From NCBI GenBank assembly GCA_004431415.1, contig QPMI01000530.1, forward strand, positions 62,001 through 126,000: a stretch of 64,000 nt of DNA, given 5' to 3'. Below are positions 1 to 64,000 of the stretch, one piece after another. Below the pieces are notes generated by a model that saw only the letters and a list, made by a program, of their open reading frames with translations, had not been told where the DNA came from and ran no database searches. This DNA comes from Cyanophora paradoxa CCMP329. Its lineage: Eukaryota > Plantae > Glaucophyta. The translations under genes and the position numbers were made by a program. Each line of letters starts with the position of its first letter. Position 1 is the stretch's first letter.

Positions 1-3000
1 TGGCCGCGCGCGTCGTATTGGCCGCGCGCGTCCCGTTGACGACGGATGTCCCGTTGAGGGCCTGGTTCGCGAGGCGGACGACGGGCGCGACCGTCCGCAC
101 GAACTCGATGGGGGGCCACTTCAGCAGGGAGAGCTTGGCGAGGGAGGAGACGACGCTCCTCGGGTTGCCCGACAGGATCGTCAGCACGTACTGGTTCCGT
201 GGGACCCACGTCGAGTCGACCTGTGGCCCCTCCAGCTCCACCTCGTACGCTGCCATGCGAGTTACATTACAGAAAGCCGCTGGCGGAACACTCGCAGCGC
301 GGCGGGAGCCGCGCACGCGACACGGTGAACGGATCCGTGTTGGCGAAGTACGTCCCGACGGGCGTCTTGACCGTCACGCGGACGAAGAGGCCCGTCGCGA
401 ACGCGTCCACTTCCGCCGCCCACCTCACGAAACCCGACGAGACTTCCTTGGGCGAGGTTGCGATGTTCTAGACATAATGTATCAGCTCGAGCGAGACGTC
501 GCAGAAACAAAGAGATGGCTGGAAGAGAAAGAGGCAAGTCGGACCTTGACGAGCGTGTCGGACTCGGCGTCCATCAGATCGACGGTGACGACCTGCGGCA
601 GCGACAGGCCGCGCGCGTACCACCCGATTTCCACGATCGCGCCCAACGTGATCGTGCCTGTTTCGCCGCCGTACAGCGCGGGTGCGTACACAATGACGTC
701 AGGCGAGACTGTGCCCATGATGGCCTCGATGTCCGCCGGCACGACCTTGAACGGATCGCTCTCAAGGAAGAGGTTCGTGGATATGTTCGGACCGAGCAGA
801 TCGACGGTCACTCGGTACATTCCGGTGGGGAAGTAGATCGGCAGCTCGGCGAGGCACAGTCCGATGTTCTGCGCGTCGCAGACGGTGAAGGCGTCGACGG
901 AGCCGTCGATGGGGAAGGCCTGGACGCGGGCCCTTCTGTAGACGGAGACGTCGCACGCCCACGAGGCCGAGACGGGCCCGCCGGCCACGACGACCGTCGT
1001 CCCGTCTGGGTACAGCAGCTGCGGCGGAGAGTCCGAGGCCTGCAGCGCGCATTCGTTGGTCGAACGTCGAAGAAGACCGAGAAACTACTTCAAAATCCAG
1101 GAATTAAAAAGACCTTGGGGGGCTCGGGGATGTAAGGCGCCGTGGGTACCGCGTTCACGAAGGCTGCGACAGCTTCATCAATATTTGAGAGAGAAAGTCG
1201 AGAGCGATCGCGAGCGCCAGTGCAGTTGTACCGTTCGCGAAGCTCGGCACACGGCGGAGGCCCCAGGCGATCAGGCCCGAGGGCCCTCCGACGTAGAAGT
1301 TGCCCGAGTAGAAAAACGAGGCGCGCGAGCCGGCGGCCGGCGGCGCGCCGGACGGGACGAGCTTCATCCAGCTCCCGAGCGGCACGTCGTAGATGAAGAG
1401 CTCCGAGGCCGCGACGGGCTCGTCCGCGGGGCCGTACCCGCCCGTGACGTAGACCTGCGCCTCGCGTGGGCAGGCAGCGCAGATCTCACCGATCTTTTAA
1501 CAAAGGCGAGAATGAAGAACCTGGGAGCCCGTGGAAGAGACCTGGACCGCCGCGAGGGCGCGCGGCGAGGGCGGTTCCCCGAATGCAGCCTCCATGACGA
1601 GCTCGCTGAGCGGCGGCTCGCCTGTCGCAACGGAAGCGTCCAGCCGTGCTAATACGAGCTCGTTGAAGAATTGCTGTGCGCCCTCTCCGGATGTCACTCC
1701 GCCGAACACGAAGAAGGGCGATGCGCCAAAGGCGCCGGGGCTAGCGGCGACGCCGACGCCAGTTCGAGCGGGGCTCGTGAAACGCGTCGTGGGCGCGACG
1801 AGCGACCATTGCAGCGAAGTTAGCTCGAAGGACCACGCGTCGGTAAAGCCTTGGCTGGCCGCGCCCGCGCCTCCCCTGCGCGACGGTGCAATCATGAGCG
1901 CAACAGATTCGGATGCGAGAAGAAATGATGAGAGCGCACGCGAGGAACAGAGTCGTGTCGCCGGCTCGGGCTAGAAGGGCGCCGTAGCGCGGGGCGGGAC
2001 CAGCGCCAGTGGTGTTGATGGAGGTCCAAGAGGAAGTGATCGTCGAATACGTGTGCAGGCTGCTCGTTGGCGCACCATCGCTTAGGCCGCCAAATACTGG
2101 ATGCAAGTCAGCGCGACAGAGGAAAATCTCGGAGACATCGAACAGAAATTCAGGAACCGTAAATGAGAGGTTCAGCGCAGGCAAAGGCGGCTTGCGCGGC
2201 CTGGAACTTGGAGGCGAGTCCGTCGCTCCAGGAGGCCCGCACGAAGCTGAAGGCTCTGATGGAGATAGTCGAATTGACGGTCAGACCGACCGTGAACAGA
2301 CTCGAGCCGAAGATGCAGGCGTGCTCGTAGCTGGCGCTCCCGGAGAGTACCGTCGTCCAGATGCCCCCGGGCGCGCTGCCCGGCTTCGGGTTTATGATTC
2401 TGCCGCGCAAGTGCATCAGCGCGCGGGGTCGGCAAGCTGTAAGAGAAGCACGCGCGAGCGCACTCGTCCATGCTCTCAAATGTCAGGCCCTGGATGAGCG
2501 AAGCGCCCGGCTCGCCCATCTCCACGGCCGCCCCCAGATTCACAGCCGCCTGCGATTGCAATCCGCTGTCAGCGCCGACGCAGCCATCCGCCGCCCCAAA
2601 TCCAAAGCAGCGAACCTCCATGCCGCGCGGGCCTCGGCCGAGGACGAGAGACACTGTGTCCGAGCGCCCCGCGGGGCTGCTCTGGACCTGCGCCAGCCGG
2701 CGCCGCCGCGCAGTGGCGACCGTGGCGTTCTGTCCGCTCGTCTCCGAGATGCGATCCAGCAGATAATCGATCCCGACAAGGCCGATGGTCGCGCGGACCG
2801 TTGCAGGGACGGGCTCTGCGGCTGCACACACGGCGGAAATAGAAGGAAGAGCGCTAGCCAAAACAGACGCCGAAATCGACGGGGCCTGACGCATGAAGGC
2901 GGTTCGATTCCCGTCGTCCCCGCAGCCAAAGGAGCGGGGGCCCAGTGACGGGGCGCCGAACGCCCACAGGCGGAAGTTCGATAGGGCAACCCATCCGCGA

Positions 3001-5971
3001 CGGGCGCCGGTGCCGCCCGTGTACACGGACACGTTCAGCAGGCCGGCCTCGATGCTCTCCCCCACTCGCGCCGACATCGGCACAGCCTCGGATACTGCCA
3101 GAGTCGCGTTCTGTCGCCACTCCACCAGCTCCTACGACGTGCATTTTGTTAAGTTTGGCCCAATACAATACAGAGACAGCTGTGCGAGAAGGGAAGATCG
3201 CCACTGACCCCCGTCGCGTCGGCGATGCGGAGCGATGCCACACCCCAGCGGCCCTCCGACATGCCGAGGCGCACCTGCAGGTACCGGGCCGGGCCCCCTG
3301 CGCCAGCCGTCAGCACGCGGCCGCCTAGATCCCATTTCACTGCGGCGCAGCGCACTCGCTGTCGCCCATCTCGCGGGGTCGTTCCAAACGAGCGTGAAGT
3401 TCGCGACCGCTTCGAAGTGGGAGGCCGGGTCCACTCCCGTGTCAACCGAGGCCTGAAGCCAAGGTCAGTCTGATTTAACATGCGGTCTGCTGTAAATAAA
3501 CCGAATTAATTCACGCACGGCCGCCATGCCCCGCTGCGGACTCTCGACGCTGATGCCATCCACAACGGCAAAGAGGCGGCCACTGAAGTAGGCATCGCCG
3601 TCACTCGCTCCCATCCTGAACAGCGCCGCCCGCGGGGGAATCCAAGCGGATCCTGCAAAGTCTTAATCAGCTTAATCTCAGCTTAATCGACACGTATTTA
3701 GACGGACCGCGGCTGTCGCGTAGGACGAACTCGAGGGCGGGATCGGAGCAGCCCGTCGCCGGGTCCTCGTCCATTAGGCAGGCAACAGCCGCGTACGTGC
3801 CTGCGCAGAGTCAGCTCTGCCATGAAATTCGGAAATTCGGAGCCCGAGGAACAAACGGCGCACCGCCGACTGAGAATTGGGGCGGGTTGAGGGAGACCGA
3901 GGTGATCTGCCGGCTTAGGGAGTTGCCCGCCGGGTTGCTCGCTGTGAAGGAGAGGACGGGGCGCATGTTGGCGACGGAGACAAGGCGAATCTACCGAAAT
4001 AGATAAGCGCAGATGCATTACATAAAAACAGGAAGCGCACCGTAATTCCCCATGTAAAACCGCCGACGATGTAATTAATGGGCAGCGATGATCCGATTTG
4101 GACCATTGCGGGCGGCTCGCCCGTAACGCGCGCCGTCCCCGGCTCGACCTCGAGCCGAACCACATGTGTGCCTATGACGAGGTAGAATTGGCGCGCCGTT
4201 GGGCCCGGACGAAGGACGATCTGCGACGGCTCAGAAGTGCAGCAAGCGACAGCTGCATAGATGACGAGCAAGCGCACGCTGTCAACCGGCCCACTGCCGC
4301 TGACCTCGGAAAAAACCGAGGTAATATCGACAACGGTACTGGGCTCGATCGCGCCCTCTAACACCGAAACGAGGCCGAGCCGCGGGCCGCCGCCGGCGTC
4401 GCCGCTGCCAATGGCGACGACGGCGTACGCACGGCTGGCGAGGTAGAAATCGAGCACGCGGCCGCCACCCTCGATCGCCGGTGTCTGCACCTGCATTTCC
4501 TGCGGCTCCTCTCCGGCACTGCTCGCCCGCAGGCTTGCGCGGTGGAAGCTGCCCGTGGTCGACAGGACGAGCACGTATTGCTCGTCAGGACTGACGGCGA
4601 AGGACTTGGGGCACACGTTGGGCATCTTGGCTGGCACGCTGGCCACGAGACCGGTCGAGTCCAGAATGTGGAAGTGCACGAGCCCCGTTCCCTCTCCGTT
4701 GCAGAGGGCGCCCTCCGCGTTGTCATCCGATTGGAGGAAGACCGCCCTCGAGCCGAGCCGCACCACCGCGGCCAGCACGATGAGCTTGCTGCTGCCGGCA
4801 GGAAGCGGCGGAAGCCTCTGAGCGCTGATCCCGCCGTCTTGCGCCACGAGCACGCGGTACAGGGACGCGTCGCGCGATCCTACGAAGATGACGGCGCGCT
4901 CGTCCGTGCCGCCGAGGTAGGCACCCGAGGACGGGCGCGGCAGCTCCGCCGCCGTCAGCGCGCCGCTGCGGCCGTCGGTCACGTTGAGCGCGACGAACGT
5001 GCGGTCGGCCTCGTCGCCTTCGAGCGCGACGAAGAACATGCTCTTGCCGTCCGTGAAGGCGGCCTTGGAGACGCCGCTCGAGGAGATCTCGATCGTCTTC
5101 AGCACGGCGTCGGACCCGGTCGTGCCCGCCATCAGCAGCACGGTGGCCCTCACGGGGCTGCTCGTCACCGCGACGCCCAGCGGGCCGCCGCCGGGCGACG
5201 TGGTCATGTGCGGGAAAGCGACCCCAGCGCCCATCGTCGCGTTCGGGTCCAGCGACAGGAGGACGCCGCCGTCCGGCAAGTTTATGCCTGCACACAGGGA
5301 TCGTGATCTAAACTGAATTACGCAATTTGAGAGGGAAGCAGACGCAGACCTGGAACGGGGACCCCCGAGTTTATGCTGCCCGTAGCGATGTACTTGAAGT
5401 TGGGGTTGGTCGCGACGCTGCCGTCGTACAAGAGCGTCATTGAGTAGACGGCCCGCAGATGGCCTCCCGAAACCAGAAGCAGCGTGTTCCGGGCAGCCGC
5501 AAGGGCGCCCGTGGAGGAGCCGTAATCGACACTGACGGAATCCTGGGCGTACTGAAGCAGCGCGCGGCGTAGCGTCTGCGCCAACGTTTCCGACGGCCTG
5601 TAGCCCGTCGATTCCTGAATTTGGGTTGCGATGGTCGAGTAAGGATCTGAAGCAGCGTCATTTCAGCTCATCGTTAGCGCAGACCGCTTGATTAAATCTC
5701 GAGATCGATGGACCGCACCAAGATCTGGATCGTAGACAATGGTCGCGAGGACGTTCTGCTCGATAGGCTCGCCGTAGAAGGGGTACGTGGGGTTCGCCCT
5801 CGGTGGCTCGCTAGAGTCCGGCTGAGATGCACTGTAAATGCCGGAGAGTAACGGCGAGGTTCCGGGCAGCGTTCCCAAGAGCGCAAAGAAAGTCTGAGAA
5901 CGTTTCGGTTATATATATGAATCGACAGCGAGGAAATCTATATGCTACTTATGAATTAAACAGTATCGCAC
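1..5971 (-). CDS. C-terminal exons of the giant gene: non-Kelch beta-propeller-like exon (~4040-5290), possible galactose-binding/F5-8-like jelly-roll segments, an RRRRL basic motif and further Kelch-like blades
   Basis: ORF 3915-5279 has WD/YVTN-like strands (PKSFAVSPDEQYVLVLS). RYLQVRL..WGVASLRI at ~3230-3290; ATARRRRLAQ at ~2690-2720; FTDAWSFELTSLQWSLV..FFVFGG at ~1690-1850. Domain identities are inferred. Confidence 0.55.
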
Positions 5972-8900
5972 CGAGGTGGCCAGCGCTTCCGACTCGAACG
6001 TGTAGGTGATTGTTACCTGGTTCATCAGACTGCGGGCGTCGGTTGTGCTTGAGCCAGAGTCGGGGGCGATCCCATCTTGAGTGATGACGGGCGCGGGGTC
6101 GAACGTTGCGTAGCCCATGAGTCGCGCAAGCAGCTCTTGGCCGCTGCCGACCACGGCCGGATTGTAATAGACCACTTCGGTCACGACATACTGCGCCGCA
6201 GCTGTGGTAAAGGGCGCGGACGAAACGCTTGGAGAAGTCCCAGCCGTGTTGCTGACTGAGGCAGTGCAGATGTACGTCGAGCTGGGGGATAGGCCCGTCA
6301 CGTCGAACGTCGAGAGAGCATCCGCGCGTCCCACTGCAATTAACGAGCTCCAACTGATTTGAGCGCCATTTGCTAGGGCGCAGCTCGCTGAGACGCTGCT
6401 GATCCATGCACCCCCATTGTACGCAAAGACTGCCGTCAATGTCGCGCCGTTGCGCTGCACGTTTGCGACCGACAACGAAGTGGGGCGCCACGGCGCCTCG
6501 GGAATCGTAATGAAAGCGAGCGAGAAGTTCGTGCGCGAGGTGCCGGCCGAGTTTGTGGCGTTCGCAAGGAAGGCATAAGTTGTGTTGGGGACGAGTCCTG
6601 TGGCCAAAAATGCCACGCGCACCGTGCCGAGACCAGGGACAACCGGAGCGGCGTCCGTCCACACAATAGCCGCTCCGAGTAGATCGGACGCGGGCGCCAA
6701 GGCACAGCTTGCAGCCACACGCGTGATGAATGCCCCTCCGTTATATCCCATCGTAATGTTCAAGGTCGCATTCCGCGGCTGGATCAGGGAAACGTCGAGG
6801 GCGACTGGCGGGACAGGGGGCTCTGGAATCGTGATGAAAGCGCTGCTCTGCGTATTCCTCGAGACGCCCGCCGAATTCGTGAAATTCGCTGAGCACACGT
6901 AGGTGTTGTTCGGAACAAGCCCTGTGGCGCTTGCAGTAGCGGAGGACGCGCCAGGAGGCGTGTTGACAAAACCGCCCCACACGGACATGCTTGGGTTAAC
7001 GTTGGCATTGACGACCAGCGCGCAGCTGAAGGTAGCGCGCGTGATTATGGCCCCACCATTGTAGCCGAAGTTTGCAACGAGAGTTGCGGAGCGCGGGAAA
7101 ATTGCGGTGACCGCAACTGAAGATGGCGCAGCTGCTGGCTCCGGTATGGTCAGGAACGACGAAGACGACGTGAGTGGAGAGACTCCAGCAGCATTCGTCG
7201 TGTTTGCAGAACATATGTACGATGTGCTTGGAACCAGGCCTAAGATGCTGAACTGAGCCATACTCGTGCCTTCAGACACATTGAGTCTGGCACCCCACAC
7301 CGATCCACTTCCAAAGCCGGATGGGCGACACGAAACAGAAGTCTCTGTAATCCACGATCCTCCATTATACGCGAATATGACAGTGACGGTCGCGTTGCGT
7401 GGGAAGATCGCTGAAACAATGACAGAAGAGGGAGGGTAAGGACGTTCGACACCTGTGTGCACATTCGAAGAATTGCTCCAGGAGGTTCCAGCAATGTTCG
7501 TTGCGTTTGCCGAGCAAACGTACGTCGTGTTCGGCCACAGCCCTGTCGCGTTCAGTCGCGCCACCGTCCCTGCCGCACCATCGACCACCGGCACGCTGCC
7601 CTGCCAGGTGACAGCTCCCTTGCTTGCAGTGACGCAGCTCGCCGACACGAGAGAGATGAACGAACCGCCATTGTACGCCAATGTCACAACGAGGGTCACT
7701 CCACGCGACACAATGTCCTCGAACGCAACTGAAGCTGGGGGCTGGGAGATCTCTGCAATTGTGATGAAGCGCTCCGAGCTTGTGCTGATGGATGTGCCCG
7801 CCGAGTTCGTCGTGTTTGCAGCACACAAGTAGGTCGTGTTCGGGAACAGGCCGACCACTGAAAGCACTGATTCTGCGTCACCTTCGGCAACGGCCGCTAC
7901 ATCGCCCCAGACCGCCGCGCCGTCGTCCGGCGTGCAGTGGGCGGTCGTCGTTGTGATCCAGGCACCGCCATTGTAGGCGAACGTGACAGTGAGAGAAGCA
8001 TTGCGTGGCTGAATGGCCGAGACGTTGACCCAGAGCGGCGCTGTAGGTGGCTCCGGGATGGTAATGAATGTGATGGATGAGTTTGTTGGGGAGGTGCCCG
8101 CATCATTCGTCGCATTCGCATCGCAAACGTACGTGGTGTTGGGCGTCATCCCGCTGACCAGGAAAGTGACAGACGTGTCGGTTTCAGGGTTGGGTACAGC
8201 AGTCGCGCCAGAGCCCTCCGTTGCTCCAGGTGTCTGCGGCAGGCACCGAGCCTGGATGGACGTGATAAACGACCCCCCATTGTAACCGAAGAGGACCGTG
8301 ATTGTGGCGTTCCGGGGCTGGATACCAGACATTTCGACCAACGCAGGTGCCGCGGCAGGCTCGATGCCAGAAATCACCGTGGCGGACGTGGTCGGAGAAG
8401 TGTCGACAGCGTTCGTTGCGTTTGCGGAGCAAACGTACGTCGTGTTCGGCCACAGCCCTGTCGCTTTCAGTTGCGCCACCGTCCGTGCCGCACCATCGAC
8501 CACCGGCACGCTGCCCTGCCAGGTGACAGCTCCCTCGCTTGCAGTGACGCAGCTCGCCGACACGAGAGAGATGAACGACCCGCCATTGTACGCCAATGTC
8601 ACAACGAGGGTCACTCCACGCGACACAATGTCCTCGAACGCAACTGAAGCTGGGGGCTGGGAGATCTCTGCAATTGTGATGAAGCGCTCCGAGCTTGTGC
8701 TGATGGATGTGCCCGCCGAGTTCGTCGTGTTTGCAGCACACGTGTAGGTCGTGTTCGGGAACAGGCCGACCACTGAAAGCACTGATTCTGCGTCACCTTC
8801 GGCAACGGCCGCTACATCGCCCCAGACCGCCGCGCCGTCGTCCGGCGTGCAGTGGGCGGTCGTCGTTGTGATCCAGGCACCGCCATTGTAGGCGAACGTG

Positions 8901-11900
8901 ACAGTGAGAGAAGCATTGCGTGGCTGAATGGCCGAGACGTTGACCCAGAGCGGCGCTGTAGGTGGCTCCGGGATGGTAATGAATGTGATGGATGAGTTTG
9001 TTGGGGAGGTGCCCGCATCATTCGTCGCATTCGCATCGCAAACGTACGTGGTGTTGGGCGTCATCCCGCTGACCAGGAAAGTGACAGACGTGTCGGTTTC
9101 AGGGTTGGGTACAGCAGTCGCGCCAGAGCCCTCCGTTGCTCCAGGTGTCTGCGGCAGGCACCGAGCCTGGATGGACGTGATAAACGACCCCCCATTGTAA
9201 CCGAAGAGGACCGTGATTGTGGCGTTCCGGGGCTGGATACCAGACATTTCGACCAACGCAGGTGCCGCGGCAGGCTCGATGCCAGAAATCACCGTGGCGG
9301 ACGTGGTCGGAGAAGTGTCGACAGCGTTCGTTGCGTTTGCGGAGCAAACGTACGTCGTGTTCGGCCACAGCCCTGTCGCGTTCAGTCGCGCCACCGTCCC
9401 TGCCGCACCATCGACCACCGGCACGCTGCCCTGCCAGGTGACAGCTCCCTCGCTTGCAGTGACGCAGCTCGCCGACACGAGAGAGATGAACGACCCGCCA
9501 TTGTACGCCAATGTCACAACGAGGGTCACTCCACGCGACACAATGTCCTCGAACGCAACTGAAGCTGGGGGCTGGGAGATCTCTGCAATTGTGATGAAGC
9601 GCTCCGAGCTTGTGCTGATGGATGTGCCCGCCGAGTTCGTCGTGTTTGCAGCACACAAGTAGGTCGTGTTCGGGAACAGGCCGACCACTGAAAGCACTGA
9701 TTCTGCGTCACCTTCGGCAACAGCCGCCACACCGCCCCAGACTGCCGCGCCGTCGTCTGGCGTGCAGTGGGCGGCCGTCGTCGTGATCCAGGCACCGCCA
9801 TTGTAGGCAAACGTGACGGTGAGAGAGGCATTACGGGGCTGAATGGCCGAGATGTTGACCCAGAGTGGCGCCGTTGGCGGCTCCGGGATGGTGATGAACT
9901 CCAGCGACGTCATTCCAAGCGATGTCCCGGCCACACTCGTTAGATTCCCAGTGCAAGCGTACGTCGTGTTCGGCCAGAGACCCGTCGCCGTCAGCACTCC
10001 AAATGTCGTGCTCTCCGGCACAAGCACAGCCTCCGAGCCTGTCCATGTCGCAGTGGCTTCTCCGGGCGGCCCACAGCTCGCAGCAAATAGAGTGATCCAG
10101 GCACCGCCATTGTAGCCGAACGTCAGAGTCACTGTCGCGTTTCGCGGCTGGATTGCCGAGATGTTGACGAACACGGGCGGGGCCGGGGGCTCGGAGATCG
10201 TGATGAAGGGCGCCGAAGCATTGTTTAGAGACGTGCCAGCAGAGTTCGTGGTGTTTGCGGTGCAGATGTACGTGCCATTCGGAATTAGCCCCACTACCGG
10301 GAAGATGGCTTGCGTGTCATATGGGACAACAGTGGCGGATCCTTGCCAGACAAAGTCCCCGCCTGCTGCCAGCATGCACGACACTGCCACATTGCTGATC
10401 CAGGCGCCGCCATTGTAGGCGTAGAGAACAGTCAGCGTCACATTGCGAGGAAGGATATTCGAGATGAGAACAGCGGGTGCGGTTGGCGGCTCCGGGATGG
10501 TGATGAACTCCAGCGACGCCATTCCAAGCGATGTCCCGGCCACATTCGTTAGATTCCCAGTGCAAGCGTACGTCGTGTTCGGCCAGAGACCCGTCGCCGT
10601 CAGCACTCCAAATGTCGTGCTCTCCGGCACAAGCACAGCCTCCCAGCCTGTCCATGTCGCAGTGGCTTCTCCGGGCGGCCCGCAGCTCGCAGCAAATAGA
10701 GTGATCCAGGCACCGCCATTGTAGCCGAACGTCAGAGTCACCGTCGCATTTCGCGGCTGGATTGCCGAGATGTTGACGAACACGGGCGGGGCCGGGGGCT
10801 CGGAGATCGTGATGAAGGGCGCCGAAGCGTTGTTTAGAGACGTGCCAGCGGAGTTCGTGGTGTTTGCGGTGCAGATGTACGTGCCATTCGGAATTAGCCC
10901 CACTACCGGGAAGATGGCTTGCGTGTCATATGGGACAACAGTGGCGGATCCTTGCCAGACAAAGTCCCCGCCTGCTGCCAGCATGCACGACACTGCCACA
11001 CTGCTGATCCAGGCGCCGCCATTGTAGGCGTAGAGAACTGTCAGCGTCATATTGCGAGGAAGGATATTCGAGATGAGAACAGCGGGTGCGGTTGGCGGCT
11101 CCGGGATTGTTATGAACTCCAGCGACGCCGTACCAAGCGATGTCCCGGCCACATTCGTTAGATTCCCAGTGCAAGCGTACGTCGTGTTCGGCCAGAGACC
11201 CGTCGCCGTCAGCACTCCAAATGTCGTGCTCTCCGGCACAAGCACAGCCTCCGAGCCTGTCCATGTGACAGAGGCTTCTCCGGGCGGCCCGCAGCTCGCA
11301 GCAAGTAGAGTGATCCAGGCACCGCCATTGTAGCCAAACGTCAGAGTCACCGTCGCGTTTCGCGGCTGGATTGCCGAGATGTTGACGAACAGTGGTGGAG
11401 CAGGGGGCTCGGGGATCGTGATGAAGGGCGCCGAAGCGTTGTTCAGAGACGTGCCAGCGGAGTTCGTGGTGTTCGCAGAGCAGATGTACGTTGTATTAGG
11501 GATGAGTCCTGCTACAAACAGGACAGCGCTGTACAATTCTGGAGCGACGTTGACCGAGCCTTGCCAGGCGCCCAAGCCTGTGCTCGCATCTGTGCAGCTT
11601 GCCTCCACTCTCGACACCCAAGCACCTCCATTGTATCCGAAGCTGACGAGCAAAGTCACATTCCGTGGTTGAATGTTCAAAACGTCGATGGCCGCCGGCG
11701 CTGCAGGCGGCTCGGGGATGGTCGTGAAAGCGATCGATGATGTCGCGGCAGTCGTAGTAGTCTCTGTCGAAGCGTTTGCGGTGCACGTGTAAGTCGTGTT
11801 GGGGATGAGATTCGAAGCCCCCAGAAACGAGACGCCGGCCCGATCATCTACATCAGCGCTTCCGCTCCAGTGCGGCGCTTCGCCTGCAGACGGCGCGCAA

Positions 11901-14900
11901 CTTGCAGAGACGTTCTTCACGGACATGCCGGCGAAGTACCCGAACCGGACCTGCAGCTCCGCATTTCGAGGCCGAATATCGTACACCAGAACGAGAGAAA
12001 CAGAGGGGCGCTCGACAGTGTAGAACCCTGCGCACGTGCACAATTCTTAAATCAACACAGAAACAATGTGGGGTGAGATAGCTATAGCTATAGCCGACCT
12101 GTGAATTTCGAGGCACTGGAAACAACGCCTGAGCTGCTTCGACCTCCCGCGACAATTCTGAGAGCGATTTCAGGGGACAACCGCTGAAGCAAAATGTAAT
12201 TGTTTCTAATTATATAGAGCGCACGTTGTGCAGGTAAAGAAGTCCGATCCGAAGCCACCGTATTCGACATCAAGGAACCCTGAGACAGCGGCGTTGTCCG
12301 AGCTGGCGATAATCCGACCATCTGCGGCCGATCGTAAATGCGGTGGAATGCCGCGGAAAGCCGACCCCATGCGTTGCGCACAGGCAGGGTCGATGAGCAT
12401 GGGCTGATGGCTTCGCTGCATCCACAAAACATATTCCCCGCAGGCGCCAATCAAGGGCGGGTCGGTCTTGGAGACGCTCTGGTAGCTTATCGAGCCGGAC
12501 ACAAGTTTCGGTACATATAAGCCTTCCAGAGACACGACCTGGCGCCAAGACTTGGGGGGCGGGCTCGCCAAGTCAAGCTCCCTGAGGCGCCAATTTCAGC
12601 ATGTCGAACAGAACAAAGCTTTTTAATGTTTAGGAGCGGAACTCACTGTATCGAGGCGGACGTGGCGTTGGCCGCCCAGCCAATATACAGTTTTGTTCCT
12701 ATCCTTGAGCACTGGTCGTAAGCTGCAACGAAGAGGCCCGGAGCGATGCTCTCTGTAACCCAGCCGGTTGTTTCCGACCACCTGCAGAAATGTCGCGTCA
12801 TTTTAAGAGTTTTATGTTGCAAATTTCAGAGACTATAGACAAAGTACCTCAGCAGCGCGGAGCTATTCGCCAGGACCCAATACGCCCCGCTGAAATATGT
12901 ATTGCCTGCGAACGATTTCGAAAACATTTAAGCATGCAAAACATAGAGCTTTAAATGTAAAAACGTGAGCGCACAGTGCGCGACCAGAGGTACGGGCATA
13001 GGCGGCATGTCCTCTCTCGAAGAAAGGGACACAGGGAAGCGCCAGAAGCTTGCGGAGGCGGCCGACGTGCTCGAGTCGAAGCCGCCGCTGCACCACACGT
13101 ACCCGTTCGTTTTCTCGTCCCAACTGCAAGCGGCCGCGCGCGCGTTCATGGGTTGCGTCACGCTCGACGTGCTCCATGCGTCGGTGTCTGCGTGAGAGAC
13201 AATAAATTTCGAGACGGGAGCTCGAGCCCAGGCCAAGCCCACCGGAGTCATACACGTGGACCTCGTTGACGGCCGACTGACTTTGAGTCATGCCACCGAT
13301 AATAAGGAGTTTGTAGCCTCCGGTCGCGTTACGGAACAACACGCCAGCTACATCTTGTCGGCCGGCGAAGCTGCCAGGTGCAACCGGCTTAATCTCGAGC
13401 ACTTGCGGGACTGCCAACAGGAGAGTAAGCGTCAACAATGAGCGGTCCAAAAGTATAGATATGCGAACCTAGGGTGGTGAAGATAGCAGCAGGCGACGGG
13501 CTCGACGTGCTGCCGCCTATCGTCGCGTTCGCCGTGCAGCTGTACGTCGTGTTCGGCAGGAGGTTCGTCGCCACAAGCGTTGCCGTGCCCGTCTCGTTGT
13601 TGATGCTCGTGGTCGCGTTGGACCACGTCGCGTCGAGGCCGCTCGAGCTCGTGGGAATGCAGGTCGCCGACACGCTGTCCGCAGGCAAGCCCCCGTTGAA
13701 ACGCAGATTCACCTTCAGCGAAACCGAGCGCGCTGCAATCGAGGTGGCGGCGATCGATGTCACGCCGGGAAGCCCGTCGCTCTCGTAGGTGCCTGCCCGA
13801 AAACAGTTCGGAATCTCGCAAGTACGCCTTATTCTATAAGCAAAACGAACCTCCGTAGCGGTAGACGGACGACAAGGGCTGATTGGAAGATGAGGCGCCT
13901 CCCGCCGAGTACCTGAGACCGACCGCGATCAGCAGCTGCGGTGCGTGCTGAAACGATATACAAGCGACGGGCGCACATGGTGCACGTGAAGGTGTCGGAG
14001 CCGTACGGCGCATCGTACACCGCAGGGAAAAGGCCCGTGTTGACGGCACTCACCGCGTCGGCAACAACTCGGTTCGCTGCGCAAGATCACATCGACCGAG
14101 TTGCACATGCGATTGCATCAATGGCCGAAACGCACTCTCCGGGTCGATCAGGACTGGGCGGTAAGACATGCCCACCCACATCAGCAACTGCATGTGTGGC
14201 GCGTTAGAACCGTGAAACAGTTGATTGCTGAGCAGGGCGGGGCGGGCGCACGTCGCCGCAGCCGCTGAGCATTGAAGGCGAGTTCGCGCCGAGATTCGAG
14301 AGCGACACGGACGAGAGCGTCGCGACTATGCGCCACTGCTTCGGGCTGCTCGCCGCCAGGTCGATCTCGCTGAGAGCAACCGTGCGTGAGACTTCTAGAT
14401 TTTGCCGCGCCAAGCTCGTGCTTCACGTACTAGATGTCGTTCGTGGACGATCCCGCAGCGAATCCGACATACCACTTGCTCCCTGCGCCGCCCGTCAAGG
14501 CCTAGATAAAAACAACATGTACATCATGTACATAAGACTTGGCTAAGCTCACCGAGTCTGGCGCTCGGGGCGTAGGGCCGCAGTACAACAGCCGGCGAGG
14601 ATGCAGCGACTGTCTCGAGGGACCATCCACTCCGAATCGACCACCTGCGTGCACACTTAAAATTCAACAGAGCACTTCGAAAGGGTAAGATTTGTCCGTG
14701 CTCCCACCTGAGTAGGCTGCCTGCGGTCATCTGAGCACTGGAGACAGCGGCGCTGCCCCCGGCCGTGCCTCCCGTCAGCCACAAGAAACCGTTGTAGAAC
14801 GTGCTCGCTGCGAGAGCCGCCGGTGTGAGCGTTGCTGGCAATTGCGACACCACCAGCCAGAATATAGCTACCGTGTGCGTAAATAGTGGTGGGGATGGGA

Positions 14901-17900
14901 GCTTGGTTGGTGCGGATGCTCATTGACGTCGGGAAGCTCCAGAAGGCACTGGATCCAGACGAGCCCGTATATCCACCGGTGCAGAATATCGTCGCACCGT
15001 CGTCCCACGCGCAGGAAGTGCTTCGAGCGGCAACGGGAGCCGTGATTGCCACTTGCTCCCACGTGTTTGCAGCTGCGCACGCGAAGCAGACCAGTTCACG
15101 CATCAGCACTCGCGATCGTCATACAATGCAGGTCTTGCCATTGCAGGTATGAAAAATGCAAACGAACGACGCGCCTGGTTCAAAAACATACGCTTCGTTG
15201 ACAAGCCCCGTGCCTCCGGCCACCGTCGCGCCGCCCACGACCAGAACCTTTCGAGCGCCCGTCTCGTTGTAAAACAGAACACCAGCACCCATGTAGCGGC
15301 CCGAGAAGGGAGCCGTGCCAAGCAAAACCGTCTCCATCGAGTAGGCTCCTGATCATGAGGCCAAGTGAGGTGAAATTAATCAAGTAGAGGCAGGAAAACA
15401 TGCGATGCGCACCCTTCGTTGTGAACGGCGGCGACGTTACGTCACTCGACGTGCCGAGTGCGTTCGTTGCGTTTGCTGTGCACACGTACGTTGTATTTGG
15501 CGAAAACCCCGTCGCCGTCAGGATCACCAGACCGCGGCCGGGCGAGACCGCTGATTGTCTGCTCCAAACCATCGAGGCCGTGTTAAGATCGGAACAGCTT
15601 GCGGCAGCGCCCGTGATCCACTGTCCGCTGTTGTAGCGGAACCTTATCCACACCCGCACTGCACGCTGCCCGACATCTCCGACCAGGACCGACTTGACCG
15701 CGGGGAGGCCGTCCGTCGGGTACGAGCCTGCCCGCTCTCTCTCAGCATTCCGAGAAATGAAACGAATTCGAATAACTTGCAGACCGTTCAAGCGGACGGC
15801 GTCAGAAGAGTACAGGCTCGAGAACAACTCTAGCGAGCCGGCAATCTGCAGCTCGCTAGACAGCGTCTCACCTGCTGCAACCAGGCTGCGCGTTGCTTCA
15901 AAATCATGTACTAGGCCCAGGGAACCATCGTGGGCACGAACGTGGTGCATGTGTAATAGTCAGAGGCGTAAGTCCCAAAGCGCTTCCCGAAGACCGGATC
16001 GGCGTTGACGGATACAAATTGATTCGAGACCACGCTCCCAGCTGCCGAAAGCGAGCCGTGGACGTCAGCTCGAAATCCAGACCCGAATTTTGCAAAGCAG
16101 TGTTCTGTGAGCACCCGACGGCTCGACGAGGAGGGGTCGCAGGCCTTTCACGCCGACGAGCAAGTAGTCGCCGCACGTTCCCAGCACGGGTGGCTTGAAC
16201 ATGTTGTTCGGCTTCACCGTCGCGATGTTCGCTTCGTCGTGGGCCACGCTGAATCCCGGCAGAGTCGCGACAGTCCGCCACGTTCGCGGGCCGGAGACCG
16301 TCAGGTCCACCTCGCTGCGGCAGCGGTCAGACGCGACGCGTTGTGGATTCGGCCCCAAGCCCGCCACTCAAACGCACTAGATTACGGGCGACATATCGTA
16401 GTTCCCCCACCCAAAGTACCACTTGCTGCCTGCGGGAGCAAGCGGGGAGTCACGCCGCAGACGCCTCGCTCAACTGTGCAAAGAGGATTCCGCACCGAGG
16501 CGAGCGCATGTCGCGTACAAGTAAAGCGGGGGCGCCCCCGCCGCAGCCGCTTCAGTTACCCATCCCGTCGCCTCGGACCACCTGCTGCGCTGTTAGAGGC
16601 TGAGAGGTTTCGGGATGCGCTCAAGCTTGGCGCAGCACCTGTACAGAGGCTGCGCGGTGCCCGAGCTTGTCGCCGCCTTGTTCGTCCAGACCCATCCATC
16701 GTACACAGTGATGCCTGCACGCATTGAATCAAGCGGCTGCCCAGCAGAGAGCCGTGGCCAGAGGCGACGCACAGTTGCCCCAGATGTTGATCGCGGCTGG
16801 CAAATCTGGATGCGTGTCCGTCCGGCTAGTTAAGGACACTGGATAGCTCCAGAACTTCGACAGCACCGCCGAGGCCGTCCTACCGCCTGTCGAAAGCGCG
16901 GAGCGTGAGCGAAGTGCAGCCGCGAAAGAAGCGATGCGTGCCTGCACAGTAGATGCGCCCATGGGGGTCCTCGTCCCATGCGCATGCAACATTCCTGGCT
17001 GCCACGGGGAGCGTGACCCCGGCCGCGCTCCATGAGTCCGTGTCTGCCGAAAGGCGACTCGGATCTGCAACTCGTACCGAAACCGAAAACACAGCGCATC
17101 GCGATGGCTCACCGGTGTCGTAGACAAAGATGGCGTCGGACACCGCCATCTCTCCCGACGTGGAGCCGCCGGCCAAGAGCAGCTTCAGGCCACCTGTGCC
17201 GTTGTAGAACGCGGTGCCTCCAGTGAACCAGCGCCCAGCAAAGAATCCCGTCGCCAACGACCGCATTTCCAGACTGGCCGCCGCTGCGAAACGCGCTCAC
17301 GTGTCGGTCATCTAAATCTGGGCAGCAGTAGTTTTACCGCACCTGTCGTGAAATTTGCAGTAACGTCAGGGCTCGTGACCCCCAACGTGTCTGTTGCGTT
17401 TGCAGAGCATGTGTAGGTAGTGTTTGACGCCAGGCCACTTGCGTGCAGGTCCGCTGATCCTGCCGTCGGTGCAACGGCGGCGCTGCCGCTCCAGACCAGG
17501 GAGCCCGTGCCCGAGTCGCTGCAGCTCGCCGCGGCGCTCGCCATGCCGTATCCAAAATTGTAGCGGAAAACGATGCGGATCACCGCTGACGACTGCCCGA
17601 TGCTCTCGACGCGGACAGAGAGGACGCGTGGCGCCAGATCCACGAGGTACGAGCCTGCCGAGCGTGCTCAGCGTGCACGTGGGGATCCACGAATTCTTCT
17701 CGGATTTAAACATTCGCGAGCGCACCGCTGATGCGGTACGCGCTTGCCACAACGGCGCCGGACGCGTTCTTGCCTGCTGCAGCGACTCTGCAAGGACGTA
17801 AGAAGCGCAGCTTTTGTGCGGAATTGGGGACGCACAGCGTGCAGGTGAATTGGTCCGAGTCATAAGCGCTGTGCTGGAGGCCAAACATCACGCCGTAGTT

Positions 17901-20900
17901 CGCCACCGTGGCGAGCGTCGAGACGACGGAGCCCGCTGCGCAAGCGTCATCGAAGTGCACGCCTGGAGTTCGAAAAAAGCGAGCGACGCACTCATGGGGT
18001 CGATGAGGTACGGCTTGTATCCGCGGCCCACGTGCAGCAGCATGTCGCCGCAAGCCCCGAGCACTGTGCCGTCGTCGTTGCCGACACCCACCAACGTCGT
18101 GACGAGCCGCCAGCTCTTCGTGCCGCTCGCGGCCAGGTCGATTTCGCTGCGAGAGTCTAAATTAGCGGCGATGCGAGCGCGCGCTGAAGAGAAAGCACGC
18201 ACTAGATGTTGGTGGAGCCTGCGGGCGTGCCCGTGCCCCACCCCGCGTACCACCTGCTCCCTTTGCCCGAGCCCAAGTCAGCGTCCAAAGCTTATATACA
18301 GAATAAGACGAGAGCCAGCTTTACCTATGCGTGCACAGGGCATGTTGACACGGAATGTGACCGGGGACTGCACGGCCTCCGTGACCCACAGCTCCGTCTC
18401 AGAGTACCGGAGGAGCTTCCCGGTGGCAAACGTCGACACGCCTCCGGTGATCTGCGCATGTGCACGCACTCGGTGGCGAGAGGGCAATTTTAGTTCGTAT
18501 GTTCGCACCCATACACGGCCCTGGAAGTGTGTCATGCAGTGGCCCTGCAGGTCGGAAGGCGTCGGCGTGATGGGCGCTGCCAGCAGATCCGTCCGCCGCG
18601 TGAAAGTGACCGGGAACGAGAAGAACTGCACGCGGCTCGACCCCGCCGCGTCGCGCCCGCCCGTGCAGAAGATCGTGCTCGCGTGGTCCCAGGCGCAGGC
18701 AAGCGACCGGACGCCCGCAGGAATCGTCACGTTGGGCGTGTACCACGTGTTAGAGTCTGCGAGAGCTCCTAGTCAGCTGTAGCACCTTATCTACGGCTCA
18801 ACCGCACGCACCAACATCGAGCACATGAACGCTGTCGTACTGCGTCGCGCTCGTGGCGCCCTCGCCGCCGATGACTGCGAGTTGCAGCCCGCTCGACACG
18901 TTGCGGAACAGGACGCCAGCGGGCGACCAGCGCCCCGCGAACGGTCCCGTCGCCAGCCGAGTTGTCTCGATGTTTTCAACTGCGCGCAAGCGTCGACGCC
19001 AGCGAGGGCTGCGCCGCCCCAAAGATCTAGATGTTTCAGGAACCCACTTCGTGTGATGAAAGCCGAAGAAGTGACGTTTGGCGAGGTCCCCAGAGCGTTT
19101 GTAGCGTTTGCAGTGCAAGTGTACGTCGTGTTCGGCCAGAGACCCGTGACCTGCAGGCGAGCGGTGGAGCCCTGCGGGACCGCCACCTCCCCTGCCCAGA
19201 CGGCCGCGCCGCCGCTGGCGGGGGTGCACATCGCGGCGGCGCTCGTGATCCATTGCCCGCCGTTGTACCTGAACCGCAGCACGACTGTCGCCACGCGCTG
19301 GCCCACGTCGAGTATCTGAATGCGCGAGATCGCCGCGCTCGGGTCGACGGGGTAGTTGCCTGCAGCCGATCGGAGTTTAATCTGGGAAGCCAAAAGCTCG
19401 CGAGGTCCGGCCGGTGGGCGCACCCTTGAGGCGGAGAAGAGTCGAGGAGTACCTTCCGGAGCTAAAAGATACCGGTCCGAACCCGAAATCTCCGGTCGCG
19501 GCGAATGTGGTGCAAGTAAGCTCATCGGATGCGTAAGCGGTAACCGCGAGCGGGAAAACGGGCAGAGCGTTCGACGCTTGGATTCCCGTCTGCAGGACCG
19601 TCCCGCTCGCAGGCTCGACGACCACGGGCTCGTACGGCCTGAAGGCCACCACAAGGCGCTCGCCGCACGCGCCCAGCACGTGCCCGTAGTTCGAGGAGAA
19701 GCCGGTGAAGCCGCTGATGGTCGCCACGAGGCGCCACGTTTTCTGGCCGACGGGCGCCTCCAGATCGAGCTCCCTGAGAGGGGGTTAGAACCCAAAGCAT
19801 GCAACCTGTGAGCAAGTATTCTACATATGAATCGCACCAGATTCGAGCCCCAACTGACTCGGTCGAGCTCCAGCCTGCGCCATGATAATCGCGAGTCAGG
19901 AAACGCCGAGGCCTGGCGGCGCATCTCGACAGACAGCGCGTAAGCGTACCGAAGTACCATTTCGTCCCTGTCATACCAAGCGAGCACGCCGGAAAACAGC
20001 GATCAGGTTTGCGTTCTCCGAAGACACAGGAGTCTAGCAAGTCGCACCGATGCGGACACTCGGCGCGTAGAAGTTGAAGACGACCGAGCCCGAGGGCGTC
20101 TCGGAGAGCCAGCCAGTCGCCTCGGACCAGCGGAACACTGTGCCCTGGCCGCCCGTGGGGATGGCGCCGGAAACCCAGACGAAGCCGCCGAACACCGTGA
20201 GGCCTGTGCTTGTTTAGTCTCGACAGGCGAAATCGCGGCTTTCGAAATCGCGCACTGTGGGAGTAAAGTGCCTGCGGCATGTCCGCGAGGAGCTCTGCGT
20301 ACGTGAGCGCCACGTCGTAGCGCCAGAAACTCTTCTTGTAGCGCGCCGCCCCCGCCAGAGAGTCGTCGCCGCCTGCGCGGGGTCAGCATCGCCTCGCCTC
20401 TGGTCTGGACCGCAGCAGCGCGGCCGCCGGACGCGCCTGAGCAGTAGATGAAGCCGGAAGGGTTCTCGTCCCATGCGCACGCGGCGCTCCGCCCAACAAA
20501 GGGCTGCGCGATGGACGCGTTGTGCCACGTGTCTGTGCCTGTTCGTCGCATTTGGGAGCGTCAGTCAATGCACAAAGATCAATGAAGCACGGTTCAGAAT
20601 TCGAATGCACCGACGTCGTAGAAGTAGACCTTGTTGATTGTCACGGTATCAGAAGAGACGGCGCCGCCCGTCAGCAGCATCTTCAGGCCGCTCGTGCCGT
20701 TGCGGAACATCGCGGCCGTCGAGAGCCACATGGGCGCGAACGCTCCTGGAGCCATAGTCCTCATCTCCAGGTCCCCAGCAGCTGGCGCCGTCGAGTCAGC
20801 AGGCGTCAGCACGCTCGAACATATTGAACAGCTCACCCGTTCTGAAGGAAACCGCGGCCGAATCCGGCGACGTCCCGAGAGAGGCCGTCGCATTTGCAGT

Positions 20901-23900
20901 ACACGTGTAGGTCGTGTTGACGCTAAGGCCGGAGGCGATTAGGCGCGCAGAGCCCGCTTTTACGGGGACCGCCTCAGAAGTCGCCCAGGCGCTCGGCCCC
21001 CCGCTTGTGGGACCGCAGCTCGCGGCCACGCTGAGCACTGACGCGCCGCCGAAGTACCTGAAATACACAACGACGACGGCAGATGTCTGCGTTATGTCCC
21101 TTATCTGCACCGTCGGCGCTTCCGGGGTGTCCGGGACCGGGTAGGTTGCGTTGACGAGAATTGACTCGTACGAGTTCGGATAACCGCCACCCATGACAAA
21201 CCTGGCCGGTTTGTTCTCATTGAGGAATCATTTCGCACTTTGCAATACAGATGCGCACATGGAGCACGTGAAAGAATCCGAGACAAAGGTGCTGTAGAGG
21301 GTAGGAAGGAATGGCCCCGTGACGACCGCGTTTGCCTCGCTGATTACCGCCGGATTCGCTGAGCATGTGCACACGTACAGGCGATAGGATGAGTGCTTGC
21401 AACAGGGCTTTACATAAGAAGGACACCCAATTACGCACCTGAGGGGTAAATCATCATGGGGCGGTAGTACTGTCGGGCCCAGAGCAAGTAGTCCCCGCAA
21501 GCTCCCAGCCCGCACGCTTCACTCGTGTCGATAGAGCTGAATACCACGTTTCCGGACACCAACTTCGGAGCCGACATGCTGGAAAGCGAGATGACCAGGC
21601 GCCACGGCTTCGGACTTGCTGCCGCCATGTCCAGCTCGCTGTAAAGGATCAGAACAGGAAGGCCAACGATGGAATGTAAAAATCATTGCACTGAATTGCC
21701 GCAGTGCCAGCCGACTGGCCCCATCCGATGTACAGCTTTGTTCGAATAAGAACGCATTGGGCATAGTATCCGATTGCGAGCCCTCCGACAATACTGTCGG
21801 CCACCCAGCCCGCCTGCGACGTCCACCTGCGTCACGGTTCTGTGAGTTCTTTTGACTGCACACATATAGAAGGCTGGAGCGTGAACCGGTACAGAACGTT
21901 TCCGCCAGAGAAAGCCTGCGCAAGCATCAGAAAGCGAGGGGAACGCTGCGGCCGCGGGAGTCGCGCACATAGTAGACGTTATTGTAGAAGAATGCGCAGT
22001 GCCCAAACATTCCGATCGGCATCGGGGGCAGGTCCTCCCGATAGGCAAGAGAAACGGGATATCGCCAAAAGTTCGTCATCGGTGCACCGTTGTAGCCGCC
22101 TGTACACATCAAATGAGCACCTGTATGTTTAACAGGACAGGAATCATCGATTTCAAGATCGAATGCACCGCTGCACCAGATGTATCCGTTCTCGTCGTCG
22201 TCGTATGCGCAGGCCGCGTTGCGAGAGGCCGAAGGCTGCGTTGCACCCGCCGTACTCCACGTGCTCGAGTCTGCCGATCATATTGGTCAATGCAAGGCAC
22301 GCACTAGCACCGGTGCAGCAACGTCCGAAATGGCGCACCAACGTCATTAACAAGCACGCTCGAAATGAGAGATGCACTCTGGCCACCCGAGCTGAGAATC
22401 TTGACTCCACTCGAGCTCGAACCGTTGCGAAAGACAGCGGCGCCAACCCACCACGGGCTCGGAAAGCTGCCCCCGGCCTTGACTGACAGCTCCAGCGTGT
22501 GCGGAACTGCAATCGGCTCCCTTAGCATGAAATCGAGAGGCCAATGTATGGTCTTTGTGCTTACAGAGAGTGGTGAAGACAGCGGCCGGCGACGGGTTTG
22601 ACGTGTTGCTGCCGATAGTTGCGTTTGCAGTGCACGTGTACGTCGTGTTCCAGGCGAGGTTCGTCGCCGTGAGCGTCGCTGAGCCCACGTTGTTGTCGAC
22701 GTCCGTTGTCGCGTCGCTCCATACGTCCCCTAGGCCTCCAGCCGCGGGAACGCAGCTCGCTGCTACGCTGTCGACGGGCACGCCCCCGTTGAAAGTCAGC
22801 CGAACAGTGAGGGTCGCGCTTCGAGATGTGATGCCCGACGGAAAGACAGAAAGCACGCCGGGCTGCCCGGAACCGGGATACGACCCTGCGCGAGATGGTG
22901 AGAGGCCCAAAGCGGAACACGGCGCAAACATTGAGAAGCCGAACGGGCCTGTAATGCGATATGCGGAGCTGGTCAGACCCAAACCCGTCGTCGTCGTGTC
23001 GCCAGTCGCGGCCACTCTGCGAGCAATCATTGAGCGCCCCGGTCCCCGAGTATCACGCGTTATATCCAACGCACGTGAGGCACGTGAAGGGGTGCGATCC
23101 ATAAGCACTTTGTCGGACCGGAAAGCCCCAACCGAGAGTGGGGTTCGTGTAGCCGCTCATCACCGAGTTGTAAATTGTGGCAACGATGACCGAGCCGGCT
23201 GCATGCCCACGTTAGTCGCTGCAACTTTGACGCCATCCGTAAGGAAAGAAAACGCGCACTCGTGTTCAGCGGGTCGATGAGGACAGGCCTGATGCCGTAC
23301 CCGACGAGAACGAGCAGACCGCCGCAGGTCCCCAGGACGGACGCGTCGTCCGAAGCGGCGAGCGCGGCGAACGATGCAGACGACGACGGTGCATTCACTG
23401 TTAGTAGGCCGCTCTGCGTGACCTTCGGCACTTGCAGGGTCGAGAGGGAAATGATCTGCTTCCAGCTCTTGGGCGCCACGCCCAAGTCCAGCTCGCTGTA
23501 CACGTTTGTGCGTCAGACACGAAAGAGAATCGGCGGATGCAGCAGAGGGACGAACTAGATTGAAGGCGACGGTGAACCCGAAGCCCAGCCGAAGTACCAC
23601 TTGCTGCCGAGCCGCGCATGGGAAACTTGGGAAGGAACTAAGTTTGTGGAGCCGCCCGACAAGGACTCTGTGAGCCAGCCCGTCGCCAGTGACCACCTGC
23701 GCCATGCAATCAGCGCTCAGCTGCGGGGCGTTGTATTTAGAGCTGGCGCCCTCACCTCAGCAAAGTCGCGCCGTTCGAGTAGCCCGTTGCAGAGCCTCCC
23801 GCGATCTGACGAGGGTCGCCAGCGTCAAGCTGAAGATCAGGCGTCCAAGCAGGTTTGCAGCTAGATTATGGAGCGCCTAATGCAGACGTCGACGGCGCCA

Positions 23901-26900
23901 TGGCTATTGCACGCACATAGACGAACGTGTTAAAGAACGTCATCGCGTGCCCCTCCATCGCCAACGGCATATTTGGAAGGTCGGTTCGGGAGGCGAACGA
24001 CGTAGGGAATCTCCAAAATAGCGCGCTGACGGCGCCTCCGGTGTGTCCCCCTGCCGCCGTGCAGACGTCACGATAAGGCGGAAAACCTTGCACTTCGGAC
24101 AGGTTGTGCTTCGCGCACCGCTGCAGTAAACGCTGCCGCTGAAGACCTCATCCCATGTGCACGCGGAGTTCCGGAGATTAGCAGGCAGCGTCGCAGTCGC
24201 GGTTTGCCAAGTGGTCGTGTCTGCCGCATCAGTCGACGTCAGACGCGTCGGGCCGGAATACGTGCACGAGCTCTCTATGCCTTCTGCGCACTGAGGTCGA
24301 AGATCTGAACCGTGTTGACAGTGACGGATCCGGCACCGTCCGTGGAGCCGCCGACGACTGCGAGCTTGAAGCGGCCGGTCTCGTTCTGCAGCAGCGCGCC
24401 CGCCGCCCTGGAGCGAGCCGCGAAGGAGCCCAACGCCAGCACGGCCGTGTCCAGTGTGTGCGCAACTGCAAACGAAGTAATTATAAATATAAGCATAATC
24501 GACCTAAAAACTCTGTGAACGGAAGCATGCGCACGGAAGGTCGTGAACGACGACGAATTCGCGACCTCGGACGTGCCGAGAGGGTTGGAAGCCACGGCGG
24601 AGCACGAGTAGGTCGTGTTGGGCGCAAGGCCCGTCACGCGCACAGTGACGGACCCGGCGCGGTCCAGCACCGGGACGGTCGAGCTCCAGGCAATGTTTCC
24701 GGGTCCGGCAATCGCCAGCGCGCAGTTCGCGGTTACGTTTGTGATGGAGACCGGTGGACTCCCGTTTGACTTGAACCGGACCTGCAGAGTCGCAGCTGTG
24801 GCAACGATCTCGTACATTAGCACGGCAGAGATAGCAGGCAGTCCGTCGCTGCCGTTGATTGTGCCTGCAAATACAAATCTCAGAATAGAGAGCTGCAAGA
24901 GAATTGTGCTTATATAATTATTCGCACCGTTGATGCGTATAGCGGCAGTGTAAATCGATTCGGCGTTGGTCGCGCTTATGGCCTTGCCCTGGCCAGCTAG
25001 CCTGCATCCGCAGGCGTCTGCAAAAGAAAGCGCAGAGCAAAGCAAAGAAAGGGACAAAAAAAGGGGGGGGGGGAAGCGCACGTCAAGCACGCAAACGCTT
25101 CCGACCCGTACCCGCTGAAAGCGGCCGGGAAAGGAGGGCCCGTTACGACTGCGTTGGAGGACGTAGCGACGACGGTGCCCGCTGCGCAGAGCGGATTTCG
25201 AATTCGTAAACGAGCTAGCATTTATGGTGTGAGATAGACGTACCGGTCGGGCTGATGAGGATCGGGGAGTACCCTCGGCCAGCGTGCAGCAGCAGGTCTC
25301 CGCACGCGGCCAGCAGGGTACCTTCCGTGGTGGCAATGGCGGACACTGTGGAGCTCGAACCGGTGAATTGGGTCACGCTCACGCCCGACAGAATTATCAC
25401 TCGTCTCCACGTTTTTGATCCGAAAGGGAGCGACAAGTCCACCTCGCTGCAAAACGAAATCAGTGTTTTCTTTAAGTTTTCTTATATATTACCCGGGCCC
25501 GCTTATAATGACATGACGGACTATAGTTCATTTACTAATTTCTAGCTTTGCATTCGCAGTGGACATTTACAAAGAGGCGAGTACGCGCACAAGATTGCGG
25601 GCGCCCCAGTGGATGTAACCGTCCCAGAGACGAACCACTTGGAGCCTGCCGATACAGCTCAGCTCTGGCGAAAAACAAAGCGAGCTGATGAACTGCTTAA
25701 ACAAATTAGAAAATTCCGTGCAGTGGCGACGTAGCTATCAGGGCAGGAAATAGGGGGGGGGCAGAGAAGATAGTTATGTGTGCAAACGTAATGAGGGAAG
25801 CGCCGCGCACCTATGCGGGCGTGGGTGCAGTCGAACGGGATATTCACATCAAAGACGGCGACGGTCTCGATCCTCCAGCTCGCTGAGGCACTCCACCTCA
25901 GAATATTGTTGTAATAGTGCCCTCCAGTGCTCTGCGGGGGCGAGCTAGAGGGTCAGTCTGCAGAAAGAACCGGCACGCCATAGCTTGGAGCGCTGAAACT
26001 ATTTATAAGTGCTCTGCGGCCGCAGGGGCGAGAGTCGGTCTCCGGCACCGGCACCGGAAAGAACCGGCACCGCATATGCATTGAAACTATCTAATGACGC
26101 CATAGCTCGGAGCGTGCATTAAAAACAAAACTATCATCTAATAAAGAAACTATCTGAATAAGCGCGCACCATAAAGAATCCTCCGTAGAAGGTGGCACCT
26201 GGCGGGCGTCATTTGTAAATGGTATTACAAGTTCTGAGGGCAACCTACGTATACTCACATTGGCCGTAGTTCATGTGCGAGTGAGGGGAAAGCTCGAGAT
26301 CCTCGCGCCGGTCCAAAGTAGTTGGGAAGCGGGAGAAATTCCGATAGTGCCAGTTATTGTCCGACCAATGGCCACCTGGGTGAAAGTTTGAGCGTAGATC
26401 TCGCGGTCGAGCTGCGATGAAAAGTTGAAGCGTACCCAAGCAGTAAATGTAGCCAGCAGGATTTTCGTCCTGGGTGCGTTGACAAGCGTTGCATTGGCAA
26501 GCGCGGCACCCAGCCAGACGACCAAGCATAAGCAAACCGCACCCATGCACAAGCGGACCGAATCAGCCTCTGAGGGAGCGTGGCGTTGGCGAGGGACCAG
26601 CTGTTTGCCTCGAGGTCGAAAACGGAAATCGTGTTCTGCGCGAGCGACGTGCCAAGATTTTCCGAGCCGCCAACGAATGCCATCTTGAAGCCGCCGGAGT
26701 CGTTAGAACTGCGGAACAGAACGGGGGCGCTGAACCAGCGCGGGCTGTGCACGCCCAAGCTCGAGTTGAGCTGGACAGTCTCCAGGAAAACGGGCACTGG
26801 CAATGGGAGAACGCATTATTTAGTCAGAGCAGGATATATATGCGATAAGCCAGCTCAACTTGCGCACTGTAAGTTCTGAAAGAGGTGGAGTTCACGCTTC

Positions 26901-29900
26901 GCGACGTGCCCTGCGCGTTCGTCGCGTTCATGCTGCAGCTGTACGTCGTGTTCGGCTCGAGGCCGGCAATGGTCAAGGTCGCGGTGCCCAGCCGGTTGTT
27001 GACGTTCGTCGATGTGCCCGTCAAGGCGGTGCCTCCTGCGACCGGGGCGCAAGTACCCGAAGCGCTCAGGGTAGGGACGCCGTTGTTGAAGCGAAGCCGG
27101 GCCGTCAGCGTAGCGGAGTTGACCCCTACGCTGTCCACGATGACGGACGTGATTCCGGGAAATCCGTCTGTGGGATAAGAACCTAAAAGTTCCCAAGTGC
27201 AATGATCATGAGCGCGCAAAGAGAGGCTCGAACTCGAATATTCCGCACCGTTCACACGAAAGACGGCGGATGACAGTGCATTCGAGACAAGCCCCGCGCC
27301 GGCAACAGTCAAGCAGCTAAACGCATCGGAGTCGTACGCTGGGAGGATCTGGTGGGGTCTCTGTCCCGAGATGACGGACTTGTACATGTCGGCAACGACG
27401 GCGCCGGCTAGATAGCGTCACAGCGCAAATCAGGCCGGGACGCGCCGCAGAAGCAGACGCAAGAGAAAAAGGCGCACTGGTAAGCTCGATGAGCAGGGGC
27501 CTGTACCCCCGGCCGTTACTCAGGTACTGAGTCCAGAGCAAATAATCTCCGCAGGCTCCCAGAACGGAGCCGTCTTCGCGAAGGTGCACTTGCGTGTCCA
27601 CTGTTCCGGAAGATAGTGTCGCAACAAACCTCCAGGTCTTCGGGCTCGGCTCGCTCAGGTCGACGGAACTGATAATTGTATCGTAAGCAGACGCTGGATC
27701 AGATCTAGAGACGATCTAGAGTTTAACGGTTCTCAGAGACGTTTCAGGTGCTAGCACGCGCGCACGCGTTTATTGATGCTACTGCGTTTTATCAAAGCGT
27801 AGACGCACTATATGCTCGCTGAACCTGTCAGGGATGTCCAGCCAAAGAACCAGCGAGATCCGATCCGAGCGCGCGGCGACCTGGACCTAACGAACGCCCA
27901 GCCAGCCGGCTTGGTCGATGAGCTGGCCTCTAGGGTCCAGCCGGTAGCCTCCGACCACTTGTGAAAGTCTCCCGTGGCTGAATCCGAGCCGGTAATCTGT
28001 CCGAACACGCGCGTGGCTTGGCTTAGCCATTCATTTGCGTCAGTTGTGAGTCGGCCAAATCTCTGACCCAGACGAAGCCGCCAAAGTGCGTCATCATATT
28101 GAACGTGTACCCCGTCGGCAGCGCGGCCAGGCTCGTGTAGTACGCGAACGAGGTCGGGTAGCGCCAGAAATTAGTACCGCGATTGCAGTATACCCAGCCT
28201 AGCTGCGAAAAATCCCACGCGCAGGCGACTCCAGTCGCCGCAAGCGGCATTGCCGCAGCGGGAATCCACCAAAGGTTGGAGTCGACGTCGTAGATCCACA
28301 CCCTGTTCTGCGCCACATTGTTCTGCAAGCAGACCCGTGTCATGTGCTGGATTAAAGTTCGGTGCCGGCGCATATTACAGCCACGAGCCTGATCAGAGCC
28401 GCCAATGACAGCGAGCTGGAAGCCACTCGTTGCGTTCTGAAAAAGGACGCCGGCTCCGTCCCTGGGGCCCACGAAAGAGACGTTGGGGGCAAGGCGCGTC
28501 CCTTCCAGAGTGAACAGGTCTGCGTTGGGTCAGTGCATACGCTCACTCGCGGCAGAAGAGAAGAAGGCGCTTCGTACTTTTCGTCGTAAAGTTCATGCTA
28601 GCGGGGGCGGACGTGCCCAGCGCGTTCGTCGCGGTTGCCGTGCACACGTACGTCGTGTTCGCTGCGAGTCCGGTTGCGATGACGTTTCCCAGGCCTGCGC
28701 CGGTGAAGACTGCCGCAGTGCCGCTCCAGGCGGTACTCCCCGCCATAGGCGAGCAGCTCGCGGCGACGCTGTCGATGGAGACGCCCCCGTTGTATCTGAA
28801 ATGGATGACGAGGATTGCCGAGTCGCGGGTCACGTCGCGGGGGTACAGTTCCTTGATCGCCGGGAGCCCGTACGAGTCCCCGTAGTCGAGGCTCGCTGCG
28901 GTTGGCATATACGAAATTGATCATGATATATAGTGCGCATAAGCTACGAGTCTGCTTCGGGCGCGCGCACCGTTAAAGCGGAACGCCTGAAGCGACCTGT
29001 GTTTCAATACATAATGAAGACCCGCTGCTGCGTACCTGCGTTTACAAATCCGCGCAATCCTTGTCACAAAACGCAACAGGCTGCGGATCCGCGCGCAATG
29101 CATTCAGCGCATTCACGCACAAAGTGCAGGTGAACGGCTCCGACCCGTACATCTGCCAGGAATTCAGCTGGAAGAACTGTTGCGAACGATTACAAGCAGT
29201 CAAAGCCGTCAAACCGAGTAATGTAGCATAAAGTGCTCATTGCCGGCTACGCGTACAATTGCATTCGATGCGTTTGCAACAATCTTTCCAGCTGCTCGTA
29301 TAAAGTATTGGAATATAATTTAAAATCGATCGATTGAAAAAACATTGAGCAGAGACGCGTCGCACAGCACTCACCCACGGGATCGATAATCGAAGGGTGA
29401 AAGAAATTGCCTGTCCACATAAGGAAGCCGTCTCCGCACGCGCCAAGCACGCCGCCACCTTCGTTACCGTATGGTATGTATAGCTTCCAGGCGTTCGGCA
29501 GCACTATAGCCACCGAGTACGATTTAACTGCTGGCTGGGCTAGGTCCACGACACTGACGAATACACAGTCAATGGCGTAGCGTGCACACGGAAATGTAGT
29601 CGTGCGCACAAAATCGCGGGATAGATTGCGGCCTCGCGTCCCCATGTGGTATACCTGCGCTCCGACTCAGCAAGAAAGTCTCTGCTTTCATATACGCATG
29701 CCGACCACTTTGAGCCTGCGAGGTGAGATCAGACTTGCGAAACGGCGGCGCTCATGATCAACGAAGTCCTACCGATGCGAACACCCTGCGCATGACGCCC
29801 GTAGTATGTGCCCTCGTAAGGTGTGAAAGTGGGTGCTTCCCTGACCCAACCCGTCTCCGGGCTCCACCTGCGCAAATGTTCGAGGACAGAATGTGCGCAT

Positions 29901-32900
29901 GCTATTTCGGAAGGCATCTAATCCTGACCACATAAGGCCGCCATTCACGTCGTAATCGCGCCCGGCCACCCAAACTTTACCTCCGTAGCTGTGCAGGACC
30001 GTAAACGGACTGCAGAGAGATAATCGCAAAGTTGCAGCCACGAACTATGTCATCACTGCCGCGGCCAAAGCGTATGCGTATCAGACGTGCCCGCAGCTTT
30101 AAAGCTACGGTTTGGTTTGTGAAGGACGCGCACCATGGAGGTTGGTTTGGGATGGCATCGGCTCCAGATCCACACGCTCGGTCACTGCGCAGCTCGGCTT
30201 AGACACAAAGAGGGCGAGAAGACCAGATGTAGGGCCGCTGACATGAAACAGAATAGCTCCAGAAGTTTTCAGCATACAAGAATGTCCTCCTATTATAGCC
30301 TCCGGAGCAATAGATTGTACGAAACTCGTCCCTATCGCGGGTATCATGAAGATTAATCATGCGGAAAGAGGCGGGGCGATGACGCAACCAAGTACAGGCC
30401 GAATTTTGCCCGAAAATCGCCGACGTCAGATTCCTGGTCGCCGTGAGGTTCGTCCATGTCCTAGATTCGACGTCGAAGACCAAGACCGCGTCTGTGAAGA
30501 AGTCCACTCCATCCGTTGTGTACATTCCGCCAACGCTTATTAACTTGACCCGACCGTTTTCGTCACGGAAGAGGGTGAAACCTTTATAATAGAGACTCCA
30601 GTTCTCGATATCTGCCGGGGTCGCAGGCACCGGGACCAGCGGTCGCGATGCGATCCGCTCAACATCGATCCGGTACGATTCCGCTGCAGGCCGCGAGTCG
30701 GTTCAAAAAGCAAAAACGGGCTATGAATTCGGAAAACAGCGCACTGAAAGTCGTGAAATTCCGCACAGAAACGATGTTTGGGGACGTTCCCCATGAGTTG
30801 GTCGCATTTGCGCTGCACATGTACGACGTGTTCGGCAGTAGGCCGGTAACGAGGAAATAAGCAGTTCCACTCATGTGCGGAATGCTGGACGCGGCGGTCC
30901 AGACCGCAGGTCCGCCGGCTGTCAGCGAGCAGCTCGCCGCGGCCATCGTGATGGGCACCAAGTTCGTAAATTCGAAGGCCACATTCAGACGGGCGGACCG
31001 TGTCCCTATGTCTGCAACGTGCAACCAGGACAGCGACGGAACGCCCGACCACGTGCCATGCAGCGATCCATTGACGACGACGGCGTACGAGTTCACGGTT
31101 CCAGCCTCCCCGAACGAATCTTTTCCGCCTGCTGCGACCCTGCGAGCGAAGGAAAAAATAATAATAATAGATAAGGTCGAGGCAGAAGAAAATGGAATTC
31201 ATTTTAGGCGTGCAAAGGAACGAACGCAATACAGCTGAAGGATTCCGATGCGAACGCCGACCATTCCAGCGGAAAGGCCGACCGGTAGACGGCGGGCAGG
31301 GGACTTGGCATGCCGTTGAGAGTTCCGGGGCAGCCGGCCGCCACGGGGGTGGCCATGCAGGTCTCCCCCGTGTAGAGACGCGTGATGACCGCGCGCTGCA
31401 GGATCATCAGGTACGGTCCGCAAGCACCGAAGCAGGATTCCGTTGTGTAGCGACTCTGGGGGGTTCCTCCCGTGACCCACTTCCACGAATAGAGTATCCT
31501 GAGGTCGCGCTGCTGTAGGACTTTGGTCCCCGTGACCGGATCGAAGCCCGTTGAGAGGTCCAGGTAGCTGCATCGACGTCACGGATGACTCGGTGAGTGG
31601 CGGAATGCTTCTTATCAAACGGTGAACGAATTCAAAACTTGTAACGCACATGATGAAGGTCGTGCCTGCGCCGTTGCCCCCGCCAGCGTACCTGGCCGGC
31701 GGTACCACATCGAAGTCAGCACCCGCCCCGGCCCACCACGCACTAGATCTGTAGCTCAACCTCGACTCGCGCGCGCACCATTTGGAGCCGATTCGAACGC
31801 AGGGTGCTCTACTGTAATCCAATCTAAAATACCCGATGGAAGGGGCGTTCACGGACTCCTGGTTCCAACCGAACTCCGGACTGGGGATTTCCAGTTAGGG
31901 AAATAACTTCGAATATAAGCGCTCGGTAACTAATAGCATTGGCGTAATCGAGAGGAGGGCACCTCCACCAGTGCAGACCGGCACCCGCAGTATCGGTCGT
32001 GGCCTGCTCAGAATCAGCGCCGCGGTCGGCGCCATAAGCTACCCATTTGACATCTAGCTATATACCCTATATATATAGAGTGGTGCAACTCACCCAGAAT
32101 ACCCCGCGATAGTACGTCACGCAGTGCAGATGAATATCTGTGAGGAGAAGAAGGAGCGAGCTGCTAAGCCAGCTGCAAGAAGGGGCCTGGACGAGGATTG
32201 AGCACCCTGAAAGGAGGGCGCGAGGTCGGTGCGCGTCGTGAGAGCCGTGTCGAATGACCAAAAAGCGGTAGTTCTCAAATTATTAGTAGGGCTTGGATTT
32301 CCGCCGAGACAATAAATCTGGGAGGGCGCAGGGATTGCGGGAAGCGATCATGAATTTCGGAACTTCGAATTTTTCGATGGGAAACGACTTGCCGTCTCCG
32401 CCTCGTCCCACGCGCACGATGTTCCTTGCAACGGGAGCGGCAGGGTCACGGCCGGCGTGCTCCACGAGTCGGAACCGATGTCGTAGAGCTGGACAGTGTT
32501 GACTCGGTAACGATTAGCGCTACCCCCCGTCCCATTCATGCCGCCTGCACATGTGTTCTTGTGAGTAACGTGAATCGTGCAGCTCATATAGATATGAATC
32601 CGTTATCCGGGCCATACCGACGATGAGGAACTGCTGGCGGCCGGCTGGGTCGCGGAAGAGGACACCAGCTGGATAGAGCAACGGGCCAAACGGGGCAGTT
32701 GAGCGCCTTTCGTAGTCCAGTTGGTGCGCTGCGGGCGAGTCTAAATACACATGTTTATACCACAGAAACCCTAAACGCACAGTAGGTCGTGAAGTTGGCG
32801 GACGAAACGCTCCGTGATGTCTCCACCGAATTGCTTGCGCTGGCCGTGCACGCGTATGTCGTGTTGGGCAGCAGGCCGTAGGCGTCGAGAGAGGCGACTC

Positions 32901-35900
32901 CGGCCTGGCCTGTGATGCTCGCAAGCCCGGTCCACGCGACTGCGCCCGAGGGCTGATGCACGCAGCTGGCTGCGACGCTCGTGATCGGAACGCCGCCGGT
33001 GTAGTGTAGGGCAACGACCAGACTCGCGGAAGTCCGACGAATGTTGCGGACTGTCACCGAGAGGACGACAGGCGCCTCGTCGGCAAGGTACGTGCCTGTG
33101 GAAACGTTTCGAAAATGTCGCGGTGCAACATGGCAGTCCGGTGCAGCTGCTCGCACCGTTGAATCGGATCGTTCGTGCAGTCCGAACAGCCGTGCCCGTG
33201 GTGTAATCGAATCCGGTGGCAACCCAAGTCGTGCAAGAGGCAGAGTCCGTGCCGTACGCCGAGTTCCGCAGGTTGAAGATCGGCCCGACGTTGCTTGACA
33301 GCGTCAAGACGCGGCCAGCTGGGCGCGTAGTTAGCAGCGACTCAAAGCGAGCTTGCGGGGCTGAAGTAGGGCTGCGCACTTGCTGGATCGATGAGCTGCG
33401 GGCGCGCGTTGCGAACCCAGTAAATTAACATACTACCGCATGCTCCGAACACGCTCCCCTCCTCGGGAATTATGCCGCTCAGCGTTGCGGCAAGGCGCCA
33501 GGACTTAGTGTTTGATGGCAGCGAGAGGTCGATTTCGCTGCAAGAATGTGAGGTTCATTGTAAAAGATAAGCGATAACGCACTATATTGCTGCGGAAGGC
33601 GACGAAGCACCCCAGCCGACATACCACTTACTCCCTGCGCATACATAATCGATATTTGATCCAGATTTGGATACGCCACGCGCGCGAGAGCGAGATCGCG
33701 CACCCATCCGGACGTTAGGGGCATAAGGTTTGAGATGCGTAGCAAATGCAGCCGAGTTACCGACCGTCTCCTCGACCCATCCATGCACGTCATCCCAACT
33801 GCGGCGGAATCTAACGGTCGCTGTGCAATCGACGCCAGCTGCAGGGCAAGGTGCAGCTCGCGCACCGCACTAGCTTGCCGTTGCTTGAGCCCGCTACGAC
33901 AACCTGCGCATGCAGTCGCTCGTGTTTAGCAATGGAGAAATTAAACACGTGCACTTCGGCAAAATACGTTACACACCCAAACATATTTGCCATGAACGGT
34001 TGTAGCTGGTTTTACAAACGGCATCAGATCGCATACTTGAATCTTGCAATTGCATCAGCGCGGATCTTACCATGTCCAGAAGGGTCCAAATCGTAGCCAT
34101 TAATGTGCGTCCAACCACCAGAGAAGCCGTAGGTGACATTGTGCATCCTTGACAGGTCGTCCCTGTAAGCGAAACTGACGGGGAATCGCGCGAAGAACCC
34201 CGATAAGCCTGTTCCGCCAGTTCCGCCTACCGCGCCCTCAAGTTGCTCACCCGCAAAAATGAACTACAAGCTCAAGCACGTACCGGTACAGTAGACAAAC
34301 CCAGTCGTCGATTCGTCCTGCAAACTACTTTAATGGCGTATGACATCAACACGAGTAGAATGACTGACCCATGAACAAGCCATATCCGAACCCGGATTGG
34401 GCAGTGTGGCCGTTGCATTCGACCACGAATCGCTATTCACGTCGTATATGTAGATGTTGCTCTGTTTCGTCGATACACCAGCAATCAACGTTTGTCCGCC
34501 GATCACCGCCAGCTTCCAGCCACCCGTTCCGCTCCTGAAAGCAACGCCTGCTGAGTAGGTCCGTCCCAGAAAAGGGCCCGACGATAGCTCCGTCGCTTCC
34601 AGGTAAGGGCTCGCTGTGGATAAGCATAAGAGAGGGGATCCAGTTCAGATAACCTGTCACTGCAAGCGTGTGCGCACCGGTCGTAAAGGGAAGCGACGGA
34701 GAACTCTGTGGAGACGTGCCCGCCGAATTCGTCGCCGTCGCCCGGCACGTGTACGCCGTTGCCTCTAGCAGTCCCGTCGCGAGGACGGAGACCGAAGAGA
34801 TCCCGGCGCCGGCGCTGACTGAGCCTGTAAAGTCGGTCGCGCCGCCGGTCACGCGCGAACACGTCACTGCGGCGCTCGTGATCCACGCGCCACCGTTTCC
34901 CCCGAAGGTGACGTTCACCATCGCTGAAACCGACCAAACCCTTGTAATGTTGACCGCGACAGGCGCAGCGGGCGCTTCGGCCGTCGTTGTAAACGGGGAG
35001 GACGTGTTGCTCGGGCCCGTCCCCGCCGCGTTGCTGGCATTCGCGGCGCAGATGTACGTTGTGTTCGGCGAGAGGCCCGAAACGGAAAGGACCGCAGAGG
35101 AGCCGCTGGCGGCTACGGAGGCAGTCCAAACTGCATCCATGCCGATCTCGTTTGCAAGAGAGCAGCTGGCGGACGCCCCGCTGATTGCCGCTCCCCCGTT
35201 GCCGCCAAATGTCACCGTGAGCGTTGCCGTGCGCGCGGCAATGGCGCTGACTGCCACCCGAGCCGGCGCGTCGGGCGGCTCGGCAAAGGTTGTGAATGGC
35301 GCCGACGTGTTGCTCGGCGAGGTACCAGCCGACGTCGTGACATTCGCAGAGCAAAGGTAGGTGCTGCCGGGATACAGACCGACAACCGAGAAGCTGGCGG
35401 ATGAGACGCCAGGATTCACGGCAGCAGATTCGCCCCAGACAGCCCCGCCGCCCGAAGAGAGCCTGCAGCTTGCCGCGACCAGGTAGATCCACGCCCCGCC
35501 GTTATCTCCGAAGATTACTGTCAGCGTCGCGTTCCGAGACGTGATACCTTCGACGGTCACCAGCGGCGCCGCGGGCAACTCGGCCGCCGTCGCGAAGACG
35601 CCTTCGGCAGAGGGCGAGGTCCCGACAGAGTTGCTGGCGTTCGCCCGGCAGTTGTACGTGGTGTTGGGCAGGAGGCCGGTGAGGGTGAAGTTGGCCGAGG
35701 ACGCCCCCGGAGACACGGCCGCGGAGAGGTCCGCCTGCAGCGAGCCGGTCGCGCCGCTCCAGCAGCTGAGGCTCGCGGTCGTGATCGAATCCGCGCCGTC
35801 GAACCCGAATGCGACGGTGACCGTCGCGTTGCGCGGCCAGATGGTCGTCGCGACGACGGACGCGGGGGCCGCCGGCGCCTCCGCCGGCGTCTTCAGTGCG

Positions 35901-38894
35901 AAACTGTAGTCGCCGGACGTGCCGTAGGAGTTCGTGGCGTTTGCGGAGCACGTGTACGTCGTGTTGGGCCAGAGTCCGCTTGCGCTAAAGGTGGCCCAGC
36001 CCGCGCCGCCCGCCACGGACGAAGAGGCTGTCCAGGCCAGGCCGCCGTCGTTCGAGGAACAGCTCGCCGCGGCCTCCGTGACGGCGGCGCCGGCCGTGCT
36101 TGTGTAGCGGAAGAAAACCGTGACCGACGCCGAGCGAGAGGCGATGCTGGACAAGGAAACGTAGTGCACTGTTGGCGTGTCCCCGGTCGCGTAGGAGCCT
36201 GCACAAATGCATCGAAGCACATGAATAAAAGCGCCTCACGGCCATACAGGCCCGAGCAGAGTGCGCACCGCTGATCCTGAAGGTATGAGCGGATGCAATG
36301 CTGCCGGTGGCGAGCCCTGCCGCCGTGATCCTGCATGGACCCATCTCATGATCAGCTTGCGGCACTTCTGCGCAGGTCGCTCAAGCCATGCCGCGCGCGC
36401 GCACGCGAGGCAGGAGGAAGCGTCGGAGCCGTAGGCGCCGCCCGCGAGGTCGAAGGCCGGGCCATCCACGACCGCGCCCGGCGTGGCGTCGCTCGCGACG
36501 ACCGCGCCCACTGCGCACGTGCGACCACCGATATCAGCTTTACACGCGAGAACATTTAAGGATAAGGAACGCACGCTGGGGGTCGATGAGGACGGGCTTG
36601 AACCCGCGCCCGGCCCACAGAAGGAGCTCCCCGCAGGCCCCGACCACGCTCCCGTTCATCGAGGCGGTCGGGATGGAGGGCAGGGACGCCGCTGTGCGCC
36701 ACGCGCGGCTGCTGCCGGCCGCGTCCAGGTCCGTCTCCCTGCACGAGCGTCATGTGTTGAACCTGTCATTTAATTTGTCGCGCGATGGCTCACAGGATCG
36801 TTCCGCCTGATGTGACGGCTTGATCCGGCAGGACGTACCACTTGTTCGCTGTTCGCGAGGGCGGCCGTCAGCGTCGCGTTCGATCGCGAGCGGCGGGACG
36901 AAGATCTAGGTCTAGAAGCTCAAGCAAAGGCAGTGAGAGCGGAAGCACCGATCCGGGCGCTGACGACGTTCGCGCCGAAGGCCACCGACGTTACGGAGGC
37001 CTGCTGCGCCCAGCCCGTGCCAGCCGACCACCTGCGATCGCGAGCGCCAGCCCCAGCAGGTGAGGCAGCGACAGAGAATCCGCGCGGCGAGGACCGAAGC
37101 CGAACCGCCATGTTGCGCCGTAGGTCGGGTCGGGGTTCAAGTCTGTCGGGCCTTGGCCCCCCGTAACCTGAGCGCGCTTTCAGCCCGGGATTGCAACCCG
37201 CCCAAAGCGCCCCAACTCACCCAGACGAATCCTCCGAAGTGCGCGAGGGCGTGGCAGCAGAGGGGGGAGGGCATGGAGGGGAGGGCGGAAATCGCGGAAA
37301 TGTCCAGCGGCACGCTCCAGAACGCCGCCTCATAGGAATTCGCGTCGCTGACGCCGCCTGCGCCGCAGCCGAGTCGGAAACTCGCCATCGCGCCAGGGCG
37401 TGCTTATATTTAGACTCGAGGGGATCGCCATGTGCGCGCGCGCGGACCGCTGCAGTAGATGAAAGACGCGCCGTCCCACGCGCAGGCGATGCCGCGCGTG
37501 GGGGAGGGCAGCGAGACGGGCGCAGCGGTCCAGACGTCCGTGTCGACGTCGTAGATCTGCGAGCGGCTTGAGAACGACTGCGCTGAAAGAAAGGGCGGGG
37601 GGAAGGGCGGGGAGAGAGGGGAAGAGGCTCAAGGGTGAGGGGTGGGGCGGGGGGGGGGGAGAGGAGGGGGGGAGCTCGAGGGAGTAAGCGGGGCGGGGGG
37701 GGGGGGGGAGAGGGGGGGAGGAGCTCGAGGGAGTAAGCGGGCGGGGGGGGGGGGGAGGGGTAAGCGGGGGCGGAGGGCCTAGGTGTGAGAACGAGGGGAA
37801 GGGGAGGGGGCGGAAGGGTGCGGGAAGAGGAGAGGGAAGCGGGAGGGGAATGGGAGCGAGGAGGGGTGGGGGGCGGGGGGAAAGGGATAGGGGGATCCGG
37901 GGCGAGCCTGGATGAGGAAACGGGAAGGGAATGGGGGCGGGGGGAGGGAAGAGGAGAAGGGAGGGGGCGGGAGGGCGGGGATATAGGGAGGGGGGGGAGG
38001 GAGGGGGGGGGAGGGGGGGGCGGAGCTTAAGGCTGATCATGAGAGGTACGGTGGCAGGGGTGGGAGGTGGCAGGGGTGGGAAGGGCGAGTGGGAGAGGGG
38101 GGGGGGGGGGGGGGGGAGGTGGCCATGGGGGGGGGGGGGGCGGGGAGGGGGGGGGCAAGCGAGCCTGGATGTCGGAGAGGTGGGTCCAGCCGCTGCTGCC
38201 GTCGTCCACCGCGCCCCCGAACACGGCGAGCCGCCAGCCGCCGCCGCTCTTGAAGAACGCCCCGGCCGCGGCCCACCTTGCGGTCCACGCGCCCGTGGCG
38301 AGCTGGACCGTCTCCAATCCGTACGCCGCTGTGTGAAAGCTTTCTTTTCAGCGAAGCCCAAGAAGGGCGAGCAGAGAGGGGGGTCGCGTTATTTGACGGG
38401 AGGAGGGCCGGCCCGCGGGCGGGCGCGCCTGTGGTGAACGGGGAGGAAGAGTTGGAGGGAGAGGTCCCGACGGCGTTCGTCGCGTTGGCGCTGCACGAGT
38501 ACCTGAGGGCGCCGGCGCGAGTTTAGATTCGCCGCAGAGCAGATCGGAGAGCGGCGCAGGACAGGGCGCACGTGGTATTCAAGGCGAGGTCCGTCGCGCT
38601 GAGCAGCGCCTGCGCGTCGCCCGCCCCGACGGCGACCTGCCCCGTCCAGTCCACGGTCCCGCCCTCGCTCCTCTCGCAGCTGGCGGCGACGCTTTGGACG
38701 GGCGAGCCGCCATCGAGCCCCAGAGCGACTGTGACCGTCGCGGTTCGGAGGCGGACGTTGCCGACGGAGACGGAGGCTGGGGCGTCTGGGGCCGTTTGCC
38801 CCGCCGCCAGGTGCACCCAAGCGAAGAGGAAGAGGAGGAGGGGGAGGAGGATGAGAGGACGGGGCCGCGGCCTCCGTCTTGCGGCGGCCCCCGT
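1..38894 (-). CDS. Giant multi-exon secreted/surface protein: signal peptide, then FN3 + 13 x [Kelch-like beta-propeller + FN3 domain(s)], a 19-FN3 stalk and a C-terminal propeller/jelly-roll region. Roughly 9,000+ aa; 3' end beyond the window.
   Basis: The same motif series recurs 13 times on the minus strand (AGVLFRN..KL.V.GG..YD...W; CAWD...IYC.GG; FW..P...LP.MP...H; W...GW; RIG.KWY; E.DL...W; G.VLGACGD.LL...P..IDP; YGSD.FTC; R.NG), each followed by an FN3-like unit (R.A.L...F.YNGG..I....ASC...W.G....GL.PNTTY.C.ANATN..GTS...FTT). A signal peptide RRRPRPRPLILLPLLLFLFAWVHLAAG/QT lies at ~38800-38880. Exons join in frame across GT/GC-AG introns wherever checked, and the frame is open at position 1. 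The start codon is uncertain. Confidence 0.85.
5972..12027 (-). CDS. ~6-kb exon encoding 19 tandem FN3-like domains (stalk)
   Basis: ORF 5945-12043 contains 19 units of ~100 aa (P..P..V....I.PRNA.L...F.YNGG.WI...ASC...W.G...GL.PNTTY.C.AN.TN.AGTS...F.TIPE). Acceptor cgcag|GGTTCTAC at 12027; donor TCG|gtgcga at 5972. Confidence 0.92.
7495..9900. repeat. Near-identical 915-bp tandem repeat (3 FN3 domains per unit, ~2.6 copies)
   Basis: Matching shadow ORFs recur at 915-bp offsets (8013/8928/9843; 8184/9099; 8298/9213) and the DNA is nearly identical between units. Confidence 0.92.
9870..11490. repeat. Near-identical 609-bp tandem repeat (2 FN3 domains per unit, ~2.7 copies)
   Basis: Shadow ORFs recur at 609-bp offsets (10161/10770/11379; 10443/11052; 10310/10919). 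Confidence 0.92.
12099..13410 (-). other. Kelch-like propeller module 13 (multi-exon)
   Basis: VLEIKPVAPGSFAGRQDVAGVLFRNATGGYKLLIIGG; ACSWDEKTNGYVWCSGG; ELDLASPPPKSW; LIGACGEYVLW; YGGFGSDFFTCTTC. Confidence 0.8.
13469..15348 (-). other. Propeller module 12 (13851-15348) + FN3 exon (13469-13792)
   Basis: GAGVLFYNETGARKVLVVGG; SCAWDDGATIFCTGG; EIDLAASSPKQW; YGSDTFTCTMC; 324-nt phase 1-1 FN3 exon. Confidence 0.8.
15413..17283 (-). other. Propeller module 11 (15785-17283) + FN3 exon (15413-15727)
   Basis: GTAFYNGTGGLKLLLAGG; CAWDEDPHGRIYCA; EVDLTVSGPRTW; VLGTCGDYLL; YASDYYTCTT; 315-nt FN3 exon. Confidence 0.8.
17343..18979 (-). other. Propeller module 10 (17726-18979) + FN3 exon (17343-17654)
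   Basis: PAGVLFRNVSSGLQLAVIGG; CAWDHASTIFCTGG; EIDLAASGTKSW; VLGACGDMLL; YDSDQFTCTLC; 312-nt FN3 exon. Confidence 0.8.
19048..20781 (-). other. Propeller module 9 (19424-20781) + FN3 exon (19048-19359)
   Basis: AAMFRNGTSGLKMLLTGG; CAWDENPSGFIYCS; VLGACGERLVV; YASDELTCTT; 312-nt FN3 exon. Confidence 0.8.
20837..22506 (-). other. Propeller module 8 fused, without a junction intron, to its FN3 domain (~20837-21150)
   Basis: GAAVFRNGSSSSGVKILSSGG; MCTGGYNG..FWRYP; LGACGDYLLW; FVSDSFTCSMC; SILVNATYPVPDTP read through without an intron. Confidence 0.75.
22565..24465 (-). other. Propeller module 7 (22949-24465) + FN3 exon (22565-22885)
   Basis: AGALLQNETGRFKLAVVGG; FWRFPTSFASRTDLPNMP..MEGH; ELDLGVAPKSW; VLGTCGGLL; 321-nt FN3 exon; GC donor at 22948. 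Confidence 0.8.
24535..26796 (-). other. Propeller module 6 (24928-26796) + FN3 exon (24535-24864)
   Basis: PVLFRSSNDSGGFKMAFVGG; DENPAGYIYCL; EVDLSLPFGSKTW; LLAACGDLLL; YGSEAFACLTC; 330-nt FN3 exon. Confidence 0.78.
25936..26169. repeat. Intron in propeller 6 with degenerate direct repeats
   Basis: gaaagaaccggcac x2, acgccatagct(t/c)ggagcg x2 and aaactat x4. Confidence 0.65.
26868..28519 (-). other. Propeller module 5 (27249-28519) + FN3 exon (26868-27182)
   Basis: GAGVLFQNATSGFQLAVIGG; CAWDFSQLGWVYC; WSEATGW; RIGSRWF; VLGACGDYLLW; YDSDAFSC; 315-nt FN3 exon. Confidence 0.78.
28578..30683 (-). other. Propeller module 4 (28971-30683, divergent) + FN3 exon (28578-28895)
   Basis: TLFRDENGRVKLISVGG..FDVESRTW; IYCSGG; WSPETGW; VLGACGDGFLMW; 318-nt FN3 exon. 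Confidence 0.75.
30745..32728 (-). other. Propeller module 3 (divergent) fused, without a junction intron, to its FN3 domain (~30745-31070)
   Basis: PAGVLFRDPAGRQQFLIV; YDIGSDSW; CAWDE; IYCLGG; RIGSKW; CFGACGPYLM; FASESFSC; AVVVNGSLHGTWSGVPS read through without an intron. Confidence 0.75.
32781..34613 (-). other. Propeller module 2 (33157-34613) + FN3 exon (32781-33095)
   Basis: AGVAFRSGTGGWKLAVIGG; YIYDVNSDSW; GFVYCT; EIDLSLPSNTKSW; VFGAC; YGTDSASC; 315-nt FN3 exon. Confidence 0.78.
34678..36198 (-). CDS. 1521-nt phase 1-1 exon encoding 5 tandem FN3-like domains
   Basis: ORF 34433-36220 contains five GL.P.TTY.C.A...N..GTS units. Acceptor tgtgcag|GCTCCTAC; donor ACCG|gtgcgc. Confidence 0.9.
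36269..38328 (-). other. Propeller module 1
   Basis: AAAGAFFKSGGGWRLAVFGG; IYDVDTDVW; CAWDGASFIYCS; FWSVP..LPSMPSPLCCH; VVGACGELLLW; YGSDASSCLAC; FRISG. Confidence 0.82.
37557..38164 (-). repeat. ~600-nt GC-AG intron of G-run low-complexity DNA (G-rich on +) with degenerate internal repeats
   Basis: Poly-G tracts; ggagctcgagggagtaagcggg repeated at ~37671 and ~37720; a copy of the donor junction (gcgagcctggatg) at ~37902 matches 38159. Confidence 0.75.
38429..38894 (-). CDS. Signal peptide and first FN3 domain of the giant gene (two exons; intron ~38502-38571)
   Basis: PLILLPLLLFLFAWVHLAAG-QTAPDAPASVSV...LALNTT|YSCSANATNAVGTSPSNSSSPFTT. Confidence 0.8.
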
Positions 38895-39299
38895 CGCCCC
38901 GCCCCGTCGGATGGTGCCGAGTGGCGCCGCTCGCCGCTGGACGGGGAATGTACATGCGGTACGCGCAGCTATAGCTCGAACCCGAACGAGGCGTGCTCTT
39001 TTACGAGCGCGCTCGAGCTCGAGCTCCGTACCGCAGCTGCAGCTGCAGCCGCATGCATATGTCTCGATCGCCCCTGCGCATTCGACGATAAGCAAGCGCT
39101 CAATTATCGCACTCAGGGGAGGGGGGGCGGGGGGGAGGGGGGGGGGGGGGGGCGGTGGGAAGGAGGGGGACGGCGCGGGGAAGCGGGGCGGGTGGGGGTG
39201 GGGGAGTTAATTAAAGAGAAGGGAGCGCGGCGGAGAGGAGGGAGCGGAGAAATGGGGGGGGGAGAAGGGGGGGCATTAGGCCTGCCACTTCCAGGCTGG

Positions 39300-41800
39300 C
39301 CAGGGGACCTATGTAAAGACTAAAAGACGGAAACTTAACGGAACCGCGGCAGTTACGGCTCAGCGGCTAGCGGGCCTGGATAGGGGGCGGCTTCGGGTTG
39401 GGATGCCCGGCGGGAAACTTATATAATTATAATTAGGACCGCCGGCGAGCTCTGGCGAGCTTCCGGGAGGGGGAAGGGGTTGGGGGCGGGCGAGAACGCA
39501 CGTGGACCCGATCTAGAAGCGCAGAACGAAGCTGTCGACTCGACTTGGGCCCGCGGCCGTCGACTCGGCGCGCGGGGCGCCGGCGATCGCGATCGCGGGC
39601 GGCCAGCGAGCGAGCAGCAGCAGCAGCAGCAGCTGGTCATGTGGGGGCCTGCGAGCGCATAATGATCAGATGATGACAGCCGGGCCGGGGCCGCCGGGGC
39701 GACGAGCTCAAAAGTTGGGCGCACTCTTGTGTCCCGTTTCAAGTTTGCTGCTGCTGGCCGGCCTGCTGCACGCGTCCGCCCTACGTATGCAGCTGCGCAT
39801 GCATATAGGGAGCAGAGGGCTTCGCCATGCTTCAGTCAGCGACATTCTCTGGCATTCGAAGTTCATCATGATCGTGAGCTCTCGCCCTAAAGCTACTCGT
39901 GCGTCGGGCTGAGGCCTAGCTAGCCTCTAGCTATCGCCGAGTCGGCTTTAGCTGCAAGTTGCCTGTAACTTAGTAACGCTGGCCATGGTCGCGGAAGCCA
40001 GGGGCCGGTACTCGCCGACGAGACTAGGGAATCGCCGCGCCGACTCGGCGAGCGCGCCCAAGCTTAAGCTTTAGGCTTGCGTATACCAGCTGCAGCTGAC
40101 TCGCAGTGAGCCGCGCGCTACCAGCTGCAGGCCTTGGCCGACTCGGCGATCACCGCGCATGCGCTGCGCATGCAGCCGCGGCCTCAGTGAGCTGCACAGC
40201 TGCACATGCAGCCTGCATGACCGTCGTACCGTCGGACATCGATCCGACTCGGCGATGCTGCTGCTGCACTGCAGGCTGCTGCGCGCATGCACTGCACTGC
40301 GGCAGCTGGCAGCTCAGCGGCAGCTGCGGCAGCTGCTGCAATGCAACTTGCCAAGTTGGCATTAACTTGGCAAGAAAAGCCTGCAACCTGCACTGTGCAG
40401 GCTGCAGGCTGCAGCCTGCAGGCTGCAGCCTGCAGCAGCAGTGCAGCTGCATGCAGCGCAGCCCGGCCGTTATCGAAGCTCAGCAGTGCACTATACGGTA
40501 CCCCCGGCTTGCCCCGAATCTTCATCGCAACGACGCAATCTCGTATTCGGAAGATTCAATGATTGACTGTTGCCAGGGCCGGGCAAATCGCACCGATTCG
40601 CGATCGCGCGCCGCTTTAATTCCGCGCGGCGCGCGCATGCGCGCGGGGCCATTGCGGGCCAGGGCGCAACTGATTCGGCGATCGCGATCACGGAGCGTGA
40701 CAATCACCCGCACCCGGCAGGCGGCGATGGATCTTGAATCTTGACTTGCAATTATTGCAATCATGAATCATCTTTAGAAGATTGCCCAAGATGATCGTCC
40801 ACGTGAATCGGTTCGTCTTGAACGTCTTCACTGATATTTATCGAAGAGTCAACCCATCGCGATCGCGATCGATCGTGCATGATGACCGTCGGACGGTGCA
40901 CGTGCATCGGCCGATGAGCCCTCGGCCGCGGAGACGCGAATCGCGAGTGGATTCGCGACTCAGACTCCGAGGCTCGCGATCGGCGATGACTCGGACCACT
41001 CGCCGGGACCGTGACTCGGTATTACCGGTAGATCGTCTCACAGTCTCTCACAGAGTCTCACTGCAGCTGAGCCTGAGTCCGGGCGGGGAGTCGCCGGGGA
41101 CCGGCGGCGGCGCCGGCGGGCCGCGGGCCCCGGCCGCGGGCCGCGGGCGGCGGGCCCCGGGCGCCGGCGGGCCGCGGCCGGGCCGGCGGCGGCGCGGCGG
41201 GCCCCAGCGCGGCCGGCCCTCGGGGCCCGAGTCGGGGGACCGTCGGACCGCGGCCGGCGCCCGGATTCCCGGCCGGCGCCGCGGATCATCGGATCATCGG
41301 ATATCGATGACCCTCGCCCAGTCGACGACTCGACGTCGGATCACAGATTCCGGCGGTCCCCCCTCTAATTTGAAGTTGCATTAACAAGTTTGTAAGGGCC
41401 ACTGGGCCAATTACTGCCAAATTTACTGGTTGGCCAACTTGCCAAGCTGCCAAGTTGGCATTCAAAATACTTGGCAAAGCCCGGCCGCATGTGCCGGCCT
41501 GCAGGGCCGCAGCCTGGCAGTGCCCCGCACATCATGCCGCCACTGGCCCGCCAGTACTAGCCAGGCTAGCCTACTAGCTATTTAGTAACACGCTAAAGCT
41601 TAAGCGTTGCTACTAGGGAGCACACATGTACGTTAATTTGAAACGCTAAAGCTAGAGCCTAGAGGCTACAATTAAAGCCTACAAGCTCAGCTTAGTAAGT
41701 AAGCAAAGGTAGGCCCAGGAGGCCTGGAGCGTTGGGAGCTGTGCTGCCGGAGGGGCGAGCTAATTCCAGGCTCGAAGCGCTCCGAAACTGCAGCTAGAGC
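39300..41800. other. Intergenic low-complexity block made of successive palindrome-rich domains
   Basis: CTAG/AGCT runs (39910-40080, 41555-41810), CTGCAG/TGCA (40180-40500), GATC/TCGCGA (40590-41000), near-pure GC (41090-41285), GCCAAGTTGGC (40350, 41430-41480). No convincing protein ORF. Confidence 0.6.
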
Positions 41801-41805
41801 TAGCC

Positions 41806-44384
41806 CTAAAGCTTGGCGTCCCAGAACCCCCAGCGGCACGTCCAGGACTCGGTCGTACCCCCCCGTTCGGGGTTCGAGACGTTCGGGGGTAGGCAGCCCA
41901 GGAGCGCCCCAATCGACCCGCAGGCGAAGCCGCGCTTGCCCTCCGCCGCCGCGTCCCCCGGAGCTGCGGACGCGCGCGCGCGCGGAGGTCAGGGGGGGTA
42001 CAGCGGGAGATGAGTGACGGGGGTACGTCTGCGGACCGGGCAGGGGTAGGGGCGCCTCCTTGATGCGCTCGCGGCGAGGGGGTACGTCATCCTCCTCGTC
42101 CTCCCTGGGGACGAATTCAGCAATGGGGGGAGAGTCGGGCGGGGGTACGCTCGCCTCCGTGCCGCCTCGGAGGCGTCCTCGAAGGGTACGTCGACCATCC
42201 TGGGGCGGGGGAGCGGAGGGAGGGGGGTACATCAGTCGCAAGAAACTATCTGTCCAATAGCTATTTATATCCTTCAAGCCACGCACGAGCCGCGTCGGGA
42301 GGAGAAAGAGGAGCCGAGGGAGGACTCAGGGTCCGCGGCGATGGCGGGGCCGGCCTCGACCACGCCGGCCCCGACGGGGGGCGCCACGGGAGCGAAGGGG
42401 AGGGAGCCGGTACCCCCCACCGAGGGCGCCGGCGACGGCGGCGCCTGCTGCGCTGTGGGCCGAGGCTGCGCCTTGGGCCGCGGCGGGGGGTACGCCGCCC
42501 TCTGCCCTTCGACGTCGAAGTGAATCTGGAGGATCGATCCTCCGCCCAGTACCCAGTCCCGCTCCACGGGCTCCGCCCGCTCGATCTGAGGATCAGGTGA
42601 GATCCGACGCCTGCGCTAGGCGGTGCTGCCCTGTTATGCGGCGCTGCCCTTGGGCGCGGGCCTTAGGCGGGCGGCGGCTGGCGCTAGGCGGCGGGGGCTT
42701 CGTAGGGTCTCGAGCTTCTATCCCATCGGCACTGGGGGGGGGGGGGGGGGGGGGGGGAGGGGGCGGGGACGGGTTATGCACGTCGGGTGTTATCGCAAAG
42801 GTCAGGCCCCGAGCGACTGCGTGGGGTACGGGTCAGATACTCGGGGGTCGGGAGAGGGAGGGGAAGGCAGGGGCGGGGTGCAGGATACGGAAAGAGGGGG
42901 GAGGAGGGGGGGGGAGTGACGAAGCGGATTCGAATGGAGGAGGCGAGGAGGGACGGGGGCAGGGCGGGGCGGGGCCCGGGGCGGGGAGCGAGCGCGGGCG
43001 CGCATCGCACGGCCCCAGTCGGATGCGGAGGGGGGGGAGGGGGGGGGAGGAGGGGGCGGGGCGCGGTCTGCAGGGCCCCGGCCGGCCGGATCTAGAGGGG
43101 GGCAGCCTGGCAGGAGACGAGGGGGGGGGGGGAGGGGGGTACGGGAGCGCACCGCCGGCTCCTTGCCGCCGCTGCGTTCGCGCTTCAGCGTGATCGCCAC
43201 GCTGCTCGCCCGCCCGTCAAGCTGCCCGGGTACACGTCAGCTGTCCGGGTACGCGGGTACTCTAGGCTACGCCGAGCGTCCAATCTGAGCCCCGCCCCGC
43301 GGCGCCCCGCTCGGAGCACCCACCGGTAGCTTGAAGGCCTGGTCGAAGAAGGGGCTGGGCCCGGGGAGGCTCCCCGTGCGCGCCGCATCGCGCCCGTAGA
43401 CGCACTCGACGAAGAACCGCGTCCGGTGCGTCCTATAGATAGTTAGTTGGTTGGTTATATAATTAGTTAGATAGTTAGTTAGTAAGGGAGTCGACTGTAA
43501 GTTAGTTAGTTAGTTAGCTAGTTAGTTCGTTGGTTAGTTGGTTGTTTAAAAAGTGGGTTGGTTCGGGCGAAGGGCCTAGGCCTGGATCCGGGGGGCGTGA
43601 TCTAGAGCCTAGGGCCTAGGCCTGGATCTAGGAGGCCTAGGCCTATCCCTGGGTCCAGAGCTCGATGGAGACGCGGCGCGGCGCGGCGCGGCGCGGCGGC
43701 GCGCGTCAGTTGGTTTGCTCGATTGATGTCTGGCAGGCGAGCCAGCGGGGATCTTCGGCGGACTCGCCTGGTTCTAGTCTAGATCTATATCTACTTCTCG
43801 AGCGCCGGCCGCAACTGGCGGGGCGGGCGGATTCCGGATCGGATCGGGGCGGGGGGATTCCGGATCGGATCGGGCCGGCCGCGGGCCGGGGCGGGGCGGG
43901 GCAGCATCACCCGAAGAAGTTCTTCTTGGGGGCGCCTTTCACCTGCGCCCCCTTGACGCGGATCTGCGGGCCGGGGCGGGGCGGGGCGGGGAGGTCAGTC
44001 CGGTGGGCGGCGCGCGCGCGCTGCCGGACAGGCGCGGATAAGATATATATGGTAGGGTCCGCGCTCCGCACTCCGCACTCGGCGCCGCATGGGCCGGCGC
44101 CGGCGATTCGATTGCGGGGAGGAGCTCTAAGTTTGAGAGCGGCGCCGGCCGCGGCCCGGATCTAGAAGGGCCCTCAGAGGCCTAGGGCTCGGGCGGGCGG
44201 GGCCGGGGCCGGGGCCGGGGCCGGGGCCGAGCAGATCTAGAGCCCGCGAGCGGCAAGTGCGAGTCCCAAGCGAAAGGACGCGGCGGGCGTTCGACTCGGC
44301 GAGTTCGCTCACCAGCAGGAACGGCGTCGTTGAACCGGAGGAGCCCGCGCCCGACAACGAAGGTGCCATGGCCATCAACGCCAT
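41806..44384 (-). CDS. C2-domain protein with Pro/Ser-rich tail (multi-exon)
   Basis: Spliced model MALMAMAP...PFLL|IRVKGAQVKGAPKKNFFG|THRTRFFVECVYGRDAARTGSLPGPSPFFDQAFKLP|LDGRASSVAITLKRER...ERDWVLGGGSILQIHFDVE follows C2 strand order. The best last exon ends ...WGFWDAKL*. One internal exon is unresolved. Confidence 0.6.
43438..43565. repeat. (TAGT/TGGT)n tetranucleotide microsatellite in a C2-gene intron
   Basis: agttagttggttggtt...gttagttagttagttagctagttagtt. Confidence 0.85.
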
Positions 44385-44902
44385 GGCCACCGCGAACGCG
44401 TACGGCGGTGAAACGCGTTGTTCCTCGATCGCTCGACTTTCGAAAGCGCTTAGGCGTTCGCTCTTGCGATCGGCCGAACCTCGGCCGCGCGCTTCAATGA
44501 TCGGGGCTCCCGCCGGCGCCGTGCGATGGCCTGGGACGAACGCGTACGATTTCCGTGCGACGAACTGCTCGCCGACTCGGTGACTCGGCCGTGCGTCGAT
44601 CGGCCCTCGCTTCGAAAGCCTGCGATCCGGCTGCAGTCTCCAAGGCTCCGACTTAAGCTTCGACACGCTTCGACACGCTAGAGCAGCAAGTTAAGCTTCA
44701 CGCCGCCTCGCGTCGCCTCGCGTCGCGCCTTCACGCAGGCTGCGGCTTTAGCTCCGCCGGCGCGTGTCCGGCGAACTCCAGGAAAGGACGTGTTCTGCCT
44801 TCCTTCACTGTTGCGAACGAAGTGGAAACTTTCTACCCGCCCCTCAGGCTCCCGGCTCTCAGGACAAGCCAGATGGAGCGTCGGGCGCACCGGAGCTAAG
44901 AC
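44385..44902. promoter_or_regulatory. Probable bidirectional promoter between the C2 gene and the kinase gene
   Basis: ~520 bp separate two divergent inferred ATGs; inferred from gene geometry only. Confidence 0.45.
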
Positions 44903-47900
44903 ATGCATAGCAGCGATCCGTTTGCGACGGCCGGCTCGCTCCCCTCGTCGTCTGACGCAAGCGGGCCCAGCTTGAGCCTGCGATCGGCGGCGAGCGGTCC
45001 TTCCGAGCCTACCAGCACGCCGGAGCGCCCAGCACGGCTGAGCATCGCTGCGCTCGGTACGCCGGAGCCGCTCGCTTATCCGCACAATTTGAAATCCAAC
45101 CGCTCCCTGCAGGCGATGGCGACGCGGATGGCACGATCCCGCTGCAGGACCTCAAGCTCGGGAAGCGTGCGCCTCCCGCGTGCCCCGTCGCCGCCGCCGC
45201 GCCGAGCGAGCGCGGCGCGCAGTCATCGGCCGCGGTTCGTTCGCTACGGTGCGGGAGGCGCGCTGGCACGGCAGCCGCGTGGCCGCCAAGTGCATCGTGC
45301 TGCCTCCCGAGTGGACGAACGGGCTGGCGACGTCCGAGGGCCAGGAGCGTACTGTCAAGCGGCTTCACAGGGAGATCCGAGTCCTGAGGCGCGCCCCGCG
45401 CCCCACGCCCCGCGCCCCACGCCCCGCGACGTGCCGAGCGAGTTGTGCAGGTCGCTGAACCACCCGAGCGTCGTGCGCTTCTTCGGTGTCGCCTGGAGCG
45501 ACGGGGCTAGCGGCGAGGACGGCGGCGGGGGCGCCCCGAGCGACGATTCGTTTCCCGAGGCGCCGTGCGCCCACATCGTGACCGAGCTGGCCGAAGAGGT
45601 TAGCCCCAGGTGAAAGTCGATACGCGGATCAAATTTGAACGGGCGGCGCGCAGGGGACGCTGGCGGACCTGCTGGCTCGCGAGCGGCGGGGGCTACCCCC
45701 CGCCCGGGCCCTCTCCCTGGCCGAGCAGCTCCTCGCGGGGGTAGCCTACACCCACGCCCGCCAGGTCGTCCACAGGGACATCAAACCCGCGAACCTTCTG
45801 GTGCCGTACCCCCCTGGGGCTTTCCCCCCCCCTCTCCCCACGCCTAGTTCAACCCCCCCGCAGCTCTTTCCCGGGGAGCGCCTGAAGCTCACCGACTTCG
45901 GATTCTCGATGTTCCGCGAGGCAAGAACGCCGTACCCCAGAATCTCGCCCGTCTTTTGACCCCCCCCCCCCTCCCCACCCCCCCGCCCCCGCAGGCGGCT
46001 GGCCTCTCCGCGACCATGTCGCTCGGTACCCCCGCCTACGCCGCCCCCGAGATGCTAGAGTGCAGCCCGTGCGCGCTCCGCTCCTTCGCTTTTTTCTGCG
46101 CACCATCAGAACCGCGTACCCCTCCAGGCCCGATTTCCCGAACGACGTGTATGGTGCCGCTATCGTCGTGAACGAACTGTTCTCGGGAGAGCAGCCGTAC
46201 CCCTCCCTGCGACCCTTCCAGGTACCCCTCCTACACAGCGTACCCCCCTCCCTCCCCTCCGCTGAGCGGGCCTGCCTCAGATCACGTACCAAGTGACGTG
46301 CAAGGGCGGCCGGCCTCGCCTGTCCGAGGCCGCGCCCCCTCCCCTCCGCGCCCTCATCCAGCGCATGTGGGCCCAGGTAGCGTCGTACCCCTCCGCCGCG
46401 TTTCTTTCCGTACCCCCAACGGCCCCGCAGGACCCGGCGCAGCGCCCGACCGCGGCAGAGGCTCTCGCGTCCCTCTCGGACATCCTCGTGCGCGTACCCC
46501 CCCGGATGCTTACCGTACCCCTGAGGCGCACGCAGGAGCCGCTCCGTTCGCCGGCGGCCTCGCTTGCCAGCCCCGGGGCCCCGCGCTCCCCGGCCCGCCG
46601 GCCCGCGGCCACACCCCCGGCCACCCCGCCGCACCGCGCCGCGCCGCGCCGCCCCTCCGCGCCGGCCCCCGAGCGCCGAGGCCCGCCCCCGAGCCGCAGC
46701 CTCCGGCGCCGCCCGCGCCATCCGCCGCCGCCGCCTCTCACACATCCGACGAGTCCAGCGGCGGCTCGGGCCTCGCCCCGTCCAATCCTGCCGTCCCCGG
46801 CTCCGGCCCCGCCCGGCTCCCGCCCCAGCCCCGGCCCCGGCCCTCGCCCCGCCTCCTCCGTTGCTTCCTCTGCCCCCGGCAGCCGCCTCCGCTCGCGGCG
46901 GCCCCCCGCCGTCGACATCCGTACCCCCCGCGTCCGCCACTCCGCAGCGAACCCCTCCCCCTCCCCCACAGGCGACGGTACCCCCATGCCGATCTCCGCC
47001 TCCTCGTCCGCTACCCCCACCCCCTCGGAATCCGTACCCGTCCTCGCCCCGGCCCCCCACCGCCCCCCCGAGCGCTCCCCCGAATCCTCCCGCTCCCCCC
47101 CAACCTCCCGATCCCCCGTACCCCCCGACTTCCCCTTCCGCCCCCCGACGCCGGCTGATCCCTCCGCCCCCGCCGGCGCCTCTTCCGTCGCTTCCTCCCG
47201 CCTCCGGTCCCGCCGGCCCCCCTCCCGCACCGGCCTTACCCCGACCGCGCCCGCACCCGTACCCCCCTCCAACGAGGACCACGAGGAGGTGGAGTACTCC
47301 GCGGAGGCCTCGGGGGGTACCGGAAAGGTCCTGGAGGGGTTCGCGGCCCGGGCGGGCGCGGGAGGCAACGGCTCCGGTTCGAATCGGCGCGAGCGAGTTC
47401 GGCGGCGGGCGTCCCGCCCATCGGCGTCCGGTAGCCCCCCGCGCTCCCCCCGGGGGGATACCCCGCCCGCGCCCGGCCCGGAGAAGACCTCGTCGTACCC
47501 CTCCGGCTCCGAGTCGGGCGGCCCCTCGGAATCCTCCCAGCGTTCCATACCCCCCCGCTCCCCTCCCCCGCCAGTCTCCGTCTCGGCCTCCGATACCGGT
47601 GCGCGCGGACGTGTACCCCCTCTAACCCCCGGCTAACTCTGTACCCAGTTTCGAGCCACGGGAGCTCGTCGGGCATTCTGAGCACGGCCGCCGCCGCCGC
47701 CCTCGGCATCGCCGTACCCTCCCGATCGTGCGCCGGTCCCGTAACCCCTTTCCGCTTTGGTCTATGTAACGTTGGTACCCCAGGGGCGACGCCGCCTTGT
47801 CCCCCTCCCCGGCGGCCCGCTCGCCCTCCCTCCGGCGCCCCTCGCCCTTCCGGCGCGCCTCCAGCGGGGGCCACGCCGACCTGCCTCCCCGTACCCCCTC

Positions 47901-49744
47901 CCCTCGCCCCGCCCCTTCGTACGATCCCGCCCCGGCGTACCCCGCTGGGGCCGTCCTGGTCGCCGTTCCCTTCTCCTCCGGCAAGCACAAGCTCCTACGG
48001 ATCGACGCCGGGCCCATCCGGGTACGCCTTTCGGTTTTCCATTTACCCCCCGACCCCGAAACGAACGGGCGGCGCAGGGCCGCCCCATTTCGGCGCTGCG
48101 ATCGCTCGTGGGCGCCGCCGCCAACCGCGCGGGGGGCGGCCTCCCGTGGGCCGTCGCGGACAGCGCCATGTGGTGGTGCCGTACCCCCCTCCCTCCCTCT
48201 CCGAAATCCTTCCCGAGCCAGTACCCCCCTTGATTCTTCCCCCAGGGTACCCGCCTTCTACGAGCCGCTGTCGCTCTTCCTCAACGGCGTACCCCTCACG
48301 GATCGTGACGTCCTCACCGACGACCTCGTCCCGTGCGTACCCCCCTTTCTTTCTCGCTCCCTTCCCCCCCTGCACTTTCTCAACGTTGGGGGGTACCGGC
48401 GCAGGCCCTTCGCGACCCTCTCGGTCGTCTGCCCCACGAAGATGGTACCCCGGAGGTCGCTCAGGTCCGCTAGACGTACCCCCGAAGGGATATTGCGGGT
48501 CTTAGGGCAGGCTGGGCTTCCCCTTTCGCTCTTCTTTCTCAGTTAGTCGCTTATTTCAAGCTAGAGGGACCTGCAAGTGCCCTCCGCTGCTAGCGCCTTC
48601 TGCTGGCGTTCTCCCTGCTGACTTCTTTGCGCCCCCCCAGCATCTCGGTCTGGCGCGGGCCCGCGAACTGTTCGTAGCACCGCCCAGCACGCGCCCCGTC
48701 GCGCCGCGGCGCGCATGACGGTGTACCCCCCGCAGGCAAGAAGCTTCACGTGGCCTTCCACCCCACCCGAAGCGTTTTCGAGCTCCGTCGGGAGCTGTAC
48801 CAGGCGATCGGCATCCGGCCCGGTACCCCCTTTCCCTCCCCCCCTCCTCATGGCCCTACTTTTTACCGCGTACCCCCCAGACGAGCTCGAGGTCGAGACC
48901 GATACGGGCGTACCCCTCAACGATTCCTCCCGGACCCTCGCCGAGTTCGTACCCCTCCTGAGCGTCCGCTCTGCTTTGACGTGGTACCCCAGCTACGGAC
49001 TCTCCGCCGTTTCCGAGCTTCACGTACGCCTCCCATTCCCCACCCTGCGCTCCGGGTACCGATTTTCTTCCGACCTCTCGCGGTCCTCGCCGCTTACCCG
49101 TACCCCCCCCGCAGCTACGGGGGCTGGCCCGTCATCGCGGCGGTATCCCCCGAGCACGGCGAGCAGGCTCGGCCCGACGCTCTCGTCTCCGTGCGTCCAG
49201 TACCCCCCTTTCCTCTGCCCTCCTCATTCTTTCCTGTACCCCCCAGGTCCGCCTGGCGCGGAGCGTGGAGGGCCGCGAGGCGCCCGCGCCCGCCGCCGTA
49301 GACGCTGCCGCGGCCATCTGGGTACCCCGTCCCGCTTTCCTCCCCCGCTCCCTCTCTGATCTATGTACCCCGAAGGTCGAGGACGACGCGACGGGGCAGA
49401 GGGTACAGGGAACCGCGTCGTACGACGCACAGACGCGGGAGCTCGCGTTCCAGGTCCGCGTACCCCTTAGGTCCCACACCCCCCACGCCTCATCGGGCCC
49501 GGGGTACGCAGGCCGGGCGGCCGTACGAGCGGGGCAGGCGGTACCGGGTGATGCTGAACCCCGACGCCGTCCGCGGGCCGTGCGCCCCGTACCCCGCCCC
49601 GCCCCCCTCTCTTTCTTTACCCATTTTACCTACCCCGACCGTACCCCGTACCTTCCTTTATCCAGTTTACCTTTGTCCTATCCCCACAGTCCCCCTTGTC
49701 CAGCGCTTCTCTCTGCGCCTCTGAACGAGAGCTGACCACGCCCC

Positions 49745-49792
<48 letters not shown>

Positions 49793-50286
49793 CAGGGACG
49801 GCGCCCCTTTGCGGGTGGGGCCCCAGGACCAGGGGCGCGCGTTCCTCGTGGGTACAGAGTTCCCCGCCCTCCTCGACGTCCGCGACGCCGTATCCCCCGA
49901 CTCCGAGGCGCGCCGTACCCCCCTCCCTCTTTCTTTCTCCCCCCCCCCCCCCCCCCCCTGTCTTACGGCCTCGGCAGCCGCGGCGGGTCGTGCTGATGCG
50001 CTCGGGGCCGGGCGGGCCCCTCGCGGAGCTGTGCAGGAACCTCCTCGCCCAGTTCGGGCCCCTCGCCGCCGCCGTCGAGTCCATAGGCGTCGTCGTCCGG
50101 CGGCGCCGGGCCTCGCAGCCGTCCCACCACAGCCACAGCCACCACCACCACGCCCTCCACCACGCCCCTTCGCCGCTCGCGGTCGCCCCCGTGGCCAGCG
50201 ATGCGGATGTGTGGCGCCTGTCCGACGGCGACGAGCTGCTCGTCGGGTTCGCCTCGGGATCCGCGGGGCGCCGCCTCGTCCTGTAG
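44903..50286 (+). CDS. TKL-type Ser/Thr protein kinase with Pro/Ser linker, two ubiquitin-like domains, a Big_5/SbsA-like Ig domain and a C-terminal KHA-like domain
   Basis: Spliced kinase motifs: [92 protein letters not shown]: [49 protein letters not shown]. Ig: [46 protein letters not shown]. Tail: [13 protein letters not shown]...[13 protein letters not shown]. Stop TAG at 50284-50286. Confidence 0.85.
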
Positions 50287-50790
50287 CGGGCCCAGAGGCG
50301 CCGCCGACCCCGATCCTACTAGTTAGCGGAAAGTTTATATAAATGAAAGCAGCTTCGTTTAGATGCCCGCGGGCTTTGGCCCTCGAGCGATGGATCAATC
50401 ATGATCAGTACTTTCATTTTCACAAATCAACGACACGATTACATATCGAACGGTGAGGTTGCAATTGGGCGAGCTGTATGTATTCTCGAGTTTATAATTA
50501 ATGTCAAGCAGTGCGCGTGCGGGCGCGGAGGAAGAGAGCGGCAAGGGACAGCGTGGCCGCGGTGAAGGCCGGGGGAAGAAGGGCGCGGCGGGCCCCGGCC
50601 TCGCCGACCGAGTCGCCCTGCCCCGCATGCGCAGACAGCTGCAGAAGGATCGACGATATCAGATCTAGAGCAGGCGCCGGCGAGCTTATTCTATACGATC
50701 GGGATCGATATCGGACCTGGGGGCGGGAGTCCGCGGGCGGCCGGGCGATATGAGCCTGCAGGGACGCCTGCAGCGCCTGCAGGGACGCCT
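46262..50790 (+). repeat. Segmental duplication, copy 1 (3' half of kinase + 3' end of beta-helix gene)
   Basis: Collinear high identity with 53815-58315, starting at the acceptor before ATCACGTACCAAGTGACG and ending near gcagggacgcctgcagcgcc. Confidence 0.92.
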
Positions 50791-53081
50791 GCAGCGCCTG
50801 CACGCACGCGACGCCTTGTCGGGACCGATCGCGAGGCGGGGGCGAGGGCGGGGGGTGGGACCGGTGGGGGGGGGGGGGGAATCTCCGTGCGCACGGCGCA
50901 CCTGGTTCTGCGCCTGGAGCTCGGAGACCATTCCCGTCAGCCTCGCCGCCTTCTCCTCCAGAACCTGATCCGATGATCGTGAGGCCGGGCCGGCGGGGGG
51001 GACAAGAGGGACGCACGGCGTTCTTCCCCTCCAGATCCGCGATTCTCTCCTCGTGTTTCGCCACTCTCTGCTCCAAGGCCTGCAGCCATACGCATCCGAA
51101 TTCGGACTGTGAGCTCAGAGGACTACAAATTAAGTTTAAATTCGGATGGAAAGGAGCCAGTGCACCCGGGTTTCGTTGTTCTGCAGACCGTCGGACGGCC
51201 GCGGTACGATGGCAATCATGATCCGATGATCAGCAAATTATTCTAAAGAACATAGATGGGCCCCTTCAGAAATTATCTACCCCGCGACGCACTCCGGAGG
51301 CGGCTACGGGGCGGATTCGGTTCTCCGCCTGGCGCCGCAGAAGGGCGGCCCGCTCGTCCGGCCCCAGGTTGCAGAAGGGTCCCGTCCGGATGGGCATGTC
51401 CTCCGGCTTCTTCTTAGGGTCGCGCTGCTCGAAATGTAAATAGAATTAAATATAAGTTGAAGAAGTACAGAAGTCAAAAAGCCAAAGAGGTAATTTATTT
51501 GATTTGAACCTCGTTGTACAAGTTCGTCCAGTAGCACCCGCACTGAAATTCGAATGCCGCGACTTCCTCAATGCAGGGTTTGTCTGGGACTTCTTTCTCA
51601 GAAGTGCACTCACAGACAGATTCCTCGCTATATCCGGAATAGCACTGAACAATTTCGAGCGATCCGGGCGTTGTCAACGCTTCGAGGTTCTTCTTGCTCA
51701 CGTATTTGAAGTTTAACCTGTGTAAGTGAACATAAGCACTACTGACGAACACATGACCATGCATATATATGGCTCCATCTACATAATACTCGGCTTCTTA
51801 ACTTAGTAAATCAAATCGAGCTCACATATGAGCTCGAGCGACCAATCCGCCTCGCGCAAAAAAGCAATCTGAGAACTGGCGAAGATTTGGTTTATATATA
51901 TGTCAAAATTTGAAACAAGTACTAGTGATGTCGCGATTCGCGCATATGCTGTGGGCAATTGCAATCGATATCTCAAACCTTGGCTTGTGTGTCGGCATTT
52001 AGCTCCAAGAAGGACTTAGAAAACAGAACGTGAACATTTGAGAACTGCGGTAGCAGGATTTTAAAAGGCGATGTCAAAGTTGAGCAAGAATTATTCACAC
52101 GCGCCTGCACGATCGCGAGACCTAGGGCATACGAAGGATTTTCGAGCCCGGGGATGGCGAAAGCTGGTGTCGAAACATGATGGAAGCGTATCCGATGCAT
52201 TGGACAAATCAATTCAACTGCGGGATCGTCTGAGACTGAGCGGAATTGTACTGCAAGGACCTGAGCGGACCTCCTGATTCAAAGCTGCAGTGCTCGAGAA
52301 CGAAGTCCGCTTTGCAATTGGGAGACTTGTGGGCAAGGAGGTCGCCGCCCTCGACGATGCACTCTTGTACGGCGATCGACCCGCCCGGCCCCCAGCCGGA
52401 AATCTCGATGCCGCCCCCGCGAACCTCGATGCCGCGGATGAGCAGATCGTGGCGCCCGCCCTCCAGCGCCTCGATGCTCAAGATGGTGACTTTCTGCGTA
52501 GAGATCGAGGGCGTGGAAGCGGTGCCACCCCTGGGCCTACCCGCCCTGTAGCTGGCGCTTGCAAGGGCCTGGTCAAACTGCGCCTTGAGGGCCTGCTGCA
52601 GCTTGCTCTGCCGGTCGCGTTCCTCGTCTTCCTTGCTCGGCAGCAGCGTCACGCCGGGGCCGTCCGCCACAATGGCTAGATCCCCCGAGCACTTGATTCG
52701 AAGCGGGCGATCCTCGGCGTAGGTTCCTGCCCGTGTCCGGCCGCGGACGCGAATTCGAAGTGAATTGGTGCACACATATGCATGCATATGCATATGCGTG
52801 CGGCGCGGGCCGCGGCTAAGCGCACCGGGGCGAACGACGACAGTGCCCGTACCGCCGATCGCCGCAACGGCCTCGCCGATGAGGCGAAAGGTCGACGGGC
52901 CGCGGCCGGCGGACTCAGGTCGGAAGTCGACGTACACGACGGGCTGGGGCCAGCCCGCGGCCGACAGCGACGCGTCATCAACCACGGGATGCGTGATCGG
53001 CAGCCTGGTGAGAGGCGTCTGCGCATGCCACGCCAGTGTTGAATCGTCCGCGTCAGCCGCTGTACATGTAGATGTGTTCAT
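50504..53081 (-). CDS. Right-handed beta-helix (pectin-lyase-fold-like) protein with Cys-rich segment, coiled coil and C-terminal hydrophobic/basic tail
   Basis: VVYVD....TFRLIGEAVAAIGGTGTVVVRPG|TYAE..LRI...LAIVADG is the typical beta-helix N-cap; LLIRGIEVRGGGIEI..IAVQECIVEG repeats; LEQRVAKHEERIADLEGKN/ALQASLQALQASLQ coiled coil; ..AATLSLAALFLRARTRTA*. Joining the 3' exons is inferred. Confidence 0.6.
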
Positions 53082-53281
53082 GTCGATTGATGGCGCGAAT
53101 GCGCTGCGGCTGATCAGATGGTTTCGTCCCGAGCAACTAGCGCTGGAGCGGCGAGGGGATCTAGATCTGGAGCTGGCGGCTCGGAGAGCGGCAGTTACTT
53201 TTGAGCCTCGTACCCCCGCGCCTCGTGGCAGCGACGTGGCTGCACGCCAAATGGGCGAGAGACAGCGCCGCCCGCGAGCAC

Positions 53282-53335
53282 AAATTAAAGCCGCCTGCAC
53301 CGGCGCCGAAATTAAAGCCGCCTGCACCGGCGCCG
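53282..53335. repeat. 27-bp perfect tandem duplication
   Basis: aaattaaagccgcctgcaccggcgccg x2. Confidence 0.9.
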
Positions 53336-53814
53336 GCGCCTGCAGTGAGCCTTGCCGCGGTGCGGCGCCCGCGCCGGGAGCGTCGGAGCTCCCGTACGCA
53401 ATACAGAGTATGACGAAGGCGCCGCAGATCGTGGAACGGTCTCGCTTGTCGCCCCGGCCCGCCTGCCGCCGCTCCCGCTGCCACCCGCTCACGCGAGACG
53501 TGCACTCGCCTTTCGCTCTTTGGACAGGACAGGACCGGCACGGTGCACGTGGCACCGCCCACCGCCTCGGCGCTGCCTCTCTCTCTCCGCGGCGCGGCCT
53601 CTGCAGGCCCAGTTACAGGTGGCGCGCGCCTCTGCATCGCTGCGGCGCGCATATCCGCAGCCGACGACGCAGCGATGCGCGGAACTCTGGGACCGGAGCG
53701 CGCGCAGAGCCTCCGCCACGAGCTCTGTGCCCGCCACGCCGCCTCCTGGCCGGCCCCGCCGCCTCCCGGTTGCCCCCGCCGCCCGTTAGCGCTCCTCTCG
53801 CCCGGCCCGCCTGT

Positions 53815-56800
53815 ATTTTTGGCCTGCCCCAGATCACGTACCAAGTGACGTGCAAGGGCGGCCGGCCTCGCCTGGCAGAGACCGCGCCCCCTCCCCTCCG
53901 CGCCCTCGTCCAGCGCATGTGGGCCCAGGTAGCGTCGTACCCCTCCGCCCCGTTTCTTTCCGTACCCCCCAACGCCCTCGCAGGACCCCGCGCAGCGCCC
54001 GACCGCGGCAGAGGCTCTGGCGTCCCTCTCCGACATCCTCGTGCGCGTACCCCCCCGGATGATTACCGTACCCCTGAGGCGCACGCAGGAGCCGCTCCGT
54101 TCGCCGGCGGCCTCGCTTGCCAGCCCCGGGGCCCCGCGCTCCCCGGCCCGCCGGCCCGCCGCCACGCCCCCGGCCACCCCGCCGCACCGCGCCGCGCCGC
54201 GCCGCCCCTCCGCGCCCGCCCCGGAGCGCCCGAGGCCCGCCCCCGACGCGCAGCCTCCGGCGCCGCCCGCGCCATCCGCCGCCGCCGCGTCTCACACGTC
54301 CGACGAGTCCAGCGGCGGCTCGGGCCTCGCCCCGTCCAATCCAGCCGTCCCCGGGCCCGGCCCCGCCCCGGCTGCCGCCCCAGCCCCGGCCCCGGCCCTC
54401 GCCCCCGCCTCCTCCGTCGCTTCGTCTGTCTCCGGCAGCCGCCTCCGGTCGCGACGGCCCCCCGCCGTCGACATCCGTACCCCCCGCGTCCGCCACTCCG
54501 CAGCGAACCCCTCCCCCTCCCCCACGGGCGACGGTACCCCCATGCCGATCTCCGCCTCCTCGTCCGCTACCCCCACCCCCTCGGAATCCGTACCCGTCCT
54601 CGCACCGGCCCCCCACCGCCCCCCCGAGCGCTCTCCTGAATCTTCTCGCTCTCCCCCAACCTCCCGATCCCCCGTACCCCCCGACTTCCCCTTCCGCCCC
54701 CCGACGCCGGCTGATCCCTCCGCCCCCGCCGGCGCCTCTTCCGTCGCTTCCTCCCGCCTCCGGTCCCGCCGGCCCCCCTCCCGCACCGGCCTTACCCCGA
54801 CCGCGCCCGCACCCGTACCCCCCTCCAACGAAGACCACGAGGAGGTGGAGTACTCCGCGGAGGCCTCGGGGGGTACCGGAAAGGTCCTGGAGGGGTTCGC
54901 GGCCCGGGCGGGCGCGGGAGGCAACGGCTCCGGTTCGAATCGGCGCGAGCGAGTTCGGCGGCGGGCGTCCCGCCCCTCGGCGTCCGGTAGCCCCCCGCGC
55001 TCCCCCCGGGGGGATACCCCGCCCGCGCCCGGCCCGGAGAAGACCTCGTCGTACCACTCCGGCTCCGAGTCGGGCGGCCCCTCGGAATCCTCCCAGCGTT
55101 CCATACCCCCCCGCTCCCCTCCCCCGCCAGTCTCCGTCTCGGTCTCCGATACCGGTGCGCGCGGACGTGCACCCCCTCTACCCCTCTGCTAACTCTGTAC
55201 CCCCCGCCAGTTTCGAGCCACGGGAGCTCGTCGGGCATTCTGAGCACGGCCGCAGCCGCCGCCCTCGGCATCGCCGTACCCTCCCGATCGTGCGCCGGCC
55301 CCGTACCCCCCTTCCGCTTTGGCCCAAGTAACGCTGGTACCCCAGGGGCGACGCGGCCTTGTCCCCCTCCCCGGCGGCCCGCTCGCCCTCCCTCCGGCGC
55401 CCCTCGCCCTTCCGGCGCGCCTCCAGCGGGGGCCACGCCGCCTCGCCCGGGGCCGACCTGCCTCCCCGTACCCCCTCCCCCCGCCCCGCCCCCTCGTACG
55501 ATCCAGCCCCGGCGTACCCCGCTGGGGCCGTCCTGGTCGCCGTACCCTTCTCCTCCGGCAAGCACAAGCTCCTACGGATCGACGCCGGGCCCATCCGCGT
55601 ACGCCTTTCGGCTACCCACGTACCCCCCGACCCCGAAACGAACGGGCGGCGCAGGGCCGCCCCGTTTCGGCGCTGCGGTCGCTCGTGGGCGCCGCCGCCA
55701 ACCGCGCGGGGGGCGGCCTCCCCTGGGCCGTCGCGGACAGCGCCATGTGGTGGTGCCGTACCCCCCTTTCCCCCCTCCGAAACCTTCCCGAGCCAGTACC
55801 CCCCTTGATTCTTCCCCCCAGGGTCCCCGCCTTCTACGAGCCCCTGTCGCTCTTCCTCAACGGCGTACCCCTCGCGGACCGTGACGTCCTCACCGACGAC
55901 CTCGTCCCGTTCGTACCCCCCCTCCACCCCCTCCCCCACTTTCTCAACGTTGGGGGGTACCGGCGCAGGCCCTTCGCGACCCTCTCGGTCGTCTGCCCCA
56001 CGAAGATGGTACCCCGGAGGTCGCTCAGGTCCGCTAGACGTACCCCCGAAGGGATATCGCGGGTCTTAGGGCAGGCTCCGCTTCCCCTTTCGCTCTTCTT
56101 TCTCAGTTAGTCGCTTATTTCAAGCTAGAAGGAGCCGCCTAGCGCTCTCCGCTGCTGCCCCCTTCCGCTACCCCCGCAGTGCCCCGCGGGGTACCCCCTG
56201 CGCGCTCTCCCGGCTGACTTGTTTGCGCCCCCCAGCGTCTCGGTCTGGCGCGGGCCCGCGAACTGTTCGTAGCTCCGCCCAGCACGCGCCCCGTCGCGCC
56301 GCGGCGCGCCTGACGGTGTACCCCCCGCAGGCAAGAAGCTTCACGTTGCATTCCCCCCCACCCGCAGCGTTTTCGAGCTCCGTCGGGAGCTGTACCAGGC
56401 AATCGGCATCCGGCCCGGTACCCCCTTTCCCTCTCCCCCTAATTGCCCTAATGTTTAACGAGTACCCCCAGACGAACTCGAGGTCGAGACCGATACGGGC
56501 GTACCCCTCAACGATTCCTCCCGGACCCTCGCCGAGTTCGCTCCGCCCCCCCTCCTTCCCTAGGGTGCGCTCTGCTTTGACGTCGTACCCCAGCTACGGA
56601 CTCTCCGCCGTGTCCGAGCTTCACGTACGCCTCCCATTCCCCACCCTGCGCTCCGGGTACCCATTTTCTTCCGACCTCTCGCGGTCCTCGCGATCGCCGC
56701 TAACCCGCACCCCCCCGCAGCTACGGGGGCTGGCCCGTCATCGCGGCGGTATCCCCCGAGCACGGCGAGCAGGCCCGGCCCGACGCCCTCGTCTCCGTGC

Positions 56801-58315
56801 GTCCAGTACCCCCCTTTCCTCTGCCCTCCTCATTCTTTCCTGTACCCCCCCAGGTCCGCCTGGCGCGGAGCGTGGAGGGCCGCGAGGCGCCCGCGCCCGC
56901 CTCTGTCGACGCTGCCGCGGCCATCTGGGTACCCCGCTCCGCTTTCCTCCCCCGCTCCCCCTCTGATCTATGTACCCCGAAGGTCGAGGACGACGCGACG
57001 GGGCAGAGGGTACAGGGAACCGCGTCGTACGACGCACAGACGCGGGAGCTCGCGTTCCAGGTCCGCGTACCCCTTGGGTCTCAACCCCCCCCACGTCTCA
57101 TCGGGCCCGGGGTACGCAGGCCGGGCGGCCGTACGAGCGGGGCAGGCGGTACCGGGTGATGCTGAACCCCGACGCCGTCCGCGGGCCGTGCGCCACGTAC
57201 CCCGCCCCGCCCCCCTCTCTTTCTTTACCCAGTTTTCCTCCGCCCTATCCCCATCGTTTCTTTCTGCGCCTCTGAACGAGAGCTGACCACGCCCCTCTCC
57301 CTCCCCCCTCTCCCCCCGCCCCCCCCCTCTCCCGCAGGGACGGCGCCCCTTTGCGGGTGGGGCCCCAGGACCAGGGGCGCGCGTTCCTCGTGGGTACAGA
57401 GTTCCCCGCCCTCCTCGACGTCCGCGACGCCGTATCCCCCGACTCCGAGGCGCGCCGTACCCCCCCCCCCCCCCCCCCCCGCCCCTGTCTTACGGTCTCG
57501 GCAGCCGCGGCGGGTCGTGCTGATGCGCTCGGGGCCGGGCGGGCCCCTGGCGGAGCTGTGCAGGAACCTCCTCGCCCAGTTCGGGCCCCTCGCCGCCTCC
57601 GTCGAGTCCATAGGCGTCGTCGTCCGGCGGCGGCGGGCCTCGCACCACAGCCACAGCCACCACCATCACGACCCCCACCACGCCCCTTCGCCGCTCGCGC
57701 TCGCCCCCGTGGCCAACGACGCGGATGTGTGGCGCCTGTGCGACGGCGACGAGCTGCTCGTCGGGTTCGGCTCTGTAGGTCGCCGCCTCGTCCTGTAGCG
57801 CGCCCACAGGCGCCGCCGGGCCCGATCTTACTTAATGGAATGTGTATATAAATTTATAAATGAAAGCAGCTTCGTTTGGATGGCGGCGGGCTTTGCAATT
57901 GCCCCTCTAAATCTCCCGCACGAGCGATGGTTCAATCAGGAATTTCAATTGCAAATTCACAAATCAACGACACGTTATATATATCGAACGGTGAGGTTGC
58001 AATCATGGAAATTGGGCTAGCTGGATGTATTCTCGAGTTTAAAATGTTAAACAGTGCGCGTGCGGGCGCGGAGAAAAAGCGCGATGAAAGACACAGCGGC
58101 GGTGAAGGCCGGGGGGAAGGAGGGCGCGGCGGGCCCCGGCCGCCGGGCCTCGCCCTGCCCTACAGCCAGCTGCAGAAGGATCGACAACATCAGAACTTCG
58201 GAACTCGAACAGACGAGCTCATTTGATGCGGATCGGAATCGATGTCGTACCTGGGGGCGGGAGTCCGTGGGCGGCTGGGCGAGGGCGAGGCCGGCCTGCA
58301 GGGACGCCTGCAGCG
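53815..58315 (+). repeat. Segmental duplication, copy 2
   Basis: Same exon/intron order as 46262-50790 with substitutions and small indels. Confidence 0.92.
53832..57798 (+). CDS. Kinase-less paralog or alternative 3' cassette: end of kinase C-lobe, linker, UBL-UBL-Ig-KHA-like
   Basis: Starts at ccccag|ATCACG ([10 protein letters not shown]). Checked exons keep frame with synonymous changes (GTG>GTT, GCC>GCA, CGA>CGC at ~56345-56365) and end ..GRRLVL*. No copy of the kinase 5' exons lies directly upstream. Could be a pseudogene. Confidence 0.55.
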
Positions 58316-58330
58316 CCCGTCGCGCCTCCG
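58047..58330 (-). CDS. Duplicated terminal exons of the beta-helix gene (tail-anchor-like end); 5' partner unknown
   Basis: ALQASLQAGLALAQPPTDSRPQ|LAVGQGE...PAFTAAVSFIALFLRARTRTV* keeps frame and the tail of copy 1. Confidence 0.45.
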
Positions 58331-59699
58331 CCTCCGAGCCGCGCCCGGCCCGGCGGCCGCCGCCCGTCGCGCCTCAGCCCCGTGCAGCGAGCCGCGCCGC
58401 TGCCCGCCGCGCCTCCGCCCCGCACAGCGAGCCGCGCCGCCGCGCGCCCGCCGCGCTTCCGCCCCGCCCTGCGAGCCGCGCAGCCGCGCCGCCACGCCGT
58501 ATGCACGCGCACCGCTTGCAATTGTCGCCGGGCGCCGTCGGCCCCCGCATGGCATCCGTCATCGACCACCCGTCTGATTGATATTGGGGCCGTCAGTGGC
58601 CCGTCACCATCGATATCGGCGGCATAATCGGACCAGCGGCACCCCGGCGCCCTGCCATGCCATGATGCCGCGGCGCCCGGCGCCGGCGCGACTTCGGGCA
58701 GCCGCGATCGGGGCCTCGGGCCGCGCGCCACGTCGGACATGTACAGGACTCCTTGGTAACGGGAGCTAGGAGCCGCGCTGCGCCGCACGGACGCGTACGA
58801 CGGTCGCGGCGGGTTCATTCAGTGCATGCAGCGGGGCTCCCCGCCGGCCCGGGGCAGACTAGTACTGGGCGGAGTGACGCCGGAGTCTGGGCCTACTACT
58901 GGCATGCGCAGACTGCGCAGTTGAAGGATCGGAGCTACCGCTAGCTAGAGGATCGCCAGAACGCCCCATCATCAGGCCCCCATGGCCAGCAGCTGCACCT
59001 GACGGGCGGGGGTACAAAAGAGAAGAACAACGGGGTACGCGTACGCGTACATATTTGTGAGGTTCAATCAATCGATTAATTCGAGTGCCCCACGTGCACA
59101 GTCCCCCATGGCCATGGCCATTGGCCACTTAAAAGCTGCCCGACGTGCCCGTACGTCGACGTCGACGTTGACGACGTCGATCGCGCACGTTCACTGAAAA
59201 CCGGTATCCCCAATTTGCAGGCTGCTTGCAGCTGCAGGATCCGGGCTGGCCGGCCGGGAACTGATGAGAGCGTCGCGTCCTAGGCCTCGAAGGCTGTCGA
59301 AGCTGAGCGCGGGCGCATGCGCTTCTTGGGGGAACGGGGACGCCGCCGCTTCTTGAACGGAAGCACGCCTAGCGCCTCCGCCACACCCGCGAGGGACCTA
59401 ATTCCCTCGCCTAAATTCGCGAAGCTGAGCGCTAAGGGCGCACGGAGACGAGCACTGCTGACGACTAGATCGACGGGGCGACCAACACATGCAGGCTACA
59501 CAGCCCGCGGCGTAGCCTAGTCGAGCTAGCTAGCTATATAGGCGCCGACCCGCAGGCCGCCCGCGCGCACGCACGCGCGGGTCCGCAAAGCTCGCAGCGC
59601 GAGCCGTAATTGCAAGATTAAGCATAGACCAGCAGCTACAGCGGCGTAGCGACAACAGCCCGCCGCAGCGGCGCTGGGGATCGGAGGCGCTGGGCGGCA

Positions 59700-62600
59700 A
59701 TGGACACCAATTGCAACGCTCTGGACCCCGACCCCCAGCGGGACGCGTCCGCCGCCGCCGCGGACGCGCCCGCGCGCGCCTCCTGCACAGGCACGACGAC
59801 CGGCACCTCGCTGCCAGGTGTGCGGTGCTCTGCGCTCGTCCCACTGCGCTGCGCGCCCGCGCACGCGCACGCGCGGCCGACCGCCGGGGCGGGGCGGGCG
59901 CCGGGGCAGCTTCGGAGCAGGCGCTGGTCTCGGTAGTACAGCTGGGAGAGGGCGTCACCCCAGCGCCCGCGTCCGAATCGCTCGAGAAGCCGCAGCGCGG
60001 CGGCGGCGGCGGCTCGAGCTCTGAGCTCGGCGCCAACCGAGCGCCCGCTCAGGCGCCGACCTCCGCGGAGCGACTGCAGCTGGCCCTCTCGTTCTCCCCG
60101 GGCTCGAACCCGGACGCGGGTTCGAACCCGCACATGGACGGCGCCGCAGGCCCCGGCCCCGGGAGGCACGCGCACGGCCCGCCCCGGCGCCCCGGGCTCC
60201 TACGGGCCGCCAAGCGCCGCGCGCGCGCCGCTGTGGCGCCCCTCCTCTCCATCCGGAGCCTCTTCATCGTCAGCGCCGTCCTACAGGTGGGTCCAAGCTC
60301 AAGAGAACTTAGGAACGCCAGCTTAAGAGAAGAAACGCTAATCATAGGCTTAAGAGAAGATTCGAAGCCTAAATGCTAGGCTTGAAAGAAGATTCGAAGC
60401 GTAAGAGGACATGCTAAACTTGAGAGAACGCGCGCTTTCGAGCACGCCTGCTCGAGAAGATTCGAAGCCTAAATGTTCTTTGCAGGTCCTCGGTGCAGTG
60501 GCCGTTGTCTTCTGGTGAGCTATTCGTACCCCCCGTCCCTTCCACCCCCCATCCCCCTCCTCTCCCAGCCGGCTGACACGCGATGACCCCCTCTCCCAAA
60601 ATAGCATCATGTGGTACCTCGGGCAGGGGTACGGCCCCATTACCCCCCCTTCCCCCCCCCCTCCTCCTCCTCCCCCACTGACCGCCCCGCAGGAACGTGG
60701 ACAGCCTGACCCGCGGCCTCGTCACCGAGCTCCAGAAGCGGGCCGACGGTATCATCCACGTGCGCTCTTAAGAGTTTCTTATAGGATCCGTTCATAAGAT
60801 CCATAAGATCTAATGAGAATGTTCACAAGATACATACATAAGATCTAATTATCGATAAAATTGCGAGGATCTTAGACGAGGAAGCTAGATCTTCGGGTGG
60901 CCTTGGCCTAACACTTTCGGTTGCAGGCGTACCTCACGAACGCGCGACAAGTCTGCGAATACGCGGCGGTCGATTTCTCTTCGGTGCGTAACCACGTCGC
61001 CCCCGCCAGGGCCGCCGGGCCCACCTCCCCCTCTTCTAAATATAGATATCCATTTACGTATCTTCTTCCTTTGTTTCGCCCGTTGATGCGTACCCCAGGG
61101 CCACCTTATCCGCGACAGCTGGCGACGGGTACTCGAAGCATTCGCGGGTACCCTCGATAACGTCAAAGAGGTCGGCGTACCCCCTTTTTCTCAATGACTT
61201 CGATGCATTGACCTCGTTCTCTTACGGACCGGTCGCGGATCGCAGATCGCCCTGTCGGCAGTTTCGTTCGCCGACGGGTGGTACGTCGCGTCCGAGGTTC
61301 GCGCACCCCGCTGTCTGCACCCCCCCCCCCTACTTCGTTCGCTGACGGCCGCGGATTGCGGCGCACAGCGCTGCGGAGCGAGCGAGCCGGGCTGCGGCGA
61401 GGGCAGGCGGGCTGTCTTCGGGAACGGTGCGGTACCCCCCTCGCTTCTCCGCCCCGGTTCGAATCGCTCTCATACGCCCCACAGCGACGCACTTCATGTA
61501 TTACGAGGCGGGGCGGCGAGGGCAGCCCAAGCGGCACCTGGTACCCCCCTCCCTTCACTTCCGGAGCCCGCCCTCGCTCACGCGAACCCCTGCAGTCTAC
61601 AACCGTCCTGACCCCGCTCGCCCGCTCCTGGTGCCCGATTTCCCGTACCCCTCCCCGCCGCGGCGTGATCCCGTACCCCCAGGTTCAACGCCACACTTCG
61701 GAGCCCGACGGCGAGCACGTGGTTCGGGATACGCTACGCCCCAATGCCCGTGCGTACCCTTCCTCCCCCTCTCCCCCTCCCCCCTTCCTCCCCCTCTCCC
61801 CCTCCCCCCCCCTCCTTCCCCCCTTCCCGCCTTCTCTACTCGCGACGCTGCATCGAATGAGGCGATATCCCCAAACCCGCAGGACACCCTTACCACGCCC
61901 GATCCTCTGGACGGCCTCGTCATCAGGTACCGTACTCCCCCCGACGGATCTGCGTAACCCCCTGATTCCCATCCCCCCGTTCCAGCTATTCCAAGGGGTT
62001 CGCGATTCAGGAGGATCTCGAGAACATTGTGGGGCCCTCGGGGGCCCTTCCCGGGACGTTGGGGGGTACCCCCACCTCCGCTCCCGCCACCCCGGACTCC
62101 TTCTTCGCTTCCCCCCAGATATCTGTCCGTGTACCCCTCCCCCGGACCTCCCCTCCATCCCCCAAAATACTGATCCGGCCACCAGTCTCCCCTCGTGGGG
62201 GCTATCGCAGTAAATATGCGCCTTGGGGCCCTGAGCCGACAGCTCCAGGAAGCAATCCAGGTACCCCCTCCCAGTCGATTCAGTCTATTCTTGGATCTTG
62301 CGTACGAGGCCGCCGCGCGCAGGTCCCGGGTACCCTCCTCCTCCTCACCAACGGCCAGGTCCGCCCCCCCCCCGCCCTCCTTCTCTCGTACCCCCTCGCC
62401 GACATCGTACCCCTCTCCCAGGGCCGCGTGGTGGCTACGTCCACGCGCGAACTCTCGCATGTAGTGGACGGGAGGATGGTGCGGCATGAATGACGACCAG
62501 AACTACGAAGCGCGCTCAGATCGGATCTGATCTGACTGATCTGAGCAGAGGGGAGTGGAGGCTTCCACTTCGCCCCACGCCCTCACGCGGGACCTAGTCG

Positions 62601-64000
62601 CTCAGGTGAGGCCACCCCCGGCCCGCGCCCAGCCGCTTGGCTCAAAGCTAGGAGAGATTCAGGAGAAGAACGCCCCTAGCATCCAGTTCCCGTACCCCTC
62701 TCTTCTCTGGGCCGAGGCGTGGGTCGGACAGGTTGCGGGGGAAGCCCCCGGGGGTACGCGGACGTTTTGGTGCGGGGGGGAGGAGTTCTTCGGATCCCGC
62801 ATACCCGTCCGCATGGAGCCCGACCTCGACTGGGTGCGCGGTGTCCTCCGAGGCTCGCAGCTTGGATGGATCTCGCGCACTGCGGCAGCGTCGGGGAGAA
62901 GCGGGGGCCGCGCGGGGCGGCGGGGCCTGGAGCTGGGGGGGGGATGGGGGTGGGGAAGAAGCGGAGGGGCGCGCGCGGATCCTCCTACCGATCTCGCAGC
63001 TGACCGCGCCCGCTCGGCCTCGGCCTCGGCATCGCCTCGCCTCGCCTCGCCTCGCAGATGCTCTACACTGCGGTCTCGCGGGACCGGGTCCTGGAGGACC
63101 TCAGGCGCGCCCGCAACACGGCCTTCGGCGTCACCGCCGCCTGGTCCGCCCTTCCCCTCTCATAGGAAGAACTCTTAATGCTAGAACATCAAGAAAGGAC
63201 GTATCACTTAAGTACTTAAGAAAGAGGACATATCTAGCTGTAAGCGTCTGCGCCGCCTGGTCCGCCCGCCCGCCCCCCTCCGACTGATAGGAATACATAG
63301 AATGCAGAAAAGAGGAAAAGAGCATAGAAAGAGGGTGTCTTTGCCGAGCGCTCTCACCTGAGCTGATCCCCCTACACACAGGCTGGTCGTCTCGATCCTC
63401 TGCGCAGGCTACCTAAGCTGGCTCATCACCCGCGTGCGTGTACCCCTCCGCTTCCCCCCCCCCTTCCCGCAACAGCCCGGGCCCGGGTCTTTCTCGTACC
63501 CCGCGAGCGGCCCGCCCGCCGAATCTAACGAAGGCGCCCTCGAATTCTGACCGGCCCGGCCCGCCCCGCCCGCCCGCCCGCCCCACAGCCGATCGAGAAG
63601 ATCAAGGCCTCGATGTCGATCCTTTTGGAGGTCCGAACCTGTACCCCCCGCCCCCCGCCCCCTTCCTCTTCGACGCCCGCCCGATTCACACACCGTTCGC
63701 GCAGACGATGGTGTGCTTTCCGCTCATCCGCTTTGGCAGCGGTACCCCCCCTCGCCCCCCGGCGTCGAATCCCTTCGTTCGCAGACGAACGTGTACGCGG
63801 AGCTCCGACTGCACGTGGACCCGTCCAGCATGGACACGGGTTTGCGGCGTACCCCCTCCCCCCCGCCCCCCTCCCTGGAGCGGGAGGACCTTTTCCTGAA
63901 GCCCGAATCTGCTTCTCTTCTTCTTCTTCAGACTTTCTCAACCGGAGGCGGAGCCGGAACAAGCCGCGGAGCCGATCGTCCTCCTCCTCGTCCAACCCCC
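59700..64000 (+). CDS. Two-TM membrane sensor with extracellular Cache-like domain and HAMP-like linker; output domain beyond the window
   Basis: MDTNCNALD..|ASEQALV...LSIRSLFIVSAVLQ|VLGAVAVVF..IMWYLGQG (TM1); NVDSLTRGLVTELQKRADGII..AYLTNA (Cache N-helix); LLLTNGQ|GRVVATS; DLDW..LYTAVSRDRVLEDLRRAR; AFGVTAA..LVVSILCAGYLSWLITR|PIEKIKASM (TM2 and HAMP start). Confidence 0.7.
60290..60485. repeat. AG-rich intron with short direct repeats
   Basis: agaagattcgaagc occurs three times and gagaagattcgaagcctaaatg twice. Confidence 0.7.

Follow-up and report, generated by a model that had tools for sequence, protein, structure and literature searches.

The window analysed here, a stretch of 64,000 nucleotides of GC-rich, eukaryotic DNA from Cyanophora paradoxa (contig tig00021015), carries on its minus strand, from position 38894 to position 1, a giant gene whose spliced model comprises 141 exons and 140 introns and reads through 9,540 codons without a stop (approximately 990 kDa). 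The evidence from the sequence supports one intact gene, for which we infer a single transcript, that would encode one secreted, glycosylated protein with 13 Kelch propellers set between FN3 domains. We consider it fairly probable that this protein is a many-ligand surface receptor or adhesin of at least 1 MDa, comparable to megalin or ROS1, at the surface of a wall-less cell; its anchor, its expression and its ligands are the inferred parts of this reading. No literature on the gene or on its architecture was found.

Gene model and integrity of the gene

The gene model was built with a self-trained splice model and was refined by leave-one-out profile-guided spliced alignment, in which the profile was taken from the other twelve modules. 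Database searches and folding were carried out on single exons or on public proteins, and the joined spliced model was used in local scripts only. The spliced exons total 28.6 kb and require neither a stop nor a frameshift, either of which was named in the preliminary description as something that would speak against the gene; alternative genetic codes were considered and are unnecessary for the open frame. The frame is still open at base 1, so the 3' end of the gene lies beyond the window. The introns have a median length of 64 nt (45–105 nt in 133 of 140), their donors are GT in 132 cases and GC in eight, and 69 of them begin with GTGCG. Introns in the C. paradoxa genome have a mean length of 86 bp and number 9.2 per gene, and the short, numerous introns of the model are typical of this genome (PMC6704402).

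The gene limit had been placed at 38894, where there is no in-frame ATG and hence no start codon. The start is likely to be a small upstream exon near 39081–39032 that is spliced to the signal-peptide exon; this probable first coding exon (39032–39081, minus strand) offers candidate ATG codons at 39081, 39058 or 39054 and a donor, GTACGG, at 39031, and the public model g17158 begins in it. The weakest exon calls are those of propellers K3 and K4, the latter with several weak splice sites and putative micro-exons, two of which, of approximately 10 nt each (30055–30046 and 29715–29706), are required to keep the alignment. The sole long intron (38164–37557, 608 nt, GC donor) lies within K1 and shows low-complexity poly-C/poly-G sequence when read along the coding strand. 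At this intron the public model is spliced wrongly and loses blade 1 of K1. The FN3 arrays are free of introns (exons 12027–5972, 6.1 kb, and 36198–34678, 1.5 kb), and elsewhere an intron occurs about every 150 nt.

The public annotation fragments the gene, which is consequently invisible in the public proteome; the pieces seen, g17155, g17156 and g17158 (EukProt C. paradoxa tig00021015_g17155, tig00021015_g17156 and tig00021015_g17158), are 96–100% identical to the model. Three points would agree with several adjacent genes, or with a gene that is intact yet silent or has recently died, and in either case with no single working giant protein: the annotation lists separate genes, RNA support was not found in the runs tried, and forcing a splice model is always possible. 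The splice model, however, is not forced: 79 of the 95 intra-propeller introns fall at alignment positions common to at least three modules (in 2,000 random trials the mean was 0.5 and the maximum 7), one such position is common to all 13 modules, and 48 of 62 junctions of the model recur in independent public gene models, so that shared positions and recurring junctions both lie far beyond chance. The 24 border introns between propellers and FN3 domains measure 52–100 nt, whereas genes in C. paradoxa lie 770 bp apart on average (PMC6704402); neither a promoter nor a terminator would fit at the module borders. No second or internal signal peptide is present in the 9,540-residue model, and the public models begin and stop in the middle of domains, with g17156 by itself joining five propellers. 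A paralog, g23140, repeats the sequence of propeller, FN3 array, SEA-like pair and further propeller, which likewise speaks for one gene. Besides the 28.6 kb of uninterrupted exon, the youngest repeats of the FN3 stalk have a pN/pS of 0.28 (p 0.0005), which reveals purifying selection. For the 609-bp stalk unit, pN/pS values were set aside because the compared stretch extended past the duplication; the codon differences counted are 15 synonymous and 11 non-synonymous over approximately 300 codons. A separate DNA contig, which may be from the same strain, matches positions 201–6,200 without a difference and extends about 3.7 kb past the window, and the 18 DNA studies that contain the region probably represent one strain and do not count as independent support. 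Four probable RNA runs contained nearly none of the words from 26,000–35,900, and three RNA runs gave no contig on 201–6,200; since contigs show presence, not absence, expression of the gene may be weak or conditional. Taken together, a split, silent or dead gene appears improbable, and the single secreted multi-propeller protein claimed in the preliminary description gains support from the frame, the signal peptide and the sequons, but none from RNA in the runs tried.

Domain organization

The order along the protein is a signal peptide, one FN3 domain, K1, five FN3 domains, K2–K12 each with one FN3 domain, K13, 19 FN3 domains and a set of post-stalk domains, all on the minus strand. The signal peptide (38799–38877; basic n-region, hydrophobic core and small-residue cleavage site) is the only hydrophobic segment of the 9,540-residue model. 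It is followed by FN3 domain 1 (38429–38798), by K1 (36269–38328, including the 608-nt intron) and by FN3 domains 2–6, which occupy a single intronless exon (34678–36198; PF00041, E 6.8e-19). The propeller–FN3 units are then K2 and FN3-7 (32781–34613), K3 and FN3-8 (30745–32728, without an intron between them), K4 and FN3-9 (28578–30683, the least certain exon calls), K5 and FN3-10 (26868–28519), K6 and FN3-11 (24535–26796), K7 and FN3-12 (22565–24465, public protein P0001), K8 and FN3-13 (20837–22506, again without an intron between them), K9 and FN3-14 (19048–20781), K10 and FN3-15 (17343–18979), K11 and FN3-16 (15413–17283) and K12 and FN3-17 (13469–15348, public protein P0004). K13 (12099–13410) and the stalk of 19 FN3 domains (6194–12027), encoded by a single 6,056-nt exon, complete the array.

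The signal peptide, the 13 propellers and the 36 FN3 domains that had been counted beforehand are thus all found in the spliced model, the FN3 domains being arranged as 1 + 5 + 11 singles + 19. They are Thr/Ser/Ala-rich, 35 of the 36 contain exactly two Cys, and they hold 114 N-x-S/T sequons (approximately three each) compared with 28 in the propellers, which agrees with the earlier picture of sequon-rich, Cys-pair FN3 domains. The stalk matches PF00041 at E 2.5e-23, and the domains belong to the FN3 family even though individual copies are divergent.

The 19 domains of the stalk stand as first described, but the stalk is not terminal: about 1,550 further residues follow within the window. Two putative ferredoxin-fold, SEA-like domains (5350–6193) come first, in a low-confidence model built on a paralog (pLDDT 50) that contains two beta-alpha-beta-beta-alpha-beta units; its structural matches are ferredoxin-like, with Z of 7–8, and include the Gpr126 ectodomain, but are unspecific. 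A probable beta-propeller of another type (4041–5287), which serves as a lead only, has no Pfam match and a sequence homolog in the paralog only. The unassigned beta-rich region that follows (2464–3990) closes with a stretch that bears a basic RRRRL motif and may be a third SEA-like domain and a protease site. A 14th, conventional-looking Kelch stretch (1232–2399) matches PF24681 on two exons (E 5e-5 and 2.5e-3); it gives no match to the HMM of K1–K13 and lacks their signature. Ig-like domains (1–1039) reach the edge of the window and are 27% identical (E 1e-15) to the membrane-side ectodomain of a paralog, g16628.

Structure of the propellers

The 13 propeller modules are 306–344 residues long, with pairwise identities of 25–43% (median 35%). 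The structure of K9 was predicted from public protein P0001 together with an alignment of the exons of the other modules and of paralogs, and it contains 24 strands in six blades with a 1+3 closure (pLDDT 89, pTM 0.90). Foldseek, VIA-align and Atlas each place six-bladed Kelch domains at the top of their rankings, LZTR1 among them (Z 29.9; 286 residues at rmsd 2.6; 16% identity), and Kelch structures align across residues 3–315 of the model, blades 4–6 included. The structure prediction and search suggested in the preliminary description therefore give, for K9, a six-bladed Kelch propeller. The new propeller family that had been considered is not supported in structural terms: all six blades superpose on ordinary six-bladed Kelch structures.

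In sequence, GG is found in 13 of 13 modules in blade 1 and in 12 of 13 in blade 2, and W is invariant in d1 and d3, so that both the geometry and the sequence motif place the modules in the Kelch superfamily. A profile of the blade 1–2 exons matches KLHL12 and KEAP1 (E 1e-8 to 1e-13); one alignment behind this kinship had fragments on the wrong blades and served that point only. The motif is degenerate in blades 3–6; of the blades 1–3 first noted as Kelch-like, blades 1–2 keep it. Relative to the known six-bladed Kelch propellers (LZTR1, KLHDC2/3/10, plant specifier proteins and NanM/YjhT), the fold, the blade number and the closure are the same (TM 0.75–0.80), whereas the modules described here are only 13–17% identical, are extracellular, lack the GG motif in blades 3–6, contain four invariant Cys and occur 13 to a chain.

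Blades 4–6 have no Pfam or PDB sequence match, and a separate signature had been noticed in them. An HMM of this signature, searched against 1.84 billion representatives, retrieved C. paradoxa proteins, five in number and encoded at three loci, namely this gene and two paralogs; the remaining match (P0005, a bacterial RCC1-like protein) is spurious and due to repeats, and neither BLAST nor an HMM links it to the model. The signature was not found in the PDB, the 90% database or metagenomes, and no relative of single-propeller length was found in the 90% database by a search that is blind to long proteins. The signature is real and lineage-restricted but is carried by a Kelch fold rather than a new one; as judged from these searches, with glaucophyte sampling thin, it marks a Cyanophora-restricted, diverged Kelch subfamily.

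Four Cys are invariant across the 13 propellers. The first pair lies on the neighbouring strands a2 and b2 and the second where blades 5 and 6 end on the bottom face, a placement in the model that makes two disulfides plausible.

Variation of the top face

The BC and DA loops, which form the substrate face of Kelch propellers (PMC8154269), have an identity of 0.22 among the 13 modules and a mean length range of 9.2 residues (maximum 26), compared with an identity of 0.39 and a mean length range of 1.4 for the bottom-face loops and an identity of 0.42 for the strands. The divergence is greatest in the top-face loops, as expected from the distinct binding faces that had been proposed. In most propellers the long top-face loops vary more than the short bottom turns, and for this reason the variation fits binding diversity without proving it. 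Both chain ends of the predicted propeller exit from the bottom face, and the FN3 spacers would therefore leave the top face free.

The same face bears on whether the protein is a tethered multi-enzyme, with catalytic propellers (compare NanM/YjhT mutarotase, galactose oxidase and plant specifier proteins) whose substrates would be extracellular glycans. Enzymatic Kelch propellers rank 2–4 in the structural search, a weak NanM Pfam match was obtained (E 0.0026, far below the cut-off), and a few polar residues around the mouth of the pocket show partial conservation (His 9/13, Arg 12/13, Tyr 10/13, Ser 12/13). However, the only invariant polar residues are the four Cys and two Asp at bottom-face turns; across the 13 modules no invariant acid, His, metal-ligand or catalytic set is present on the top face, the galactose oxidase C-terminal domain is lacking, and the identity to enzymes (13–17%) equals that to non-enzymes. 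A catalytic role is thus very doubtful.

Paralogs in Cyanophora

The propeller signature also occurs in tig00021717_g23140 (P0002; E 4e-24) and tig00020961_g16628 (P0006; E 9e-5), both of which are unstudied predictions. The former shares with the giant gene the FN3 type and the order of propeller, FN3 array, SEA-like pair and further propeller, with 41% identity after the stalk; it differs in a stalk of five FN3 domains and is known as a fragment only. It looks like part of another giant gene of this family, whose further propellers and C-terminus are probably encoded by adjacent models on tig00021717. The latter is 2,265 residues long and combines a signal peptide with one propeller of the subfamily, a Ser-Pro linker and Kre9/KNH-like Ig domains; several membrane helices close to its C-terminus form a multipass region, and no homolog beyond itself was found. 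It has the propeller type and the Ig-like domains in common with the giant gene, from which it differs in having one propeller and no FN3 domain.

Origin of the array

All 24 border introns are in phase 1, and two propeller/FN3 borders have no intron. The propeller–FN3 unit is a class 1-1 cassette, and the 24 borders derive from two ancestral introns through tandem duplication of one cassette and not from 24 independent events. Class 1-1 modules have been presented as typical of extracellular proteins in animals, and their shuffling has been claimed to be restricted to animals (PMC8001218); the phase-1-bounded modules of this gene, with borders that amount to two ancestral introns, bear on this claim.

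Equal phase would also allow any unit to be skipped in frame, and the gene could then yield many shorter isoforms instead of, or besides, the full chain. Against this, introns of approximately 64 nt generally favour retention over skipping, tandem duplication of a single unit produces equal phase by itself, and two borders lack an intron; we attach little probability to a gene of skipped cassettes.

The array is best regarded as one chain that would have grown by tandem duplication of the phase-1-bounded propeller–FN3 unit. The module tree is star-like and mostly unresolved, with K3+K4, K8+K13 and K9+K11 as supported pairs, and together with the 35% identity of the modules this indicates that the propeller array is old. 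The stalk contains in-frame tandem duplications of two-domain units (609–612 bp) and of a three-domain unit (915 bp), with 89–98% nucleotide identity between duplicates. Judged from these copies, the intronless stalk is still changing length by recent in-frame duplications, for which unequal crossover inside the exon would be the route. An assembly artefact behind the stalk repeats was considered and is unlikely because the copies differ by 2–11% with a synonymous excess.

Comparison with known receptors and proposed function

The ectodomain of ROS1/Sevenless, with nine FN3 domains and three YWTD propellers (PMC11743138), has the same alternating layout of propellers and FN3 domains, but is an animal protein with three propellers of the YWTD type, whereas here there are 13 or more of the Kelch type. 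Megalin (LRP2) has eight propellers with differing ligand preferences (PMC11145282), and megalin/LRP1 offer the best functional analogy, without homology; their YWTD-EGF and LDL-A modules were not found here. No kinase, YWTD, LDL-A or EGF Pfam match was found on the scanned exons and public pieces, in a window that lacks the C-terminus, and the protein belongs to neither the ROS1/Sevenless nor the LDL-receptor family. Attractin and MEGF8 also carry extracellular Kelch propellers, and PF24981 matches P0001 (E 4e-15 summed over modules). These proteins combine one or two propellers with CUB, EGF and PSI domains and are not known to carry an FN3 array. The scanned exons and public pieces gave no match to a CUB, EGF or PSI domain, and the protein described here is not a member of this group. 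With 13 Kelch propellers in one extracellular chain, the protein has more propellers than the giant receptors compared (megalin eight, ROS1 three) and uses a different type of propeller.

In the function that we favour, the protein would pass through the secretory pathway, become heavily N-glycosylated and be displayed at the cell surface, where it could engage many external ligands at once. The propellers would be attached by their bottom face between stiff two-Cys FN3 spacers, each presenting its own surface of BC and DA loops, and the stalk would raise the propeller array off the membrane, with the SEA-like and Ig-like domains nearer to it. From the usual size of an FN3 domain, the 19-FN3 stalk would be roughly 70 nm long. 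Breadth and avidity across many propellers may help the cell to detect or retain bacteria, particles or other cells. The ligand of dROS1 binds FN3 rather than the propeller, and its ectodomain is folded over (PMC11743138), so that straight beads on a string are one possible shape only.

The part of the protein inside the window (9,540 residues) has no membrane helix, and this, together with the dense sequons and the Thr/Ser/Ala-rich FN3 rods, would also suit a secreted or shed structural glycoprotein without signalling, such as a surface coat, mucocyst content or tether filament, in which the propellers are knobs for self-assembly or cross-linking. Cyanophora has no cell wall and has mucocysts (PMC6212826), and the RRRRL motif and SEA-like domains could permit release. 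A bulk protein, however, should be well expressed, yet an RNA contig was not found in the runs tried; structural repeats usually homogenize, whereas the propellers are 35% identical and the stalk repeats 93–100%; and g16628, the paralog with the same last domains, is membrane-bound. Since this Ig-sharing paralog ends in a multipass membrane domain, an anchor is expected beyond the window, most likely also multipass, and a purely structural role seems unlikely.

Of the multivalent adhesin or receptor with 13 faces that had been put forward, the variable top faces are seen, while function, surface location and disulfides stay at the level of prediction. If expressed and anchored, the surface receptor would be a convergent giant multi-ligand receptor in an early-branching, wall-less relative of plants. 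Read furthest, it would be an independent, megalin-like receptor of multiple specificity, with 13 ligand-distinct Kelch propellers made by animal-style class 1-1 duplication, a membrane signalling or channel domain and perhaps cassette skipping, belonging to a glaucophyte innate-recognition repertoire; we consider this full form unlikely. Because the gene offers 13 naturally occurring versions of a single Kelch scaffold that could form disulfides, it also provides a set for studying how top-face loops determine specificity.

Upstream sequence

Upstream of the gene, positions 39200–41000 contain many short repeats of the GCAGCT/CTGCAG type and a 7-bp tandem array (40378–40436), a possible promoter or repeat remnant. 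Further upstream lies a direct repeat of approximately 4.5 kb (46269–50777 and 53821–58317, period approximately 7.55 kb), with blocks of 94, 93 and 82% identity and without Kelch or FN3 matches, which resembles a duplicated repeat or a mobile element.
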